A stretch of DNA of 64,000 nucleotides, from IMG/VR virus record IMGVR_UViG_3300007214_000055, positions 2,209 through 66,208 of that record; one strand, given 5' to 3'. Numbering within the stretch: the stretch's first letter is position 1; every line of letters starts with the position of its first letter. The notes under the pieces were generated by a model, which was given only the letters and a program-made list of their open reading frames with translations, had not been told where the DNA came from and did not search any database. Of this stretch, positions 1 to 64,000 are shown one piece after another. This DNA is from a virus. Taxonomy: Duplodnaviria; Caudoviricetes. Made by a program: the position numbers and the translations under genes.

Positions 1-1211
1 TCTCCGAGACCGTGTGCAACTACCTGCTCTGCCGCGCCCTCACCGAACGCGGCTTCGCTGCTGTGGTCTTCAGCAAAACACAGCAGGACGCCTCCGAGCT
101 CGGCCGCCGCGTTCGTGCCATGGCTAACAGCCTGCGAGGCGAAACCGTCCGCTACCTCACGGACAGCACCACGCAGTTGGCCTTCGAGGGACGCGGCACC
201 CTGTATTTCTTGCCAGCTTCACCCCGCGCTGCCCGGGGCATCCCCAGCTGCTCCGTCCTCTTCATGGATGAGGCGGCGTTCCTCGACGGCGCCGCCGAGA
301 TCTACCGCGGTGCCATGCCCACGCTCTCCATGGTGGGAGATGCGGCCAAAGTCATCGTCGTCTCTACTCCAGACACCGAGCTCGACTGGTTCGGCCAGCT
401 TTGGCACCAAGGCACCCCCTCTGACTGGTACGACTACGTTCGCCGGGGCGACATCGCCGGGCTCAACATGCGCCTGGCCACGACGCAAGACTCCTGGAAC
501 AAGGTCGCTATTCACTACTCGCAGCACCCGATCTACGGAGCGGACCCGGATTGGGCTCAGCGCACCCGTGAATCGCGCCGCATGACCACCGCGGCATGGA
601 ACTCCGAGTACGAGCTGCAGTTCGGTGCCACCGACACCCAGATTTACCCCACCGAGCTGATCAGCGCTGCGTCGCGAGGTCACTGGCGCGAGTGCGGATC
701 GATCAACCGCAGCTACGTCATCGGCATCGATCCTAACGCTGGGGGCAACGATTACTTCGTAGCAATAGTGCTTGACATCACGACTACTCCTTACGAAGTC
801 GTTGGTATGTACCGCGAAAACGGCAAAAGTACAGACTACAGCTTGAAACATGTAAAAACCCTAATAGAAGACTACATGCCTCAGCGTGTAGTTGTAGAAA
901 AACAAGCGATGGGCTCTGTCATCGCTGAAGCATTACAGCATATACTACCAAACTACGCTATTGAAACGTTTAGCACCAGTCGCCCATCCAAAACCGTAGC
1001 CACAGACAGGATTTTGTACCTCCTCGAGCGCGACGAGCTTGTTTTTCCCGCCGGCATCATCGCTGACGAGCTTCGAGCCTTCCAACAGCAAGAAAGCGGA
1101 GCACGCCAAGCTGTAAGCGGTGCACACGATGATACCGTCATGGCTCTGGCCTTCGCCTGTTCGCTAATCCCCGATACGCCAGCTACTGCCAGCTTTTTTG
1201 ACAACATCTAG
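1..1211 (+). CDS. terL: Terminase large subunit (5' truncated by window edge)
   Basis: Frame is open from the window start. Walker B VLFMDEAAF, coupling motif VIVVST, RNase H-like YVIGIDP and C-terminal HDDTVMALAFA; lies upstream of the portal. Confidence 0.92.
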   Translation, partial: SETVCNYLLCRALTERGFAAVVFSKTQQDASELGRRVRAMANSLRGETVRYLTDSTTQLAFEGRGTLYFLPASPRAARGIPSCSVLFMDEAAFLDGAAEIYRGAMPTLSMVGDAAKVIVVSTPDTELDWFGQLWHQGTPSDWYDYVRRGDIAGLNMRLATTQDSWNKVAIHYSQHPIYGADPDWAQRTRESRRMTTAAWNSEYELQFGATDTQIYPTELISAASRGHWRECGSINRSYVIGIDPNAGGNDYFVAIVLDITTTPYEVVGMYRENGKSTDYSLKHVKTLIEDYMPQRVVVEKQAMGSVIAEALQHILPNYAIETFSTSRPSKTVATDRILYLLERDELVFPAGIIADELRAFQQQESGARQAVSGAHDDTVMALAFACSLIPDTPATASFFDNI

Positions 1212-1270
1212 CACCACCCGCTATGGTATGCTCACCGAGAGCGTCAGTAGCGGTACGCCTCGCAGGTGAC

Positions 1271-1600
1271 TTAGGTAGATGCCAATCCCTGAGTTGCCTC
1301 GTTTAACCAGAGCAGGATCGCGTCTTCTCTGTTAGGAGACCACCAGCTCTGCTGTCTAAACCAGCGTTGCCAGTCGAGCTCACTACCTTTGGCGCGGTTG
1401 CATGGCACACAGCAGCACACCAAGTTCGTTCGGTCTCGTTGGCCGCCACGGCATCTCGGTCGCACGTGGTCCAAGGTGTCCCCGGGCTGCCCGCAATACG
1501 CGCAAAGGGACCCCCAACTACTGAGGATCCCTTCTCGAAACTGTTTTTTGGCTTGCCGCTTGGTCGTGAGACTGGAGCCATCGATCCGATGGTCAACCAT
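1271..1600 (-). CDS. HNH endonuclease
   Basis: CAYCG...TLDHVRPRCRGG...NLVCCCVPCNRAKG; likely start is the ATG at 1600 (MVDHRIDG). Confidence 0.9.
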   Translation of the reverse strand: MVDHRIDGSSLTTKRQAKKQFREGILSSWGSLCAYCGQPGDTLDHVRPRCRGGQRDRTNLVCCCVPCNRAKGSELDWQRWFRQQSWWSPNREDAILLWLNEATQGLAST

Positions 1601-1654
1601 GCTCTGGCTGGGTGGCTGCTTCAGCCTAGCGATTGGTCCATTTGTCAACCCCTC

Positions 1655-1729
1655 GCAAGTCCGTTACCATCTGCAGATGTCCGTTACCAAGCGCAGATGT
1701 CCGTTACCAAATACGCAAATCAGTTACCA
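1655..1729. repeat. Four tandem ~20 bp repeats (GCAGATGTCCGTTACCA core)
   Basis: GTTACCA at 1663, 1683, 1703 and 1723, an exact 20 bp period, in the HNH-portal intergenic gap. Confidence 0.9.
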
Positions 1730-1777
1730 GATGCAGCTGCATAAGTTGCTAGCTACCTATGAGTCTGTGCACAAACC

Positions 1778-1787
1778 GCTAAACTGC
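1778..1787 (+). promoter_or_regulatory. Putative late promoter -10 element (GCTAAACTGC)
   Basis: About 30 nt upstream of the portal ATG; the same CTA(A/G)ACT motif recurs before several late genes. Confidence 0.5.
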
Positions 1788-1816
1788 AGATAGCTCTCCC
1801 CGAGCCCGTTTGTGCT

Positions 1817-3631
1817 ATGACCGTTGCACCTTCAGACAACTACCGGAATGATGGTGCATTAGTTAATGCACTAACGGGCCTAGGTGTGCCTGCAAAAGAT
1901 AAAACAACTGCCACAAGTGTTCGCTTTCAGTCCTTACTGACGGAAGCCGAGCTTGAGTCGCTGTACACCAACGGTATCCCCCGGCGCTATGTCGATGCCA
2001 TTGGTGACGAAATACTACGCCACCGCCCCACTGTGGCTCTAGGGGGTGAGAGCAGTAGCGACAACGGTGAACTTCTCACAAAGTTTAATCAAACGCTTCA
2101 AGCCAGCCAATTTCACTTTGCGCTATCTGAAGTAATCAAGCTGCAACGCTTATACGGTGGCGCCGGCCTCGTACTCCTGATCGACGACGGTGGCCAGCCA
2201 GACGAAGCCGTCGAGCTCAGCCGCATTCGAGGCATTCGTGGCTACATCCCCCTTTCGCGTCACGAATTGATCCCCGAGGACGTATCAATCACCGATTACT
2301 CTCGTCCTTCGCACTACCGCATCACCACCAGCCAGCGCATTACCCCGGACCAGACCAGTGGCTATGTCAACATTCGTGTCCACCACACGCGTGTAGCCCG
2401 CTTCGACGGGCTCTACCTACCCTGGAACCTCCGCTCCCGCAATACCGGCTGGGGCCAGTCAGTCCTGCAGCTCATCTGGAACGCCTTCAAGCGCTACGAG
2501 ACCGCTATGTCCGGTCTCGAATCGATGACCTCTGATTCCGACGTCTTCGTTCACAAGATTCCCGGACTGTTCAACCGTATTGCCGCAGGCAACGAAGCCG
2601 ACCTCCGCAAACGTTTAGAAGCCAACAATCTCAGCCGCAGCGTCTACGGCGGCATGGTCGTTGACGTCGAAGAACAAATTGACTTCATCAACCGCGCTCT
2701 GAGCAACATCGCCACCGCCACCGATCCATTCATCAAGGATCTGCAAGCCGCCACGGGCTGGCCCGCCTCCATCCTCATGGGAGATTCACCTGGCGGTCTA
2801 GGCAAAGAAGGTCGCTTCGAGGAGCGTGTTTGGGCCTCGCTCGTTGAGCAGTGGCAGGAGGTCTACTGCCGCACCCCCATCACCGAGATCTTCACCTACA
2901 TCTTCGCATCGCGCGAAGGACCAACGCGCGGGCGCATCCCCGAGTCCTGGTCCGTTCTGTTTCCCTCGATCTTCACCCAGACCGACAAAGAAAAGGCGGA
3001 ACTCCAGCAGCTCAAAGCGGCTTCCGACATTCAGTACATCCAACTCGGCGTGCTGAACCCCCTTGAAGTCCGCGAATCTCGCTTTGGCGGCACCGAATAC
3101 TCGCTCGACACAAAACTTAACGAAACGGTCACGCAACAGCTCATCGCCAGCACCGACGCCCAGTTCCAGTCTCAGATGGCTGGCTACGACGCCCAGCTTC
3201 AGGCCGCCACGCAGCCTCCCGCACTACCTGAAGGCGAAGAGGCATCACCTGAAGCCGCTCCAACTCCCGAGGGCGACCGCGGCGACACCCTCTTCGATTC
3301 CGCCGAGGGCTTGCGCATCTGTGTCACACACCGGTGCGGCGACGTGGTGGCTGGACCTCTCGTTGGGCCCGACGGCCAACGCATCGACAGCAGCGCTGCT
3401 GCCCCCCTGCTGATCCTGGGCCCCCATCGCACCCGGGCCCGCAGGCTCTACCGAGCACGGTTTGCCCTTGACAGCGTCATCACGGATGGTCCCTACACCA
3501 CCGGCTTCAATTCCCTGCGCGCTGCCAAAACTGCCGTACAGCAGCTCTTTCCCGGTCAGAATGTGGTTGGGCTATCACCAGTGCCCGACGCCGAGGCCGA
3601 CGCCTTCCGCGCCTACAACGAGGGGTACTGA
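1817..3631 (+). CDS. Portal protein (DUF1073-like) with C-terminal extension
   Basis: Follows terL. DGALVNALTGLG N-terminus, RLYGGAGLVLLIDDG, HHTRVARFDG, GWGQSVLQ and ATGWPASILMGDSPGGL are typical of this portal family. Confidence 0.85.
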   Translation: MTVAPSDNYRNDGALVNALTGLGVPAKDKTTATSVRFQSLLTEAELESLYTNGIPRRYVDAIGDEILRHRPTVALGGESSSDNGELLTKFNQTLQASQFHFALSEVIKLQRLYGGAGLVLLIDDGGQPDEAVELSRIRGIRGYIPLSRHELIPEDVSITDYSRPSHYRITTSQRITPDQTSGYVNIRVHHTRVARFDGLYLPWNLRSRNTGWGQSVLQLIWNAFKRYETAMSGLESMTSDSDVFVHKIPGLFNRIAAGNEADLRKRLEANNLSRSVYGGMVVDVEEQIDFINRALSNIATATDPFIKDLQAATGWPASILMGDSPGGLGKEGRFEERVWASLVEQWQEVYCRTPITEIFTYIFASREGPTRGRIPESWSVLFPSIFTQTDKEKAELQQLKAASDIQYIQLGVLNPLEVRESRFGGTEYSLDTKLNETVTQQLIASTDAQFQSQMAGYDAQLQAATQPPALPEGEEASPEAAPTPEGDRGDTLFDSAEGLRICVTHRCGDVVAGPLVGPDGQRIDSSAAAPLLILGPHRTRARRLYRARFALDSVITDGPYTTGFNSLRAAKTAVQQLFPGQNVVGLSPVPDAEADAFRAYNEGY

Positions 3632-3634
3632 TCA

Positions 3635-6472
3635 GTGACGCGACACAACACCACTCCCGAAGGCTTCCGCACCGCGGCCTACTTGGCTACCAAGGCCCGC
3701 CTTGACGCCGCCCGCAGCCGCACTGGTAAAACAGCCCGCGGCGTCGATTGCAACCCACCCAACGTCAAGTGCGGAGGCCGCTGCATTCCCCCTGACTGGG
3801 ACTGCCGCCTTCACAACAAGGGCAGCGATCCTCATCTCCGCGCTCTTCGTACCGACCCTGTCAGCGGCCTGGCCAATATCGAGCGCGGTGTCAAACGACT
3901 GCGCGTAGGCGTCCGCAAGGGCAGCTTCTCCGAGATCGAAGGTGGCAAGCGCGCCATCGTGCGCGGTATCGTCAAAGCCACTCCTGGTGACTTGCAGCGC
4001 AAGCGGGCTCTCCAAGCGCAGCTCGAGCGCCGTGCTGGCGGCATAGCCCTCGGTCTAAGCATCGTCGGTTTCGGCTTGTTCAGCCACAACCAACTGAAGC
4101 GGGCCCCCTTCTACCGCGACGGCGTGGGCCGCCAGATCGATGACGCCGTAGCTGCCGGCATCAGCCGGGTTCTCGATAGCACCCCCGGCATCCGGGGCGC
4201 CCGCGCTGAGCGCCGCGCCGCTGGCGCCGCAGTCGCTGCGGCAGCCGTAGGACGCGCTGCCGCCGAGGCCGCCATAGGCCCTGCCGCACGTCGTACTGCC
4301 CTACTTCAGACACCCACCGAGCTCGAACGGCGCGCCACTGCGTACGGCAACGCCCGAGTCTTGTTAAATCGCATCGGAGCTGTCGATATTGATGCTGCCA
4401 ACCGCGGTGGTAACGCTGAAACCTGGCGTCAAAAAAGCCTAGAAGCTTTCTGGAGCTCCAAACGCACCAACGCCGCCGGTGCTGGAGATGGCAGCACCTT
4501 CTCTGAGCCCGCCACTCACGAATACCTGTCGCGGCAGTTTGGTTTTAACTTAGGCACAAACGCTTCAGATACTGATGTTCGCCGCTCTCTCACAGGCGCG
4601 TTGAATCGCGAAGCTGCTAGCCTTCAGGCCCTCGCCCGCCAACAGAACGTTGATATAAACAATGCCGAAGATCGCAGTCGTTTTCTCAATCGCCTAGTCG
4701 GTCCCAGCACACCCAATTTCCCCGAGAACGTCCGCGAGCGCGCTGTCGGCAACCTCAATCAAATACTCGGCGCTGCTCCTCGTACCCGGGAAGCAGCAGT
4801 CAGTCGTACTGAACTCGCTAATCACATTTATCGTCAAACCCGCGACGGCTTTGATCAGTACTTTGGCCGTATCGCTGATGAAGTTCGCCAAACCGCAGGC
4901 GTGGCTATGCCTACTGCGCAGCGGCAGGCTGGCTATAGCGACTTGATGAATAGCGCGCGTATCGGTCATTCTCGTTATCTCGCTACGCGTCTAAATAAGC
5001 CAAGCCTCATAAACGAGCGCATGGGACAAGGCCTATCTGACGTTGTTGCAAAGGAGTATTTTGCTCGGCAAGTAATGGCCAGCAGCTCATTCAGCCTGTC
5101 GCCACGAGAGACGCGGACCGCCGCCTCCGAGCTCGCAGGACGCAACATCACCGGCCTCAACGAAGCCACCCGCTATTTGCAGGAAAACGGTTTTCCTCGT
5201 CTGGTACCGGTTAGCGCACCTGCGGGACCAACAGCACCTGGGACGCGTCGCAGACGTCCTAATGTCCAGGCGCAGATCACCGACCTTGCTCGCTCCCTGC
5301 GCGAAGCTGCTCAGAGCCGCGGCGAGGATATGAGCCTTGAGGCTTCGTACCGCGCTGCGCGCGCCGAAATTGCTCGCCGCCAGCGCGGTGACGCCCTACC
5401 TCCCGGCTTGATGCGCACAGCCACCTACCTGGCTGTCCGTGCCGATCTCCGCGGCGAGGGAAAGCCCTGCGGTGCTTCGCACATTCCGAAGGCCCATACG
5501 TGCACGAAGGGGCAAGGCTCTGTAGAAAAGAAGGAACGACAGCTCTACGAGAAGAGTGCCACTAAAGCAGAGAAAGCTTACGTAAAAAAGCATGGTATGC
5601 CTAAAGATACGCTAAGTCTTGTAGAAGCTCAGCTAGAGCTAGAGAAAGAAACCAAGCAAACTAAACCTTCGCTCAAAACCGTAGCCACTGCAGCATTGGC
5701 TACAGGTGCAGTGGTTGGGGCAGCCGCGTTAATGACGGATCCCAAGGCTCGCCAGCGAGTGCGTGTTGAATCTCGCCTACTTATTCGTGGCTCAGATAAA
5801 GCAATCCGCCGAGCTCTAATGATCGGTGGCCGCGGCTCGATTGCCGGTTTGTCCGCCAAACAGGTTAAAGAGGGGTTGGATCGGCTGCCTTCAACGCTTC
5901 AAGGCCCAGCACGCAAACTGGTCGGGGCTGCCAAACAAGGTGCTGCAGCAATGGCACTTAAAGCCGAAGGTTTTACAATTCAAGACATTGACGTGGTAAA
6001 CAATTATTCAACATGGAAAAGCAAAAAAGGAACGTTGATCTCTATAGGTTCTTACGGAGATAGTTTAGTTACTTATGCTTCGGATAATTCGCACTCGTGG
6101 CAAGGTAAAAGAGTGTACAAAATAGGCTTTAATGTTGATCAGAACTTTGATGCGACGCGCAATATCCCCGCAGAACAAGCCAGAACTATAACCACAGCAG
6201 TGCGCAAGATGACCGACAATCATCTGGCTAAGATAAACAACGGTATTCTTGCTACTTTTCCGTGGGACGGCGACGAATTTGGAGCTAAGCGCCGAGCTAT
6301 TTATACTCGGGCAGGATTTAACAACATCATAGGCGAAGATTCACAGTGGGCTCTTGTGGAAAAAGGTCGCATCAAAAAGATGACTGAATCACAAGCATTT
6401 TTGTATTTGGCCGAATCCGGTGAACGCGACGCACCGATATATAAACCTAGTAAAAGGGAGCGCAGGGCTTGA
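3635..6472 (+). CDS. Modular head-associated polyprotein (2 Cys-motif units, C-terminal GNAT-like domain)
   Basis: 945 aa ORF between portal and MuF. Carries KCGGRCIPPDWDC and KPCGASHIPKAHTC, each followed by a hydrophobic helix; C-terminal KRRAIYTRAGF. Confidence 0.7.
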   Translation: MTRHNTTPEGFRTAAYLATKARLDAARSRTGKTARGVDCNPPNVKCGGRCIPPDWDCRLHNKGSDPHLRALRTDPVSGLANIERGVKRLRVGVRKGSFSEIEGGKRAIVRGIVKATPGDLQRKRALQAQLERRAGGIALGLSIVGFGLFSHNQLKRAPFYRDGVGRQIDDAVAAGISRVLDSTPGIRGARAERRAAGAAVAAAAVGRAAAEAAIGPAARRTALLQTPTELERRATAYGNARVLLNRIGAVDIDAANRGGNAETWRQKSLEAFWSSKRTNAAGAGDGSTFSEPATHEYLSRQFGFNLGTNASDTDVRRSLTGALNREAASLQALARQQNVDINNAEDRSRFLNRLVGPSTPNFPENVRERAVGNLNQILGAAPRTREAAVSRTELANHIYRQTRDGFDQYFGRIADEVRQTAGVAMPTAQRQAGYSDLMNSARIGHSRYLATRLNKPSLINERMGQGLSDVVAKEYFARQVMASSSFSLSPRETRTAASELAGRNITGLNEATRYLQENGFPRLVPVSAPAGPTAPGTRRRRPNVQAQITDLARSLREAAQSRGEDMSLEASYRAARAEIARRQRGDALPPGLMRTATYLAVRADLRGEGKPCGASHIPKAHTCTKGQGSVEKKERQLYEKSATKAEKAYVKKHGMPKDTLSLVEAQLELEKETKQTKPSLKTVATAALATGAVVGAAALMTDPKARQRVRVESRLLIRGSDKAIRRALMIGGRGSIAGLSAKQVKEGLDRLPSTLQGPARKLVGAAKQGAAAMALKAEGFTIQDIDVVNNYSTWKSKKGTLISIGSYGDSLVTYASDNSHSWQGKRVYKIGFNVDQNFDATRNIPAEQARTITTAVRKMTDNHLAKINNGILATFPWDGDEFGAKRRAIYTRAGFNNIIGEDSQWALVEKGRIKKMTESQAFLYLAESGERDAPIYKPSKRERRA

Positions 6473-7335
6473 TGAAGCTCCTTGAGCGCTACAACTCAGC
6501 CCTCCGTCGCTCCGAGGACGTCACCATCACCCAGCTCAACCGCATCCTCGAAAGCAGCTTCAACCGCTTACTCCGTCGTACCCGCATTCACCTGCGCAGT
6601 GGAACCCCAGCAGCCAGCCGCAACGTCGCCCTCCTGCAAGAGTTTCGCCAGCTCATCCCCGCTTTCCGCCCCGATCGCATCGACGCCTACGACCGTGTTT
6701 TACGTAGCCTGTTTCGCAGCTCTGAGCGCAGCGGCACCACTGTCGCCCGAGAACTTCTGCGTGACATCGCCCCTGAGCGCCGCCGCATTGACGTCGACAT
6801 CCCCATCGAAGCCACCGTGGCCGCTGCTGCACAGGCTCGAGGCTACCTCCGCCGCCATGGCGAAGCCTTTGCCACCACTGCCACCGAGCTCGTTGCCCAA
6901 GGTGTAACCGAAGGCCGCTCGACCGACGCCATCACCCAAGACATCCGACTGCGCCTCAACGTGGTGAAGTCCCGCGCTGACGTCATTGCCCGCACCGAAT
7001 CACTCCGCGCCTACAACGCTGCCAGCAACCAGTACTACGCCGCCAACGGCATCGATCTCGTCATGTGGTATGCCACCAGCGATGACCGCACCTGTCCTAT
7101 TTGCAACGCTCGGGCCGGCCGTATCTACAAGCGTGCCAGTACAAACGCACCAGCCCACCCACGCTGCCGCTGCTACCTCGCACCCTGGGACCCCGAGATC
7201 GCGGCTATGGATCCCGAGTACGCGTCCCTACCCCGCCGCCATCGCGAAGAAGTGTCTCGCGTGGCGACGGTTGGCCCCGCTGACCTCAGCCGCGCCGCAG
7301 TCTTTGAGCAGTTTGCTCCGCAGCCCTTCGATTGA
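6469..7335 (+). CDS. Head morphogenesis protein (SPP1 gp7 / MuF-like)
   Basis: RADVIARTESLRAYN...WYATSDDRTCPICNAR...PAHPRCRC signature. Confidence 0.88.
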   Translation: MMKLLERYNSALRRSEDVTITQLNRILESSFNRLLRRTRIHLRSGTPAASRNVALLQEFRQLIPAFRPDRIDAYDRVLRSLFRSSERSGTTVARELLRDIAPERRRIDVDIPIEATVAAAAQARGYLRRHGEAFATTATELVAQGVTEGRSTDAITQDIRLRLNVVKSRADVIARTESLRAYNAASNQYYAANGIDLVMWYATSDDRTCPICNARAGRIYKRASTNAPAHPRCRCYLAPWDPEIAAMDPEYASLPRRHREEVSRVATVGPADLSRAAVFEQFAPQPFD

Positions 7336-7575
7336 TCAGCCGAGCAAGCGCCGCTTGGCCTTATCGAGGGCGACATTTGCACTGGTCCCAACTACGCCAG
7401 ATGGGAAAAATAGAGCCGCTGTAGTCATCCATCTATCAAGGCAGGTATTAGCACTACCTTTGTTCAAAAGATTGGGTACTTCACAAGCACCCACAAAAAA
7501 AGTAGCAAATACAAGCTGCCCGATCAGTAACCCGGATCCGGCTCCACTACCCACTAGCAATCGAATCAAGTTCAT
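7336..7575 (-). CDS. Small hypothetical membrane protein
   Basis: 79 aa with two hydrophobic segments; fills the gap on the opposite strand. Confidence 0.5.
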   Translation of the reverse strand: MNLIRLLVGSGAGSGLLIGQLVFATFFVGACEVPNLLNKGSANTCLDRWMTTAALFFPSGVVGTSANVALDKAKRRLLG

Positions 7576-7661
7576 GGTCTGCCGTGCAGTTGCCCCAGCT
7601 TATCGGTCCCTATACCACAAAGCAGCTACGCTGTGTGCACTAACACCTGGGGCTCGACGCC

Positions 7662-8705
7662 ATGCCCGCCACCGCTCGCCGTTCTAAATCCGAGGCCTAC
7701 GAGAAGGGCATTCGTGAAGGTGCTGCCATGGCGCGCCGTTCTCGTAATATGGAGCCGCCTGAAGAAGAAGAAGAGGAAGAAGAGGAGGAGATGGACATGG
7801 CTCTGCAACCCGGGCATTCGCGCAAACGCAGCGCTAAAGGTGCCAAAAACACAAAGCCTGCCGCCGATGGGTACGGCACAAAGCGGCCCATGGACGCCGA
7901 GTGCGGCTGTAGCGGCAAAAAAGGTGGCAAGTGTGACGGCAGTTGCGACTCGACGCGCAAGCGCAGCGATGCCCTAACCCCCATCGAGTACCTCACCGCC
8001 TGCGAGCTCGGCATCCAAGACCGCAGCCGCTCCTATATCCGCGCCCGTCTCGACGCCACCGAGCGCCTCGACCTCAAATGCGGTAAGGGCTCCATCTCCG
8101 AGGGCGAAAAGTGCACAAAAGGTGCCGCAACTAAGGTACAACCTAATAAATATGCGAATTACGCTCCTAGCAAGATCACACTGAGAGGCGAAGAAACCGG
8201 AATCCTAAGCAGAAAGCGGATTCAGCGAGAAGGCTTTGCTGGCGCTGCGTATGGTGGTGACCCTTTCAGCCGCAAGGAACAAGCCAAGCGCGTGGCAGCG
8301 GTTAACGCATCTATTGTGGGTGGTATAGGAGCCGTTAGGGGCTACCAGATGGGCGGCCTCGGGGGTGCTCTAGTGGGAGGTCTTGCAGGTGCTGCATACG
8401 GCGGAGCTGTAGGCGCCTTACAGGGAGCCAATAGTGCCCAGCGAAATCGCGCAACCAGCAACGCCGCACGCATCTCGCTTGAAAGGCAGAAATTTGAGAA
8501 GCCGCGCGTAGCTCGCTTCAAAGCCCAACGTGCAAAAATGGTGGAAGCAGGAGCCTCACGCTCGGAACTTCGAGAACAAGATATGAAGAATGCCATGACC
8601 CTAGCCAAGGGTTACGACAGAATCTATAAGCGTAATCGTGGTCGTTATGGTGACTCGATATACGCTCAAGGATTCACCCCGGATATGGACCAACTCGACA
8701 TCTGA
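7662..8705 (+). CDS. Modular head-associated protein (poly-Glu, Cys-rich patch, Cys-motif unit, glycine zipper)
   Basis: E10 tract, ECGCSGKKGGKCDGSC, RLDLKCGKGSISEGEKC, GGLGGALVGGLAG, and C-terminal DSIYAQGF. Confidence 0.7.
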   Translation: MPATARRSKSEAYEKGIREGAAMARRSRNMEPPEEEEEEEEEEMDMALQPGHSRKRSAKGAKNTKPAADGYGTKRPMDAECGCSGKKGGKCDGSCDSTRKRSDALTPIEYLTACELGIQDRSRSYIRARLDATERLDLKCGKGSISEGEKCTKGAATKVQPNKYANYAPSKITLRGEETGILSRKRIQREGFAGAAYGGDPFSRKEQAKRVAAVNASIVGGIGAVRGYQMGGLGGALVGGLAGAAYGGAVGALQGANSAQRNRATSNAARISLERQKFEKPRVARFKAQRAKMVEAGASRSELREQDMKNAMTLAKGYDRIYKRNRGRYGDSIYAQGFTPDMDQLDI

Positions 8706-8708
8706 CCC

Positions 8709-9236
8709 ATGGCCCTGACCCCTGCAACCCTACGCCTCGACCTCAAATGTGGCCGCGGCTCCATCTCCGAGGGCGAAAAGTGCACCAAGGGCGCTGCTCA
8801 GCAGGTGCAGCCTGCGCGGCAGTCACAAGTTAAACGCTCACGCAACAAAGCTATTAAAACTGTTCTACTAGCAGCTGCATTAGGTGCAGGTATCGGGGCA
8901 GTTCGAGGTGGTCTTAGTGCACGAAAGTCCCGTAAAGCATATGCGGAGGGCGCATTATCTAAGATCAAACGTTTGAAAGCTAAAGGCAACGACACACTGC
9001 TAGCTGCGCTTAAGTCAGCTAAAAACAGTCAAGCAATGGGTATGAATGACCCTAGAACACAAGCGAGGCAATACGCCAACATCATGCAGGCTAAGACCAC
9101 ACGAGGACTAGCTAGACGCGCCGCGCGTGAAGGCCTAGCTGAACTAAAAGCGATCGTTCCTCTGTCCCCTGCCCGTAGGCGTGCTGCACGTCGTGGCCGC
9201 CGCGATTCTGTCTGGGCGGAGGGCTTCGACTCATGA
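8709..9236 (+). CDS. Modular head-associated protein (Cys-motif unit)
   Basis: MALTPATLRLDLKCGRGSISEGEKC...VLLAAALGAGIGAV...RRDSVWAEGF. Confidence 0.75.
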   Translation: MALTPATLRLDLKCGRGSISEGEKCTKGAAQQVQPARQSQVKRSRNKAIKTVLLAAALGAGIGAVRGGLSARKSRKAYAEGALSKIKRLKAKGNDTLLAALKSAKNSQAMGMNDPRTQARQYANIMQAKTTRGLARRAAREGLAELKAIVPLSPARRRAARRGRRDSVWAEGFDS

Positions 9237-9736
9237 CTATCACACGCAACGACGTCTTCATCGGCAACAAAAAGCTGAACTGCGGCCAAAACTCCAAGCC
9301 GTGCGGTAACGCCTGCATTCCTAAGGACCACAAGTGCCGTGCGTCCTGGAATAAGCCTGTGAAGCTCGCCGCCGGTGCCGCCGCACTCACCGGTGCAGCC
9401 ATCGTCGGTACGGCGTTCCTTCACCCGAGGGCGTCCATGCGCAGCGCCGCACGCCAAACCATCGAACCGGCGCTGCAGACCGGCTTCGCTGTCGGCAACG
9501 TCGCCCGCGGCAACTGGGCCGGTGCAGCCAAGAACGCGGCCAACGTGGCTGCCACAGGCGAGGGAATAGGTCGCAACCTGAGCACCTTGGCCAAGGGCTA
9601 CGGCACCGACATCAAAAACGCGGTCAACCGAGGACGGAACGCGGCGTTCAAGATGCGCTACCACCGCCCAGCCAAACGCCGCGACTCTGTCTGGGCTGCC
9701 GGCTTCACCCCCATGCCCGACACCTTCGACATCTGA
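9233..9736 (+). CDS. Modular head-associated protein (Cys-motif unit)
   Basis: RND...KPCGNACIPKDHKC...LAAGAAALTGAAIVG...RRDSVWAAGF. Confidence 0.75.
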   Translation: MTITRNDVFIGNKKLNCGQNSKPCGNACIPKDHKCRASWNKPVKLAAGAAALTGAAIVGTAFLHPRASMRSAARQTIEPALQTGFAVGNVARGNWAGAAKNAANVAATGEGIGRNLSTLAKGYGTDIKNAVNRGRNAAFKMRYHRPAKRRDSVWAAGFTPMPDTFDI

Positions 9737-9739
9737 CCC

Positions 9740-12415
9740 ATGGCACTGACTCCTGCGACCCTACGCCTTGACCTCAAGTGTGGCCGCGGAGCCATTTCCG
9801 CAGGTGAAAAGTGTCACGTAGGCCCTGCTACCAAAGTGCAGGAGAAACCCGCTGCGGCGAAAACAGAGCGCAGGGGATTAACAGGTCAGGAAAAAGCACA
9901 AGTTGCCGGGCTAGCTGCGTATGCGGCGTTAGGTGCAGTTACGCTATATCAGATGAAGAATATACGTAAAGCCTATAGTGAGAAATTTGATCCTGCACAA
10001 CGCTATAAACCATTCGAAGATACATTGGGGGATCCCAGTGACGTGCTTAATAATATCGCTAGTGCGGCTAAGCAAGCTGCACCCTCTCTATTCGGCGATG
10101 TGAGCTTCGGTAAGTACAAAGATAAAGATGTTGTCGTTAAAAGCTTCGGTAAAAAAGGAGCTATGGGGGCAATGCAAATTGGGCTTATGCAGCAACAAGG
10201 CATCCTGTCAAAGAACACAGCCGACGCGCTCGTACGAGGGCAAAATGCCCTCCAGATGAACGAAGTACAGGGTGCTTTCCTCGCCGGCCAACATGGCATC
10301 GGCCCCAAGGTTGTCGCAGCCGGCAATGGCACACGTCGGACCCTGTTTGGCCCAGAGCGCTCAAACATACTTGTCACCGAAGTCGCCAAAGGCCGCCCCC
10401 TTTCCAGTCAGGACGCCCTTATACGCCAAGGCCCTAAACTACAGGCGCAACTGCAGCAGAACCCAGGAGCTGCAATTAAAAAGATTGCTGCGCTCCGATG
10501 GCGCGGCTTTACCAAAGGCACCGAAATAAGTTCAGTGAACAAAGACCGCATCATTCGCAACATGGCAAAGATGCACACCTTGGGTATGTCTCATAACGAC
10601 TTGCACCCAGGGAACATTTTCATCAGTAAGGAAGGCGCGCAGTTCATCGACTTTGGCACCTCCTCTCGCGGTGGAGCTTCCGTCGCCTCCGAGTTCGTCC
10701 GCCTGATGAACCCGCCTCGCACCGGTCTGCAGCAAGCCGGCGGCATGGGGTACAACTTGCGCAGTATGGATCCCCAGGGCTACAAGACTGCTGAAGCGCG
10801 CATCCGCCAAGTCATTGGGAAACGCGTAGGTAAACTCACTTCTGCTGATATTCAAAAAGCACTTTCTAAAACCAAAGACAAGAACACGCTCGAATCCAAT
10901 TTGCAGCGTATCGTCGATGATTTTTATCAGCAGTACGAAAAGCGCTCTCGCACCGACGCTCTGACCCCCGCCTCCATTCGCCTTGACCCCGCCGGCACCA
11001 AGGTGGCTGCCATGGAGAAGCGCCTGCGCTCCGAGGGCGAGCAGAAAGGCCTCACTGGCGATCGCCTCGAGGCCTACATCTACGGCACCCTCAACAAGAT
11101 GGGTTACAAGCGGGGCAGCAAGACCACACGCAAGGGCGCAGCCAAGGCCAAGCGCACTGATGCTGCACGCAGCAAACCCTGCGGAGAGAGCCACATCCCG
11201 GCCAGCCACACCTGCCGCAAACGCGGCTCCTTTCCTTCACGCAAGGTCATCGCCGCAGGCCTCACCGCTGGCGCCATTGGCGCTGTGCTGCTCAACAAAG
11301 AAAGCCGCCGCGCCGTGCTCGGTGCGCCGCAAGCCGCCCGGCGCATGACACAGCGCGGCATCACCGAGCTCGTCCACCGCGCCACCGCCAAGCCTCCTTC
11401 GATGCGGCTTACGCCCAAGGCGCTTGAGCAGCTAAAGCCACCATCCAAAACGCTGCGACTGCACAGAGCTGCACAGCAGGCCAACAAGAGCGCAGAGCGT
11501 GCCATCGCTCGCGCTGCTCAAGCAGAAGTCGAACGCGGCCTAGCTGTAGGCAACGCCATGTACGCCGCGGGCAAAGCCACTCGAGCCTCCCTGCGCAGTG
11601 GCCTCCGTCGCCACAACCTCACCGTGGAAAAGCTTCGCCGCCGCTACGAGCCCGGGTACCGCAAACCGCGCACAGACAACTACATCCAGTACTACGCACC
11701 GGTACAAATACAGCCGCCTATACGCCAAGACGCAGAGCGCCGTGATGTCCAATTTGTGGACAAGGAATTACACGCCGCCGTCAAAGCCGAGGCAAAGCGT
11801 AAGTTCAAGATCTACCCGAGCGCGTACGCCAACGCCTGGATGGTACAGGAGTACAAAAAACGCGGCGGTACCTTCCGCAACGACGCGCTCGACAAGTGGT
11901 TTCAGGAAAAGTGGGTGCGCATGAGCAGCTCCGGCCGCATCCTCGGCCCCTGCGGCGACCGCACCGAGGGCGAAGGCAAGCCGAAATGCCTTCCCGCGGC
12001 CAACGCCATGGCGCTTTCCCCCACTGAACGTCGCCGCCTCGTCGCCCGCAAACGCCGCAACGATCCCCGCAAAGAGCGCACCGGCGCTCCCGTCATGGTG
12101 AGCTCCAAAACCGACGTCTGGGCCGCCGGCTTCGACACCGAGGACGGCAAGAAGTACTCCAAAAAGGTCCGCGACCCCGAGACCGGCCGCACCCGCACCG
12201 TCCGCTATGGCGCCAAGGGCTACACCATCGCCCCCGGCACGGACAAAGGCGACCGCTACTGCGCCCGCAGCTTCGGCGACATGAAGTCCCACGGCAAGGA
12301 CTGCGCCGGTGCTGACCGCAACACCCCCCTCTGCCTGTCTCGGGCCAAGTGGCGCTGCAGTGGCAAGGTATCGCGGCGCGACGAAGCCCTAACGCCGGGA
12401 AAGTCCTCGGCCTAG
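9740..12415 (+). CDS. Modular polyprotein with protein kinase domain and several small basic domains
   Basis: Kinase motifs VVVK (Lys at 10138-10140), HNDLHPGN (10592-10615) and DFG (10649-10657); two Cys-motif units; YPSAYANAW and KWFQEKW mini-domains. Confidence 0.82.
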   Translation: MALTPATLRLDLKCGRGAISAGEKCHVGPATKVQEKPAAAKTERRGLTGQEKAQVAGLAAYAALGAVTLYQMKNIRKAYSEKFDPAQRYKPFEDTLGDPSDVLNNIASAAKQAAPSLFGDVSFGKYKDKDVVVKSFGKKGAMGAMQIGLMQQQGILSKNTADALVRGQNALQMNEVQGAFLAGQHGIGPKVVAAGNGTRRTLFGPERSNILVTEVAKGRPLSSQDALIRQGPKLQAQLQQNPGAAIKKIAALRWRGFTKGTEISSVNKDRIIRNMAKMHTLGMSHNDLHPGNIFISKEGAQFIDFGTSSRGGASVASEFVRLMNPPRTGLQQAGGMGYNLRSMDPQGYKTAEARIRQVIGKRVGKLTSADIQKALSKTKDKNTLESNLQRIVDDFYQQYEKRSRTDALTPASIRLDPAGTKVAAMEKRLRSEGEQKGLTGDRLEAYIYGTLNKMGYKRGSKTTRKGAAKAKRTDAARSKPCGESHIPASHTCRKRGSFPSRKVIAAGLTAGAIGAVLLNKESRRAVLGAPQAARRMTQRGITELVHRATAKPPSMRLTPKALEQLKPPSKTLRLHRAAQQANKSAERAIARAAQAEVERGLAVGNAMYAAGKATRASLRSGLRRHNLTVEKLRRRYEPGYRKPRTDNYIQYYAPVQIQPPIRQDAERRDVQFVDKELHAAVKAEAKRKFKIYPSAYANAWMVQEYKKRGGTFRNDALDKWFQEKWVRMSSSGRILGPCGDRTEGEGKPKCLPAANAMALSPTERRRLVARKRRNDPRKERTGAPVMVSSKTDVWAAGFDTEDGKKYSKKVRDPETGRTRTVRYGAKGYTIAPGTDKGDRYCARSFGDMKSHGKDCAGADRNTPLCLSRAKWRCSGKVSRRDEALTPGKSSA
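12397..12403 (+). other. Putative -1 ribosomal frameshift slippery site G GGA AAG
   Basis: Lambda gpG/T-type heptamer in the correct phase, 4 codons before the TAG of the 9740 ORF; the -1 frame is open for ~368 codons. Confidence 0.65.
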
Positions 12416-13509
12416 CGCGAACCGACGCCCCCAAGGGCGGCAAGGGAAAGCCCTGTGGTAATTCGCACATAGCTAAAGCGTACAAGTGCAACAAAAAAGC
12501 AGGTGGTCTAACTGCTAAAAATCTCAAAACGGCTGCTAAAGTTGCAGTTGTTCTAGGCGCGCTAGCCGGAGGTACTGCCATCGCTAGAAAATGGAATGCG
12601 ACGGACGATAAAAAGTTAGCCGAAGCGCTTCAAGCTAACAAAACGTGGGACGTCTACGAGCAAAAGCGCCAAGAAGATGCCATCGACCCCGAGGTCGCAG
12701 AACTGCGTGCTCAGCGCGAACAACGGCGCGCTCGTTTTTGTGGGAGAACTGATTCGGAAAAGCCATTGGCCGGGCGCAATGACGCATATCAATCTTGCTC
12801 CCGGCAAATTGGTGAACAATCAGCTTACGGAACGCTGTTTGTACATCCAGATGGACAACGTGTATTCAAAGTCCCTACGGGGAGTCAATCATATTACATC
12901 ACAAAACAGCAAGCTATTGAAGCGTCACGTAACGAGTTCAAAGCTCTTGTAGAAGCTAAACAAGTAGGCGTAAACGTACCCAATCCTATAAGCATTAACC
13001 CCAGCACAGGCGTGCTACAAATGGAATACATACCCAATAGTGTAACGCTACGTGCGTTTAATAAAACTAACACATCCCCGCTTACAGCGCGCCAGATTAC
13101 AGATAATTTACTAGCACAAACACAAAAGCTACATAGATCTGGAATCGCACACAATGATCTACACTCTGGTAATGTCTTAGTTACACCAAATACTAAAGTT
13201 GCTATCATCGACTTCGGTTTAGCCACCACCCTACGCACCGAAGGTAGACGCGAAGTAATGGATAGCATTCATGCTGAACTAGGTACGGTAGTTAGGCGCG
13301 CCTCAGTTATTAACAAGTTTCAATCAAGCGAGATACATAAATGGATTATGACAAGAAACTCCCCCTCACTTAATAAACTACAGCAAGGAAACGTGTCAGA
13401 CGCGCAGTTAAAACTTATAATTGATAGGTTTTATATAGATCTGCATGATGCTCTACAGTTCAAAAGAAGAAACCCCACTACAATTTTACGGCTTAGCACT
13501 CCTGTTTAA
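12403..13509 (+). CDS. Second protein kinase module (probably expressed as a -1 frameshift extension)
   Basis: KPCGNSHIAKAYKC plus hydrophobic helix, then RVFK, NE, LQMEYI, HNDLHSGN (13150-13173) and IIDFG (DFG 13210-13218). No convincing independent start. Confidence 0.8.
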   Translation, partial: VLGLARTDAPKGGKGKPCGNSHIAKAYKCNKKAGGLTAKNLKTAAKVAVVLGALAGGTAIARKWNATDDKKLAEALQANKTWDVYEQKRQEDAIDPEVAELRAQREQRRARFCGRTDSEKPLAGRNDAYQSCSRQIGEQSAYGTLFVHPDGQRVFKVPTGSQSYYITKQQAIEASRNEFKALVEAKQVGVNVPNPISINPSTGVLQMEYIPNSVTLRAFNKTNTSPLTARQITDNLLAQTQKLHRSGIAHNDLHSGNVLVTPNTKVAIIDFGLATTLRTEGRREVMDSIHAELGTVVRRASVINKFQSSEIHKWIMTRNSPSLNKLQQGNVSDAQLKLIIDRFYIDLHDALQFKRRNPTTILRLSTPV

Positions 13510-13596
13510 GCACTAACCCTTAAGCTTTCAGCCACCGCTACGTTCGTAAACTTTTAGCAGCCCACTGTAGTCTTACTACAGCAGCGCTAGTTACCC

Positions 13597-14862
13597 GTGG
13601 GCCAACGCATTGTCGACAACGACCGCTACGAACTCGAGTACGTCCGCGGCGATGTCGAATATCCAGTACCCGTCCTCGCCAATACCGGCACAAGCGGTGA
13701 CGCCTTCGGCCGCCTCCGTACGAGCTCCCCTTTCACAGTCTTCGATAGCCAGCATCGCTACCAAGAAAACGACAAATGGGACACAGCACTAAATGGCGGT
13801 GGCACTAAAACCTATGTTGCAAACGAAAGTGCCATCAATCTCACGGTCCCCACTACCTCAGGCGCTTACGTCTATCGCGAAACCAAGCGCGTTTTCCCGT
13901 ACCAGCCAGGCAAGTCGCTGCTTGTGATGACATCGTTTGCCTTTGCTGCTGCGCAGGCCAACCTGCGCCAACGCATTGGCTACTTCAGCACGCAGAATGG
14001 TATCTATCTCGAGAACGACGGCACCGCCATCTATCTCGTCCGCCGCAGCTACGTCACCGGAAGCGTAGTCAATACCCGCATCGCCCAGGCCGACTGGAAC
14101 GGCGACAAGCTCGACGGCACCGGTCTCTCGAAGCGCACCCTTGACCTCTCCAAAACCCAGATCTTCTGGCTCGACATCGAGTGGCTGGGCGTCGGCGACG
14201 TCCGCTGCGGCTTCGTTGTTGACGGCCGCATGGTCATCGCCCACACCTTCCACGGTGACAACGTCAACACCACCAGCTACATGACCACCGCGGTGCTTCC
14301 ACTCCGCCAAGAAATCGAAAACACCAACACCATCGCCGCATCTGCCACCGCCAAGCAGATTTGCGCCACCGTCGCTTCCGAGGGCGGATACGAAGGCTTC
14401 AGCCGCCGTTACAACCTTTCAACTGGAGCTACTGCCATAACACTTACAACTGCAGGTACCAGCTACCCCATTATGGCTATACGACTTAATAGCACGCGTT
14501 TGGATAGTGTTATCGTGCCCTCAAACGTTAGTGCCGCCGTAGAGCAAACGACTAACAACAAACTAGACATCGTACAGTACCAAATACTATTAAATCCAAC
14601 GATTAGCGGTGGTACCTGGGCGACGCATGCTAACAACAACGTACAGTACAATACTACTATCAGTAGTTTCACTGGTGGCACCGAAATTGCAGGTGGCTAC
14701 CTTACGAGCTCGTCCTCCCTTGATCTCGGGAGCATCACCGATTTTAACTTTCAGCTTGGTCGTACCATTGCCGGTACCAGTGATGTTCTACTCATAGCAG
14801 CTATCCCAACAAACGATGCTGCCAAACTCTTCCTCGACTTGGCGTGGTTTGAGATCGTCTAA
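13597..14862 (+). CDS. Virion structural protein (cyanophage type)
   Basis: DAFGRLRTSSPFTVFDSQHRY and beta-rich lectin-like composition, recalled from cyanophage structural proteins. Confidence 0.6.
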   Translation: MGQRIVDNDRYELEYVRGDVEYPVPVLANTGTSGDAFGRLRTSSPFTVFDSQHRYQENDKWDTALNGGGTKTYVANESAINLTVPTTSGAYVYRETKRVFPYQPGKSLLVMTSFAFAAAQANLRQRIGYFSTQNGIYLENDGTAIYLVRRSYVTGSVVNTRIAQADWNGDKLDGTGLSKRTLDLSKTQIFWLDIEWLGVGDVRCGFVVDGRMVIAHTFHGDNVNTTSYMTTAVLPLRQEIENTNTIAASATAKQICATVASEGGYEGFSRRYNLSTGATAITLTTAGTSYPIMAIRLNSTRLDSVIVPSNVSAAVEQTTNNKLDIVQYQILLNPTISGGTWATHANNNVQYNTTISSFTGGTEIAGGYLTSSSSLDLGSITDFNFQLGRTIAGTSDVLLIAAIPTNDAAKLFLDLAWFEIV

Positions 14863-15078
14863 TCAAATATCTTTTACAAGCTCTTGCAGTCTTATGTCAT
14901 AGACTTCACTCAACGCTATTAGCTTCATAACGGAAACTTCTATTTCACCTTTTTCAAGCCTAGAATAAGCAGCTTGACTAACACCAAGTCTTTCTGCAAT
15001 TTCTAGTTGCGTGAGTTTATGGTACTCACGTAACGCCCTAATTCGCCTACATAAAGTCAGCTGTCGGTGAATCGCCAT
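14863..15078 (-). CDS. XRE-family helix-turn-helix regulator
   Basis: RIRALREYHKLTQLEIAERLGVSQAAYSRLEKGE; start ATG at 15078. Confidence 0.88.
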   Translation of the reverse strand: MAIHRQLTLCRRIRALREYHKLTQLEIAERLGVSQAAYSRLEKGEIEVSVMKLIALSEVYDIRLQELVKDI

Positions 15079-15140
15079 GCTCCATAACCGCTTTGTGCAT
15101 AACGCTAACCAAGCGCACAAGAACCGGTAAGCTATTAAGC

Positions 15141-16412
15141 ATGGAAACATCAGTGTCCAGGTACGACTTCGCTCCCATAACCGGAAGCGAGACCACCCCC
15201 GAGGGCTACCTCCGGGTCTGGTGTCGTGCTGCCCGCTCAGGTACGCAGCTATACCGCCGCGCTGATGGCTCCCAAGTCCGCGAATACAGGCCTCCCGAAG
15301 AGGTCGGTAGCCCGGACTCCCTCGCCACGTTCGGCATGAAGCCTGCAACGTGGGGTCACCCTCCGGTTCTTCTCGATTCCGCCAACACCAAGCAGTTCCA
15401 GGTCGGCTACTCCGGTAGCCAGGTCCGGTACAACGACGGTTTTGTCGAAGTCGCGCTCGTCGTCACCGACGCCGATGCCATCGAGAAGATCAAGCGCAAA
15501 GATGCCACCGAGGTATCCGCCGGCTACAAAGTCGATTTCGACCCCACCCCCGGGATCACCCCCGAGGGCGAAGAGTACGCCGGTGTCCAGCGCAACATCC
15601 GGGTCAACCACATCGCCATTGTCCCCCGCGGCCGGGCTGGCCCGGAGGTACGACTCTTGCTCGATCGCATGGATGCAGCCGATGCTGTAGCCGCCTTCCC
15701 CGAGCACGAAATGGCGCCCCAGTCCAGTTCAACTGCATCTCCCGTTATGGCAACCGTCAAACTCGACGGCCTGGAGATCGATCTGCCCGCAGAAGCAGCC
15801 AGCGCGGTCCAGTCCTACTCCCGGGACATGGGGCGCCAACTGCAAGCACTCGCCACCGAGCGCGATGAGCTTGCCACCAAGCTCGACTCTCTGCAGGCCG
15901 ACTTCGACTCCCTGGCCTACGACAAAGAGGCCGCTGAAGGTCGTGCCGACGCCCTCGAGGAGCAGCTCGCTGCTTCCAGCGGCGCGCGCATCGATACCGC
16001 CGAGCTCGACCAGCTCGTCGCCAAGCGCCTCGCCACCCTGCAGCGCCTGGCGCCTGCATTCACCGAGGACTTCAAATTCGACGGCATCGACGACACCTCG
16101 CTGTACGTCCAAGCTTTCGAGAATCTCACCGGATCCGCACCCAGCGAAGACGTTGAGCCCGCCTACATCCAAGGCGTGGTTGAAGGTATCCTCGCTGCTC
16201 GCGCAGACACCGAAGAGGACGACGCAGATTCTGAGGACGACTCCGCCCCTGGCGAGGAGCCCACAGAGGACGCCGAGCCTGATCGTGCCGACAGCACCGA
16301 CACCCTGCGTGACGCGCTGAAAGGTGCCGGCCGCTCCACCGACAACCCGATCACTGCTTATCGCAGCCGCACGGTTGACGCTTGGAAACGTCCCCTCACC
16401 GCTACCAAGTAA
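15141..16412 (+). CDS. DUF2213 prohead protease / scaffold
   Basis: TPEGYL...ARSGTQLY...TWGHPP...EVSAGY...QRNIRVNHIAIVPRGRAG, followed by a coiled-coil and acidic scaffold tail. Confidence 0.85.
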   Translation: METSVSRYDFAPITGSETTPEGYLRVWCRAARSGTQLYRRADGSQVREYRPPEEVGSPDSLATFGMKPATWGHPPVLLDSANTKQFQVGYSGSQVRYNDGFVEVALVVTDADAIEKIKRKDATEVSAGYKVDFDPTPGITPEGEEYAGVQRNIRVNHIAIVPRGRAGPEVRLLLDRMDAADAVAAFPEHEMAPQSSSTASPVMATVKLDGLEIDLPAEAASAVQSYSRDMGRQLQALATERDELATKLDSLQADFDSLAYDKEAAEGRADALEEQLAASSGARIDTAELDQLVAKRLATLQRLAPAFTEDFKFDGIDDTSLYVQAFENLTGSAPSEDVEPAYIQGVVEGILAARADTEEDDADSEDDSAPGEEPTEDAEPDRADSTDTLRDALKGAGRSTDNPITAYRSRTVDAWKRPLTATK

Positions 16413-16424
16413 GGAGTACCTCCA

Positions 16425-17045
16425 ATGGCCGTTTCTTTCACCCCCACCGTTGTCAGCAACCCGACTGGCGCCCAAGGCAGCTACCCCCTGGAGCTGACCG
16501 TTGGCCATGAAGGCATGATCGCTGACCTGCAGGCCTACGTGTCCCGCAGCTACTACAACCAGTCCGGCGTCGCTATTCCCTTCGGCTCCCTGGTTGCCAC
16601 CGACAACGACCCCGCCTCCAACGATCCCTTCGCCGTCCTGCTGGCCCCCAGCGGTACTGGTGTGGTGGGTCTGGCAGTCGACAGTCTGACCTTCGAGGGC
16701 GTTGGCGGCAGCTCCGCCTACACCCCCAACCCCACCAACGTCATCGGCGATGGCTCCCTTCGTGTGGGCTATCCCAACGGACAGACCATGAACGTCGTCT
16801 CCAAAGGCGTCGTCTGGGTCTACAGCACCGCTGCCATCGCCCTCGGTGATGCAGTGCGTTTCTTTGGTGTGGACCACTCAGCCACCGTCACCGGTGCCTA
16901 TGTCGGTCGCTTCACCAAAACCGCCGTGGCCAACAAAACCTTCGCCATGACTGGCGGGGCTCGCTGGCTATCTGAAACCAGTGGCGCCGGCCTGGTTCTC
17001 CTCGAGATCGACATCCCGGGGATCACCTTCACCGCCGACACCTGA
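16425..17045 (+). CDS. Capsid cement/decoration protein
   Basis: Between scaffold and MCP; AIPFGSLV...MNVVSKGVVWV pattern. Confidence 0.7.
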   Translation: MAVSFTPTVVSNPTGAQGSYPLELTVGHEGMIADLQAYVSRSYYNQSGVAIPFGSLVATDNDPASNDPFAVLLAPSGTGVVGLAVDSLTFEGVGGSSAYTPNPTNVIGDGSLRVGYPNGQTMNVVSKGVVWVYSTAAIALGDAVRFFGVDHSATVTGAYVGRFTKTAVANKTFAMTGGARWLSETSGAGLVLLEIDIPGITFTADT

Positions 17046-17061
17046 TCCCGGAGCCCCTCCC

Positions 17062-17979
17062 ATGACCACCGAAATCCGTAACGACTCGGTCGGCCTCTTT
17101 CTCGCTCGCGAGCTGGAAACCATCCTCGCCCGCGCATTTGAAGTCGAGTACGCCGACATCAAGTACAGCGCCGTTATCCCCGTATCTTCCGAGGTCGGTA
17201 ACGGTATGGATTCCTTCACCTATCGCGTCTTCGACAAGCAAGGCTCGATGAAGGTAATCGGCGACAAAGCCCAGGACCTGCCTCGTGCTGACGTGCTCCG
17301 CAAGGAAGTCACTCACCCGGTTCGCAGCCTTGGTGCATCTTTCGCCTACACCGTTCAAGAAACTCGGGCTGCCGCCATGGTGCCCGGCATGAACCTGGAG
17401 CAGCGCCGTGCCAACGCTGTGCGCCGCGCCTACGAAGAGAAAGTGCAGGAGATCGCCTACTTCGGCGATGCCCCCTCCGGCATGAAGGGCTTCTTCAACA
17501 ACAACCAGGTGGACAAGCTTGTACCGGACCACTGGTTCGATACTGCGGACATCACCACCGACGAGATGCTGCAACTGCTCAACGAACCCGCCACGCGGAT
17601 CGTGCAGAACAGCAACATGAAGGAGATGCCCAACACGATGCTGGTGCCCTACAACGTGTACCGCATCATCTCCACCACCCCGCGCAGCACCACCTCCGAC
17701 ACCACGGTGATGGAGTTCTTCCTGCGCACCAATCCGATGATCACCGCGATCGAGCCCATCAACGAGCTCGAGGCCTCCAAGTCCGGCGGCGTCCTTTCCA
17801 AGGACCGCGTGATCTGCTACGACCGCAGCCCTGACAAGCTGCAACTGCACGTACCGCAGCCTCTCGAGTTCTTCCCGCCTGTGCGCACCGAGCTCGAGTT
17901 TTCCGTTGCGGCACACGCCCGCATCGGCGGCCTCGCGCTCTACTACCCCAAGAGCGCCATCGTGCTCGAAAAGGCCTGA
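17062..17979 (+). CDS. Major capsid protein (DUF2184 / encapsulin-like HK97 fold)
   Basis: FLARELETI...YSAVIPV...YTVQETRAA...IAYFGD...GFFNN...RIGGLALYYP; start ATG at 17062. Confidence 0.88.
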   Translation: MTTEIRNDSVGLFLARELETILARAFEVEYADIKYSAVIPVSSEVGNGMDSFTYRVFDKQGSMKVIGDKAQDLPRADVLRKEVTHPVRSLGASFAYTVQETRAAAMVPGMNLEQRRANAVRRAYEEKVQEIAYFGDAPSGMKGFFNNNQVDKLVPDHWFDTADITTDEMLQLLNEPATRIVQNSNMKEMPNTMLVPYNVYRIISTTPRSTTSDTTVMEFFLRTNPMITAIEPINELEASKSGGVLSKDRVICYDRSPDKLQLHVPQPLEFFPPVRTELEFSVAAHARIGGLALYYPKSAIVLEKA

Positions 17980-18031
17980 TTCAGGCTTGCGGCTTCGCGT
18001 TTGCTTTGTTGGCTCTTTCATTTCTCTGATC

Positions 18032-18445
18032 ATGATCCTCGTTTACCGACCCGAACTCGAAAGTCCTCCAATGGACCCAGAGTGCACGATTGGCTTTTCC
18101 TTTGTTCAACAAAATGGACAGCCGGAAAACGTACAAGTGAAGTCCGGCGTAAACCGCGATTTCCCCGACACCGTGTGGGAACAGATCAAGGACTACGACG
18201 TCGTCAAAAACATGCTCAAACTGGGTGCTCTGCGCATCGAAGATGAGCAGTTCGTCGTGGCGGATCCCGCAGCAGTCGCTGATGTGGACTCCGTCGCAGA
18301 CATGCCTGTCACCCAGGCCCTGCGCCTGGTGGAAGACAGCTTTGACGTCACCCAACTCAAGGGTTGGGAGTCCAGTGAGCAGCGCATTCGCGTCCGCAAC
18401 GCCATCAGCAAACGCATCGCCGCCATCACGGAAGGTAACGGCTGA
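18032..18445 (+). CDS. Hypothetical head-associated protein
   Basis: ORF between MCP and adaptor; start ATG at 18032. Confidence 0.65.
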   Translation: MILVYRPELESPPMDPECTIGFSFVQQNGQPENVQVKSGVNRDFPDTVWEQIKDYDVVKNMLKLGALRIEDEQFVVADPAAVADVDSVADMPVTQALRLVEDSFDVTQLKGWESSEQRIRVRNAISKRIAAITEGNG

Positions 18446-18753
18446 TGGCAGTCCCCACCTCGTACGAGTTCCTTCAGCGCTTCCCCGAGTTCGGTGAGCT
18501 TTCGCTTGCCGTAGTCGAAGGCGCACTCGTAGAGGCTGGTCGCGCTACCCCCGCAACCAATTGGGGCGCCATTCATACCGAGGCCGTCAGCTACCTGGCA
18601 GCCCACATCCTTTCCACCCGGGTGATGCAGGTCGGTCTACAGGTCGGCAGTCAAGCCGGCCAGCCCTTAGGTACTGGCTTCGCCGCCAGTCTCTACGGCC
18701 AGGAGTACGAGCGCCTCAAAGGCATGCTCCCTCTTTCTGGATTTGCGCTGTAG
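18445..18753 (+). CDS. Head-tail adaptor (DUF4054-like)
   Basis: FLQRFPEF...YLAAHIL...SLYGQEYERL signature. Confidence 0.8.
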   Translation: MAVPTSYEFLQRFPEFGELSLAVVEGALVEAGRATPATNWGAIHTEAVSYLAAHILSTRVMQVGLQVGSQAGQPLGTGFAASLYGQEYERLKGMLPLSGFAL

Positions 18754-18755
18754 CC

Positions 18756-19160
18756 ATGACCATCTCAGATGCCACAATCGCCAGCTACGCCCCCTGGGGC
18801 AATGCTCAGCTGGCGTTTGAAGTCGGAGGCCAGGTCTTCAGCACCGACCCTGACACAGGCAACGCAGTTCAATTCACCGAGACCGTCGAATACCTGGCTG
18901 CCCTAAAACTCGAAGCACCTGCTTGGAATGGGCAGCCCGGAGCCGACAACTCGAGCTACAGCTGCAGTGGGCGCCTTCTCAGTCCGGCTCGTCTTGATCC
19001 TCGGATCACCAACGGCAGCCAAGCTGAGGCACTGATCAACGGTTATCGCGGCCGGTTCGAGCTCGTTTTCGATCTCGACATGGATCGCGCGGCCTATCAG
19101 GACATTCGGCAGTCAATCCAAGGCACATTCCGTGTCATCGGAGGCGCTATCAGTGGCTAA
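18756..19160 (+). CDS. Head closure / neck protein
   Basis: Position and size; start ATG at 18756. Confidence 0.55.
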   Translation: MTISDATIASYAPWGNAQLAFEVGGQVFSTDPDTGNAVQFTETVEYLAALKLEAPAWNGQPGADNSSYSCSGRLLSPARLDPRITNGSQAEALINGYRGRFELVFDLDMDRAAYQDIRQSIQGTFRVIGGAISG

Positions 19161-19524
19161 GCAACCACTCGATGCTCAACTTCGCGCTGCTACCGCTCAG
19201 GCGACTCGGCAGCTCGCTCTCTGGCTCGATACCCGTTTCACCGCGGAAATCTCAGCCGTCAAGTGGAACTACCCCACACCCCCCAAGGTGCGGGACATCG
19301 TGGACACCGGCCGTCTTCGCGCCAGTCAGACGCGCACCGTCAACCCAGACGGTTCTGTCACCTTCACTTGGCCCATCGAATACGCCGCTCAGGTCCACGA
19401 GGGCGGAGTAGCTACCTCTGGCCTCCGCTTCCCTGGTCGCCCCTGGACAAAGGCTCCTCTCGAGGAGGCCCCAGCTCAGTTCGACCGCTTTCTGCGCAAC
19501 GCTCTTCGCGCTGAGCAGTCATGA
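19153..19524 (+). CDS. Tail completion protein (HK97 gp10-like)
   Basis: VDTGRLRAS...YAAQVHEG...RPW motif. Confidence 0.75.
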   Translation: MAKQPLDAQLRAATAQATRQLALWLDTRFTAEISAVKWNYPTPPKVRDIVDTGRLRASQTRTVNPDGSVTFTWPIEYAAQVHEGGVATSGLRFPGRPWTKAPLEEAPAQFDRFLRNALRAEQS

Positions 19525-19994
19525 CGATCTCCACCAGCTGTCCTCAAGTGCGCTCACTGCGCACCACCATCGAGCGCTACATCCTCGGCCTCTACGAGAC
19601 CGACGGAACCACGCTCAGACCCGAGACCAGCTGGCCCGGCTATTACTCGATGCCCAACAACGCCCGCATCCCCGCGGTCTACGTCGTTGGCGAAGCCATG
19701 GTCCCCTCCGACTGGGTGATCACAGGCATCGAGTGCGTCATCACTGACGTTCCCGAGATCGTTTCCCCAGGCTCTGTCGGAGCCGTCCTGTCTTTCGAGC
19801 GCTGGCCAGTTCGTTTTACGAACTACGGCACACGCAAAGGCACTCGCATGCCGACCTCGTTGCTGGACATCAGCCGGCGTCTGGCACGCACCTTTCCCCG
19901 GGACAGCGTGACCTACACGCCCCGGACCGAGGCCACCTACGAGGCCTTGACGGTGTCCATCATGGGCCCCGTTCTGAACCCCCCGATCCCCTAA
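19521..19994 (+). CDS. Tail terminator-like protein
   Basis: Lies immediately before the tail tube gene. Confidence 0.5.
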   Translation: MTISTSCPQVRSLRTTIERYILGLYETDGTTLRPETSWPGYYSMPNNARIPAVYVVGEAMVPSDWVITGIECVITDVPEIVSPGSVGAVLSFERWPVRFTNYGTRKGTRMPTSLLDISRRLARTFPRDSVTYTPRTEATYEALTVSIMGPVLNPPIP

Positions 19995-20006
19995 GGAGTC
20001 CCTACC

Positions 20007-21017
20007 ATGGCCGACTATGCCATCGGGCTGTCGTTCCACAAGGCTCACCGGACCCTCGTCCGCGCCGTGGACCTGACGCCACCCTGCCGCTATTTCGCTA
20101 CTCGCGATACCGCCGGCATGATCACCCTCCCCACCCTGGACGCCGGCTCTCGCTACATCGAGCTGCAGGGTGTCAGCAACACCACTTTCGCCGTCAACGA
20201 CACCAACCAGGAGTTCCGCCTCCTCGGTGACAACGGCTGGGGTGACTCGCTGATCACCGGATCCACCGTGCAGGCTTCGGTTACCGCCTACTTCCTGAAG
20301 GACACCGCGACCCCCGCTGGTCAAAACTGTCCGCAGTTTCGTGGCAACTACGAAGAGGGCTTTGCTCTCATCGAAAAAGCGCGTTACAACAAGGACTACG
20401 AAATCTACGTCGAGTTCCTTAAAGAGCTCGGCCAAGAGAACGGCTCCAGCGGCGACTACATCTACGACTTCACCGGCTTCAACGCCGTCGTGATGAACTA
20501 CAACGAGAACCTCACTGCTGAAGGTCTCACCGAGGTCTCCTTCGACCTGATGTCCCGCGGCCGTCCCGTCTTCGGCCGCTACGACGCCGGCTCCACCGCG
20601 CTGGCCTTTGGTGGTGTGCAGTCCAGCCTGCTGTTCACCGCTGCCAGCTCCGGCACCCGTCGCTACGCCACGGTCCCTGTCAACAACGCAGGCTCCGTCG
20701 CTGTCGCCAACGACCTCACCGTCACCTACACCAGCGACGGCTCCACCGCCCTCACCCAGCTGTCGCTCGGTCAGACCGATGGTGGTGGTTTCCGCCTCGA
20801 GGTCGCTTCCACCGGCGTCCGCGTCCCCGCTGTCGTTTCTCTGGCCAGCAACGTTGTCACTATCAACCCGTCAGCCAACCTGACCGCTGCCACCATCTAC
20901 CGCCTCGTAGTGGCGGATGGCGCCATCAAGCAGGCCCTCGACAACAGCGGCAACCCCTCCGCCAGCGGTGTGTTGTTCCCACTTCAGGGCTTCACGACTC
21001 TCTTTACGACCGCCTAA
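20007..21017 (+). CDS. Major tail tube protein with C-terminal Ig-like domain
   Basis: Strong SD (TAAGGAG), biased codon use, C-terminal VVTINPSANLTAATIYRLVV (Big_5-like), followed by a terminator. Confidence 0.78.
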   Translation: MADYAIGLSFHKAHRTLVRAVDLTPPCRYFATRDTAGMITLPTLDAGSRYIELQGVSNTTFAVNDTNQEFRLLGDNGWGDSLITGSTVQASVTAYFLKDTATPAGQNCPQFRGNYEEGFALIEKARYNKDYEIYVEFLKELGQENGSSGDYIYDFTGFNAVVMNYNENLTAEGLTEVSFDLMSRGRPVFGRYDAGSTALAFGGVQSSLLFTAASSGTRRYATVPVNNAGSVAVANDLTVTYTSDGSTALTQLSLGQTDGGGFRLEVASTGVRVPAVVSLASNVVTINPSANLTAATIYRLVVADGAIKQALDNSGNPSASGVLFPLQGFTTLFTTA

Positions 21018-21047
21018 GGGTCAGACTGAGAGTGAGCCAACTACTCG

Positions 21048-21071
21048 GCCCCGCTCTTGCGGGGCTTTTTT
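21048..21071 (+). terminator. Rho-independent terminator
   Basis: GCCCCGC-TCTT-GCGGGGC-TTTTTT after the tail tube gene. Confidence 0.9.
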
Positions 21072-21083
21072 GTACTACAAAGT

Positions 21084-21317
21084 ATGCAGCACGATCTCTT
21101 AATGGATGCCGCTCACATGGTCTACGCAGTGAACTGCCAAGTACAAGGCGACACCCTTCACTGCGGCGCCCTGTACTTGGAGCCCCTGGTCCCGTTTAAG
21201 TCTATACGCTTAGCGTATGAAGCTGCTAGTGTGATGGTTGAACTACCCACCGAGCTCGTCAACCAAGCTGACCCTTTCAGATCTTGGTCCATTGAGCTCC
21301 CCATCTCCGATGTCTAA
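21084..21317 (+). CDS. Hypothetical protein
   Basis: 77 aa ORF coupled to the next gene. Confidence 0.55.
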   Translation: MQHDLLMDAAHMVYAVNCQVQGDTLHCGALYLEPLVPFKSIRLAYEAASVMVELPTELVNQADPFRSWSIELPISDV

Positions 21318-21852
21318 GTACGCTTCGCTTCTGTTTTCACCTGAAAAGTACCACGAAATTGGACCTTTTCGCTTTCCTGTGTACCACGATTTGGTACCGG
21401 GCGAAGCTAAAGGCATTGAAGCGCTAGGCCGTAAACAGTCTAAATCGACTTTCCGCTCAATCAAGCTCGCGCAGCGTATTGCTAAAGACAAAGGCATTAC
21501 AACAAAAGAAGCCATTGACCTACTGAGCAGCTCTGCAGAGAACGATCAAGAGCTCCTTTACGACTACGCCGGCGATCTCGAGGAGCTGCAGCGCGACTCC
21601 ATCGGTGCTGTCGAGCAGCAAGTGGCTTTCGTCACCCTCTTCATGCAGTATCGCGGCGAAGCCAAGCTTCCCCGCTCTAAGGACTGGCAGAAGCTCGATG
21701 ATTGGACCGAGGCCGACACCGAAGCCATTCCCACCCGCCTGATGGAGCAAATCTTTGAACTCCTCACCTGGGAACGCGACGGCTGGCCGACTGCTGAGGG
21801 AAACGAACCGGAGCCGGAGCCCGAGTTCAGCCCACCCCCGAGCAAAGACTGA
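21310..21852 (+). CDS. Tail assembly chaperone (gpG-like)
   Basis: Between tail tube and tape measure; slippery G GGA AAC at 21798-21804. Confidence 0.8.
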   Translation: MSKYASLLFSPEKYHEIGPFRFPVYHDLVPGEAKGIEALGRKQSKSTFRSIKLAQRIAKDKGITTKEAIDLLSSSAENDQELLYDYAGDLEELQRDSIGAVEQQVAFVTLFMQYRGEAKLPRSKDWQKLDDWTEADTEAIPTRLMEQIFELLTWERDGWPTAEGNEPEPEPEFSPPPSKD

Positions 21853-22283
21853 AGCAAGCCGAGGACACGCTGCGGGCACCGCTAGCCGATTGGGACTCGG
21901 TGTATTTCCGCATTCGTGCCTCTCCAGTAGGTGGAGACTTCACGCCAGCAAGCTTCCTTCGCACCCCAATCAGCACGATCCGCTGGTTGTTGCGCCAAAT
22001 CGATGACTATGACCGCGGTCTGGCCAACACCCAAAGCATGAGCACTGCCCGCCAGACGGCGGTGCTCATCCAAATCGCGCATGGATTCTCTGGCTCCAAA
22101 CGCCCTGCACCCAAAGTGCAACCACGAGACTTCCTTCCCTTCCCAGATTGGAAACCTGCTGCCGAAGCAGCCGACGGCCCCGACGCCCCCACCAAGTTCA
22201 TCCTTTCCGAGCTCGTACGCGCACGCCAGCTACCGCTGCACGTCTACGCCGCGCTCGCAGCCGGCGCTTCAGGCCGCACCTAA
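21804..22283 (+). CDS. Tail assembly chaperone -1 frameshift extension (gpGT-like)
   Basis: The -1 frame is open from the slippery site through YFRIRAS to 22283, giving a fusion of ~324 aa. Confidence 0.78.
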   Translation, partial: RTGAGARVQPTPEQRLKQAEDTLRAPLADWDSVYFRIRASPVGGDFTPASFLRTPISTIRWLLRQIDDYDRGLANTQSMSTARQTAVLIQIAHGFSGSKRPAPKVQPRDFLPFPDWKPAAEAADGPDAPTKFILSELVRARQLPLHVYAALAAGASGRT

Positions 22284-22307
22284 CATACGAGTAGCGCATA
22301 CCGGCCC

Positions 22308-25300
22308 GTGTCTGATTTTCGACTAAAAGTAGTAGCTGAAACTCAGGCCGCCGAACGCAGCCTGAAACAGGTAGAGCAGGTAGCAGATAAAGCCACCCGA
22401 GAGCGCAAGCTAAACATTGACATACGGGCGCTCAATAAAAACTTTAGCAGCCTAACCAGTGATATAAAATCAGCTACCAATAACATTAAGACATTTTATA
22501 GCTTCAGTAAAAAAGTCCCAGGTCTAAGCGACAAGATTGAGCAATACGAAAAACTAGCTAAAAGTACCGCGTCCGCAGCTAAAGCAGGCATCGGACTAAA
22601 AGAGAATGCAAAAGCAGGCAGCATACTGGCTAACAGCCTGGAGTTTGCTGCAGGTAAGGGCGGGCAGCTTATCAATGCCTTAGCAAAAGTAGGTCTTGCT
22701 ACGTTTGCAATAAAAGAAGCCGTCGGTGTCCTCCAATCCGCATGGAATGGCTTCTTCAACAACACGATTGGCCGCGAAATCAAGCTTCGCGAGACCATCT
22801 TAAAGACACAGACAACGCTTGCCTCTACTAACCGTGTCTTCGCAAACGGCCGCGAAATAACCGATCCCTACCAGAAGATCGTCACGCTAACCGGTGCAGT
22901 CAACAAAAACATTGATTCCATACGAGTGCGGTCTATCGCCCTCGCTGGTGTCACCTCCAACGACGTCATCGAAGTTTTTGGAATCGTCGCTTCTGAAGTC
23001 GGCCAGATCGGTGGTGGCCTGAAGGAAGCCGAAGATCTTGCGATCAACTTCGCTGCCGCCCTCGGTACCTTTGGTATCCCGCTGTACCAGGCGCGCCAGG
23101 AGATCGGCTCCATCCTTCGTGGTGACATCACCATGGACTCGTACCTGGCGAAAGGGCTAGGCATAACCAACGAAGACATCGCCAAAGCCAAAACGCAAAC
23201 AGGTGGTGTCGTTAAATTTCTTGAAGACCGCCTAGCCGCTGCTGTCGCCGGCCAACGCATCGCCGCTCAAGGATTCTCCGGCGTTGTCTCCAATATCGCC
23301 GACCTCGGTGAGCTCATCGGTCAAAACTTCGGCCGCGGCCTGCTCGACCCTCTGCTCGCCGGTCTTACCGCCGTATTCGAGTCGCTGTTCCGCATCCGCC
23401 AGCAGCTTTTCGACATCGCCTCGGGGGCCGGGGCAGCGATCGGCCGAGCCGGACAACTCATCGTGGGCCTCACCGCCGGCCGAACCGGTCTCGGCGCCGG
23501 TGACCCCAGCGCTGCCGCCAGTGCTGCCGCCTCTGTCGCTCAACGTGGTTTCACCGAGCTCGAGCGCGTCGCCCAGCGCACTGTTGGCGCCCTGTCGCAG
23601 GCAATCGAGGCGCTGAAACCCACTGCGCTAATTCTCGTCGATGCCTTCAAGAACATCGCCGAGGCCTTTGTCAACATCAAAGTCGGCACTTTCCAAGCTC
23701 TTGCATCGGCCCTAGCCAACATCGCCAGCGTCGTCGGCGCGCTAGCCCCGAGCCTGGCGACTGTGTTCAACCTCTACGCCCGCTTCCTTAACACCCCGGC
23801 TGTTCAGTACTTCTCCGAGGTCGCCGCTGTTCTCAGCCTCCTCAAGCGCGTCGGCCTCGACGCCGCTACACAGTTAGTACTATTCGGGCGCTTCATTTTT
23901 GGCAGTGTAATACCTGCTGTAGGTGGTTTAGGCACAGCTTTAGGTGGACTCGTAGCCGTTATAGCCACAGTCGTAGTCGCACTTGGTAAACTAATTGTTG
24001 TACTCGCTGGCTTAGCTACCGCTCTTGTAGGTCCAGCCGCCGCTATTCCTGCGGTAGCCGCCGCATTAAAAGCGTTAGGTATTGAACTTCTCACTGTTGG
24101 CAAACAAGCCATAGTTTCAGGCGGCAAGCTCAACGGACTCGCCGCTGGCTTCCGCGGCCTCGGCGCTAGTGCAAAAGCTGCCGGAGCCTCGATTCTCGCT
24201 TCCCTTGGCTGGCTTGCTGTTATTCAGATCGGCATCTCCGTCATTGTCGACGCCCTCGGTCGCTACCAGCGCGCTCAAGAAGATCAACGCTCCAATGCTC
24301 GAGCGGTGGAAGCGCTGCGACGCCTACAGACCACCTACAAAGACGTAGGGGATTCAGCCGATAGCGCGACAAAAGCAGCTCGTGACTTTGAGCGCGCCAT
24401 TGTTGACGCAAACTATAGCCGCAACATTGAACAGCTAGAAGAAGTACGCAAAAAGATCAACCAAATACGCTACGAACTCAAGCCCGGCATCCAGAGTTGG
24501 GGTGAATTTTGGGACGCCCTGTCCGGCTCCGAGGCCGGTCGTTTCGAAGAGCGCTCGCGCCAAGTGCTCAAGGGCCTTCAATCCGAAGAAGCCAAGATCG
24601 AAGCCCAGCTCCGTGGTGTCGATGCCGAGCGTGACCGCGAACGTGCCGCCGAAGACATCAAGCTCCAGGCCGCCAACCGCGTCAACCTCGAAAAGGAAAT
24701 CTTCGAGCTTCGCCGTCAACTCGAGAACGACCTATTCCAGCAACGCCAAGCCCTCGCCCAGAAAGAAGTCGAGATCTTCCGTGTCGCCGGCGAGCTCCGC
24801 ATCAAGCAAATTGAAAAAGCCAACGCCAAACTCATCGAGGGTGAAGAAGGCGCTTCTCGTGCTGCTCTAGAGGCGCTCAACAACTACATCGCCACCCGCG
24901 AGCGCGGCGAGCTCGAGATCGAAGCCGCCAAGAAGTCTCTTGCTATTGAAGTCGCGAATCTTGAGCGTCAGATAATAGATTACCGCCTAGATATAGAGAA
25001 GCGGATATTCGAATTGCGAAAGCGAGCAGGTGAGAACGACATAAAATCAGCTCAGTTACGCCGTCAGCAGCTTGAAGCAGCAGCCAAGATTGTTCCGGGA
25101 GGCGCAGTCCGTGGAGGGGCTGTAGTCACCCAGCGCAACGACCCCGACGGTGAACAAACAGGGTCAGACATTGCCCTGAAGGGCGGCGTCGGAGCAGCCA
25201 TCCAGAACCCATTCTCTAGCCTACGAATCACAAAAGTAGGGCAGCAGGGCTCTGGCAGCGGTTCATCAGGCAAAGGTTTTGGTAATTATGTCACTGGTGA

Positions 25301-27218
25301 AGCTGTTCTTAACGGTAGGAAGTTCGAAGTACTCCTCGGTCATCTAAATGAAACTGTTGTACGAGTTGGTGACGTCCTTCAATCAGGGGCAGTCATAGGC
25401 ACGCAGGGTATTACAGGCAGAGCTACAGGCCCTCACGTATCTACGCATGTCAACGCGCTAAACGGAGGTAATGCCGCCTCAGTGCTCCGTGCCATTGAGA
25501 ACGCCTGGGTCAAAGGCGGGACAATTCAAAGCCGCGCGCTAACAGAAGTCCCGAAAGTTGAAGCACTTCAAAGCGCTTCAGAGATTCCTGACAAGAGCGC
25601 TGCAGCCCAGCGTTACGCCGAGGCCGTCCGCAGCTTGGCCGGCGCTATGGAACGCTTGCGTTCGCTACAAGCTGCGCTCACTGAAGCCAACACTGCTGAA
25701 GCATTTGATCAAATAGCTAAGTCCGCATTCCCTCAGGTCGCACTAGAGCAATACCAGGATCGTCTACTGGAGCTCCGCTATACCTATGAAGCAGTCACAA
25801 ATAGCGCAGCAAACGCATTTGACCCTGAGCGCAGCGCCCTAGAAGTGAGTCGTCTTACGCAGATTGCAACAGCTAATCGCGAACGAGAGCAAATTCTTAA
25901 AGGTATTGCAGTACAAACACGACTAAACGAAGCTGAAAGAGCAAAAGCTATTGATGCTGTTAATGCAAAACATGCACTATACTTGCAGGGACTACAACAA
26001 GAAAACATACTAAAACAACGTATCCTTGTAACCGAACAAGCGACTAATTTAATAAGTCAAATGCGCGCACAGACAAAAGACATATACACGGAACTAGACG
26101 CACTAAAGCTACGCAATAGACTCGAGTATGAAGGCTTAGCCCCAGAGTTAATCGCAGCCGAGCTAGCCAAGCTAAACATAACAAACGAAATCAACAAAGC
26201 TAAAGCTGAGCTTAATAAACAACTAGATATAGAGTTAAAGCTTCGGGACCAAATTCAAGAGAAAATTAAAACTGCTACAGATAAAGACAAAGAAGCACTA
26301 CAAACGCAGCTAGCCGAAGCTCTCAAAGAAATCGAACGCTTGCGCAAACAGATCGGAGATGTCGGTTCTGTAGGTTCAGAGCGCGCCGCGGCTGAAGATG
26401 CCCGAGCTCGGGCGCAAACAGCGCCGGGCGCCAAGATTCGTCGTTTCATCGGTGAAGCACAACAACAGCTCAATGACCTTGAAGCCGTTGCAGTTCGTGT
26501 ATCTCAGGGCATTGGCGACGCTGTTGGCAATTCACTCGCCAATGGAATCGCTGGGCTGATTGAAGGCACCACAACTGCTCAACAAGTGTTTTCAGACTTC
26601 TTGAAGCAGATTGGTCAGATTCTTGTACAAGAAGGTACCAAGATGATTGCAATGTATGTTGCGATTGGCATTGCAAAGATTTTTGCTGGGATGTCGAGCG
26701 GTGGCGGCGGTGGTGGAAATTCTGCCAAGTTTGGAATCAATACTCCCGATATGAACAAATATGCGCCCTTACCTGCATCGGCCAATGGCAGTTACTTCGC
26801 AAACGGCATCGCAGCATTTGCCAACGGAGGCATGTTCACCAACTCCGTCGTCGCCTCGCCAACACTCTTTAAGTTTGCAGACGGTGGCGCAATGCGTACG
26901 GGTGTTGTGGGTGAGGCTGGTCCCGAAGCAATCATGCCCCTATCTCGTGGATCTGATGGTCGCCTTGGCGTAGACGCAAATGGGTTGCGTGAAGCAATGA
27001 GCGCAAGCAATGGAAGCTCGGGTGTCCCAGCACTTAACATGACCTTTGAAACAACAACCATCAACGGTGTTGAGTACGTCAGTCGTGAACAGCTTGAGGC
27101 GGCCATGAGCGCTACTCGTCGCCAGGCCACCAAGGATGGCGCCAAACAGGGCATGAGCATGACCCTGGATCGCCTCCAGCAGTCCCCCGAGATCCGTCGC
27201 CGTCTTGGATTCCGCTAA
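22308..27218 (+). CDS. Tape measure protein with embedded M23-like domain
   Basis: 1636 aa, Ala-rich helical; lambda-type C-terminus FANGG...GEAGPEAIMPL. Confidence 0.92.
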   Translation: MSDFRLKVVAETQAAERSLKQVEQVADKATRERKLNIDIRALNKNFSSLTSDIKSATNNIKTFYSFSKKVPGLSDKIEQYEKLAKSTASAAKAGIGLKENAKAGSILANSLEFAAGKGGQLINALAKVGLATFAIKEAVGVLQSAWNGFFNNTIGREIKLRETILKTQTTLASTNRVFANGREITDPYQKIVTLTGAVNKNIDSIRVRSIALAGVTSNDVIEVFGIVASEVGQIGGGLKEAEDLAINFAAALGTFGIPLYQARQEIGSILRGDITMDSYLAKGLGITNEDIAKAKTQTGGVVKFLEDRLAAAVAGQRIAAQGFSGVVSNIADLGELIGQNFGRGLLDPLLAGLTAVFESLFRIRQQLFDIASGAGAAIGRAGQLIVGLTAGRTGLGAGDPSAAASAAASVAQRGFTELERVAQRTVGALSQAIEALKPTALILVDAFKNIAEAFVNIKVGTFQALASALANIASVVGALAPSLATVFNLYARFLNTPAVQYFSEVAAVLSLLKRVGLDAATQLVLFGRFIFGSVIPAVGGLGTALGGLVAVIATVVVALGKLIVVLAGLATALVGPAAAIPAVAAALKALGIELLTVGKQAIVSGGKLNGLAAGFRGLGASAKAAGASILASLGWLAVIQIGISVIVDALGRYQRAQEDQRSNARAVEALRRLQTTYKDVGDSADSATKAARDFERAIVDANYSRNIEQLEEVRKKINQIRYELKPGIQSWGEFWDALSGSEAGRFEERSRQVLKGLQSEEAKIEAQLRGVDAERDRERAAEDIKLQAANRVNLEKEIFELRRQLENDLFQQRQALAQKEVEIFRVAGELRIKQIEKANAKLIEGEEGASRAALEALNNYIATRERGELEIEAAKKSLAIEVANLERQIIDYRLDIEKRIFELRKRAGENDIKSAQLRRQQLEAAAKIVPGGAVRGGAVVTQRNDPDGEQTGSDIALKGGVGAAIQNPFSSLRITKVGQQGSGSGSSGKGFGNYVTGEAVLNGRKFEVLLGHLNETVVRVGDVLQSGAVIGTQGITGRATGPHVSTHVNALNGGNAASVLRAIENAWVKGGTIQSRALTEVPKVEALQSASEIPDKSAAAQRYAEAVRSLAGAMERLRSLQAALTEANTAEAFDQIAKSAFPQVALEQYQDRLLELRYTYEAVTNSAANAFDPERSALEVSRLTQIATANREREQILKGIAVQTRLNEAERAKAIDAVNAKHALYLQGLQQENILKQRILVTEQATNLISQMRAQTKDIYTELDALKLRNRLEYEGLAPELIAAELAKLNITNEINKAKAELNKQLDIELKLRDQIQEKIKTATDKDKEALQTQLAEALKEIERLRKQIGDVGSVGSERAAAEDARARAQTAPGAKIRRFIGEAQQQLNDLEAVAVRVSQGIGDAVGNSLANGIAGLIEGTTTAQQVFSDFLKQIGQILVQEGTKMIAMYVAIGIAKIFAGMSSGGGGGGNSAKFGINTPDMNKYAPLPASANGSYFANGIAAFANGGMFTNSVVASPTLFKFADGGAMRTGVVGEAGPEAIMPLSRGSDGRLGVDANGLREAMSASNGSSGVPALNMTFETTTINGVEYVSREQLEAAMSATRRQATKDGAKQGMSMTLDRLQQSPEIRRRLGFR

Positions 27219-27625
27219 TGGCTGACTTCCCCTCCTACGCCCCCACAGGCCGGAGTTTTTCTCCGGGCGTCTACCCTCAGAAGGTCTACCGATCGCTCTC
27301 GGGCGTAGCAGTTAAGCGCACCTTTGGAAACAAACCATCGGGGGCGAAGCTTGATCTTGAATTTGATAACATCAGCGATGCAAAAGCTGCTGACATACTG
27401 AATCACTACAGACAGCAGACTGCGCAAAATGCACGTTTTAAGCTGAGTGCTAAAACTATCGCTGGAATCGGCACTCAGTTAAGTGTGATCGCAAGTGGAG
27501 CTGCTGACGATTTGCGTTGGGAATATGAGTCTCCCCCGACTGTTCAATCAGTGCGCCCAGGAGTTTCTCAGCTACGCGTTACATTGGTTGGCGAAATCAT
27601 AAATCTATACCTTGATGATCAATGA
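27218..27625 (+). CDS. Minor tail / distal tail protein
   Basis: Directly after the TMP; LRWEYESPPTVQSV. Confidence 0.65.
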   Translation: MADFPSYAPTGRSFSPGVYPQKVYRSLSGVAVKRTFGNKPSGAKLDLEFDNISDAKAADILNHYRQQTAQNARFKLSAKTIAGIGTQLSVIASGAADDLRWEYESPPTVQSVRPGVSQLRVTLVGEIINLYLDDQ

Positions 27626-28125
27626 CCGACTTTCGTAGCAACACCCCTGATATTCGCATTTGTCAATTTTTTGAACTCACGCCTCGTGACGTTACAAAGC
27701 CAATTCGCAGATTTCAAAACTATTTTGTCAATCAAGATAAGCAGTTTCCGTCTCACAATGGAGACCGCTATCAATTTGCACCGTTTAGAGCAGAAGGGAG
27801 TGTTGCTAGTCTGAACGGCGAAAACAATGTACTGCAGGTATTGTTTCCTAACATTGAGATCGCCTTACAGCTTTTGCACGATATTGACGGCAATCGCCTA
27901 ACCAGATTGCGCCTGAACACAATGTGGCTTACATCTTCAGATGATTACTCAGCAAAAGTGCAAGCTGAATACTTTGTGGGTATTGGAAGTAGCATTAGTG
28001 AAACAACGCTTGAGTTGCGTTTCAGATCTGCAATTGACAGCGTTACCAGCAATTTTCCGAACAGGACCTTGACGCGAGAGCTTGTTGGCCCGCTGCCGCT
28101 AGATGCCAACGTCAGGCTGGGCTGA
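27622..28125 (+). CDS. Minor tail protein (gpL-like)
   Basis: Position; LRFRSAIDSV...FPNRTL. Confidence 0.55.
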   Translation: MTDFRSNTPDIRICQFFELTPRDVTKPIRRFQNYFVNQDKQFPSHNGDRYQFAPFRAEGSVASLNGENNVLQVLFPNIEIALQLLHDIDGNRLTRLRLNTMWLTSSDDYSAKVQAEYFVGIGSSISETTLELRFRSAIDSVTSNFPNRTLTRELVGPLPLDANVRLG

Positions 28126-28505
28126 TGAATGACCTGATCGGGTTGAAGCGCGCCTGGGGAGCCTATCCGGGCGACGGGAGTGGCACAGTTGACTGCTGCC
28201 TGCTCGCCGCTGAAGTTCATAAAAGACTTGGGTATTTTGATTACACAGATCAATTGCGAGAATACTTTGACAATTACACAGATGAAACCTTCCCAAGAGT
28301 ATTGATAGCAAAGTGGCTTCTTAAAAACGCTGACATATTGCGCTCACCGGAACCGCACGCCGTAGTGCTGTTGCCTGGAAATCAAGGGGGCGCAATGGGT
28401 ACAGTGATGGATGACGGCAGGGTTTTGTTTATCTCGCCCGATGCAGGCGTTGTTCTTGCACCACTGCCTCACAATCTGGGACACTACTTTCGCTTACGCA
28501 AATGA
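28125..28505 (+). CDS. Tail assembly protein K-like (NlpC/P60-like)
   Basis: GTVDCCLLAAEV Cys motif; lambda-like gene order. Confidence 0.65.
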   Translation: MNDLIGLKRAWGAYPGDGSGTVDCCLLAAEVHKRLGYFDYTDQLREYFDNYTDETFPRVLIAKWLLKNADILRSPEPHAVVLLPGNQGGAMGTVMDDGRVLFISPDAGVVLAPLPHNLGHYFRLRK

Positions 28506-31500
28506 CTCGGCGCCTCCTGCCTTACGAGCATGATTTGATTGAGGCTCTTGGCGTATCAAAAGAAGAGTATTTAGAATTTATTGCGCTTCAGGTAGCGTAC
28601 AAAGATATAAAAGAAGGTAGTGTGTTAGATATTAGAAATGATCCCGGAGTCGTAGCGCTTGTATTGACGATTATTGGTATTCTTTTTCAAGTCGTAGCAG
28701 CGTTAATAGCGCAGCCGACGCTTCCGAGCGCAGCGGAGGGGCAGCGACAAACCAGAGAGCAACGCTTTTCGCCTCGTTTTGGCTTCAACAGTACACAAGA
28801 AATTGCAAAATACGGAGATGTAGTGCCACTTGTCTATACCGATCGCACCGTCAACCCAAATGGTGGAGTGCGCATATCCGGTGCTCTTCTTTGGTCGGCA
28901 GTACAAAGTTATGGCAGCAATCAATTGCTCCAAATGCTGCTAATGCTTGCGGGTGGCGCAATCAAAGCAATTGACCCAACCAAGACTGCATTTGGTCAAA
29001 CAGGAGTAGACGATTTAACCTTTCAGAATCGCTGGATATATTTCAACCCCAATGCCACTGGCCCACTTGCATTCGCAAATGAAGTTAATTCTAGTTACGA
29101 GAGCGATCCAACCAAATATGGACAACCCACTGATAATCCCTACAAACTGCAAACAACGTTAGAGCAAAATCAAAGAGTTGATGGGTTTAGTCAGGCGTAC
29201 TCGCCATCTTCATCCAACAACTTTGGCGGATACAGCCCAGTTCCTGTAGGAGTAAAGCTTTACCTTCGTGAAGGAACTGGCAAAAAGAGTTCCATTGCTC
29301 TTGGTGTTGACGCCTACGATCTTGCGCAGTGGGTTTCTGGAGAGCGCCTGAGTCCGATCAGCGTGGGAGACAAGCTTTCAATCCTAATCGCCTCAACCAA
29401 GGATGCACCGACTGGCACAAAGTTTGCGGACGATCTCAAGAGATCAGCGATTGATGCTCGTCGCGGACTCGCGAGCAGCTTTGATGATGCTGGAATCTTT
29501 AAGCTTGGTTCTGCTAAATTCAAGATCAAGAAGATTATTGGCACCTCTACAGACGAAGGCGACTTCAAGATAGAAACGGTCTGCATCGAGCCCGGACACG
29601 CTTCTAGCGTCGCCTACTCAAATGACGAAGTTGCTGATGTATTTACTGATTACAAAGATACGGTAAGCTATAGGGATTCCAAGAAAACTTTTGATACGTT
29701 AATTGCGCTGGACCAAAGAGACGAAGTATTCCCCAAAAAAAGTATATTTGTTTCAGACATAAGCAAAACACTGCCTGGGACACAAAGATTCAATGTAAAT
29801 ACCCCAGCCGACTTGATCAAGTCCAAGCAAATCTGGAAAATTGAAACAGAGGAGGAAACCGAGGTCTCTGGAGATCGTGTGGGCAATACATACCCAGTTG
29901 CAGTCAGATACAGTTACGTGCGAGACATTACAGATGAGGAGCTGAAACTACTGAGCGCTTACAGCGATTTCCTTGAATTTCAAAGAACGGGCGCTGACAA
30001 TTTCTATTACCTAAAGGTATTTGCTCGCTACGAAGAAGCTTCTTACACAACTCTGTCGCCCTGCTCCATTGTAAATTTCTCGGTTCAGTGCCAACTCTTT
30101 AAGCGCATTTCGGGTAGACAGCGCAAGTACGGGAGCAAGGAGTATGCAGGCTATCTGGAAAGTGACAACGGCATTCAACATCGCACCGCTCTGTTTTTGC
30201 TGAAGTATAAAAAACCGTCCGAGCAGGAATGGACTTATGTGCCCGGAATCTTTGCGGCGCGCAGAGCAGCAGAACAAGATAACTTTATCTATGTAAAATT
30301 TGTGGCAGCAGTAGCAGAGATCTCTCACTGGCAATTCAAGTTCGAGGCGGTGATAGATCCTGTTTCCGAAGTCAAGACTTACGGAAGCAAACTTCGCAAT
30401 TCATATGGGCGGGTCCCTTATTTCTATCTGCAAAACTCGGGCGACAAAGCGTTGATTGAGCTTTCAGATGGGCGCCAAATTCACTACACGGGATTCATGC
30501 GAGAGGCTTCAAGCGGCTCGCTTGATGCAATGCCCCCAATCAACGAATCGCCCGCAAAAACAAATGAGTGGGACTGGTTCAGCCTAGACGCTGACACACA
30601 ACTTACTACCTCATTTGACAGGGGGCCAGAGTTTTCAATTACTGCCGTTACGGAACAGCAGCAACTTCCCTTTGACGCCTCTCTATACAAAAATCTTTCG
30701 CTAGTCGGGTTTAACATTTTCAGCGGCAAAAACCTGCAGGACATGCGTGCGCTGTCTGTATTTGCAACTGAGGGTAAGCCGGTGCGTTTGTTGCAAGATG
30801 ATGGCTCATTTTCGCCTACGCCTGACGGTCCTACCTGTTTCGCCCCAGATATTTTTCTCGATACCGTAATTGACGAAACTGATGGCATAGGTCGTTACGC
30901 CATTCCAAACACTGCTGCACTTATCAACGCAACTGTTGAAGTCTATCGCGAGCAGTTAGCAAGTATAAACATCAATCAATTAGCAATTTCCAAAAAGTTC
31001 TGTAGGGCGAACAATCTATTCATGGATTGTTTGATTGCAGATCGAGGTAGCTGGCGTGAGTTCTGGGCAACTACCGCACCCTTCAGCCTGCTTGAGTTTG
31101 CACGCATTGATGGGCAAGAAACACTTATTCCTGCCGTCCCTTACGATCCATCTACGTTCAAAATAAATCAAAAAATCAACATATCAGCACTCTTCAATCA
31201 GGGAAACATTCTTGAGGATACCTACAAAGAAGAGTTTCTCGACTTCGGTTCAAGTGTTCAAGATATTATCGCTTCTGTTGTTTATCGTTCGCTTGATGCT
31301 GATGGCATTTTTGCGATCAACAAAACAGTCTCTGTTCAACTGAGCGACACGTCAGAAAATGATGCAATCAGGGAAACGTTTGACCTATCAGCTTTTGTTA
31401 CGAACGAAAGTCAAGCGGTTATGTATGGAATGCTTCTGTGCAATTTGCGCAGATATGTTCGTAGCGGGATTGAGTTTAAGACCTTTCCGACTGCCACTCC

Positions 31501-31900
31501 TGTTTCGCCCGGCGCCTACATCTATGTGGACATTGGCCTCAATGCTTGGGATGGAATCAAAACGGGCATTGTTGAAAAAAGTGGTGTACTCAACACGCCA
31601 CTCGACAATAGCATTGCAGACAAAGAGTATTCCGTATTGCTCTACAAGAGTTCTTCTGGCGTAGTCTCGCTAAATGACGTTCTCATCGTCAACAATACAT
31701 CTGCCAATCTCACCGCCTATGAGGGTTGGCTATTTGTGTTGGGTGAGCGAACCAATCAAAAGCGTGTCTACAGAATCTCAGACGTAGAAATGGACGAAGA
31801 AGGAGAAGTCACTATTCGTGCAACCATTTTCCCTTGCGACGCCAATGGTAACGCTTTGATCGCTGATTTCAACCCAAACAATTTTACTGTGATCAGCTAG
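28502..31900 (+). CDS. Tail tip / central host-specificity protein (gpI/J-like)
   Basis: 1132 aa; RFGFNSTQEIAKYGDVVPLVY N-terminal motif; position in the tail-tip cluster. Confidence 0.72.
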   Translation: MTRRLLPYEHDLIEALGVSKEEYLEFIALQVAYKDIKEGSVLDIRNDPGVVALVLTIIGILFQVVAALIAQPTLPSAAEGQRQTREQRFSPRFGFNSTQEIAKYGDVVPLVYTDRTVNPNGGVRISGALLWSAVQSYGSNQLLQMLLMLAGGAIKAIDPTKTAFGQTGVDDLTFQNRWIYFNPNATGPLAFANEVNSSYESDPTKYGQPTDNPYKLQTTLEQNQRVDGFSQAYSPSSSNNFGGYSPVPVGVKLYLREGTGKKSSIALGVDAYDLAQWVSGERLSPISVGDKLSILIASTKDAPTGTKFADDLKRSAIDARRGLASSFDDAGIFKLGSAKFKIKKIIGTSTDEGDFKIETVCIEPGHASSVAYSNDEVADVFTDYKDTVSYRDSKKTFDTLIALDQRDEVFPKKSIFVSDISKTLPGTQRFNVNTPADLIKSKQIWKIETEEETEVSGDRVGNTYPVAVRYSYVRDITDEELKLLSAYSDFLEFQRTGADNFYYLKVFARYEEASYTTLSPCSIVNFSVQCQLFKRISGRQRKYGSKEYAGYLESDNGIQHRTALFLLKYKKPSEQEWTYVPGIFAARRAAEQDNFIYVKFVAAVAEISHWQFKFEAVIDPVSEVKTYGSKLRNSYGRVPYFYLQNSGDKALIELSDGRQIHYTGFMREASSGSLDAMPPINESPAKTNEWDWFSLDADTQLTTSFDRGPEFSITAVTEQQQLPFDASLYKNLSLVGFNIFSGKNLQDMRALSVFATEGKPVRLLQDDGSFSPTPDGPTCFAPDIFLDTVIDETDGIGRYAIPNTAALINATVEVYREQLASININQLAISKKFCRANNLFMDCLIADRGSWREFWATTAPFSLLEFARIDGQETLIPAVPYDPSTFKINQKINISALFNQGNILEDTYKEEFLDFGSSVQDIIASVVYRSLDADGIFAINKTVSVQLSDTSENDAIRETFDLSAFVTNESQAVMYGMLLCNLRRYVRSGIEFKTFPTATPVSPGAYIYVDIGLNAWDGIKTGIVEKSGVLNTPLDNSIADKEYSVLLYKSSSGVVSLNDVLIVNNTSANLTAYEGWLFVLGERTNQKRVYRISDVEMDEEGEVTIRATIFPCDANGNALIADFNPNNFTVIS

Positions 31901-31926
31901 ACTCAGACTATTGATCGTTTCCTGCG

Positions 31927-32421
31927 ATGGCTTTCTATACAGGGCGCACGGGGGCATTGTATTTGATCTCAGCGGGCTCGGGTGACGCGACTCCGACCGC
32001 CCCAGAGAAGGTCCTGAAGCTGCGTGATTGGACCCTGGATACCACTCTGGAGCTGCTGGAGACCACGACACTGGACACTGCTGTCAAGACCTACACGCCG
32101 GGCGTTGTCAGCTCTACAGGGGGTGCCACGGTGCTTTACTACCGCCGCGAGGGTTCCACTAGCTCCGAGCCTGGGACGCAGTTCGATCAGCTCCTGGGCA
32201 GGTTGATGAAGTCCTCCGAGATCGGTGTCACCGAGAACGATCGCGTCGGAATTGTTCTTCGTGCAGGCACGCAAACAGGTAGTGCGTCTGACATCAAAGA
32301 TGACATTGCTTTCAACGCCTACATCACAAACTCATCGCTTCGTGTCAGCACCTCTGAGCTGACTTCTGTTGCGATTCAGTTCACTGTTGACGGTCCGTTT
32401 AGGGAGCTTGTTGACGCATGA
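31927..32421 (+). CDS. Tail tube-fold minor tail protein
   Basis: YTGRTG...LRDWTLDTTLELLETTTL...AIQFTVDG resembles tube-protein strand pattern. Confidence 0.5.
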   Translation: MAFYTGRTGALYLISAGSGDATPTAPEKVLKLRDWTLDTTLELLETTTLDTAVKTYTPGVVSSTGGATVLYYRREGSTSSEPGTQFDQLLGRLMKSSEIGVTENDRVGIVLRAGTQTGSASDIKDDIAFNAYITNSSLRVSTSELTSVAIQFTVDGPFRELVDA

Positions 32422-33290
32422 CCTTCTTTTTAGGGCACTACGGAAAAATCAAACTCAGTCGTAAGTCAAAGCTCACGATTGAGACTTTTGTCGCCCCTGC
32501 TGACATTAACACAACACTGAATCGCTTCAGTTTTGATGAAGCTGTTGATAACATATACACTGGCGATCAAATTGTCATAACGACTGAGGATGCTCGCAAG
32601 CTTGACTTCATTCCTGCATCAAGCTGGGAAGACGGCAGCAATGTCACTCAAAATGAGTTTGTCGCCTACTGCAATGTAAACAGCATCGGTGGCATTCGTC
32701 TTTTTGACAATTTTGCAGCAGCGATTAACAATGATCGCACTCAAGAGTATCCGCTTGAGACGTTTGCTGGTAGCCCCTTACCTGTAACCGTTCGCCTATA
32801 TGGGGCCACTGAACGCCTGCTGGGAGACGTAACGGGTTACACATTTAACACAGACAGAGAATCGCTGGATACAACAGTGATGTCTGACAAATTCAAAAGT
32901 CTTTACTCGGCTGGTATTCTTTCTGGTTCTGGCACTATTGATTGTTTGTTTAGCGCCGTTAGCAGTGGGCTTTCGGAGAACTCATTATTGATGCTGCAGC
33001 TTATTATGCGCACAGATGTGGGAAGTGATTTTAAGTGTTACTTGCAACTCAACGAAAGTGAAGCTGGCGACGAGACGCCAAGTGTTTACTATGAGTTTGA
33101 CGCTATGATCATCAAAACAGGAATTGAGGTTCGAGCGGATCAGGTTATCACCTGCGCCATCGACTTTGCTACAACTGGTGAGATTAGATTGGTTGTTGGA
33201 CAGCCGTCTGGATACCTACTCAAAGAAGACACTGATCGCATTCGCCTGCAACAGGGTCTCGATTTTCTTCTGACTGAAGTAACTGACTAA
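32418..33290 (+). CDS. Tail tube-fold minor tail protein
   Basis: C-terminal half (VTGYTFNTDRESLDTT...IDFATTGEI) parallels the preceding gene. Confidence 0.5.
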   Translation: MTFFLGHYGKIKLSRKSKLTIETFVAPADINTTLNRFSFDEAVDNIYTGDQIVITTEDARKLDFIPASSWEDGSNVTQNEFVAYCNVNSIGGIRLFDNFAAAINNDRTQEYPLETFAGSPLPVTVRLYGATERLLGDVTGYTFNTDRESLDTTVMSDKFKSLYSAGILSGSGTIDCLFSAVSSGLSENSLLMLQLIMRTDVGSDFKCYLQLNESEAGDETPSVYYEFDAMIIKTGIEVRADQVITCAIDFATTGEIRLVVGQPSGYLLKEDTDRIRLQQGLDFLLTEVTD

Positions 33291-33322
33291 ACTGCGGGAA
33301 GCACCCAGTAGAGGAAGCTTCC

Positions 33323-36300
33323 GTGGCGGATCAGCGCATCACCCAACTGCAGCCCCTGACCGAAGCCGAGGTCGCTGCAACCGATGTTCTCCCGATTGTA
33401 GATATTTCTGCGAGTGAAAACAAAAAGGTCACTGCAAAGGATTTGTTTGAAGCGGGCGCCGCTCTTGCTGACAATTCCAGCATTGACATTGCCAAGATCA
33501 ATCAATCTAGCGCTACAAAGCTTGGCAGCAATGCGATTGCAGCTAGTGCTATAACAGCAGCAAAGTTGGCTGCAGACAGTGCAATTGTATATGACAGTGT
33601 TGAACCAGCTACAAATAACTTCAGGGGGCGTGGCTTTGTTAATAGCACAGACAAAAATCTGAAAGTCTACGATGGCGCAGCTTATCAGCAAGTGATACTG
33701 CCCACTGCGGGCCTTGTTGATGATGCCGTAACAACGATAAAAATTGTTGATGGTGCCATCACTACCGCCAAAATTGATCCAGCCGGTCTGACCACTGCTG
33801 GTATCGCTGATCTGGCAATTACGGGTGCAAAGCTTGCAAACTCGACTATCACGTCAGGTAAGTTTGCAACTGGCGCCGTCAATTCAACTGCTATAGAAGA
33901 TCTCGCGGTTAGCTCTGCAAAGCTTGCCGATAGTGCTGTAATCACACAGAAGATCAATGCTGGTGCGGTCACGGGCGTAAAGCTTGCAGCCAACTCAGCG
34001 ACAGTCATTGCCGCCACTCCTCCAGCCGGTAACGGCAGCTTCACAGGACAGCAGTGGTTCAACACCGCGAATGGCGTAGCTCACGCCTGGGATGGCTCCC
34101 AGTGGCTGCTGCAACAAGGCGTTCAAAGCATTGTTTTTAGCGATACGACACCGCTTTCGTTTTCAAGTGCGGTTGTGGCTGGCGTTGCAACCATTACTTC
34201 GCAGATGGAGCAACAGGCGGCCACCCATGTGCTTGCCGGTCCAACTGCTGGAGCCAATGCGGTTCCCACATTCCGAGCCCTTGTCGGAACCGATCTTCCA
34301 ATTGCCACTTCTGTTGATGTAGGTGTAGTCAAGCCAGGAACGGGAATCACTGTTGATGGCAATGGCGTACTGAATCACACCAACTCCGTCGCCCCAGGCA
34401 CCTATACAAAAGTCACTGTTGACGGACAGGGACATGTTTCCGCTGGCACCACTTTGGTTGCGGCTGACATTCCAGAGCTTGCTGCAGAAAAAATTACATC
34501 TGGAACACTGTCAACCGCGCTGATTGGAACCAACTCAATTGCGGGCATAAAGCTTGCAGATGCAAGCACCACACTATTTGGAGGCGCTGGAAGCACAAGC
34601 GGTGTCGTAACTTTTCCTTCCGCCCAATTCAAGGGACAACACTTCTTCGACGAGATCAACGAAGATCTCTACCTCTGGTCTGGTTCTGCATGGCTGCCGA
34701 TTACAATTACATCTGGAGAACTTGTCTACGCGGGAACATACAATGCAAGCACAAATCTTGTCGTGTCTCGGACTTCTGCAGGTAGTGCTGCTGGCTTTAC
34801 GCTAAATGCAGCGCTACCTGCCGCTAGCGCTACAAACAATCGCTATTACGTTGTTGTTTCCACTGCTGGAACAGGTACTGGTCAGGCTCCTCCAGTTGCG
34901 CTTGCGCCACCGGATCTAATTCTTAGCAATGGCACAACATGGGACTTGATTGATGTTTCTAACACGCTGACTGGGACAATTGTAGCCAGCAATGTGAGCT
35001 TTACGCCATATGGCGAACCTGGCGGAATCTCCGCAAGTAATGTACAGGCTGCAATTCAAGAGCTTCAGGATGAGAAGCTAGGGGTTGCCGGGGGCGTCAT
35101 TACTGGAGCCCTTGAAATTGGAAGCACTGGCTCTCTTGTATTCGAGGGCTCAACTGCAGACGGCAATGAAACAACACTTGCAGTTGTAAATCCAACAGCA
35201 GATCGCACCATTACGCTTCCAAACCAAAGTGGCAACGTACTCGTGTCGGGCAACGCCAGCATTGTCAATGCTGACATCAGTGCAAGTGCTGCCATCGCAG
35301 ACACAAAGCTTGCAACCATTTCCACCGCAAACAAAGTAGATCTTAGCGCTGTAGCGATTAGTGGCGCTTCAGGCGTTGACGGTGTTTTAGTGGACTCGGA
35401 TCTTTTCCCTGTTTGCGATCTGAGTGCGAGCATAAATGGGCGTGTTTCGCTGCTAACGTTAAGACAGAAGGGCTATGCCGGCGTTAGTGGTGATATAACA
35501 ATAAACAGTAGCGGCGTTGCTGCTATTTCGGGGGGGTCAATTGTAGATGCCGATATTAATAGCTCCGCCGGCATTGCAGTCAGCAAACTTAGTGTTGGAT
35601 TCTTACCTGCGGTACCACGGCGACTTCTTCAAACTAACGCTGGCGGCACCGCCGCTGAATGGACCAGCAACGTAGACATTCCCGGCACGCTGGACGTCAC
35701 CGGTGCCACCATTCTCGATTCCACCCTGGTCGTTGCGGGTGCCATCACAGCCTCCAGCAACGTCACCCTGAACGCCCAGGCTGACCTTCGCTGGGCAGAT
35801 GCTGACAGCAGCAACTGGGTCGCCTTCCAGGCCCCGAGCACGGTCAACGCCAACGTCACCTGGACACTCCCTGCCGCCGACGGCACCGCCCAGCAGGCGC
35901 TCATCACCAACGGGTCCGGGACACTGTCTTTCGCCAATGCAGGGGGCGCTTATTACTACAGACTCGACGCCAATCTTGCATTGCAGAATCTGAACACCGC
36001 CCAAGATGTACTTGGGGTCGGTGTTGCATTGCTTGCAAATACTGTGTATGAGTTTGAGGCAGTAATTGCATTGCAGCGCCCAAGCGCCAGCTTCAGCACG
36101 CATTCAATTGGCTTTGGGTTGGCGGAATTGAATGGGCTCACAGTTAATAATGTTGCCTATTATGCAAATGGAACTCACGGAACTACGGCTGGGGTTGTGG
36201 CTCCAGACGCCTGTATGTACACGAGTACCACTGCAAATACCGCAATTACTCCGACTATTTCTGCGTCTACGGGTGCTTTGTACCTGCGCACCGTGATAAA

Positions 36301-36463
36301 AGGTACAATTTCTGTAAACGCAGCTGGCACGCTCAAACCACAAGTTACATTTTCAACAGCGCCTGGCTCTACGCAGGTGTACTCAACGCAGCTCGGCTCT
36401 TTCTTTAAGATTTGGCCCATCGGCGCTGCGGGATCTAACAGTTCTGCTGGTACTTGGGCCTGA
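33323..36463 (+). CDS. Tail fibre protein
   Basis: ADQRITQL N-terminus, AVTxxKIA repeats, YTKVTVDGQGHV motif. Confidence 0.8.
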   Translation: MADQRITQLQPLTEAEVAATDVLPIVDISASENKKVTAKDLFEAGAALADNSSIDIAKINQSSATKLGSNAIAASAITAAKLAADSAIVYDSVEPATNNFRGRGFVNSTDKNLKVYDGAAYQQVILPTAGLVDDAVTTIKIVDGAITTAKIDPAGLTTAGIADLAITGAKLANSTITSGKFATGAVNSTAIEDLAVSSAKLADSAVITQKINAGAVTGVKLAANSATVIAATPPAGNGSFTGQQWFNTANGVAHAWDGSQWLLQQGVQSIVFSDTTPLSFSSAVVAGVATITSQMEQQAATHVLAGPTAGANAVPTFRALVGTDLPIATSVDVGVVKPGTGITVDGNGVLNHTNSVAPGTYTKVTVDGQGHVSAGTTLVAADIPELAAEKITSGTLSTALIGTNSIAGIKLADASTTLFGGAGSTSGVVTFPSAQFKGQHFFDEINEDLYLWSGSAWLPITITSGELVYAGTYNASTNLVVSRTSAGSAAGFTLNAALPAASATNNRYYVVVSTAGTGTGQAPPVALAPPDLILSNGTTWDLIDVSNTLTGTIVASNVSFTPYGEPGGISASNVQAAIQELQDEKLGVAGGVITGALEIGSTGSLVFEGSTADGNETTLAVVNPTADRTITLPNQSGNVLVSGNASIVNADISASAAIADTKLATISTANKVDLSAVAISGASGVDGVLVDSDLFPVCDLSASINGRVSLLTLRQKGYAGVSGDITINSSGVAAISGGSIVDADINSSAGIAVSKLSVGFLPAVPRRLLQTNAGGTAAEWTSNVDIPGTLDVTGATILDSTLVVAGAITASSNVTLNAQADLRWADADSSNWVAFQAPSTVNANVTWTLPAADGTAQQALITNGSGTLSFANAGGAYYYRLDANLALQNLNTAQDVLGVGVALLANTVYEFEAVIALQRPSASFSTHSIGFGLAELNGLTVNNVAYYANGTHGTTAGVVAPDACMYTSTTANTAITPTISASTGALYLRTVIKGTISVNAAGTLKPQVTFSTAPGSTQVYSTQLGSFFKIWPIGAAGSNSSAGTWA

Positions 36464-36492
36464 TCTAGACTGACCTTACGAGCTTTCCTCCC

Positions 36493-37077
36493 ATGATCTA
36501 CCCCGCTGAGTACAACATCACGATTCTGCAGAATGCAACCTGGCGCGGAACATTTCGCGCTACACAGAATCGCAAGGATCTAACGAGTATCACCATTGCA
36601 GGCACTACGCCTACTTTTAACAAGGCGTGTCATGGGCTTGTTGCTGGTGACAAAGTTGTGTTTACGGGAGGAACCTCCATTCCCTGTGGTTTGACACTCA
36701 ATGCTATCTATTACGTTATCAGCACTGGGCTAACCACGAGTGCGTTTCAGGTATCTGCAACGAGCGGTGGTGCTTCGATTTCGGTTTCGGGTGAAGCCAC
36801 GGGTACTTTTTATGTCGCCACTCCGCTGGACATCACTGGTTATACGGTAGATGCAGACGTGAAAGGATTAATCGACAACGTACAAGTTGCTACGTTTACG
36901 CCAACAATCGTAGATGCAGTAAATGGAGAGTTTCGTCTTGTTATGACTCCCGCCACGTCGTCAGGCTTAGAGGTTGGTCGTTTTGGGTGGGATGTATCGC
37001 TGACCCAAGGCAGTGGGGAGCGTTACTATTGGCTTACAGGCGTTGCCACTGTTCAGCGCACGTACTCACGCACTTAA
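36493..37077 (+). CDS. Tail/baseplate-associated protein
   Basis: YNITILQNATW...DITGYTV...WDVSL...YWLTG (BppU-like pattern). Confidence 0.55.
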   Translation: MIYPAEYNITILQNATWRGTFRATQNRKDLTSITIAGTTPTFNKACHGLVAGDKVVFTGGTSIPCGLTLNAIYYVISTGLTTSAFQVSATSGGASISVSGEATGTFYVATPLDITGYTVDADVKGLIDNVQVATFTPTIVDAVNGEFRLVMTPATSSGLEVGRFGWDVSLTQGSGERYYWLTGVATVQRTYSRT

Positions 37078-37080
37078 GTC

Positions 37081-38997
37081 ATGGCTGACGTACAAATTGC
37101 GATCATTGATCAACAAAATACTCAGATCGCACTTGCTGCGCCACCAGAGACTCAGGTAACTGCTGCTGTTCCAGGCGTGCAAGGCCCCAAGGGCGAGGGC
37201 GTTCCCACTGGTGGCACCGCCAATCAGGTGCTGTTCAAGCAGAGCAGCACCAATTACGACACCGCCTGGGGCGCCATCACGAGCGCGATGATCGGTGATC
37301 TGCAGATCGTTGATGGCGATGTCAGCACGACGGCTGCGATTGCTGGTACGAAGATCAGTCCCAACTTTGGTGCGCAGAACGTTGTCACGACTGGCACGAG
37401 CACAGCAGCCAGTTTCATTCCTACCAGCAGCAGTGTCCCCACAAACGGGGTTTATCTACCTGCTGCAAACAGCGTAGCCATCTCGACTAATGGCACGGGG
37501 CGGTTGTTTGTTGATGCAAGTGGGAATGTTGGGGTAGGGACTTCTGCGCCTGCCAATGGAAGACTCAACGTTTCAAGCGCAACCAACCAAATCACGGTTG
37601 ATACCACAGATACGACCACTTACGGAAGATTGGACATTGGCCATTTTGCAAATGGCGCTTTCATCGGTACATATGCAGGCTCCAACACCGCCTCTGATTT
37701 ACTTCGATTTGGCACCGGTGGCACAGAACGCCTCCGCATCACCTCCGCCGGCCTCGTAGGCATAGGGACTAGCAGCCCCAGTGTCGCTCTTGATGTTGTT
37801 GGACAAATCAAAACTTCACTGCTTTTTAACGTCAATGGGGAAGGATATATTCGTGGAGATGCTGTTGGCGAACTAAGGCTTCAAAGCGGTACATCCGGAA
37901 CTGCCTTCAGAAATAATGCTAATAATGCAACTCGTCTATACATTACTGATGCAGGGCTAGTAGGGATTGGCACTACGAGTCCTATTTCGAACCTACACGT
38001 TGTTAATCCAACAACCACAGCAGAAATATCCCTAAGTGGCGGTACAACTGCTGCCAGCTATTCTCAACTTGGTTTTTACGGAAGCACTACTCGCAACGCT
38101 GAAATTGCAGCAAATAGCGCGTTTCTAACACTCACTCACCAAAATTCCGGCGTTGTTCGCGTAGAAACAGGGGGCACCGAACGCGCCCGCATCGACAGCT
38201 CCGGCAGGCTCTTAGTGGGGACGTCTTCGAGTATTGGCGGAGAAAGCCTTCAGATCTCCAATGGCACCACTGCCGACACTCTTGGTCTGTATAACAGCAC
38301 CTCAAGTATTGCCGGAGCAGGCACAACAATCAACTTCCGTACTGATGGCGGTGCAACTGGAAGACTTCAAGCATCTATAGCCGGATTGCAAGAAGCCGCT
38401 TACGCGAGCGGCGGAAGATTAGTGTTCAGCACTACCGCCGACGGGGCGAGTTCTCCGACGGAGCGGATGAGGATTACGAATGCAGGTCTTCATTACTTCA
38501 TGGCAAATGGTAATGACACAACCCGCATTCAAAATACTGCGGCAGCCGGAACAGTTACCTCATTTCTTGCTGCTTACCATTCTTCTACCGCTGGCACTGT
38601 TAATACTGGCACCTTATCGCTAAACATAACGACCAATGGAAATATTACAAATACCAACAACTCCTACGGCGCTATCTCCGATATCAAGCTGAAGGAGAAC
38701 ATCGTTGATGCCAACTCTCAGTGGGATGATCTAAAGGCTCTGCAAGTTCGCAACTACAACTTCAAAGAAGGCCAGACGCACACTCAGATCGGTCTTGTTG
38801 CTCAAGAAGTTGAATTTGTCTCCCCTGGCCTTGTCAGTGAATCCCCTGACCGCGACGAAGAAGGCAACGATCTCGGCACCGTTACCAAATCGGTCAACTA
38901 CTCGGTGCTCTACATGAAGGCCGTGAAGGCGCTTCAGGAAGCAATGGAGCGAATCGAGCAACTGGAGGCTGATGTAGCTGCACTCAAAGCTCAGTAG
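37081..38997 (+). CDS. Tail fibre/spike with C-terminal intramolecular chaperone (peptidase S74)
   Basis: Repeated ERxRITSAGLVGIGT units; SDIKLKENI...QIGLVAQEV...VKALQEAMERIEQLE. Confidence 0.88.
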   Translation: MADVQIAIIDQQNTQIALAAPPETQVTAAVPGVQGPKGEGVPTGGTANQVLFKQSSTNYDTAWGAITSAMIGDLQIVDGDVSTTAAIAGTKISPNFGAQNVVTTGTSTAASFIPTSSSVPTNGVYLPAANSVAISTNGTGRLFVDASGNVGVGTSAPANGRLNVSSATNQITVDTTDTTTYGRLDIGHFANGAFIGTYAGSNTASDLLRFGTGGTERLRITSAGLVGIGTSSPSVALDVVGQIKTSLLFNVNGEGYIRGDAVGELRLQSGTSGTAFRNNANNATRLYITDAGLVGIGTTSPISNLHVVNPTTTAEISLSGGTTAASYSQLGFYGSTTRNAEIAANSAFLTLTHQNSGVVRVETGGTERARIDSSGRLLVGTSSSIGGESLQISNGTTADTLGLYNSTSSIAGAGTTINFRTDGGATGRLQASIAGLQEAAYASGGRLVFSTTADGASSPTERMRITNAGLHYFMANGNDTTRIQNTAAAGTVTSFLAAYHSSTAGTVNTGTLSLNITTNGNITNTNNSYGAISDIKLKENIVDANSQWDDLKALQVRNYNFKEGQTHTQIGLVAQEVEFVSPGLVSESPDRDEEGNDLGTVTKSVNYSVLYMKAVKALQEAMERIEQLEADVAALKAQ

Positions 38998-39087
38998 TCC
39001 ATGTCGTTACTGGTCCTAGCCAAGCATTAAATTGCCCCCAGACCTAGGCCTGAGGGCGCAGCAGCATCGTGACGCTCATCAACTTTC

Positions 39088-39285
39088 ATGCAAACGCTCA
39101 ATCAGCACAATCAGCAAGCGCTCAACGCATTTCACCTACATACTCATTCACGCCCCAATGGAATCGCCTGTCCCGAATGCCAACACGAACTTGTTGATTC
39201 AAGCCCTCAAGTTTGTCTTACAAGTTGGCCCCCGCAGTATCAAGTGCATTGCCCAGGCTGCAACTACAGCGGCTACCGCTACTGA
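39088..39285 (+). CDS. Zn-ribbon hypothetical protein
   Basis: CPEC...CPGC. Confidence 0.55.
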   Translation: MQTLNQHNQQALNAFHLHTHSRPNGIACPECQHELVDSSPQVCLTSWPPQYQVHCPGCNYSGYRY

Positions 39286-39331
39286 TCTTTGACATCTGAG
39301 CTACAATCTCTCTGTCCCCTCCTATCGCATC

Positions 39332-39646
39332 ATGTCCACCACGTTTGAATGGGCGGTTTCCACTCTCGAACGCTCCACGGCGGACGGCGTTGTGCAGACG
39401 ATTCACTACACGGTCAACGCCAAGACCGACGCCTATTCCACAGGTGCTTATGGCAGTCTGGGGCTCGAAGCACCCGACCCTGATTCGATGGTGCCCTACA
39501 GCGATCTGACGCCTGAACTGTGCGTGCAATGGGTCAAAGACAAGCTTGGCGACGAGAAGGTTGCCGAGGTCGAAGCTGCCCTGCAGGCCCAGCTCGACGA
39601 AATGCACGCCCCCACCCGCGCTGCAGGCGTGCCGTGGAGCGCTTGA
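39332..39646 (+). CDS. Tail fibre assembly-like protein (cyanophage type)
   Basis: MSTTFEWAVSTLER...VVQTIHY...VQWVKDKLG, typically found after fibre genes. Confidence 0.65.
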   Translation: MSTTFEWAVSTLERSTADGVVQTIHYTVNAKTDAYSTGAYGSLGLEAPDPDSMVPYSDLTPELCVQWVKDKLGDEKVAEVEAALQAQLDEMHAPTRAAGVPWSA

Positions 39647-39879
39647 TGCAGCTTGGTGCAGCAGTGGTGGCAGTTCTTACTGCCATCATTGGCACCACCG
39701 TCACCATCGACGGACGCTACGCAAAGTCGCAGGAAGTTCAACAACAATTTTGCCAAGCACGCAAACAACAATTGCGTGATCGCATCTTTGAAATCGACTT
39801 AAAACCAAACGCGTCAGCTGCTGATAAAGCGCTACGCGAATACCTACAGCAACAACTACGCGATGGCTGTCAAAAGTAA
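39646..39879 (+). CDS. Small membrane-anchored protein (lysis cassette candidate)
   Basis: N-terminal hydrophobic helix followed by coiled coil. Confidence 0.45.
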   Translation: MQLGAAVVAVLTAIIGTTVTIDGRYAKSQEVQQQFCQARKQQLRDRIFEIDLKPNASAADKALREYLQQQLRDGCQK

Positions 39880-40000
39880 AGTCGGTGCAACGCGGATCGA
39901 GCATCAGCCCGGTCCGCCCAAAACCACCAGCATCGGCTACGGTCAACACAGCCGCCCGCGCAGGCGCGGCAAGAAACCCATGTGCGGTCAAGGCCGCTAA
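39863..40000 (+). CDS. Small basic protein (45 aa)
   Basis: MAVKSK...KTTSIGYG...RRRGKKPMCGQGR, resembling conserved cyanophage basic peptides; absent from the ORF track because of its size. Confidence 0.55.
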   Translation: MAVKSKVGATRIEHQPGPPKTTSIGYGQHSRPRRRGKKPMCGQGR

Positions 40001-40009
40001 ACTGCTGTC

Positions 40010-40264
40010 ATGATCGAGTTGATCGCTGCTATTGCTGGAGCGTCCATCTCGGTCGCGGCCATGGGCGCCATGGGCTTCAGCAAACGCAATGATGAAGCGC
40101 GTGATGCAGTGATTCGACTTACTGCCGCTGTCGAGCACATTGCCACGCAACTGGAAGTGCTGCACATCGACATCAAAGAAGATAGACGCGAAACATTTCA
40201 GCGCATCAGTGGTGTTGAGCAACGTGTGGCTACGCTAGAGGCACGCCCTCAACGGTTACACTAA
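40010..40264 (+). CDS. Putative holin-like protein
   Basis: One N-terminal TM helix plus coiled coil; adjacent to the endolysin. Confidence 0.5.
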   Translation: MIELIAAIAGASISVAAMGAMGFSKRNDEARDAVIRLTAAVEHIATQLEVLHIDIKEDRRETFQRISGVEQRVATLEARPQRLH

Positions 40265-40291
40265 TACGCTCCGCTTAACCGGCAACACCAC

Positions 40292-40438
40292 TCAAGTCCT
40301 AAGTCTTGCCGCAAGCCCCGGGTCGCGCTTCGTATTCACAATCACGACTGCGCGTCTGTAGAAATCGCAGTTGGTTTTGCCTGCCTTCTCGAGCGCAGCC
40401 TTGACCTTGGCCCAATTCTCCCAAGTGCGCTCATCCAT
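40292..40438 (-). CDS. Small hypothetical protein
   Basis: MDERTWENWAKVKAALEKAGKTNCDFYRRA; coupled to the endolysin stop. Confidence 0.6.
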   Translation of the reverse strand: MDERTWENWAKVKAALEKAGKTNCDFYRRAVVIVNTKRDPGLAARLRT

Positions 40439-41565
40439 CAGTAGACCCATTCCGCAGCTGGCCGCACGCCGGCGCCCGGTACAAACCCACCACCTCCGCG
40501 TGTGTCCAAGTGGATAAACCCCCGAGGACGACCATCCCCAAGACCACCCGTCCACCTGTACCGCACCCACTGGTAGAAGCTCTCCAAACTGCGGTCCACG
40601 GGGTATACATCGAATGCCTCACCTGTGACGTGCCGTGAACCCGGTACACCCCCGACTTGCCCATTGATGGGCTCCGGCCGATAGAAACTCGTCACACCCA
40701 GCGGCCGACCCCACGCCTCCCGCACTCGTTGAAATTCGGCTGCTGTGCGAATCAAGCGCGTGCGCACCGAAGCTCCCGGCCCCGGAATCCGTCGCGCATC
40801 CCACTGCAGAATTTCTCCCACCGTCAAATTTGGTGTCACCAAGCAGCTGAAGTCGCTCCACTGCACCTCCGGCTGTTTAACTGTCGCTGCCTCTACCATC
40901 TTCCGCCAATGAGGCTCAAACAGATACCAGCTACCAGCACTTGCAGCTAACTCCACCCGAGCGTGCGCATCAGCAACGCACTCCGAATATGCAACCACTG
41001 CATAGCTTTGGCCTTTTGCGCAAGCCACCCGCTCTTTTTCCCCAAGCTCGGTAGCCTGCACCGGCTCCTTCTTGAGCCACGTCGCCTGCAGCGCCTCCAT
41101 GCGGTACAGAATCGGCTTTGCTTCCTCCACATGGTCCTCTACCAACCGCAACAGCTTCTCCGCGTATTTGGGGTCCGTTGCGTAGCCCTGTTCGACCAAC
41201 TGTTTTGCCGCAGCCTGCAGCGTGGCAGCGCGATCAACACCTTCATATTTGCCCCAGTCCTTGTACCACCGGGTCACTAGATATTTGACACATGCCCCAA
41301 GATCGGGAAAATCCAAAAACTGCGCCGAGATCGTAACCCACTTCCCGTCCACGAACTCGCGAGTCTCACGCGTCTCACCCTGAGACCCCGCAGCTTTGAG
41401 CCCGAAATAGTTGTGCCTTCCACTGGTGTGCTGGCCGTAGCCAGACTCCAAAGCCCATTGCGCCGCCACCAGCTGCACCCACTTAGCACCTGCTGCCTTT
41501 GCCGCCTGCATCACACCATCCCAGGTGTTTGCATACTTCCGCGTAGGTGCGCCCATGAGTCCCAT
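40438..41565 (-). CDS. Endolysin: GH73 glucosaminidase + peptidase M15A
   Basis: AAQWALESGYG...NYFGLK...GYATDPKY; C-terminal SFYRP...SRHVTGEAFD...FIHLD. Confidence 0.88.
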   Translation of the reverse strand: MGLMGAPTRKYANTWDGVMQAAKAAGAKWVQLVAAQWALESGYGQHTSGRHNYFGLKAAGSQGETRETREFVDGKWVTISAQFLDFPDLGACVKYLVTRWYKDWGKYEGVDRAATLQAAAKQLVEQGYATDPKYAEKLLRLVEDHVEEAKPILYRMEALQATWLKKEPVQATELGEKERVACAKGQSYAVVAYSECVADAHARVELAASAGSWYLFEPHWRKMVEAATVKQPEVQWSDFSCLVTPNLTVGEILQWDARRIPGPGASVRTRLIRTAAEFQRVREAWGRPLGVTSFYRPEPINGQVGGVPGSRHVTGEAFDVYPVDRSLESFYQWVRYRWTGGLGDGRPRGFIHLDTRGGGGFVPGAGVRPAAEWVY

Positions 41566-41613
41566 GCAAGTACCTCTAGTCTACCAATACATGAATGCTA
41601 CCCAGCAAACGTA

Positions 41614-41805
41614 TCATAAATCGTTTATTCGTTTAGCACTCTGCGTTAATCTGCTACTTTTTCTAGCTCTCTTTTTCTTCAGATTCCAATCATAAAAAAA
41701 TTGGGCATCCTCCACCAAACGATGAAGGAGCCCATTAGGTAAACGCTCTGCGATTTTAGTCAGCCGTGCTAACAATTTAGAACGCAGTTCGCTGTCAAAA
41801 CTCAT
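41614..41805 (-). CDS. Hypothetical protein
   Basis: 63 aa, coupled to the AbrB stop. Confidence 0.55.
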   Translation of the reverse strand: MSFDSELRSKLLARLTKIAERLPNGLLHRLVEDAQFFYDWNLKKKRARKSSRLTQSAKRINDL

Positions 41806-42194
41806 TTAGCCGCGGTAGCACTAGCAGTTGCAGCTTTAGCTGCAGGTTGCACGTCCGCCACAGTCTGAGGCACAAGCCGAATGGCATCGTCTTCAATAAC
41901 GATTTTCAGCTCGTCCCCAGGCTCCACCCCAAACTTCTCTGAGTACGTCTTACCGATCAAAATGACGCCAGTACGATGTACCGTCGTCATAAATTGCGCT
42001 GTTTTGCCAGGCTTTTTAGCCGTTTTAAGCTTGACTCCTTTGGCTTCAAGCAACGCCTGGTGCAGTTTGGTCGTCAGCAGCCGTTCGACGCCTTTATCGG
42101 TCGTACGTACGTAGCCCGCACCGCGCGCAAGCTGCGCTTGATCCATATCTGGATTGGCTTTCACAAACGAAAGCAATTCTTGTCCTGTGAGCAT
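41802..42194 (-). CDS. Cyanobacterial AbrB-like transcriptional regulator
   Basis: MLTGQELL...LARGAGYV...LLEAKG...GVILIGKTYSEKFGVEPGDELKI matches the cyAbrB pattern. Confidence 0.82.
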   Translation of the reverse strand: MLTGQELLSFVKANPDMDQAQLARGAGYVRTTDKGVERLLTTKLHQALLEAKGVKLKTAKKPGKTAQFMTTVHRTGVILIGKTYSEKFGVEPGDELKIVIEDDAIRLVPQTVADVQPAAKAATASATAAK

Positions 42195-42235
42195 TGGAAG
42201 AAAAACGCTACCAGGACAGCCTACCACGTAATGCG

Positions 42236-44185
42236 CTATTTGGCATCAGCCCACGTACTACCAAACGAAGCCTCAGCCACGATAGGTACTTGTTGGCAAA
42301 CCACAGCACCGGCAGCTTCCATAGAAGCAGCCAGAGCAGCCGCCCACTTGTTAACAATAGCCTCCTGCACTTCGAGCACGATCTCGTCGTGTACCACCGC
42401 GATTAGCTGCGCCTCGCCCGGTTCAGCCGCTTTTATGTGATCCCATATCATAACTGTAGCAATTTTAGTAATATCACCAGCTGTACCTTGAACTTGTGTG
42501 TTTATACGTGTAGTATATTTATCGTTAAAGCCTGTTAGTATGCGGCGCCTTCCGTACCTCGTAAATACAGCTTTCGTGGTTTTGTTACCTTCAAGCATTT
42601 GCCATTGATACAGTTCTGGATATGCGTCTCTAAACCCTGTAACTAATCCTTGGGCTTCTTCAAGTTCCATATCGACACCATACTGAGCTACTGCTTGTTT
42701 GCGCAATGTAGCTGCACCTGCACCGTACAAAAGACCAAAATTACAAAGTTTAGCTGAGGTACGTTCTTGTTTAGTAATACTATCGGCGTTTTTACCTGTT
42801 ACTAAAGCTGCTGTTTCAGTGTGCAAGTCTCTACCGGCCCTGTAAGCAGCCAGCATGCGACTTTCACCTGATAGTTCGGCAGCAACTCGCAGTTCGACCT
42901 GGCTGAAATCTGCCACTACTAAGCAACAACCCTCCCGAGCTCGAAACAATCGCCTGAACTCACCTTCGCGCGGAACTTGTTGCAAATTCGGTGAGCTACA
43001 ACTCATACGACCTGTTTCAGTACCCATCTGTCTGTATCCCGCGTGAATACGCCCATCGGGACCTATGGATTCCAGTAATTTTTCGATATGTGATACACGA
43101 GTTACAGCGGCTTTCCACTCCATATAAAGTGCTACGAGCTCGTGAGACCCCTTAAGGAAAGCCAATAAATTCTGATCTAAACTAGGCAATCCTTTTTCAT
43201 CAGGTGGTAATAAAATACCTGCCTGCTCAAAGCGTTCGGCCATCTGTTTTGGCGAGCGCGGGTTGAACCCTTTATATAGCTTCGTGCCTTTGCGAATAGA
43301 TCCGGAATCTTTTTCTCGCGTGTTTAGTGTGCCATCGCTATCCCTGGGCAACCAAACAGAAGGCTCATCTGGATTCTCGTGTTTAATCGCCGCATCTAAT
43401 GCTTCTAAAAATGTAGTCTTAAGTGACTCTGCTTTGTCTTGTAGTGATACCTGCAAACTGCTGGCAGCGACTGCGTCAAAGCCAAATCCATGCCATTGCA
43501 TCCTGGCTATCGGTCTCAACGCCATCATTTCAAGACGAAACACATCCCACAAAGTCACCGAGGACGACACTTCTGATTCCTTCAGCGCCGCCACCAGTGC
43601 TGGTACCAACCTCGGGAGACAAATTGCGTCTCGCGCGGCATAGCTAAGCATTTCGTCCGAAATATCACCACCCCAGTCAGCCTTCTGCAACTCTTTTGGT
43701 AGTGGAACGCGCAGCACACGATTAACAATACTTCCAAGATCATTTTTTGCACCAGTGCCATTATTAACTATTTTAGCGGCAATCATAGTATCAAAAATAG
43801 AGCCACCAAGTTCTATTCCTTCACCTAGTAAAAAGTTAAGATCAAAAGCTGCATTCTGTAGCACTTTATGCTTACTACCTTCAAGCAACCCCTTTAGCTG
43901 CTTCAAACCAGGAGCATCCCAAGGGAGCTGCCGCTCCCCGGCATCTCGCCATCCGTCGACATTCACAATCAATGCGTAGTCGCAAGTTGCGACTTGAATG
44001 AGACGCACGCGATTTGCCAGGGGATCCAAACCCGTGGTCTCTGTGTCCACTCCTAGCGGTCCGGCGGCTTCTTCGAGCTCTCTCACGCGACGCTCTAGTA
44101 ATGACGCCGAAGCGGGACCACGAACGAAGTCAAAATCAACATTTTCCAAAGCGTGCTTGTTGGCAAGCGACTCAGTTGAAGGCAT
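42236..44185 (-). CDS. polA: DNA polymerase family A (3'-5' exo + polymerase)
   Basis: DTETTG exo I; TGRMSCSSPNLQQVP; DFSQVELR; AKLCNFGLLYG; VHDEI. Confidence 0.95.
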   Translation of the reverse strand: MPSTESLANKHALENVDFDFVRGPASASLLERRVRELEEAAGPLGVDTETTGLDPLANRVRLIQVATCDYALIVNVDGWRDAGERQLPWDAPGLKQLKGLLEGSKHKVLQNAAFDLNFLLGEGIELGGSIFDTMIAAKIVNNGTGAKNDLGSIVNRVLRVPLPKELQKADWGGDISDEMLSYAARDAICLPRLVPALVAALKESEVSSSVTLWDVFRLEMMALRPIARMQWHGFGFDAVAASSLQVSLQDKAESLKTTFLEALDAAIKHENPDEPSVWLPRDSDGTLNTREKDSGSIRKGTKLYKGFNPRSPKQMAERFEQAGILLPPDEKGLPSLDQNLLAFLKGSHELVALYMEWKAAVTRVSHIEKLLESIGPDGRIHAGYRQMGTETGRMSCSSPNLQQVPREGEFRRLFRAREGCCLVVADFSQVELRVAAELSGESRMLAAYRAGRDLHTETAALVTGKNADSITKQERTSAKLCNFGLLYGAGAATLRKQAVAQYGVDMELEEAQGLVTGFRDAYPELYQWQMLEGNKTTKAVFTRYGRRRILTGFNDKYTTRINTQVQGTAGDITKIATVMIWDHIKAAEPGEAQLIAVVHDEIVLEVQEAIVNKWAAALAASMEAAGAVVCQQVPIVAEASFGSTWADAK

Positions 44186-44208
44186 ACTTGGTTAAATGCA
44201 GTGGCTGT

Positions 44209-44421
44209 GTGGACGACCTTTCGCTTAATTTTGCTCAAGAAGCAGCATTGAGACAGATCGATGAATGCACTAATGTAGCAGAGCTACAAGCTGTGGCTAA
44301 GAGTCTCGTTAAGTCTCATTTTACAGCACGCAGCTACATAGCAAGACTACTTCTGCAGGATCTTGCTGCGTCTCCCCGCTACGCCGGTGCATCCCACCCG
44401 GAATCATCCCAGCTTCCGTAG
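44209..44421 (+). CDS. Small helical protein, possible NblA-like
   Basis: GTG start; LSLNFAQEAALRQIDECTNVAELQAVAKSLVKSHFTARSYIARLL aligns by eye to the NblA helix-loop-helix register. Confidence 0.4.
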   Translation: MDDLSLNFAQEAALRQIDECTNVAELQAVAKSLVKSHFTARSYIARLLLQDLAASPRYAGASHPESSQLP

Positions 44422-47141
44422 TCCTGCGTAGAACCGGGGTCCCTATATATGCCTGGGACCGTGTCCAAAACCTCTGAGGCATTCTCTGAAACCCCTGTAC
44501 TGGAAAGGGTTTCAGCCGCTGAGGTTTTGGACAACCCTGCTGGTGTGTCCGAAATGTCCAAAACCTCTGAGTCCGTTTCGGCCACAGTTTTCCCCACGTT
44601 TTCCACAACCACCTCAGTCTCGTGCGTCTCGTCTGGGACTGTATCTTCACGTACTGTTTCGTCCTCGGGGGTTTCGGACACTTCTTGGGTTTTGGACAAA
44701 TTGTCCGAAACGTGTCCAAAACTCAAATCGCTTCTACTGGAAGGAGTTTCAAAGAAAGATGGGGGGTTTTGGACATCCGTAGGCTCGTATATAGGACCCT
44801 TGACAGAAAAAGCCGTGCAAGGGCGCCCTCCTTTTTGTCCCGCCTGTCTCACAGACCCCTCCTCCACGAGGCCGGCAACAACCCACCGCCGCACCCATCG
44901 CTTCACGGTCTTCTCGCTCACCACCGTCCCGGGCCCACGACGCCCCGCCAGTCGATTGTTCAGCGCGTAGCGCAGCTCCTTTGCCGTCATCGGCCCCTCT
45001 GCGTCCTTGAGAATCCCGAGGACGATCGTCCGAGGCTGTTCATCCCCGTTACCTCCGTTCTCTCTGGTAACTGTCGGAGTCAGGTCTTCGATGCTCAGTG
45101 CTTCCTCGATGTCTTCTCGCACGAGAAAGCGGTCTCCACCCCGCATGCCTCGGCTCTTGTCAATTTCAAGGATGAGCGCGTGATCTCCATACTGAGCACG
45201 CTCTTCATCGGTCAGGTCTTTAAGCTCCCATGTTTCGTGCACAGCATTTCGCAGCGTGTCCGTTCCGCGAAACTTCGTGCCATCCTTGGTGTTGTGGTGA
45301 ATCCATAGGAACGTCGTAGCTGGAAAAGCCGTACCATTCTCCCGCGCTAAGCGATACAACGTATTTGAGTATTCTTTTTCGTATTCTTTAGCAGCAATCA
45401 TAGTGCTAACAGATGTGAGTGAGTCCACTACCACTAATACTGGCTTGATTTCTTGCAACCAACGCAGCAACACACGATACTGACTTTGCTGCCATTGAGG
45501 TTTGAACCGCAACCACTTATCTTGTCCTGTTGAATCGATGCCCTGTTGATCCAGATATTCTGCGTAGTCTGTCATTGACATGTCGTTGCCGATGAACAGC
45601 ACATTCCCCGAGACCGTTGGCTCCACTGTGAGTCCCCGCACTTTCATCGGCAGCTTCTGCCCCACGATCTTGGCCAGCAACACCGCCAATCTTGTTTTTC
45701 CCATCCCGCCCCGGGCATGCAGCAGGATCGAGCTAGGCGCCGATACAAAGTCCGGGATCAGGTAGTCCCGCTGCCCACGCACCTTCTCTTGCCACAGCGG
45801 GTCTTCTTCCACTTGCTCCTGGTGCAGCAAAAACCTTTCGAGCGCCGACTCAACCTGCGGCCCCGATTTGTAGACGTGCGTCAACCCCGAGTCCCGCACC
45901 AGCTCCATCAACTGGTAGTGCGCCAGCTCTGCGTTGTCGTAGCCATTGATGATCCGCTCGGCTGTCGTGAAGAACTCCTCTCCTGTCAGTCGCTTCAGCG
46001 GCGCATCTTTGATGGTGACCTCCGTCGCTGTTGCGCAGGCGGGGTAGTCGTATCCGAGCTCGCCAGCCAACTCCGCCACATAGGCCTCGAGATCCGGTCC
46101 GTTCGGACGGCCCGCGTGCATGTCCTTGGTGCGGAGCTTGTGCACAAAGTCCAGGACGTCACCCCCTACACCGCATGCCTTGCAGTCCCAGCACCCCGTC
46201 TCTTCGGCATATTGAAACGTCGTTCCGCTGCGACCCCCATGCCATGGGCAGCCACTCATGCGCTGTGGCTTATGCCCACCCCGGCTCTTCCAGCCGTAAG
46301 TCTCAAACACCTCGTGACGAAACACCAGCTGCTCCAACCGAGGCCGCAGCAACGCCTGCACCTCTTCCTTGAAGAACCACCCGCGAATCTGTCGTGGTGG
46401 CACAGCCGTCTGACCCCCGAGGTCGTTCATGACCTCTTTCTGCTCGGCTTCCGACAGCCACTGCACTGGCTTTCGATGCGGCCGTAACACATCAAGCACC
46501 CACTGCGGTGCTTCCGCTACCAGGCCTTCGTTGTAGTTGAGAAATCGATAGGGCTGCTTGGTTTCTGGATGTGGAGATCCTGGAACCACGCTTTGGCAAG
46601 CGTTGAAACGCAGCACCACCTCTTCGTAAGCTGCCCCGCTAACAGCATCGACATCACCACCAGCACCACGGTTGGTATCCCCATGCCCCAGATGCCAGCC
46701 GCCGTCATCAGTCCGCAGAATCAACGTCTTGACGTGCTCGAGCTCCGCCACCAGACGTTTTGGTACCTGATACAAAAGCTGTCTCCTCCCCGGCTTCCCT
46801 GAAGTCCACGACATGGTTTTTTCAGCCCCGTAGGCCTCGTATTCGAGGCCCGCCACTTCTCGATAACGCTGATCAGCAGTGGCTCCATCAATGTCAAGAG
46901 CGATAAGTCCACCCGAGAACGAGCCGGTAACAACTCCAAGACCCACGTAGTCCTGCCTGAGTTGATAAGCCGTCATGCACTCAATCCGCGTTAGCGGTTT
47001 GGTGCTCCACTCTTTGACGTATGTGGCCTTTCCCGCAACAGGCACAAACGCCCATCCATCAGGAAAAACATCACGACGGAGCAATTCAATAGCACGTCCT
47101 TCTAGGACGGCCGGACTGTTGCCTTTTGCTTGTGTGTCCAT
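44379..47141 (-). CDS. Primase-polymerase / Zn-finger / AAA helicase replication protein
   Basis: Prim-pol N-terminus (GLGVVTG...LIALDIDG, VVPGSPHP); CPWH...CKAC Zn finger; Walker A ARGGMGKT; Walker B VVVDS; HHNTK. Confidence 0.9.
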   Translation of the reverse strand: MDTQAKGNSPAVLEGRAIELLRRDVFPDGWAFVPVAGKATYVKEWSTKPLTRIECMTAYQLRQDYVGLGVVTGSFSGGLIALDIDGATADQRYREVAGLEYEAYGAEKTMSWTSGKPGRRQLLYQVPKRLVAELEHVKTLILRTDDGGWHLGHGDTNRGAGGDVDAVSGAAYEEVVLRFNACQSVVPGSPHPETKQPYRFLNYNEGLVAEAPQWVLDVLRPHRKPVQWLSEAEQKEVMNDLGGQTAVPPRQIRGWFFKEEVQALLRPRLEQLVFRHEVFETYGWKSRGGHKPQRMSGCPWHGGRSGTTFQYAEETGCWDCKACGVGGDVLDFVHKLRTKDMHAGRPNGPDLEAYVAELAGELGYDYPACATATEVTIKDAPLKRLTGEEFFTTAERIINGYDNAELAHYQLMELVRDSGLTHVYKSGPQVESALERFLLHQEQVEEDPLWQEKVRGQRDYLIPDFVSAPSSILLHARGGMGKTRLAVLLAKIVGQKLPMKVRGLTVEPTVSGNVLFIGNDMSMTDYAEYLDQQGIDSTGQDKWLRFKPQWQQSQYRVLLRWLQEIKPVLVVVDSLTSVSTMIAAKEYEKEYSNTLYRLARENGTAFPATTFLWIHHNTKDGTKFRGTDTLRNAVHETWELKDLTDEERAQYGDHALILEIDKSRGMRGGDRFLVREDIEEALSIEDLTPTVTRENGGNGDEQPRTIVLGILKDAEGPMTAKELRYALNNRLAGRRGPGTVVSEKTVKRWVRRWVVAGLVEEGSVRQAGQKGGRPCTAFSVKGPIYEPTDVQNPPSFFETPSSRSDLSFGHVSDNLSKTQEVSETPEDETVREDTVPDETHETEVVVENVGKTVAETDSEVLDISDTPAGLSKTSAAETLSSTGVSENASEVLDTVPGIYRDPGSTQDYGSWDDSGWDAPA
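44462..44775. repeat. Nine direct/inverted TGTCC(A/G)AAA(C) repeats, candidate origin iterons
   Basis: Copies at 44462, 44524(rc), 44546, 44555, 44671(rc), 44689(rc), 44702, 44713 and 44766(rc). Confidence 0.8.
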
Positions 47142-47170
47142 TACGCTTTAAGCAGCAAGTGAAGGCCTAG

Positions 47171-47198
47171 GCCCCCTGTCGCAAGCAGGGGGCTTTTT
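47171..47198 (+). terminator. Rho-independent terminator-like hairpin
   Basis: GCCCCCTG-TCGCAAG-CAGGGGGC-TTTTT in the divergent intergenic region. Confidence 0.7.
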
Positions 47199-47298
47199 CT
47201 TGGCCGTGTTTCACCGTAACCGCGTCCCCGGCCCCGCACAACAGGCAGTGCTGAGTCTCTATAGACTCACTGATTCCTGCACGAACGCTCCCAAACAG

Positions 47299-47327
47299 TT
47301 GACAAGCTCACTGCAATCCCCTAAGAT
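47299..47327 (+). promoter_or_regulatory. Sigma70-type promoter
   Basis: TTGACA-17 nt-TAAGAT upstream of the SSB-like gene. Confidence 0.8.
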
Positions 47328-47392
47328 CTGCGCAAGAGGGCGGAAACCCCGCACCTCTGGCACATCACCCACCATTTACGGGATTTAGCCAC

Positions 47393-47926
47393 ATGTCCGC
47401 TTTTCTTTCACCAGACGCTATTGAGGAGATCTCTAAGGAGTCATCTGGCTCGGGTCGCTACCTAAACCCCTCCAAACTCACAGAAGAAGTCCGAGTACGT
47501 TTCTTTGGTTCTGGTATTACTGGCTTTGAAGCTTGGACCACGGATAACAAACCTATTCGTTGGGAAACAAAACCCGAAGAGCTTCCAGCTAACATTCGCC
47601 AACAAGAAGGCTACCAAACAGTTAAGCGTTTCGTTGCAGGACTTGTTTACGATTACTCTTCTGACGACTTCAAAATCCTACAGATCACTCAAAAGACTCT
47701 AATGGATAAACTTTTTAAGTTTATCTCCGATGAGGATTACGGTGATCCGACTGGTTACGACGTCAAAATCGACAAAACAGGAGAAGGCAAAAAAACAGAG
47801 TACACACTTGTAGCTGCGCCTCCTAAAGCAGTTAAAGCTGACATTCAAAAGCGCTTTGATGAGCTTAAGTGCGATCTTAGCCGGCTTTTTGATGGCGAAG
47901 ATCCTTTTGGCGAAGTAACTGCTTAG
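47393..47926 (+). CDS. Single-stranded DNA-binding protein-like
   Basis: RYLNPSK...KILQITQKT...YDVKIDKTGEGKKTEY, with acidic/aromatic C-terminus LFDGEDPF. Confidence 0.6.
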   Translation: MSAFLSPDAIEEISKESSGSGRYLNPSKLTEEVRVRFFGSGITGFEAWTTDNKPIRWETKPEELPANIRQQEGYQTVKRFVAGLVYDYSSDDFKILQITQKTLMDKLFKFISDEDYGDPTGYDVKIDKTGEGKKTEYTLVAAPPKAVKADIQKRFDELKCDLSRLFDGEDPFGEVTA

Positions 47927-47939
47927 TCACTCAATTTCT

Positions 47940-47965
47940 AGGGGAGTTTAGCACTCCCCTTTTTT
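47940..47965 (+). terminator. Rho-independent terminator
   Basis: AGGGGAGT-TTAGC-ACTCCCCT-TTTTT. Confidence 0.85.
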
Positions 47966-47977
47966 GCCCTCAACCAA

Positions 47978-48211
47978 ATGGATACAACAAAACTACTAGG
48001 ACGTAACATTCGTTTTCATCTTTTTCGCACTGAACTCACTCTACGAGATGCTGCCGAGTCTGCCGGCGTATCTGTGTACTCTTTGGGTCGTATGGCTAGT
48101 GGTAAAACCAAGTTGATTGATCCTAACATGCTCACAGATCTCATGCGTGTATTCAAGTGTGACGCGAATGCGCTGCTGCTTCCTATCGAGGGTGTTCCTT
48201 ATGATACGTGA
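47978..48211 (+). CDS. XRE/Cro-like HTH protein
   Basis: LTLRDAAESAGVSVYSLGRMASG. Confidence 0.75.
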   Translation: MDTTKLLGRNIRFHLFRTELTLRDAAESAGVSVYSLGRMASGKTKLIDPNMLTDLMRVFKCDANALLLPIEGVPYDT

Positions 48212-48881
48212 TGCTATTCGTGGCTTACCCAAGTATGAACCTCTTCGTTCTCATTTAGATGGTGAACGCAGCTATTCCACACCTTTAGGTGTGTGCCGTT
48301 CTGTTACTACCATTCTCAACGCCACACGAGACACCTCAGGGCTTGAAGCTTGGCGTGAATCCGTAGGTGAAACCCGCGCTGATTTCATCTGTAATCTTGC
48401 TGCTTTTCGCGGCACCCGCCACCACGATGCCATCGAGCGCTTTCTGCTAGATGGCACCGAACCCAAGTTCGATTATCTAAACACACCCTATTGGAAAAGC
48501 ACTCGTGCCTTTTTGACCCGCATTCGTAAACCATTAGTTACTGAAGGAGCTGTTTACCATCCCTTACGCTATGCCGGTACATTTGATTGTATCGGATACT
48601 TAGACGACGATGGTGAACAACCGTCTTTGCTTGATTGGAAAACCGCGGACAAAGAGCGTAACCCCGCAAAAATGTACGAATATGCACTTCAAGTTGCTGC
48701 ATATACTGCAGCTGCTAACTATGTGTATAAGCCACAAGGCTTAAACATAACACGTGCTTTAATCGTAGTAGCTATTCCTGATGAACCTCCCCAAATAGAA
48801 GAGCTATCCCCTCGTCAGCTAAGCCAGTACATGCAACATTTTGAAGCACGCATCAAACGTTTTACCCGAGCTCGTGCATGA
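48201..48881 (+). CDS. PD-(D/E)XK exonuclease
   Basis: SVTTIL...GTRHH...YAGTFDCI...LLDWKT...QVAAY. Confidence 0.85.
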   Translation: MIRDAIRGLPKYEPLRSHLDGERSYSTPLGVCRSVTTILNATRDTSGLEAWRESVGETRADFICNLAAFRGTRHHDAIERFLLDGTEPKFDYLNTPYWKSTRAFLTRIRKPLVTEGAVYHPLRYAGTFDCIGYLDDDGEQPSLLDWKTADKERNPAKMYEYALQVAAYTAAANYVYKPQGLNITRALIVVAIPDEPPQIEELSPRQLSQYMQHFEARIKRFTRARA

Positions 48882-57572: not shown

Positions 57573-57974
57573 ATGCAGATGCCCGACACCCCAGAAGCGC
57601 TCTTTGAGCAGCTTAGTGACAGCTACGTTCGCGAGATGTTTTCTAACTACGACTCACTGCTTCCGCACCATCGCAAACTTGTGCATCTTTTTCACACAGA
57701 GCTAACCAAAGGCAAACTTAGCGACGCTTCCTTCATGAATAGTATCGCGTTCATAACGCAGCTGTGGCGGTGCTTTAATCGCACCGCTTGCGCGCAAATG
57801 GAACGTCTGCTCGAAGACCACGACGAGCTCGAGACTCAGTGGATCAACTCAGCTTTGGACTACGCCCGGGTAGCGCAGTTCATCGAAGCCTGCATAAACC
57901 TTTATGACGCAGCCCCCGGCCTCACCGAGCTTGCGGACGAGAGCACCTACCGCATTTACCCAACCACCCCTTAG
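57573..57974 (+). CDS. Hypothetical protein
   Basis: ATG at 57573. Confidence 0.55.
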   Translation: MQMPDTPEALFEQLSDSYVREMFSNYDSLLPHHRKLVHLFHTELTKGKLSDASFMNSIAFITQLWRCFNRTACAQMERLLEDHDELETQWINSALDYARVAQFIEACINLYDAAPGLTELADESTYRIYPTTP

Positions 57975-58062
57975 CGCTCCTGCCAAGATGAGATAGCGGG
58001 TACGCCCCACGTGCTACCCGGCTCAAGCTTTCCATCCTTCCCGGCTTTGCCGTTGCTCTCGC

Positions 58063-58432
58063 ATGGATTCACTTGCGTTTGCACACTACGACTTACGCAA
58101 TCCAACCACAGGCGTAGTGCTGTATCGCACGTATGCCACTAGCGTCGAAATCTTTACTGCCAATGCACGTCTTCAAGCCAGTGGCATTCACAGCCGCTAC
58201 TACCCAGCACACACAGACACCCCGTCTTTGTTACACAATTCGGGCTGAAAATGGATTCTTAGCAGCCAACCATGCTAACGACGGTCCGCCCATTCGGGTG
58301 ATTGCCTCCCCCGAGCATGCAACTCGGTTTGTCGATATAACCTCCGCCGGCCGTCGCGCTGCCGCTCTCCAACAACTTGGTTGGCGCGACCTGCGCATTA
58401 TCGCCGTGTACCTTCCGCTTATTCGTCTATGA
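58063..58432 (+). CDS. Two small overlapping hypothetical ORFs (58063-58248; ~58230-58432)
   Basis: Short coupled ORFs; starts uncertain. Confidence 0.4.
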
Positions 58433-58824
58433 CGCAACCCACATCAACCTCCCGCTACGCGGAACTACTCGAGCTCGCTGAGACCCACTACGCCCGTCAG
58501 GGTTTTGTCAAGTGGAGCGACCTGGCTTCCGCGCTAGGTCTCAGCCGGCAGCGCATTCTTCAGCTCATGCAACAAGCTGTGTGTTTAGGCCACATCACTG
58601 CGGCTGATCTAGACCGCTATCGCTCCGAGGCCGCACGTCGCGCCGCTGCTCGCACCAATGAAACGGTGCGCCGCGATTTAGAGAGACTCAAGATCCGTGT
58701 GGTTCTCACCCCCGAGAACTATCAGTGGCTTACTGAGACTCGCGCAGCATCTGCTTCCGGTACAACTATGGGGGACTTAATCAACACTGCCATCACACAC
58801 TTTCGTAATGCTGCCAATGTCTGA
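58429..58824 (+). CDS. Putative DNA-binding protein (HTH)
   Basis: WSDLASALGLSRQRILQL. Confidence 0.6.
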   Translation: MTQPTSTSRYAELLELAETHYARQGFVKWSDLASALGLSRQRILQLMQQAVCLGHITAADLDRYRSEAARRAAARTNETVRRDLERLKIRVVLTPENYQWLTETRAASASGTTMGDLINTAITHFRNAANV

Positions 58825-58990
58825 CACTCGTTTTTGGAGCACTGTAGAGCGCTATTGCTCCGAACTAGCTCCTGTTGTAGGACCTATTTTGCGTGCCTTC
58901 TCCGATTTTGCTGGTGCCATTGATAGGGCCTCGTTGCCTGAGACTGCAGCTACGCCGCGTAGCTTACCCGGAACCAACGAGCCTGAGTGA
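58817..58990 (+). CDS. Small hypothetical protein
   Basis: Coupled ORF. Confidence 0.45.
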   Translation: MSDTRFWSTVERYCSELAPVVGPILRAFSDFAGAIDRASLPETAATPRSLPGTNEPE

Positions 58991-59244
58991 TTTCTGTTCA
59001 GTTGTACACCCACATTGATCCACTTTCACTTTCTGATGAGGCATTCCTTGAGCGCGCTCGCGCTATGTGTGCCACAAAGATTCCTCATCTAAACCGTCAA
59101 GCTGCAGCCGCTCATTTACGGCGTGGTAGCTACACAGGCACTCCGTATCACTGCCCTATCTGTGGTGATTGGCATACCACTACGTACGACCGGGCTCAGT
59201 CCAAACGGTTTGCAAAACGTCTGTCACGTTTACTTCGCAACTAG
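58987..59244 (+). CDS. Zn-finger protein
   Basis: CATK...YHCPICGDWHTT. Confidence 0.6.
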   Translation: MISVQLYTHIDPLSLSDEAFLERARAMCATKIPHLNRQAAAAHLRRGSYTGTPYHCPICGDWHTTTYDRAQSKRFAKRLSRLLRN

Positions 59245-59417
59245 TGAAACCGTTAAAGCTGTATCAAGCGCGTCTCCAGTGTCGCGTCGTTGGAATTATG
59301 GCCTTTAGTCTAGAAGATGCTAGACTCTGTTTGCAGGAATTGTACCCCAATGAAGCGGTACTAAGCCTGATTCTCGCCCCTGAGTGGTTTGACTCACCCG
59401 AGCTCGAAGCTACTTAG
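59244..59417 (+). CDS. Small hypothetical protein
   Basis: GTG start overlapping the previous stop. Confidence 0.45.
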   Translation: MKPLKLYQARLQCRVVGIMAFSLEDARLCLQELYPNEAVLSLILAPEWFDSPELEAT

Positions 59418-59454
59418 TGTCCCTTACCACCCGTTAGCTAAACACACGCCAACT

Positions 59455-59772
59455 ATGAATCAAACTTCACTTGAAGCCGCATTTCAGGAGTGGTGGGAGT
59501 CGTCTTACGGACGCCCTCCGGGCACTCATGCAGTCATGACACATGTCAGTTTTGCGATGCACGTTCTTGAACTCATGGAGCTTATGAAAACAGCTGCCTG
59601 CGATCGTCAATTTGCACAGATCGCCAGATCAATTGATCCCGAAAACGGCTTTCACACCATTGATGCAATTGACAATGATGGGCGTGCCTGGTGGCTGATT
59701 GTTGGTAACGAAAATGCACCTGACCATTGGACCGAGCTAGAGCCACTGCCCAGCAAAGAGGATCGGCCATGA
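59455..59772 (+). CDS. Hypothetical protein
   Basis: FQEWWESSYG N-terminal module plus QIARSID...DNDGRAWW module. Confidence 0.55.
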   Translation: MNQTSLEAAFQEWWESSYGRPPGTHAVMTHVSFAMHVLELMELMKTAACDRQFAQIARSIDPENGFHTIDAIDNDGRAWWLIVGNENAPDHWTELEPLPSKEDRP

Positions 59773-60056
59773 CCGATACCGTCAACCACCCTGCGCAAGA
59801 GCCAGCCGCTGCAGGATGCACAGAAGGCCCGATGGTACCTAAACCGCTTGATTACCAAACTGGAGACCACGTCATGACCATCCCTAATGACACTGCTCGC
59901 TGCGATGGCGGCGGCTGGGACGAATGCACCGATTGCCAACGACGTACCGCACCACGACATGAGATGACCTGGTACATGGCACCACCGTCGATTGTTACCT
60001 TCGTGTGCGAGTACTACATCGAACCGGACCGCCAGCAGCAGCAGGAGGCAGCATGA
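59769..60056 (+). CDS. Cys-containing hypothetical protein
   Basis: RCDG...CTDCQRR...CEYY. Confidence 0.55.
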   Translation: MTDTVNHPAQEPAAAGCTEGPMVPKPLDYQTGDHVMTIPNDTARCDGGGWDECTDCQRRTAPRHEMTWYMAPPSIVTFVCEYYIEPDRQQQQEAA

Positions 60057-60439
60057 CTGCGCCAGACATTCATGCCATCGCAGCGCGACGTGTGCATGGT
60101 CTGCCTGCTGACTGGCAGCCACGTATCTATGGCTGCCTCGATCGCGGCCTAGGCTTCTATCTGCGTGGTGCGGTACCGATCGGCACCTATTCGCGTGGTC
60201 CACGTAAGGGGCGGCCGAAGTGGCCGCCACTGGGCCAGCTGCAGCGGGTGGTAATCACCCCTGACGAGGTGAAGCAGGCCCGCATCTGGTGGGAGAACGA
60301 GACCGGATTGTGCAGCCACTGCGGTGGTACAGGCCAGCAGGTGAAATCCACTGGCATCAACGGCACCGTGTACCAGGTCTGTGTTTCGTGCGGTGGCACC
60401 GGCACAGCACTGCATCGCCGCGGTGAGGTGCAGCCATGA
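60053..60439 (+). CDS. Protein with DnaJ-type Zn finger
   Basis: CSHCGGTG...CVSCGGTG. Confidence 0.65.
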   Translation: MTAPDIHAIAARRVHGLPADWQPRIYGCLDRGLGFYLRGAVPIGTYSRGPRKGRPKWPPLGQLQRVVITPDEVKQARIWWENETGLCSHCGGTGQQVKSTGINGTVYQVCVSCGGTGTALHRRGEVQP

Positions 60440-60753
60440 CCAGCAACGCACGCGCGCAACGCTTGGTTGATGAGTTCAACGAAGCTGCCACCATTGGCTG
60501 TGGTTTCAACGTGGCTCGTGGTATCGCCGCAGTGCTGCGTCATATCGCTGAGACAGAGTACGACCTTGAGTCGTGGTATGCCGTCCCACAACAACGGCTG
60601 ACCGATCTGGCTGCTGCGCTGACTGCACCGTCACTACTCGATCGTGCAATGGCAGGTGATGCCAAAGCAGCGCGGCAGTTCTTGCATCAGGCCGGCTTCA
60701 CTGATGAACACGGCAACTGGCTGCCGCAATATCAATCTCACTCCACCCCCTGA
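60436..60753 (+). CDS. Hypothetical protein
   Basis: Coupled ORF. Confidence 0.55.
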   Translation: MTSNARAQRLVDEFNEAATIGCGFNVARGIAAVLRHIAETEYDLESWYAVPQQRLTDLAAALTAPSLLDRAMAGDAKAARQFLHQAGFTDEHGNWLPQYQSHSTP

Positions 60754-60754
60754 C

Positions 60755-61081
60755 ATGAAACGACTACTCTTGCTGGCTGCTGTGCTCCAGCAGCTGGTAC
60801 CGCTTGACGCTGCTGCGCGGCCGGTTACTGCCACCGTTTATGACGGCTGGTACCACGGACGGCAAACCGCCTGCGGCCAGACCTATCAGCACTGGGGCAT
60901 CAGCGCTGCACATCCATGGCTTGCCTGTGGAACGCGTGTAACGGTGCGCCATCGCGGTCGCACGCTGACGGTGCCAGTGACTGACCGCTGTGATTGCGAG
61001 TCGCTGGACTTAAGTGCAGGCGCCGCCTATCGCTTGGGCGTGCCACTGGATGGCATTGCCACAATCAACATCAACTATTAA
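60755..61081 (+). CDS. RlpA-like double-psi beta-barrel protein (secreted)
   Basis: Signal peptide, then TATVY...HGRQTACG...AAHPWLACGTRVTV...VTDR...LDLSAGAA. Confidence 0.82.
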   Translation: MKRLLLLAAVLQQLVPLDAAARPVTATVYDGWYHGRQTACGQTYQHWGISAAHPWLACGTRVTVRHRGRTLTVPVTDRCDCESLDLSAGAAYRLGVPLDGIATININY

Positions 61082-61101
61082 GCACTTGAATCCCTATCCA
61101 A

Positions 61102-63068
61102 ATGAAGTACCTGACCGGCCACAGCCAAGAAATCCTAGGGCTGCTTGATGCCCTAAGCATTTCACACGAAGGAATTACGGGTATTCGCCTAATTGTCGAG
61201 CCTGATTGCATTGTTCGTCTTGAACTGGAACGATATGTTACCAGTGAAGAAATGATTCAAGTGACTGAATGGATTCTAAAACACGGTATTGAAGCGGAGC
61301 AGCTCGATGACTGAACTGCAAGATGTTGTTCACACGCTTGCTTTGCAACTTGGCCCGTCTTTGTGGCTGCTTTTGTTTCTTGTTTATCTAGATCGAAAAT
61401 GAATAAACTCACAGCACTTGAACTTTACGTTATCATCGACACCCTGCGACATTCGTTGGCCTTCGGCAAGCATTGGACCGGTTCTGCTACAGAGAAAGCA
61501 CGGGACGAAGTGTTTCAGAGATTGCAACAGATTATGGATGGCATGACCGTGGAATTAACCATTGGGGAGAACAATGACTGACCACCCAATCACCCCACCG
61601 CCGGAGCTGGTAAAGCAGTGGATGGCCGAGATCTGGCACGAAGGCACACCCGTGCGAGTGGCCGCCAGTGATCTGCACATTGCCACCCAAGCCGCCCACT
61701 GGGGAGCTAATCAGGAGCTGGATGCGTGCTGTGAGTGGTTGGATACAGGTCCGTATGGATTCTCCATTGAGGCGACAGCCCCGTGCATGATCAAACGTCT
61801 CCGCGCCGCACGCCGCCCGAAACCGCCGAGCTTGAAGGAGCAGGCATTGGCTGCACTAAATGAAGCCGTCTACATGGCCGATGACAGCCCACCCGAGGGG
61901 ATTAGTACGGACCAAGCAGACATCATCCGCCGCGCCCTAGAGGCACTTCCCAATGACTGACACCAAACTGATAAAACTAGCAGTGCGAAAGTTCATCATC
62001 GACAAGATGAGAGATACTACGAATCTGGAACTCGCGGACTTGGCTGCCAAGTATGATCTATCCTCGTTCCATGTGGCCGAGTGCTTCGATTACGAAGCGT
62101 TTCGAGTAGAAAAATTCTTCTGCTTCCCTCAAGACGAACTCCCCGAAGGCAATGACTGACTTTTTCCCGATCACCCCACCGCCTCAATCCCAAGTCGTTT
62201 ATACACCTCCAGATGTCATCTGCCCCGAGCACGGCACACACCCTCACACGATTAGCAGCAACATCCCTGGCTATGAAGGCACTTGGTGCATGTTGTGCGC
62301 TTTGGAACGGCTAGGCCCTTCGCTTCCTACAACCAATGACTGACCACGTGATTTTCTGGCTCTCTGGCTTTGGCATTGGTCTCTGGGCTGGAGTGATGGC
62401 TATGAGCCCACGCCGCGACCGCGACCCCGACTGGCGCCGCAGCTTCAACCACGAGAACACCAACCGGCCATCAGGGCCGCCACCGCTGCGGTTCGATCCA
62501 GGCCGCGTTCAACGCAGCAGCTCCGGCAACAACTCCAGCACGCCCAAGCCGGCCATCATCCCCAAGTTTCAATTCCCAGCGCCCCGGACCATCCGGGATG
62601 AGTTCATGCCATGACTGACCTCTCCCCTGCCGCTCGCGCCGTCTGGGAAGCTTTCAACAGCAAGTTTGATTGGGTGGAAGACGGCGTACCTGGCCCTCAG
62701 TTCCACTCCGTCGCCGCCGCCCTGCGTGCTGCTGCGGATCAGGTGGTGCCTAGCGATTTGGATGAGCCACGAAACTACCTGCCAATGGCGATGGAATGCC
62801 AACGCATCCGCGCCGAACTCCTTGCTATTGCTACCGAACTGGAGGGTGCGCAATGACTAACATCACCACCTACAAACTGGACACCGCCTTTGCATCGTTA
62901 GATCAGTTTGACCACTTCGCCAAGCCTGATCACTTCATTGAGGTGAGCCTATGGCACAACGGCGAAGGCTTTGATGCACACCTAAGCACCCGCACTGAGC
63001 AAACCATTCGCTTGAGCTGGGGTGAGTTCAAGGCACTGAAGAAACTTATCAAGGAGCTAGGCGAATGA
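61102..63068 (+). CDS. Chain of small coupled hypothetical ORFs (61102-61314, 61399-61581, 61574-61960, 61953-62159, 62152-62343, 62336-62614, 62611-62856, 62853-63068)
   Basis: Overlapping ATGACTGA/ATGA junctions; MTD/MTN starts. Confidence 0.6.
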
Positions 63069-64000
63069 TCACCGACTGGAGAGCACTGTGCGTTGAGTTA
63101 TTGGAATGGCTTGACCTTTACAATAATTATTCCAACACGGACATAGGTATCGAAGAGTACGGAAAAAGTTTGTCCATGGCAGAACGCGCCCGCGCCGCCC
63201 TGGCCGAGCCCGAGCCCGAGCCGGAGGGGCCGACGGATGAGGAGATCATGGAGCTGATGCCGCAGCAGATGCGTGATGATCTGGCCGCCGCAGCGCGTGC
63301 CTTGGCAGGGTTTGATCCAGACAACATCAAAGCTGCTTCCGTCTTTCGCATCATCCTCAACCGCCATTCCGTAGACCTCGCCCGCGCAGCGCTTGCTCGC
63401 TGGGGAACTCCTAATTTGACGGAAACTAGGAGTTCGCTGAAAGATGCTTGGGCTGCGCATCAGCCCGCTATCGAGGCCGCTGCTAAGGCAGGGATGGATG
63501 CGTGTCGAGCAGATGAACCGGCTGTGCCCGATGGCAGGGAACCGGCCTCTGTCGCTGCTGAGGTTAGCGCCACCGACTTGCTTGAGCGCCAAGCAGTTGG
63601 TCTCGCCGCCCGTCCGCTGATGGAGCAGGTCGTCGCGCTGGGGGACTGCATCAGCGAACAGACCGTGGGCCAGGTCAGGGCACTCGCTGATCGCGCCGCT
63701 GCATGGCTGGCCGAGAATCCACCCGGTCAGCCGATAGCCATTGAGCCCCGTGGTTGCCCGACGCCTGGAGCGTGTTCATGCGTGACGCAGCGCCAATCCG
63801 CCCCGGAGTCTGCTGGGGAGGTAGCGGAGTTGGTGGCTGCATTACGGAACGATGCCATCAACTGCACCTGCTCGACATTGACCAGTGGAGATCTGCGCCG
63901 CGCCGCTGACCTGCTCGAGCAGCGCCAGGCCGCCCCGATGGCAGGTTGGCAGCCAATCGACACCGCCCCAAAAGACGGCACTGAAATCCTGGCCAGCGAT
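63065..64000 (+). CDS. Mosaic hypothetical protein, truncated by window end (DUF551-like WQPIDTAPKDG module)
   Basis: Frame open from ATG 63065 to the window end: MITDWRALC...EPEPEGPTDEE...WQPIDTAPKDGTEILA. Confidence 0.65.
   Translation, partial: MITDWRALCVELLEWLDLYNNYSNTDIGIEEYGKSLSMAERARAALAEPEPEPEGPTDEEIMELMPQQMRDDLAAAARALAGFDPDNIKAASVFRIILNRHSVDLARAALARWGTPNLTETRSSLKDAWAAHQPAIEAAAKAGMDACRADEPAVPDGREPASVAAEVSATDLLERQAVGLAARPLMEQVVALGDCISEQTVGQVRALADRAAAWLAENPPGQPIAIEPRGCPTPGACSCVTQRQSAPESAGEVAELVAALRNDAINCTCSTLTSGDLRRAADLLEQRQAAPMAGWQPIDTAPKDGTEILASD

Follow-up and report, generated by a model that had tools for sequence, protein, structure and literature searches.

A basic-x-Asp motif as the likely cleavage signal of a DUF2213 prohead protease in a siphovirus head module

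In the window, the 64,000-nucleotide stretch of DNA from an uncultured cyanophage analyzed here, R-x-D is over-represented in the proteins of the head module, and we infer that the phage's own DUF2213 prohead protease likely recognizes [R/K]-x-D with a small residue behind it and cuts after the Asp. A protease cut site is the most likely role of the motif because the matching capsid site of phage TLS has been sequenced experimentally. The P1' residue would usually be small and P3 would be Arg or Lys, and copies within folded domains or before Pro are probably left uncut. The protease would enter the prohead through its own C-terminal scaffold and, after prohead assembly, would trim 8 residues from the capsid N-terminus, cut itself at some five places in the linker and scaffold, probably free the C-terminal extension of the portal, and process the cargo proteins, whose genes lie between those of portal and protease. 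In the proposed mechanism the motif closes a portable N-terminal leader, precedes a C-terminal tag and joins polyprotein modules; since it stands at leader ends, tags and joints, cutting would clip off address peptides and free modules, including two kinases, within the head. The broader proposal, which we hold to be evenly balanced, is that this cyanophage lineage has made the specificity the basis of a general loading-and-release system: payloads (kinases, DUF5872 modules and membrane-helix units) would carry a clip-off leader or tag or be strung into motif-joined polyproteins, be packed in the siphovirus head, be freed by the protease and be delivered with the DNA, with Asp at P1 as a trait of the clade.

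Motif enrichment in the head module

The 12 head-module proteins of the window hold 44 copies of R-x-D against 23 (23.2) expected (z 4.5-5.0; reached in 0/300 shuffles), and the excess also survives local 30-residue shuffles. For R-x-D-[AST] in the same proteins, 24 copies were counted against 6 expected (z 7-8). No excess is seen in the remaining 39 proteins of the window, which hold 33 R-x-D against 42 expected and 7 R-x-D-[AST] against 10, so the comparison with shuffled sequences and non-head proteins proposed by the initial annotation places the excess in the head set alone. Among 400 one-gap residue pairs R.D ranked first in the head set, and the control patterns R..D, RD, D.R and R.E were unenriched or depleted. 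The signal is present in portal, scaffold and capsid taken alone (9 copies against 1.7 expected, P = 7e-5) and likewise in the cargo ORFs taken alone (13 against 3.2, P = 3e-5). Position is biased as well: R-x-D occurs within the first 25 residues of 9/12 head proteins versus 1/39 of the others (Fisher 7e-7). Payload domains contain no R-x-D against 5.2 expected, which is weaker evidence, the segments having been picked post hoc, and gap tests within single cargo ORFs gave weak results (P = 0.22, 0.03 and 0.20). Part of the raw count reflects paralogy among leaders and tags; with these collapsed, P was still about 7e-5.

Every R-x-D site quoted in the initial annotation was found in the portal, capsid, DUF2213 and cargo ORFs, and the cargo ORFs hold RLD, RTD, RGD, RAD, RND, RQD and RRD as it had listed. 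It had also described a late cluster in the ORF that starts at 9740, where 9 of the 10 copies indeed fall within residues 404-879, and a near-absence of the motif from payloads: neither kinase domain contains R-x-D, and the long payloads within the 945-aa ORF have RTD72 as their sole copy. Its proposal that DUF2213 cuts after R-x-D is supported, with refinements. The anchors in the TLS and T1 homologues, with which the capsid RND aligns, speak for it; P3 can also be Lys, not every R-x-D is a site, and the rule does not extend to all DUF2213 proteins.

The protease-scaffold, the capsid and the portal

The DUF2213 gene and its motif copies are as follows.

15141..16412, plus strand: DUF2213 prohead protease (residues 1-172) fused to a helical scaffold (200-423), Pfam PF09979
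15159..15167, plus strand: RYD7, within the first beta-strand of the protease fold
15258..15266, plus strand: RAD40, in the protease fold
15495..15503, plus strand: RKD119, in the protease fold
15666..15674, plus strand: RMD176-A, end of the protease domain and start of a disordered linker (173-198)
15942..15950, plus strand: RAD268-A, conserved island in a scaffold helix
15987..15995, plus strand: RID283-T, break between helices 217-280 and 286-306
16200..16208, plus strand: RAD354-T, near the end of the scaffold helix, ahead of an acidic linker
16284..16292, plus strand: RAD382-S-T, conserved island ending a variable acidic linker (366-384)

The true start of the protein was taken as ATG 15141; the PF09979 match (142 bits against a cut-off of 22) covers residues 34-188 of the TTG-start ORF. 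The AF2 model has a pLDDT of 84, with residues 1-172 above 90, and a Foldseek search of it against the PDB returned chains of T4 gp21 (5JBL) as the top three matches (E 3e-5, probability 1.00, TM 0.60-0.63 on the target). As modeled, the DUF2213 domain has the T4 gp21/HK97-type prohead-protease fold. A PDB sequence search with the protease-scaffold gave coiled-coil noise only and missed the Pa193 gp24 fragment. The protein shares 30% identity with T1 gp50 (E 5e-24). H73, S126 and H157, which are invariant across 36 diverse homologues, are probably the catalytic residues; S126 aligns with S121 of T1 gp50, the residue termed catalytic in the Bas11 and Bas13 proteases (bioRxiv 10.1101/2023.05.21.541620). 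No second protease was seen in the Pfam/PHROG annotation of the head module.

The linker and scaffold carry five R-x-D-[AST] sites. At RMD176, D-[AS] is kept family-wide and P3 is not. RAD268 has R65/K55 at P3, D124 at P1 and A/T/S/G at P1' across 133 homologues, and RID283 aligns with KHD291-G of T1 gp50. In close relatives RAD354 has R50/H7 at P3 and Asp in 56/57, and RAD382 keeps R in 57/57, D in 56 and S in 56 while P2 and both flanks vary. The copies inside the protease fold, RYD7, RAD40 and RKD119, are probably structural rather than cut; RYD7 lies in a strand (3-18) of pLDDT 88-96, is conserved (R 121/133, D 126/133) and lacks a small P1'. A count over 132 diverse protease-scaffold relatives found 1137 copies of [RK]-x-D-[AGST] where 204 were expected (z 70); the median protein holds 9 rather than 1.5, and three control patterns are flat.

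T1 gp50 and TLS gp33 also match DUF2213, and these protease-scaffolds contain 11 and 12 copies of [KR]-x-D-[AGST], respectively. The whole head modules hold 16 copies against 4.1 expected in T1 and 15 against 3.7 in TLS; the other proteins of the two phages have 20 against 20 expected.

The remaining structural proteins of the head, with their motif copies, are listed below.

17062..17979, plus strand: major capsid protein, 305 aa, PF09950, homologous to T1 gp47 and TLS gp36
17077..17085, plus strand: capsid RND6-8, followed by SVGLF; predicted maturation cut removing 8 residues
1817..3631, plus strand: portal, 604 aa, Phage_portal_3 (PF06381, E 5.6e-54), C-terminal extension 491-604
1844..1852, plus strand: portal RND10-G
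3278..3286, plus strand: portal RGD488-T, candidate cut where the acidic/Pro linker meets the C-terminal extension
3380..3388, plus strand: portal RID522-S, candidate cut within the C-terminal extension
6469..7335, plus strand: MuF-like minor head protein, Pfam PF04233
16425..17045, plus strand: cement/decoration protein, Pfam PF22758

For the capsid protein, ATG 17062 was taken as the true start. The capsid proteins of this phage and of some 80 distinct relatives, reaching down to 53% identity, have an R-x-D 2-3 residues ahead of G-[LIVF]-F, in which R and D are invariant and P2 varies among N/L/M/T/F (RMD, RLD, RTD and RFD in relatives). In cultured Synechococcus phage S-CBS4, from the same phage group, the capsid protein begins M-S-E-F-R-M-D. 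The experimental anchors come from the homologues. The mature N-terminus of TLS gp36, determined by Edman sequencing, is ASDMGIW (PMC11447400); mapped on the gp36 translation, it directly follows K-N-D32. The cryo-EM model of T1 gp47 begins at residue 27 (PMC11945409), an anchor that is the first modeled residue only; this A27 directly follows K-Q-D26 (KQD, then AAATMGIW). The RND of this phage aligns with the TLS KND and the T1 KQD, and other Drexlerviridae capsids also have K-x-D 2-5 residues ahead of G-I-W; the forms seen in Drexlerviridae are KQD, KND, KLD and KAD. Erwinia phage phiEt88 has N-M-D at the capsid site. Mass-spectrometry coverage of Sf11 begins at residue 40, and the Pam3 and Pa193 papers gave neither capsid N-terminus nor cleavage data. 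The capsid residues after the motif, G-L-F-L-A-R-E-L-E, are also conserved, and structure may therefore account in part for the conserved R-x-D at this end of the protein. RAD75 of the capsid protein is probably structural.

At RGD488 of the portal, P3 in 30 relatives is R13/K9, P1 is D25 and P1' is S/A, with a flank identity of just 0.40. RID522 keeps R in 22/25 and D in 22/25, with a variable P2 and S/A/T at P1'. N-terminal [RK]-x-D-G is also found in the portals of T1 (KHD-G) and TLS (KED-G), and the T1 portal model begins only at residue 32; RND10 is a possible cut site, and RFD195 is probably structural. The R-x-D copies of the MuF-like protein lie mostly inside its conserved domain, and only RID70-A (6676-6684) is site-like. 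R-x-D is absent from the cement/decoration protein, whose place on the outer capsid surface should keep it out of the protease's reach.

Putative cargo proteins

Between portal and protease lies an array of cargo ORFs, all on the plus strand.

3635..6472, plus strand: cargo ORF, 945 aa, two units
3698-3706, plus strand: 945-aa ORF, candidate site RLD22-A (R 22/22, D 22/22, variable P2)
3848-3856, plus strand: 945-aa ORF, RTD72-P, probably uncut
5384-5392, plus strand: 945-aa ORF, candidate site RGD584-A (R 18/23, D 19/23, flank identity 0.45)
5438-5446, plus strand: 945-aa ORF, RAD602-L, end of a leader
7662..8705, plus strand: cargo ORF, 347 aa
7962-7970, plus strand: 347-aa ORF, RSD101, then ALTP (R 20/23, D 22/23, P2 N/S/G/R, P1' A/S)
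8046-8054, plus strand: 347-aa ORF, RLD129-A
8064-8072, plus strand: 347-aa ORF, RLD135, then LKCG
8709..9236, plus strand: cargo ORF, 175 aa
8733-8741, plus strand: 175-aa ORF, end of the leader M-ALTPATL-RLD9, then LKCG
9198-9206, plus strand: 175-aa ORF, RRD164, ahead of the C-terminal tag SVWAEGF
9233..9736, plus strand: cargo ORF, 167 aa
9245-9253, plus strand: 167-aa ORF, RND5-V
9677-9685, plus strand: 167-aa ORF, RRD149, ahead of the C-terminal tag SVWAAGF
9740..12415, plus strand: cargo polyprotein, 891 aa, Pfam matches; candidate junction sites RLD9 and those below
10949-10957, plus strand: 891-aa ORF, candidate junction site RTD404, then ALTP
11153-11161, plus strand: 891-aa ORF, candidate junction site RTD472-A
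11723-11731, plus strand: 891-aa ORF, candidate junction site RQD662-A
12374-12382, plus strand: 891-aa ORF, candidate junction site RRD879-E
12349..13509, plus strand: kinase-2 unit, RIO/Pkinase-like, Pfam matches
12418-12426, plus strand: kinase-2 RTD24-A, ahead of a KPCG motif (D 10/10, A 10/10)
12775-12783, plus strand: kinase-2 RND143-A, ahead of the kinase domain (K 7/11, D 9/11, A 8/11, flank identity 0.21)

Across the cargo sites, conservation falls on P3 and P1, and P2 and the flanks are variable. The leader has the form M-ALTP-x-x-hydrophobic-R-x-D, stands at the ORF start in 15/18 distinct instances and is found in front of no fewer than 8 different payloads. The C-terminal tag, S-[VI]-[WY]-A-x-G-F, is 9 or 16 residues long and is preceded by the motif, with R/K at P3 in 55/61 instances; in the 347-aa ORF it is preceded by YGD instead. 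The leader-end sites carry Leu at P1' (RLD-LKCG), unlike the small P1' of the proven sites.

The 891-aa protein is laid out as leader, Cys motif, membrane-like helix, kinase-like domain, mini-modules and DUF5872. In its relatives the kinase domain closes at R-x-D and is followed by different modules, and R662, D664 and A665 are invariant where both flanks differ between relatives, at a swapped junction. One module that lies internally after RTD here is a gene of its own, starting M-ALTP, in L020 and L034. Modeling the 891-aa protein with AF2 from an alignment of 7 sequences gave a mean pLDDT of 45, too poor for placing the sites at domain edges. In 34 related contigs the ORFs upstream of the protease hold 361 motif copies against 201 expected; for the tail ORFs the figures are 96 and 143. 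The location of the cargo genes between portal and protease, together with the shared motif, suggests that the cargo is packaged in the head, and conservation and module junctions suggest that the polyproteins are cut at R-x-D. No PHROG or Pfam link was found from the cargo ORFs to T4 internal proteins.

Alternative readings, known systems and reach of the rule

It is unlikely, though far from negligible, that the protease cuts [RK]-x-D only in the capsid and its own scaffold, the cargo motif serving as an uncut address or docking signal that the protease/scaffold binds for loading, or surviving as a relic of cassette junctions, with the polyproteins intact in the virion. Conservation covers the leader and the C-terminal tag in their entirety, so that R and D may serve in binding; the leader-end sites place Leu at P1' directly against a conserved Cys motif; and in SPN3US 42 head proteins are left uncut by the prohead protease (PMC10052503). 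However, the cargo sites match the capsid and scaffold pattern (basic P3, free P2, Asp at P1, mostly Ala/Ser at P1') even at 21-45% flank conservation, the same module is found as its own M-ALTP gene or fused after R-x-D, and an exposed protease motif beside an active protease in the prohead would be expected to be cut.

We consider it very unlikely that the motif marks cuts by another enzyme, host or a second phage protease, or that the scissile bond in this clade is not after Asp. The anchors consist only of a new capsid N-terminus (TLS) and a first modeled residue (T1), which leaves room for such a reading; against it, the motif co-occurs with the protease clade in cyanophages and coliphages of different hosts, is densest in the protease's own scaffold, and accompanies a prohead-protease fold with invariant Ser and His in a head module where no other protease was seen. 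A functionless excess, arising from composition, helical periodicity or repeated paralogous segments, is hardly credible. Non-independent copies do come from helical scaffolds rich in Arg and Asp and from the duplication of leaders and tags, but local 30-residue shuffles leave z at 5-8, R..D, RD, D.R and R.E lack enrichment, and the excess appears separately in the non-paralogous core proteins and independently, with Lys for Arg, in T1 and TLS.

Cutting by DUF2213 after basic-x-Asp remains the preferred reading, and T1 (gp50/gp47) and TLS (gp33/gp36) of the Drexlerviridae offer the closest parallel. They have the same Pfam pair, a PF09979 protease-scaffold and a PF09950 capsid, the same gene order (portal, MuF, protease-scaffold, cement, capsid), and a basic-x-Asp just ahead of the capsid N-arm with many copies in the scaffold. 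They differ in P3, which is Lys rather than the Arg of this phage, in the number of capsid residues removed (26-32, against 8 predicted here), and in having no cargo array, leader or tag. A basic-x-Asp cleavage rule for DUF2213 was not found stated in a full-text literature search that included the T1 and TLS papers. To our knowledge, motif-directed head maturation is known in detail for few phages, namely T4 and phiKZ/SPN3US.

T4 gp21, whose protease fold matches and whose 5JBL structure is the best structural match, likewise acts through one short motif common to capsid, scaffold and packaged proteins. The T4 capsid targeting sequence (IPI-III, Alt) works in the manner predicted here, as an N-terminal address peptide of ~10 residues that ends in the protease motif and is clipped. 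The T4 rule is [LI]-x-E (PMC10052503; also general knowledge), with Glu at P1 and an aliphatic P3, whereas P1 is Asp and P3 basic here; the leaders and cargo have no sequence homology to T4 internal proteins or to that targeting sequence; and, unlike T4, this phage is a siphovirus whose protease and scaffold form one protein and whose polyprotein cargo bears a C-terminal tag as well. In phiKZ (gp175) and SPN3US (gp245) the rule is A/S/G-x-E, and motif-directed processing covers portal, capsid and ejected proteins, with long propeptides cut at several copies (PMC10052503), much as we propose; these are giant myoviruses with another motif and lineage and without polyprotein cassettes. Xp10/Xop411 and Felix O1 were rejected as precedents, the papers concerning ClpP/S49-type proteases.

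The Pbunavirus DUF2213 proteins (Pa193 gp24, PB1 gp22) share the Pfam domain and are likewise scaffold-fused, and residues 286-326 of the Pa193 gp24 scaffold remain under the capsid vertices (PMC11456595). Their scaffold is Glu-rich, and in PB1 the DUF2213 protein has no motif excess (2 against 3.0 expected); any cleavage rule of the Pbunavirus clade must therefore differ. The Chaseviridae-like PVN02 and 4HA13 and a Vibrio phage also lack an excess, and their capsid N-termini have no clear basic-x-Asp. Together with PB1, they rule out a rule for all DUF2213 proteins. Because PB1-type proteins lack the excess, the predicted rule is confined to the T1-like/cyanophage clade of DUF2213.

If true, the rule would make the mature ends of capsid, portal and scaffold predictable from sequence, account for removal of the scaffold from the head, and flag packaged cargo proteins in uncultured phages; here the motif points to two protein kinases and several uncharacterized modules as likely capsid-delivered cyanophage proteins. 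The protease-scaffold occurs in the model and therapeutic coliphages T1, TLS and Bas, and in Bas phages it is also a CBASS trigger. The DUF2213 protease-scaffold is widespread, with more than 11,000 cluster representatives matching at E up to 0.001.

The head module and its protease

The window covers nearly all of the 66.2-kb IMG/VR record, and the closest cultured relative of this phage is Synechococcus siphovirus S-CBS4 (capsid protein identity 55%). The head module spans 1817-17979; within it, the DUF2213 and capsid genes were assigned the starts ATG 15141 and ATG 17062 because relatives show these starts. The gene order is as follows:

portal (Phage_portal_3)
945-aa ORF
MuF-like protein
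ORFs of 347, 175, 167 and 891 aa, the last kinase-like with DUF5872
386-aa ORF, RIO/Pkinase-like
13597-14862, 421-aa virion structural protein (phrog_1645 match, E 1e-112), following the cargo block and preceding the protease
DUF2213 protein
cement protein (PF22758)
major capsid protein (PF09950)

T1 and TLS share the order portal, MuF, protease-scaffold, cement, capsid, with a DUF2213 protein in both. Between the terminase and the portal, a small ORF on the opposite strand (1271-1648, minus strand) carries HNH-endonuclease-like Cys/His motifs.

By fold, the DUF2213 domain belongs with the prohead proteases. The AF2 model of the protein (pLDDT 84) places a beta-rich domain at residues 1-172 and a disordered linker at 173-198, followed by a long scaffold of helices. 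Its top PDB matches all come from the T4 gp21 capsid assembly protease, with three chains (E 3e-5, prob 1.0). H73, S126 and H157 are invariant across 36 diverse homologues. Alignment with T1 gp50 (30% identity, E 5e-24) pairs S126 with S121, named catalytic in the Bas11 and Bas13 proteases in a preprint on Drexlerviridae proteases, which also places the protease N-terminally and the scaffold C-terminally (bioRxiv 10.1101/2023.05.21.541620).

Motif excess in head proteins and within one protease clade

The initial annotation had proposed R-x-D as a cleavage code shared by the portal, capsid, DUF2213 and cargo proteins. Every site it quoted was found in the sequence, and shuffling bore out the bias towards head proteins: the 12 head proteins contain 44 copies against 23.2 expected (z 4.5-5.0), and R-x-D-[AST] reaches 24 where 6 are expected (z 7-8), counts equalled by none of 300 shuffles of whole proteins or 30-residue blocks. 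In the 39 other proteins, the corresponding values were 33 versus 42 and 7 versus 10. R.D ranks first among 400 one-gap residue pairs in the head set, where RD and D.R are depleted and R..D, K.D and R.E are flat. The excess holds separately for portal, scaffold and capsid (9 versus 1.7 expected) and for cargo ORFs (13 versus 3.2). R-x-D lies within the first 25 residues of 9/12 head proteins versus 1/39 others, and the cement protein, located outside the shell, contains zero copies. Across 34 related contigs, 361 copies against 201 expected were counted in ORFs upstream of the protease, and 96 against 143 in tail ORFs.

Judged from sequence counts, the broader basic-x-Asp motif is a property of this T1-like/cyanophage protease clade. 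[KR]-x-D-[AGST] occurs 16 times in T1 head proteins (4.1 expected) and 15 times in those of TLS (3.7 expected), mostly in the scaffold; non-head proteins of both phages contain 20, as expected (20). A 50%-clustered set of 132 diverse protease-scaffold relatives holds 1137 copies against 204 expected (z 70), with a median of 9 per protein against 1.5 and with 127/132 exceeding expectation, while the control patterns [RK]xE[AGST], [RK]D[AGST] and [RK]xxD[AGST] are flat or depleted. A universal DUF2213 feature was ruled out by the Pbunavirus PB1, whose protease-scaffold (L167 5172-6569) has 2 copies against 3.0 expected and a Glu-rich scaffold, and by three Chaseviridae-like or Vibrio phages without motif excess. 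Cleavage specificity probably differs among clades of the DUF2213 Pfam family.

The predicted cleavage resembles the logic of T4 gp21 with its capsid targeting sequences and of phiKZ/SPN3US with A-x-E (PMC10052503), but differs in the Asp at P1 and the basic P3, and in belonging to a siphovirus with a protease-scaffold fusion and polyprotein cassettes. A full-text literature search found no publication stating a basic-x-Asp cleavage rule.

Candidate sites in the capsid, portal and scaffold

Homology links the capsid protein to its T1 and TLS counterparts (E 2e-28 to PDB 9kzj/9kmg). Edman sequencing of the mature TLS protein gave ASDMGIW (PMC11447400), which directly follows K-N-D32 in the translation, and the cryo-EM model of T1 gp47 begins at residue 27 (PMC11945409), straight after K-Q-D26. 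The aligned place reads KLD/AHGIW, KAD/AAGIW and KAD/QLGIW in further Drexlerviridae and RND/SVGLF in the window phage (slash, predicted cut point). Thus, a cut after basic-x-Asp has been determined experimentally in a homologue and is a prediction for this phage. R and D persist in some 80 distinct relatives, the most remote at 53% identity, with N, L, M, T or F between them and variable spacing to the G-hydrophobic-F motif. The TLS authors infer a loss of 45 residues (PMC11447400); since ASDMGIW begins at residue 33 of annotated gp36 (L158, the TLS genome, 15072-16061), 32 would be removed, or 27 if Met6 is the translation start.

The possible N-terminal portal site RND/G has the counterparts KHD/G in T1 and KED/G in TLS; the T1 portal model begins only at residue 32. 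At RGD488 and RID522 the basic P3, Asp P1 and small P1' are kept, with flanks 40-57% conserved. An acidic/Pro linker leads into the portal's C-terminal extension of about 114 residues (3287-3631), which is absent from the T1 and TLS portals; the S-CBS4 portal is equally long (626 aa).

Candidate scaffold sites are:

RMD176/A, start of the disordered linker
RAD268/A, [RK]-x-D-[ASTG] kept in 120-124 of 133 homologues
RID283/T, at a helix break, aligned with KHD/G of T1
RAD382/S, end of an acidic linker, a conserved island between two variable flanks

RYD7, RAD40 and RKD119 fall inside the protease fold and probably have a structural role.

Leaders, tags and junctions in the cargo proteins

RLD22, RGD584, RSD101, RTD472, RTD24, RND143 (flank identity 0.21) and two RRD/S sites show the same conservation pattern as the portal sites. 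A leader, M-ALTP-x-x-hydrophobic-R-x-D, stands at ORF starts in 15/18 distinct instances, before at least eight payload kinds; P1' at these candidate leader ends is Leu. In the 891-aa ORF, the module after RTD404 is its own gene beginning M-ALTP in two related contigs (L020 and L034). Among relatives of this ORF, R662, D664 and A665 are invariant while the modules upstream and downstream both differ, and the kinase domain ends in R-x-D followed by differing modules. Where Pro follows the motif (RTD72, RLD414, RND773), cutting is improbable.

The C-terminal tag S-[VI]-[WY]-A-x-G-F has 61 distinct instances in related contigs (L003-L104), mostly 9 or 16 residues ahead of the stop codon; Asp precedes it in 61/61, with R or K at P3 in 55/61. 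Copies in the window are:

8650-8705, tag copy
9198-9236, tag copy
9677-9736, tag copy

An internal copy, KTD/VWAAGF, sits before a conserved DTEDGKKY module. In the 421-aa virion protein, RGD17 and RLD301/S are kept in all relatives seen.

The head module encodes two divergent protein-kinase-like domains (9740-12415 and 12349-13509). In front of each come a Cys motif, either KPCG-x-S-H-I-P-x-x-H-x-C or LKCG-x-G-x-I-S-x-G-E-K-C, and a membrane-like helix rich in Gly/Ala; the cargo ORFs contain eight such Cys-plus-helix units. The 891-aa ORF closes with a TAG stop, and four codons ahead of it stands a slippery heptamer, G GGA AAG (12397-12403; heptamer to stop, 12397-12415). A -1 shift there would enter the kinase-2 ORF and rebuild the leader RRD-EALTPGK-VLGLARTD-APKGGKGKPCG. 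In L063, a related contig, a single frame encodes both units as one fusion.

What the first reader, a model, noticed from the sequence alone, without database searches (positions are those of the whole stretch)
3635..13509. Array of modular 'address + membrane helix + payload' polyproteins in the head module: candidate capsid-delivered effector system
Seen: eight copies of an invariant C-G-x3-I-x5-C motif, at 3767, 5462, 8076, 8745, 9296, 9776, 11174 and 12448, across six ORFs. Most follow an R-x-D (often D-ALTP...RxD) leader, and each is followed within ~10-90 aa by a Gly/Ala-rich hydrophobic helix (e.g. VATAALATGAVVGAAALM, VLLAAALGAGIGAV, LAAGAAALTGAAIVG, VIAAGLTAGAIGAVLL, VAVVLGALAGGTAIA). 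What follows is unrelated between units: two kinases, a GNAT-like domain and basic helical regions. By eye, payload DNA is more A/T-rich than the C-ending-codon leaders. Established: genes between portal/MuF and the prohead protease often encode head-packaged proteins (MuF polymorphic toxins, phage polyvalent proteins, T4 internal proteins with a short capsid-targeting sequence). Inference: the Cys motif is a shared packaging/ejection address, the helix anchors the released piece in the host membrane, and payloads are interchangeable effectors. I do not recognise this motif grammar as described.
Basis: partly seen in the sequence, partly recalled or inferred. Interest (0 to 1): 0.92.

Follow-up and report, generated by a model that had tools for sequence, protein, structure and literature searches.

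The report
Cyanophage virion cargo, shared leader unit
Between its portal and capsid genes this uncultured cyanophage-like long-tailed phage encodes six proteins made of one repeated unit (an Arg-x-Asp site, a two-cysteine hairpin, a Gly/Ala-rich hydrophobic helix) placed in front of exchangeable enzymes such as kinases. Proteins with the same unit are abundant in purified particles of a cultured cyanophage, so it most likely marks enzymes that are loaded into the virus particle and delivered to the host.

Summary
The C-G-x3-I-x5-C motif occurs exactly eight times in the 66-kb genome. All copies are on the + strand, in six ORFs between portal and prohead protease (reversed-pattern control: 0). 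Each copy has R-x-D upstream and a Gly/Ala-rich hydrophobic helix 10-77 aa downstream.

In 78 related IMG/VR loci there are 366 copies, all in the same slot (control 2). Payloads vary: kinases, DnaJ, LRAT/NlpC-P60, an ADP-ribosyltransferase, DUF5872. A profile of the unit finds 663 protein clusters. Some are polyproteins with 2-6 units that carry hallmark "polyvalent protein" domains (ART-PolyVal, InPase, LPD1).

The cultured cyanophage vB_AphaS-CL131 has the same grammar in ORF044, 045, 047 and 048, and all four were detected by LC-MS/MS in purified virions.

Best reading: these are virion-packaged, protease-processed polyvalent-type cargo proteins with an undescribed per-domain leader. It is not shown that the Cys motif itself is the packaging address. 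An 11-residue N-terminal leader and a C-terminal D-S-Φ-W/Y-A-x-G-F tag are equally good candidates.

Extras: a conserved G-GGA-AAG -1 slip site joins ORF E to kinase ORF F, and R-x-D is conserved in the scaffold and at the capsid protein N-terminus.

This scan has found the same class four times before on other DNA. Verdict: new variant of a known kind.

The parts
1817..3631 (+). Portal protein (upstream border of the cargo slot)
   Evidence: Pfam PF06381 5.6e-54; phrog_146 1e-79
3635..6472 (+). ORF A, 945 aa. Unit 1: R-L-D at aa 22-24, 4-Cys knuckle aa 46-57 (nt 3770-3805), helix aa 134-154. A conserved middle region follows. Unit 2: R-G-D-A-L-P-P then R-A-D, knuckle aa 612-623 (nt 5468-5503), helix aa 682-701. 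Last comes an exchangeable AT-rich C-terminal domain with a weak GNAT-like fold (aa ~700-945).
   Evidence: The N-terminal ~640 aa are conserved in most loci, the C-terminal domain in only 22. Fold. GC3 0.42.
6469..7335 (+). MuF-family minor head protein with no fused toxin. Its C-terminus (A-A-V-F-E-Q-F-A-P...) resembles the cargo C-terminal tag.
   Evidence: PF04233 8.4e-17; conserved C-termini in the loci
7662..8705 (+). ORF B, 347 aa. Order of features: acidic N-terminus, a Cys cluster, R-S-D-A-L-T-P, type-1 knuckle aa 140-151 (nt 8079-8114), Gly-rich helices aa 211-260, C-terminal tag at nt 8652-8675 followed by a 9-aa tail.
   Evidence: the family is conserved as the first gene after MuF
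8709..9236 (+). ORF C, 175 aa. Leader aa 2-11 (nt 8712-8741), type-1 knuckle nt 8748-8783, short helix aa 51-65, basic helical body, tag at nt 9204-9227 followed by a 2-aa tail.
9233..9736 (+). ORF D, 167 aa, a conserved core member. Truncated leader M-T-I-T-R-N-D, 4-Cys knuckle (C-x6-C-G-x2-C-I-P-x5-C, nt 9302-9337), helix aa 45-65, helical body, tag at nt 9683-9706 followed by a 9-aa tail.
   Evidence: 68 homologues at 55-90% identity; alignment A3. AlphaFold: beta-hairpin aa 21-30, then a long helix aa 37-63, pLDDT 61.
9740..12415 (+). ORF E, 891 aa polyprotein. Unit 1: leader, knuckle nt 9779-9814, helix aa 53-72. Then a kinase-like domain (aa ~100-330) and a degenerate leader without Cys (aa 407-416). 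Unit 2: R-T-D, knuckle nt 11180-11215, helix aa 503-519. Then DUF5872 (aa 673-771), an internal tag-like T-D-V-W-A-A-G-F (nt 12113-12133), and a Cys-rich C-terminal domain (aa ~800-886) that other marine phages carry as a small separate gene. It ends R-R-D-E-A-L-T-P-G-K.
12397..12403 (+). G-GGA-AAG slippery heptamer. A -1 slip would join E to F and rebuild R-T-D plus knuckle plus helix plus kinase.
   Evidence: CCGGGAAAG is present in 18 of 18 loci that have the R-R-D-x-x-L-T-P-G-K ending. The -1 frame stays open for more than 450 codons in 11 of the 18. In L063 the two parts are fused in frame.
12349..13509 (+). ORF F, 386 aa as listed; it has no convincing start of its own. R-T-D at aa 24-26, knuckle nt 12454-12489, helix aa 65-79, AT-rich RIO/ABC1-type protein kinase (aa ~186-310) with intact HxD..N and DFG motifs.
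   Evidence: Pfam RIO1 4.8e-14, ABC1 2.6e-12, Pkinase 1.2e-10; GC3 0.375
15141..16412 (+). DUF2213 prohead protease with a scaffold-like C-terminal half (downstream border of the slot). It carries conserved R-x-D-[A/S/T] sites.
   Evidence: PF09979 2.4e-41, phrog_530 2.9e-84. 8 R-x-D against 3.0 expected. Invariant R176-M-D178 followed by a nearly invariant Ala, R268-A-D270-A, R283-x-D285-T and D384-S385 in 11 sequences.
17062..17979 (+). Major capsid protein. Its N-terminus M-T-T-E-I-R-N-D-x-V-G is conserved and resembles the cargo leaders.
   Evidence: phrog_264 1.2e-78; N-termini in the loci; alignment A6

Best explanation
ORFs A-F are virion-packaged cargo proteins of the 'polyvalent protein' kind, written in a lineage-specific modular grammar.

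Each unit has three parts: an R-x-D site, a small two-cysteine beta-hairpin ('knuckle', with two to four Cys/His positions), and a ~20-residue Ala/Gly-rich hydrophobic helix. A unit precedes either a conserved helical body or an exchangeable enzyme domain. In this window the enzymes are two kinases and a GNAT-like domain. In relatives they include DnaJ, LRAT/NlpC-P60, ADP-ribosyltransferases, NUDIX, InPase and nucleotidyltransferases.

Stand-alone genes begin with an 11-residue leader that ends in R-x-D. Many end in R-x-D-S-Φ-W/Y-A-x-G-F.

Proposed mechanism:
1. The proteins are co-assembled into the prohead with the acidic scaffold.
2. The DUF2213 prohead protease cuts after R-x-D. This removes leaders and tags and separates the polyprotein units.
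3. The basic fragments stay in the head with the DNA and are ejected at infection.
4. The hydrophobic helix makes each fragment membrane-active or membrane-anchored, and the enzyme acts on host targets.
5. A -1 frameshift at G-GGA-AAG sets the ratio of E to E-F (kinase) product.

Shown: the grammar, its confinement to the head slot, payload exchange, and virion presence of proteins with the same grammar in CL131. Inferred: cleavage at R-x-D, head-interior location, ejection, membrane insertion, and which element is the loading signal.
For: (1) Clustering. There are 8 motif copies in the genome, all in the slot. There are 366 of 366 copies in the same slot in 78 syntenic loci.

(2) Unit grammar. 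R-x-D is upstream in 369 of 374 units (baseline 16%). A helix follows in 283 of 374. The helices are a median 20 aa long, 51% Ala+Gly, with a small-xxx-small pattern in 162 of 195.

(3) Payload exchange. Motif-bearing ORFs fall into 73 clusters with kinase, DnaJ, LRAT/NlpC-P60, ADPrib_exo_Tox and DUF5872 hits. Payload GC3 is 0.38-0.55 against 0.72-0.82 in core genes. The leaders share nucleotide-level repeats of 116 nt and 54 nt.

(4) Link to polyvalent proteins. The unit profile finds 663 clusters at E<=1e-3. The top hits carry 2-6 units. Two multi-unit hits carry ART-PolyVal, InPase, LPD1, NUDIX and ADPrib_exo_Tox.

(5) Virion presence. CL131 ORF044, 045, 047 and 048 carry 8 units between them, and the strict pattern hits the 112.8-kb genome in frame only there. 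LC-MS/MS of CsCl-purified particles detected all four: ORF045 with 123 PSMs and ORF048 with 175, against 86 for the MCP (PMC6293099, supplement file 2).

(6) Processing. The leader sits directly at the ORF start in 114 of 118 cases and after R-x-D(x) in the 4 fused cases. There are conserved R-x-D-[A/S/T] sites in the protease/scaffold and a conserved R-N-D at the MCP N-terminus. Fused forms exist in which a tag runs straight into the next R-x-D (P0118, P0120).

(7) The AlphaFold model of D places the Cys motif in a beta-hairpin just before a long helix.
Against: - No member of this clade is cultured, so virion presence is shown only for distant relatives that share just the short grammar. tblastn of D against CL131 gives E=3.
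- In CL131 the block sits next to the tape-measure gene, so a tail-lumen location is not excluded there.
- Cleavage after R-x-D rests only on conservation. In type-1 units R-x-D lies 2 residues before the first Cys, so it could be a structural part of the knuckle.
- The hydrophobic helices are Ala/Gly-rich and some are only 15 aa long (C, F); no dedicated membrane-helix predictor was available.
- The AlphaFold confidence for D is modest (pLDDT 61).
- Only the two Cys are invariant, so metal binding is uncertain.
- No zincin-type peptidase, the commonest polyvalent-protein domain, was found in the window proteins.
Confidence: 0.65

Rival explanations
1. One reading: the Cys motif itself is the capsid-targeting and ejection address, so fusing it alone to a reporter would be enough for encapsidation.
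For: It is the only element present in every unit: 8 of 8 here and 366 copies in relatives. It is also shared with CL131 virion proteins. Type-1 and type-2 unit profiles align (hhalign 94% probability, E 9e-8), but both sets were chosen with the same regular expression.
Against: One address per polyprotein would be enough for loading, yet the motif is repeated before every domain. Two terminal elements look more like classical docking or propeptide signals: the start-codon-anchored leader and the fixed-length C-terminal tag. The motif is always coupled to the hydrophobic helix, which suggests the two act as one membrane-proximal device.
Confidence: 0.25
2. The knuckle-helix proteins are mainly structural ejection or 'pilot' proteins. 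Their oligomerising glycine-zipper helices would build a conduit through the host envelope, in the manner of phiX174 H, P22 ejection proteins or T7 gp14-16. The enzyme domains would be secondary passengers.
For: B, C and D have no enzyme domain, and D is a conserved core gene (55-90% identity). The helices are of membrane-spanning length, have a small-xxx-small pattern and carry positive charge on both flanks.
Against: The phage is a siphovirus with a 1636-aa tape-measure protein, which normally provides the conduit. Most units in the wider family precede enzymes typical of effectors. No test of oligomerisation was run.
Confidence: 0.15
3. The proteins travel in the tail lumen with, or as accessories of, the tape-measure protein rather than inside the head.
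For: In CL131 the block lies between the head-completion genes and the tape-measure gene, and in the Nostoc linckia region it follows the same head genes. The CL131 authors note tape-measure similarity for ORF047. Tape-measure proteins also have hydrophobic segments and enzyme domains.
Against: In this window and in all 78 related loci the block is embedded between portal/MuF and protease/MCP, about 9 kb upstream of the tape-measure gene. PSM counts for CL131 ORF045 are comparable to the MCP per residue, which is hard to fit in a tail lumen. The R-x-D sites are shared with head proteins.
Confidence: 0.08
4. They are late-expressed membrane proteins of the infected cell (superinfection exclusion, lysis control, host takeover) that are not virion components.
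For: Hydrophobic helices and a DjlA-like layout (membrane helix plus J-domain) in some relatives.
Against: Relatives are detected in CsCl-purified virions with high coverage. The head-module position is invariant. Terminal leader and tag elements and R-x-D sites are shared with scaffold and MCP.
Confidence: 0.05

Closest known systems
Phage-type polyvalent proteins (Iyer, Burroughs, Anand, de Souza, Aravind 2017; PMC5512222)
   Same: Multi-domain effector proteins encoded next to portal/MuF head genes and predicted to be packaged and injected. The domain repertoire overlaps (kinases, GNAT, ART). Multi-unit relatives of this family carry ART-PolyVal, InPase and LPD1.
   Different: The paper's main text never uses the words cysteine or transmembrane; 'membrane' occurs three times, and the one passage I saw concerns host cell membranes as effector targets. 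It proposes processing by built-in zincin-like metallopeptidases. Here every domain is preceded by an R-x-D site, a Cys knuckle and a hydrophobic helix, no metallopeptidase was found, and the likely processing enzyme is the DUF2213 prohead protease.
T4 internal proteins IPI-III and Alt with their capsid-targeting sequence (my own knowledge; reviewed in papers listed)
   Same: A short N-terminal propeptide of about 10 residues that ends at a prohead-protease site (T4: L/I-x-E; here M-x-L-T-P-x2-Φ-R-x-D). Basic cargo, including enzymes, is packed with the DNA and injected.
   Different: There is no sequence similarity and the protease family differs. The units here also contain a Cys hairpin and a hydrophobic helix, are repeated inside polyproteins, and are often paired with a C-terminal tag.
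vB_AphaS-CL131 virion proteins ORF044, 045, 047, 048 (PMC6293099)
   Same: The same R-x-D, C-x6-C-G-x2-C-I-P-x5-C and Gly/Ala helix grammar, with 8 units. The phage also has a DUF2213 protease and a related portal and MCP. The proteins are experimentally present in virions.
   Different: Only the short grammar is shared (tblastn E=3). The block lies before the tape-measure gene rather than between portal and protease. The authors annotate the proteins as hypothetical or structural and do not describe the motif.
MuF polymorphic toxins (MuF N-terminal domain fused to a variable toxin; named from my own knowledge)
   Same: Variable effector payloads associated with the MuF/portal region of the head module.
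   Different: The MuF protein here is 288 aa with no fused payload. The payloads sit on separate leader-bearing proteins.
Ejection proteins of giant phages (phiKZ, SPN3US) processed by the prohead protease (PMC7411985, PMC10052503, listed)
   Same: Many head-internal proteins cut at a short consensus that ends in an acidic residue and ejected into the host.
   Different: A different cleavage consensus and protease, no knuckle/helix unit, and myovirus giant heads.
Lambda G/GT-type programmed -1 frameshift (G-GGA-AAG; my own knowledge)
   Same: The identical slippery heptamer, giving a short product and a long product in a fixed ratio.
   Different: Here it lies in a head-cargo gene and appends a kinase unit, not a tail-assembly chaperone.

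Membership tests
Polyvalent proteins (Iyer et al. 2017) | Two or more unrelated effector-type domains in one polypeptide | tested here: met
   E has a kinase-like region, DUF5872 and a Cys-rich C-terminal domain. The E-F frameshift product adds a RIO-type kinase. Relatives carry 2-6 units with several enzymes.
Polyvalent proteins (Iyer et al. 2017) | Encoded by a phage among portal/terminase/MuF late genes | tested here: met
   The gene order terL, portal, A, MuF, B-F, protease, MCP is conserved in 78 loci.
Polyvalent proteins (Iyer et al. 2017) | Hallmark domains (zincin-like MPTase, ART-PolyVal, LPD families) | tested here: inconclusive
   None were found in the window proteins. ART-PolyVal, InPase and LPD1 are present in proteins that carry the same unit (P0208, P0232).
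Polyvalent proteins (Iyer et al. 2017) | Packaged in the capsid and delivered at infection | not testable with these tools
   The only evidence is virion LC-MS/MS of CL131 proteins that share the grammar.
T4-type capsid-targeting-sequence cargo | Short N-terminal propeptide ending at a prohead-protease site | tested here: inconclusive
   The leader is anchored at the start codon in 114 of 118 cases and ends in R-x-D. Cleavage itself was not observed.
T4-type capsid-targeting-sequence cargo | Sequence relationship to the T4 CTS, IPs or the gp21 protease | tested here: not met
   There are no Pfam or PHROG hits to T4 internal proteins. The protease is DUF2213. The system works like T4 cargo but is not a member of that family.
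MuF polymorphic toxins | Toxin or effector domain fused to the C-terminus of a MuF domain | tested here: not met
   MuF is 288 aa and PF04233 ends at aa 237, so only about 50 residues follow the domain.
Protein kinase superfamily (RIO/ABC1/ePK-like) | Pfam hit above the curated cut-off plus catalytic HxD..N and DFG motifs | tested here: met
   F scores RIO1 52.8 bits (cut-off 22), ABC1 46.9 (22.9) and Pkinase 41.6 (31.7). H-N-D-L-H-S-G-N and D-F-G are visible in the translation. E is below the cut-offs, but both motifs are present.
GNAT acetyltransferases (C-terminal domain of A) | GNAT fold and acetyl-CoA binding motif | tested here: inconclusive
   No Pfam hit. Structural matches are almost all GNATs but weak: E 2e-3, TM 0.25-0.39, Z 7.5. 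The CoA motif was not examined.
Zinc knuckle / zinc ribbon | Four conserved metal ligands in a small hairpin | tested here: inconclusive
   Only two Cys are invariant. The 4-Cys (A1, D) and C-H-H-C-like (A2, E2) versions exist, but type 1 has Ser and Glu at those positions. A beta-hairpin is predicted. The unit profile has no PDB sequence match.

The most novel reading that the evidence does not exclude
The R-x-D, Cys-knuckle and Gly/Ala-helix unit is a self-contained, portable 'load, cut and insert' signal. This would be a new class of capsid-targeting sequence. It would bring any downstream domain into the prohead, be recognised and cut by the DUF2213 protease, and after ejection drive each released fragment into or across the host membrane. 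With it, cyanophage lineages could swap injected enzymes (kinases, J-domains, ADP-ribosyltransferases) like cassettes.
Probability: 0.3. Interest if true: 0.85.

Novelty: new variant of a known kind. Interest (0 to 1): 0.62.

Why it matters
If the reading holds, a large and mostly uncultured group of cyanophage-like siphoviruses delivers a changing set of enzymes into the host together with the DNA. The group comprises 663 protein clusters at 50% identity.

- It would point to new host-takeover or anti-defence effectors in ecologically important phages.
- It would give a sequence rule for finding virion-packaged effectors in metagenomes.
- It would offer a short tag that might be used to load foreign proteins into phage heads.
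- It would assign a likely cleavage specificity (after R-x-D) to the uncharacterised DUF2213 prohead protease family.

Tried and rejected
- Complex prediction of MCP, protease/scaffold and the C-terminal 48 aa of D: no answer (score 0.00, controls not run). This is no evidence either way.
- DNA pattern scan of IMG/VR for C-G-x2-C-I-P-K-x4-C: it returned 25 stretches, and almost all were out-of-frame chance matches. The true family members were not returned, so it was useless as a survey.
- ESM Atlas on A's C-terminal domain: best score 0.82, which is noise level.
- tblastn against 50,697 cultured-phage records: the type-1 leader found no match at E<=10, ORF A no match at E<=1e-3, and D found only CL131 at E=3. 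No cultured member of this clade is on hand.
- S-CBS4, the nearest cultured phage by portal (38% identity), has ordinary annotated genes in this slot. I did not scan it for the motif.
- Unit profile against PDB sequences: nothing at E<=1.
- PADLOC: only generic kinase similarity.
- Scan of bacterial genomes with the D family: one real hit (a Nostoc linckia prophage-like region) and one likely chance hit in a Thiomargarita MAG, a Cys-rich protein in no phage context.
- Positive-inside analysis of helix flanks: both flanks are basic (+3.3 and +2.6), so no topology call is possible.
- Conserved His at motif positions 5 and 10 as metal ligands: common in one subtype but not conserved across the family.

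Full report
WHAT THE WINDOW IS. The window is bases 2209-66208 of a 66,208-bp IMG/VR virus record rated 95% complete. It is a long-tailed phage. Its genes include the terminase large subunit, a portal (PF06381), a MuF protein, a DUF2213 prohead protease, an HK97-type major capsid protein (phrog_264), a 1636-aa tape-measure protein and tail fibres. The nearest cultured phage by portal is Synechococcus phage S-CBS4 (38% identity), followed by Aphanizomenon phage vB_AphaS-CL131 (27%).

THE OBSERVATION. A DNA pattern for C-G-x3-I-x5-C matches the whole genome eight times. All matches are on the + strand and in the region of the finding; the pattern read backwards matches nowhere. The copies lie in six ORFs (A 3635-6472, B 7662-8705, C 8709-9236, D 9233-9736, E 9740-12415, F 12349-13509) that fill the space between portal and protease, interrupted only by MuF and a phrog_1645 structural gene. 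Every copy has R-x-D 2-23 residues upstream. Every copy is followed, 10-77 residues later, by an uncharged Ala/Gly-rich stretch.

There are two main subtypes of the motif:
- Type 1 is (A-L-T-P-x2-L-R-L-D)-L-K-C-G-x-G-x-I-S-x-G-E-K-C, found in B, C and the first unit of E.
- Type 2 is (G/S)-K-P-C-G-x-S-H-I-P-x2-H-x-C, found in the second units of A and E and in F. It has a four-cysteine version, C-x6-C-G-x2-C-I-P-x5-C, in the first unit of A and in D.

Profiles of the two types align with each other (hhalign 94%, E 9e-8). Both sets were picked with the same regular expression, so this is weak support for one origin. Nucleotide-level repeats point the same way. A 116-nt junction-plus-leader segment occurs three times (66-80% identity to the reference copy). 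A 54-nt segment over the type-2 motif links A, D and F (61-78%).

THE FAMILY. With an alignment of C and its metagenomic homologues I fetched 78 IMG/VR loci.
- They share the order terL, portal, A, MuF, cargo genes, (phrog_1645), protease, a 206-aa structural protein, MCP.
- The strict motif occurs 366 times in them. Every copy is on the gene strand and between portal end and protease start; the reversed peptide motif occurs twice.
- There are 2-4 copies in the A gene and 1-6 after MuF. The portal-to-protease distance is 5.2-11.5 kb, and the window is at the long end.
- Over all 374 units, R-x-D lies within 30 residues upstream in 369 (16% at random positions of the same ORFs). A hydrophobic helix follows before the next unit in 283.
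- The helices have a median uncharged length of 20 residues and are 32% Ala and 19% Gly. A small-xxx-small-xxx-small pattern is present in 162 of 195. Both flanks are basic.

- The ten-residue string x-L-T-P-x(3-6)-R-x-D follows a start codon directly in 114 of 118 occurrences. The other four follow R-x-D or R-x-D-x inside fused genes. It is therefore an N-terminal leader, or a unit boundary where genes are fused.
- 118 of 257 complete motif ORFs carry D-[ST]-\u03a6-[WYF]-A-x-G-F, and 115 of these within the last 25 residues. Most are preceded by R/K-x, so the tag reads R-x-D-S-\u03a6-W-A-x-G-F. It is followed by exactly 2 residues (41 cases) or 9 residues (71 cases).
- MuF ends in a similar A-V-F-E-Q-F-A-P string.
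- Some database homologues of D begin with the previous gene's tag running straight into R-T-D (P0118, P0120).
These are the properties expected of a propeptide and of a docking peptide, each bounded by a processing site.

PROCESSING. The protease/scaffold protein has eight R-x-D where 3.0 are expected. Those in its C-terminal half are conserved across 11 sequences and are followed by A, S or T. The capsid protein starts M-T-T-E-I-R-N-D-x-V-G in nearly all loci, which resembles the cargo leaders; D in this window starts M-T-I-T-R-N-D. By analogy with T4 (L/I-x-E) and phiKZ-like phages (S/A/G-x-E), R-x-D is a plausible cleavage consensus of the DUF2213 protease. This analogy comes from my own knowledge; related papers are listed. 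Cleavage is inference, since nothing here observes a cut. In type-1 units R-x-D sits two residues before the first Cys, so it could instead be part of the fold.

PAYLOADS.
- In the window, F is a kinase above Pfam cut-offs.
- E has a kinase-like segment with intact catalytic motifs, DUF5872, and a Cys-rich C-terminal domain. Cyanophage S-TIM5, Roseobacter phage CRP-212 and Vibrio phages carry that last domain as a small separate gene.
- A ends in a domain present in only 22 of the loci. Its model (pLDDT 77) matches GNAT acetyltransferases almost exclusively, but weakly.
- B, C and D have basic helical bodies with no known family. D is a conserved core gene.
- Across the loci, motif ORFs fall into 73 clusters. 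Their Pfam hits are protein kinases (11 members), DnaJ (6, with the H-P-D motif visible in P0047 and P0050), LRAT/NlpC-P60 (5, plus 2), DUF5872 (3) and an ADP-ribosyltransferase.
- Payload DNA is compositionally foreign. GC3 is 0.38 for the F kinase and 0.42 for A's C-terminal domain, against 0.72-0.82 for MuF, D, protease and MCP.

REACH OF THE UNIT. A profile of 67 diverse type-2 units (knuckle plus helix) searched against 1.84 billion representative proteins finds 663 clusters at E<=1e-3 and 224 at E<=1e-10.
- In the best 150, 136 proteins have 2-6 motif copies. 330 of 383 copies have [RK]-x-D upstream and 242 have a helix downstream.
- Two of the long hits combine six (P0208) and five (P0232) units with ART-PolyVal, InPase, LPD1, NUDIX, ADPrib_exo_Tox, a poly(A)-polymerase-type nucleotidyltransferase and HD domains. 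These are signature domains of the polyvalent proteins of Iyer et al. (PMC5512222).
- That paper describes head-packaged multi-domain effectors next to portal and MuF genes, with kinases and GNATs, processed by built-in zincin peptidases. It does not use the words cysteine or transmembrane.
The strategy is therefore known. The per-domain punctuation by R-x-D, knuckle and helix, and the probable reliance on the prohead protease, are not described there.

EXPERIMENTAL ANCHOR.
- CL131 ORF044, 045, 047 and 048 contain eight units with R-x-D, the four-cysteine knuckle and a Gly/Ala helix.
- The strict pattern hits the 112.8-kb genome seven times on the forward strand, all between 39.3 and 46.7 kb. 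The two reverse-strand hits are out of frame.
- The supplement of the CL131 paper lists all four ORFs among 23 proteins found by LC-MS/MS in CsCl-purified particles. ORF045 has 33 peptides and 123 PSMs; ORF048 has 105 peptides and 175 PSMs; the MCP has 86 PSMs.
- CL131 also has a DUF2213 protease and a related MCP.
- A Nostoc linckia scaffold holds a CL131-like head module followed by the same three-gene block with seven units.
- In these two cases the block follows the head-completion genes, and in CL131 it directly precedes the tape-measure gene. The unit is therefore tied to this protease/capsid lineage, not to one slot.

FRAMESHIFT. E ends R-R-D-E-A-L-T-P-G-K-S-S-A-stop. F overlaps it in the -1 frame and has no convincing start. 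The heptamer G-GGA-AAG (12397-12403) is present as CCGGGAAAG in all 18 loci with this ending, despite free third positions. The -1 frame then runs for more than 450 codons in 11 of the 18. In L063 the two parts are fused in frame, reading ...L-T-P-G-K-P-C-G.... A programmed -1 slip that appends a kinase unit to a fraction of E is likely.

STRUCTURE. AlphaFold on the D family (35 sequences) gives a modest model (pLDDT 61). A beta-hairpin lies over the Cys motif (residues 21-30), followed directly by a long helix (residues 37-63) that contains the hydrophobic stretch. Only the two Cys of the motif are invariant. Extra Cys or His at positions 5 and 10, and an upstream Cys, occur in subtypes. Metal binding or a disulfide clamp is possible but open.

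VERDICT. The best explanation is a family of virion-packaged, probably protease-processed cargo proteins of the polyvalent kind, written in an undescribed modular grammar. Because the unit is repeated before each domain, I think it more likely serves cutting, ejection or membrane insertion of each fragment, while the leader and the C-terminal tag are the better candidates for loading. The same class was found by this scan four times before on other genomes (e1-372018, e1-5355866, e1-5325488, e1-3660736). This window adds four things: a large marine or estuarine clade with the block in the portal-protease slot, the type-1 leader, the C-terminal tag, and the frameshift.

Noticed in passing
window 12397-12403 (E/F overlap 12349-12415): The G-GGA-AAG slippery heptamer is conserved as CCGGGAAAG in 18 of 18 related loci. 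The -1 frame stays open for more than 450 codons in 11 of the 18, and one locus (L063) has the two ORFs fused in frame. This is a likely programmed -1 frameshift that appends the kinase unit F to E.
   Followed up: partly
window 8652-8705, 9204-9236, 9683-9736, 12113-12133: A C-terminal tag R-x-D-S-Φ-W/Y-A-x-G-F is followed by exactly 2 or 9 residues. It is present in 118 of 257 motif ORFs of the clade. MuF ends in a similar A-V-F-E-Q-F-A-P string.
   Followed up: partly
window 17062-17090 (MCP start) and 15141-16412 (protease/scaffold): The MCP N-terminus M-T-T-E-I-R-N-D is conserved across the loci. R-x-D-[A/S/T] sites in the scaffold half of the protease protein are conserved. R-x-D may be the cleavage consensus of the DUF2213 protease.
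   Followed up: partly
window 8026-8141, 8695-8810, 9726-9841; 5451-5504, 9285-9338, 12437-12490: There are nucleotide-level direct repeats over gene junction plus leader (116 nt, 66-80% identity) and over the type-2 knuckle (54 nt, 61-78%). They could serve as homology for cassette exchange.
   Followed up: partly
window 7662-8078 (N-terminal 139 aa of ORF B): This is a conserved family-specific N-terminal region. It has a basic start, a run of Glu, and a C-G-C-x(8)-C-x(3)-C cysteine cluster, then R-S-D-A-L-T-P. It is the first gene after MuF in most loci, and its function is unknown.
   Followed up: no
L115 (Nostoc linckia z4, NZ_LAHA01000015.1) 5060-16978: A CL131-like head module (DUF2213 protease, MCP) is followed by three genes with seven knuckle units. 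It looks like a prophage or phage remnant in a cultured cyanobacterium.
   Followed up: partly
P0047, P0050, P0056 and loci such as L053:10577-11926: Some cargo proteins carry a J-domain with an intact H-P-D motif behind the leader and Gly-rich helices. This is a DjlA-like layout and suggests recruitment of host DnaK.
   Followed up: no
window 13597-14862: A 421-aa 'virion structural protein' (phrog_1645, 1.4e-112) sits between the cargo and the protease. It has no knuckle and is present in only part of the related loci. An AT-rich stretch (GC 0.44) covers its end and the following spacer (14501-15000).
   Followed up: no
window 12140-12400 (E aa ~800-886): The Cys-rich C-terminal domain of E is 60-70% identical to small stand-alone ORFs of cyanomyophages (S-TIM5 group) and Roseobacter phage CRP-212, and about 50% identical to ORFs of Vibrio phages. 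It has no Pfam or PHROG family.
   Followed up: no

Follow-up and report, generated by a model that had tools for sequence, protein, structure and literature searches.

Why does a tailed phage carry two protein kinase domains among the genes that build its head? The question is posed by an uncultured tailed phage with a genome of 66 kb, of which a stretch of 64,000 nucleotides (the window) was analysed. Both kinase domains are encoded within the head-morphogenesis operon, between the portal and MuF genes and the prohead protease and capsid genes. This agrees with the initial annotation, which had placed them inside the head module. The landmarks of the locus are as follows:

6469..7335, + strand: MuF-like minor head protein (PF04233, 8e-17)
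9740..12415, + strand: p891, polyprotein open reading frame in the 0 frame (891 aa)
12349-13509, + strand: p386, open reading frame in the -1 frame relative to p891 (386 aa)
15093..16412, + strand: DUF2213 prohead protease/scaffold (Pfam), the presumed processing enzyme
17062..17979, + strand: major capsid protein (PF09950, 3e-55), with the conserved N-terminus MTTEIRND|S

MuF is a stand-alone gene located 2.4 kb upstream of p891. Across 77 loci, the genes are ordered terminase-like, portal, p945, MuF, variable modules, protease, and capsid. Each variable module begins with a short leader that has R-x-D at its end; a loop with two Cys, a hydrophobic helix rich in Gly and Ala, and the payload follow. 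The helix is present in every module and is moderately hydrophobic (Kyte-Doolittle mean 1.2-1.8). In p891, module 1 runs from its leader through a Cys loop and helix to kinase 1, and module 2 has a second Cys loop and helix, followed by DUF5872 and a small Cys-rich domain. Kinase 2 belongs to p386.

9743..9814, + strand: leader ALTPATLRLD (R-x-D at its end), then Cys loop KCGRGAISAGEKC; in all kinase 1 homologues
9896..9955, + strand: Gly/Ala-rich hydrophobic helix of the kinase 1 module
9962..10939, + strand: kinase 1 domain, p891 residues 75-400 (from the AF2 model and invariant residues)
10091-10117, in kinase 1: G-loop FGDVSFGKY
10139-10141, in kinase 1: beta3 Lys, K134
within 10256-10279, in kinase 1: alphaC Glu, E175
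10592-10615, in kinase 1: catalytic loop HNDLHPGN
10649-10657, in kinase 1: DFG
10949..10987, + strand: inter-module linker RTD-ALTPASIRLD, directly 3' of kinase 1, with two R-x-D motifs
12418..12585, + strand: kinase 2 leader RTD-APKGGKGKPCGNSHIAKAYKC (Cys loop) and hydrophobic helix AAKVAVVLGALAGGTAIA (helix 12532-12585)
12745..12786, + strand: RTD-S and RND-A motifs between helix and kinase 2
12766..13509, + strand: kinase 2 domain, p386 residues 146-386 (from Pfam, the AF2 model, and structure matches)
12811-12831, in kinase 2: G-loop GEQSAYG
12868-12870, in kinase 2: beta3 Lys, K174
within 12931-12948, in kinase 2: alphaC Glu, E196
13150-13173, in kinase 2: catalytic loop HNDLHSGN
13210-13218, in kinase 2: DFG

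The predicted structures confirm both as catalytically complete protein-kinase-like domains with a RIO/Bud32-like fold. The ATP-site Lys, HNDLH(P/S)GN loop, and DFG recognized by the initial annotation are present in each, and the catalytic residues are invariant or at least 90% conserved among homologues (K134, E175, H285-N-D287, N292, and D304 in kinase 1; K174, E196, H268-N-D270, N275, and D288 in kinase 2). The AF2 models show confident kinase folds (pLDDT 85.2 and pTM 0.82 for kinase 1; 91.7 and 0.87 for kinase 2), with helices following DFG (H238-322 and H161-235, respectively). Kinase 2 is structurally closest to Rio1 (Z 16.7; 1zp9, rmsd 2.9, 178 residues aligned), Rio2 (Z 16.2), and Ark1 (Z 15.7), and its top Foldseek match is PRPK/Bud32. 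Kinase 1 resembles the CurKC kinase (Z 11.3), TkArkI (Z 11.2), and Rio2 (Z 11.0), and its comparison with 7wj6 yielded Z 11.3 and rmsd 5.5 over 188 aligned residues. The top-50 structure matches of either domain are all kinases. In Pfam, kinase 2 exceeds the cut-offs of RIO1 (4.8e-14; 52.8 bits vs 22), ABC1, and Pkinase. Kinase 1 has sub-threshold Pfam matches in the catalytic loop and none to RIO1; a profile of its 15 homologues matches protein kinases of the PDB at 1.5e-11. A search of 1.84 billion proteins for its homologues yielded 16 cluster representatives at E<=1e-10. The motif sets and folds of the two kinases are far beyond chance.

Neither domain reaches the cut-off of any curated family apart from generic Pfam domains. 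The best NCBIfam match of kinase 2 is to Bud32 at 1.3e-17, below the cut-off. The Bud32 equivalog cut-offs were missed at 64 bits vs 188 and 62 vs 125, and that of Rio1 at 41 bits vs 480 for kinase 2. RIO, Bud32/PRPK, and Ark1 are the nearest known kinases of both domains; they provide the best sequence and structure matches and share the compact fold, short C-lobe, and Lys/Glu/HxD/Asn/DFG set. The phage kinases differ from all three in being encoded in a head module. The nucleotide loop of RIO kinases is STGKEA, whereas kinase 2 has GEQSAYG and kinase 1 has FGDVSFG, and a RIO-type loop together with an N-terminal RIO helix was not found. A Kae1/TsaD partner, as for Bud32 in KEOPS, is missing: PF00814 matched nothing in the 66-kb genome. 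Judged by their best matches, the domains are not small-molecule kinases of the APH/choline type. The Pfam APH match is confined to the catalytic loop, with 34 bits over 44 residues, Choline_kinase stays below its cut-off, and no APH or choline kinase structure occurs in the top-50 lists, an absence that does not exclude them.

Kinase 2 appears to be not an ordinary separate gene but an extension added to the kinase 1 polyprotein by -1 frameshifting, as judged from the sequence around the end of p891:

12397..12403, + strand: slippery heptamer G_GGA_AAG in the p891 frame, candidate -1 frameshift site
12413..12415, + strand: 0-frame stop TAG, three sense codons 3' of the heptamer (five counting the GGA codon)
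12403..13509, + strand: -1 frame continuation, p386 residues 19-386 (368 further codons)

The predicted fusion joins p891 residues 1-888 to p386 residues 19-386 in a protein of 1256 aa, with a trans-frame peptide spanning ...ALTPGKVLGLAR... The same heptamer, followed by a nearby 0-frame stop and kinase 2 in the -1 frame, was found in 34 of 36 occurrences, representing 29 distinct contexts; the stop in relatives lies 2-6 codons on, counted from the GGA codon. In 17 occurrences the -1 frame has no ATG, GTG, or TTG upstream of the heptamer, and in 13 it opens only 4-11 codons before it. Three relatives (L002, L012, and L013; also P0002, P0004, and P0005) have the two frames fused in frame, and the fused homologues read exactly ...ALTPGK-V(L/V)GL... 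The block GCCGGGAAAGT at the frameshift region is invariant in all 16 aligned sequences. RNAalifold detected no covarying helix 3' of the heptamer, and the single-sequence fold has a z of 0.19. In the window, a GTG at 12349 is a possible independent start of kinase 2. The heptamer G_GGA_AAG is reported to be highly shift-prone in E. coli (PMC5009743). Kinase 2 is apparently produced only by ribosomes that slip back by one base. As a frameshift extension, it would make the "two kinases" one translational unit with two stoichiometries.

The R-x-D motifs connect the modules to the head. Their number is about twice that expected in both the variable block (24 observed vs 12.4 expected) and the head proteins (20 vs 10.7), and no enrichment was found in tail proteins. 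R-x-D is conserved at the N-termini of the capsid protein, the portal, a virion structural protein, and cargo proteins, with which packaging, cleavage at R-x-D, and injection would fit. The two kinases differ in the placement of the motif, as the initial annotation had recognized. Kinase 1 is joined to its helix, since its homologues have no conserved R-x-D between the two, and the R-x-D after the kinase is kept. Kinase 2 is separated from its helix by the RTD and RND motifs. D145 of this [RK]-x-D, just before the kinase domain, is invariant in all kinase 2 homologues, and the linker is disordered in the AF2 model. We consider it somewhat probable that the kinases are payloads of a modular cargo array, dosed by frameshifting, packaged, and delivered with the DNA.

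Other explanations have to be weighed against delivery. An assembly indel could account for the frame change in one window, and kinase 1 is so divergent that its Pfam matches are sub-threshold; a sequencing error or decaying gene, with one or both kinases inactive relics, is nevertheless already disfavoured and extremely improbable, since the heptamer, the frame relation, and the long open -1 frame recur in the 29 contexts from independent metagenomes, and all catalytic residues are invariant in both kinase families. The nature of the substrate is a separate matter. The nearest relatives RIO and Bud32 are mainly ATPases, and Ark1 is an RNA kinase (an archaeal tRNA 2'-O-kinase), so that a protein substrate is not assured. 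It is conceivable, if unlikely, that the kinases are packaged or made late and act on envelope sugars or lipids, as Kdo/WaaP-type enzymes, or on RNA, as Ark1 does. A sugar or lipid kinase would suit a helix-anchored enzyme at the entry site; kinase 2 passes the Pfam Kdo/WaaP cut-off at 24.3 bits, relatives have stronger matches (1e-10 and 6.5e-11), and the KdkA and RfaY models match in NCBIfam. Ark1/ArkI rank near the top of the structural matches for both domains, which have the short C-lobe of minimal kinases and no activation-loop APE motif. However, RIO, Bud32, and classical Ser/Thr kinases outscore Kdo/WaaP in every search, and the top 50 structures include no WaaP, KdkA, or APH, with the same reservation about absence from a list.

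A role in the producing cell is suggested by the position of the kinase genes in a morphogenesis operon. RIO and Bud32 serve as ATPase checkpoints when large complexes are assembled, and the phage kinases could similarly act as ATPase switches in prohead assembly or phosphorylate head, scaffold, or portal proteins. The content of the block makes this quite unlikely. The block measures 5-11 kb, is common to about 77 uncultured viral contigs, and keeps its position while its content varies. At least one kinase is present in 17 of 25 complete blocks and none in the other eight. The kinases occur at three positions, recurrent but dispensable, and swap with other cargo behind the same leader: an ADP-ribosyltransferase (P0030), a zincin-like domain, and a J domain. 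These features argue for accessory conflict cargo rather than an assembly factor, and in phage S-CBS4 the same protease and capsid genes occur without the block. The hydrophobic helices might instead be ordinary anchors of late-expressed membrane proteins of the infected cell, serving superinfection exclusion or lysis timing and never entering the capsid. In favour of such anchors, every module has a helix, and packaging is something that we infer. We regard membrane proteins of this kind as very unlikely, given the Gly/Ala-rich composition and moderate hydrophobicity of the helices, the R-x-D motifs common to modules and bona fide head proteins, and the position of the modules, which all relatives encode between MuF and the protease.

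For the cargo array that we favour, we propose the following course. Kinase 1 would be the first payload of the 891-aa polyprotein, and a -1 slip on G_GGA_AAG would produce a minority 1256-aa fusion bearing both kinases. The products would enter proheads together with other head proteins, and the DUF2213 protease would cut after R-x-D, releasing kinase 2 as a soluble domain and leaving kinase 1 on its helix. When the DNA leaves the capsid, both would go with it and would phosphorylate targets in the host ahead of phage gene expression. Frameshifting would keep the copy number of kinase 2 low, as Gag-Pol does for retroviral enzymes. The complete Gag-Pol-like scheme, in which an R-x-D-cut polyprotein with a frameshift-dosed second kinase supplies one soluble enzyme and one anchored at the entry site by its glycine-rich helix, which rewire the host before phage transcription, is put forward tentatively and is rather doubtful as a whole. 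Large sets of internal head proteins are not generally known from siphovirus-type phages.

Several known systems share parts of this arrangement. The internal proteins and Alt of phage T4 have an N-terminal leader ending in a protease motif, are packaged into the head, and are ejected with the DNA. The modules described here would follow the same leader-and-prohead-protease logic; they differ in using R-x-D rather than L/I-x-E and in having a Cys loop and hydrophobic helix after the leader. Gene 0.7 of phage T7 is an early, non-virion gene. Its product is a kinase that phosphorylates host translation factors and presumably reprograms proteins of the host at an early stage of infection (PMC5512222, citing Robertson and Nicholson 1992); the kinases described here would resemble it in this. 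A kinase of the gp0.7 type was rejected, as tblastn at 1e-5 against 50,697 phage records gave no match to a cultured phage, and the genes lie in a head module. The frameshift site shares with lambda G/GT the identical heptamer, the close 0-frame stop, and a -1 frame without its own start (PMC5009743), and with both lambda G/GT and Gag-Pol a minority fusion, here predicted, bearing an extra domain. Unlike in lambda, the site lies in a head-cargo block rather than a tail chaperone gene and adds an enzyme module, and unlike in lambda and Gag-Pol, no stimulatory RNA structure was found at it.

Precedents also exist among effectors linked to MuF. Kinases in polyvalent proteins were predicted to be virion-delivered domains (Iyer, Burroughs, Anand, de Souza, Aravind 2017, PMC5512222). 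Like the kinases described here, they belong to the Ser/Thr/Tyr superfamily, are predicted virion riders near MuF that modify host proteins on entry, and vary in cassettes with ARTs and peptidases. 

The polyvalent clade is described as having lost the whole C-terminal subdomain and as having an insertion that separates the catalytic His from the Asp, and is found in elements of Verrucomicrobia/Chlamydia and Bacteroidetes (PMC5512222). The kinases described here differ in their contiguous H-N-D, which leaves no His-Asp insert, and in their helical C-lobe. In the manner of a polyvalent protein, p891 joins kinase 1, DUF5872, a small domain, and, after the frameshift, kinase 2; it differs in that MuF is encoded separately and the cargo is divided among leader-tagged modules, of which one would be translated only after the frameshift. 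The MuF polymorphic toxins of temperate phages (Jamet et al. 2017, PMC5576092) are likewise variable effector domains linked genetically to MuF in the head module. Those toxins are fused to the MuF C-terminus, whereas the cargo genes here follow a stand-alone MuF, and no prophage copy was found in 185,579 species genomes. The block is absent from the cultured phages and prokaryote genomes searched.

The kinases extend the known idea of virion-delivered effectors, the polyvalent and MuF-linked proteins, and may themselves be enzymes delivered with the DNA. Head-carried enzymes act before phage gene expression, in the window of time in which most bacterial defences decide the outcome, and kinases as such cargo have so far only been predicted, in another clade. 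Two further kinase lineages, both catalytically intact, recur as swappable cargo in this uncultured phage group, in one case together with a conserved frameshift that lies outside a tail-chaperone gene. If delivery is true, the locus would offer a case in which dosing of a delivered effector by translation can be tested, and its grammar of leader, Cys loop, helix, and R-x-D could be used to find capsid-delivered proteins in viromes. The domains would then add new members to the minimal kinases, and their targets could point to host pathways of importance in the first minutes of infection.

The two kinase domains of the window lie in a block of variable cargo genes, located between the genes for the portal and MuF and those for the prohead protease and capsid. 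The gene order in the window and in its relatives bears out the placement of the kinases inside the head-morphogenesis module proposed in the initial annotation. The head genes are arranged as follows.

12-1211, plus strand, terminase-like ORF
1817-3631, plus strand, portal
3635-6472, plus strand, p945
6469-7335, plus strand, MuF
7662-9736, plus strand, small cargo proteins p347, p175 and p167
9740-12415, plus strand, p891, containing kinase 1
12349-13509, plus strand, p386, containing kinase 2
13597-14862, plus strand, virion structural protein (phrog_1645)
15093-16412, plus strand, DUF2213 prohead protease/scaffold
Between the DUF2213 protease/scaffold and the major capsid protein, plus strand, 206-aa protein
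After the 206-aa protein, plus strand, major capsid protein

The window takes up 64 kb of its source record, a single viral contig of 66,208 bp without end repeats, whose completeness is estimated at ~95% (CheckV). The nearest cultured phage by capsid protein is the Synechococcus siphophage S-CBS4, with an amino-acid identity of 55%. The sole minus-strand ORF within the head operon, 14863-15348, is directly upstream of the protease. Gene product gp021 of S-CBS4, which has the same place and orientation, is annotated as a 'transcriptional repressor'. A promoter and terminator scan of positions 1-19000 of the window gave a result no better than shuffles, so late expression is deduced solely from co-orientation with the head genes.

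Kinase 2 is formed by residues ~146-386 of p386 and scores above the Pfam thresholds for RIO1 (4.8e-14), ABC1 and Pkinase. Its top NCBIfam match is Bud32 (1.3e-17), far under the Bud32 cut-off. A profile built from 24 homologues matches Bud32, RIO1, TP53RK, StkP and PknB in the PDB, the best at 3.7e-13. The AlphaFold model (pLDDT 91.7, pTM 0.87) resembles the structures of Rio1 (Z 16.7, rmsd 2.9, 178 residues), Rio2 (16.2), PKR and the RNA kinase Ark1 (15.7), and the top Foldseek match is PRPK/Bud32.

Kinase 1, residues 75-400 of p891, is far more divergent than kinase 2. Pfam detects its catalytic loop alone, sub-threshold, and just 16 relatives at E<=1e-10 emerged when 1.84 billion representatives were searched exhaustively. 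The profile derived from its relatives matches protein kinases at 1.5e-11. The model of kinase 1 (pLDDT 85.2, pTM 0.82) aligns with the CurKC kinase domain, TkArkI and Rio2 at Z of about 11. Both kinase families keep the β3 Lys, αC Glu, H-N-D, Asn and DFG Asp with little or no variation. The Pfam and PDB profiles, AlphaFold models and conserved catalytic residues confirm the two divergent kinase domains first read from the sequence, and both are very probably active-type kinases of the RIO/Bud32-like kind. By curated criteria, they fall outside the Bud32 and T7 gp0.7 families and probably also outside the RIO and APH families. The initial annotation had named small-molecule (APH/choline) kinases or inactive domains as the contrary outcome; no APH or choline kinase is among the best matches, which makes that outcome less likely.

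The end of p891 is overlapped by p386 in the -1 frame. Read in the p891 frame, the codons here are CCG GGA AAG TCC TCG GCC TAG and contain the heptamer G_GGA_AAG at 12397-12403, a sequence reported to be highly shift-prone in E. coli (PMC5009743). A -1 slip would join RRDEALTPGK to VLGLARTDAPKGGKGKPCG, which restores the usual leader grammar of the modules and gives the same sequence as in the in-frame fused homologues P0002, P0004 and P0005 and loci L002, L012 and L013; three relatives have such a fusion. The predicted frameshift fusion has 1256 aa and includes both kinases.

The heptamer is positioned exactly 48 nt upstream of GKPCG in 36 occurrences, and these represent 29 distinct contexts. 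Thirty-four of the occurrences combine a long 0-frame ORF that terminates 2-6 codons past the beginning of the GGA codon with a -1 frame that stays open for hundreds of codons, contig permitting. Seventeen occurrences have no ATG, GTG or TTG upstream of the heptamer in the -1 frame, and in 13 this frame opens just 4-11 codons ahead of the heptamer. The GTG at 12349, assigned as the p386 start by the ORF finder, is interrupted by a stop codon in many relatives and appears to arise incidentally from the codons for a conserved Lys-Trp in the 0 frame. A sequencing artefact or a decaying gene as the cause of the frame change is effectively excluded, because the contexts are independent. No conserved RNA structure was found in a search for a stimulatory hairpin or pseudoknot downstream of the heptamer; the nearby 0-frame stop may be the sole stimulator. 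Judged from these sequences, kinase 2 is likely to be made mainly as a frameshift extension, from a conserved putative -1 site situated outside the tail-chaperone gene.

The proteins p945, p347, p175, p167, p891 and p386 are composed of recurring elements: a leader (for example, ALTPATLRLD) with R-x-D at its end, a loop between two cysteines in the form KCGxGxISxGEKC or CGxSHIPxxHxC, a Gly/Ala-rich hydrophobic helix, and a payload. Several modules have a C-terminal RRDSVWAxGF. The tag D-S-(V/I)-(W/Y)-A-x-G-F recurs within 8652-9736 and at the ends of the small cargo proteins p347, p175 and p167, and it occurs inside p891 as TDVWAAGF. R-x-D occurs about twice as often as expected both in the block (24 observed, 12.4 expected; none of 300 shuffles reached 24) and in head proteins (20 versus 10.7; one of 300 shuffles), with no enrichment in tail and other proteins (13 versus 11.8). 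The capsid, portal and structural proteins of all relatives, S-CBS4 included, have a conserved copy of the motif among their first 8-20 residues. The capsid begins MTTEIRND|S (MSEFRMD|E in S-CBS4) and the portal motif is FRND|G. These N-terminal regions of the window are listed here.

17062-17090, capsid
1817-1860, portal
13597-13660, structural protein

R-x-D is a candidate cleavage code of the DUF2213 protease. In all kinase 2 homologues, Asp D145 of an [RK]-x-D motif is invariant, in a linker that directly precedes the kinase and is disordered in AlphaFold. In kinase 1 homologues, no R-x-D is conserved between the helix and the kinase, and one always follows the kinase directly. This placement fits the earlier proposal that kinase 1 stays tethered and kinase 2 is released; the cleavage itself is what we infer. 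The picture also parallels the way in which the T4 capsid-targeting sequence works.

Scanning IMG/VR with an alignment yielded 77 related loci, and their gene order was determined by tblastn with the proteins of the window. No relatives emerged when viral contigs were scanned with a pattern from a single sequence. The relatives share the order terminase-like ORF, portal, p945-like protein, MuF, variable modules, sometimes the structural protein, protease and capsid. Twenty-five loci span the portal-to-protease interval, which measures 5.2-11.5 kb; 17 of these contain one or more kinase catalytic motifs and eight contain none. Kinases occupy three positions. The kinase 1 type follows a module leader, and the kinase 2 type directly precedes the structural protein or the protease. 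A third type is found C-terminally in the p945-like protein, immediately upstream of MuF (L027:6137-6523, L040:7272-7676, L043:4110-4496, L074:7921-8325 and L008:6637-7101). In the window, p945 has a different domain at this place. Residues ~700-945 (5735-6472) are without a Pfam, PHROG or NCBIfam match, are 81% identical in L070, and end in a GNAT-like RAIYTRAGF, as judged by eye. A stop separates the portal and p945 in every locus, which rules out an in-frame fusion of the two.

Locus L024 (8099-11431) encodes two kinases in a single ORF. In relatives this leader also precedes payloads of other kinds: an ADP-ribosyltransferase (P0030, PF03496), a zincin-like domain (PF07737-like, sub-cut-off) and a J domain; further loci listed for such payloads are L076:7144-8643 and L030:7702-9054. 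Many payloads behind the leader match no family. The kinases, p945 and small modules have no relatives in cultured phages by megablast, tblastn and blastn, and the two small C-terminal domains are the only parts of p891 that match other phages. These are DUF5872 (11756-12052) and a Cys-rich domain of about 85 aa (12140-12397), with stand-alone homologues in cyanomyophages S-TIM5, S-TIM54, S-TIM61 and S-TIM66, roseophages CRP-212 and CRP-207, and Vibrio phages. A scan of 185,579 species genomes detected generic cellular kinases only, with no prophage copy and no block. At the place of the block, S-CBS4 has sugar-modifying genes, namely glycosyltransferases and a methyltransferase.

The varying content of the block, the kinase-free loci, and the lack of the block in S-CBS4 and other cultured phages argue that the kinases are accessory, swappable cargo and not assembly machinery; a producer-side role in assembly is quite unlikely. 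We hypothesize that the products are packaged and then processed at R-x-D, which is probable given where they are encoded, the motifs they share and published precedent (PMC5512222, PMC5576092). The modules carry hydrophobic helices together with R-x-D motifs, and it is very unlikely that the kinase proteins are late membrane proteins that stay unpackaged. By analogy, packaged kinases might be ejected and phosphorylate host proteins early, a step that we propose tentatively. Kdo/WaaP models match above cut-off and Ark1 is among the closest folds, both of which would suit a non-protein substrate; we consider such a substrate unlikely.

The polyvalent proteins that associate with virions were already predicted by Iyer et al. 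(PMC5512222) to include protein kinase domains. The kinase clade described there, from other bacterial lineages, lacks a C-lobe, and an insert separates its catalytic His from the Asp, whereas neither feature is found in the kinases of the window. To the polyvalent-protein precedent, the block would add new kinase lineages, split leader-tagged modules, and a conserved -1 frameshift predicted to dose the second kinase.
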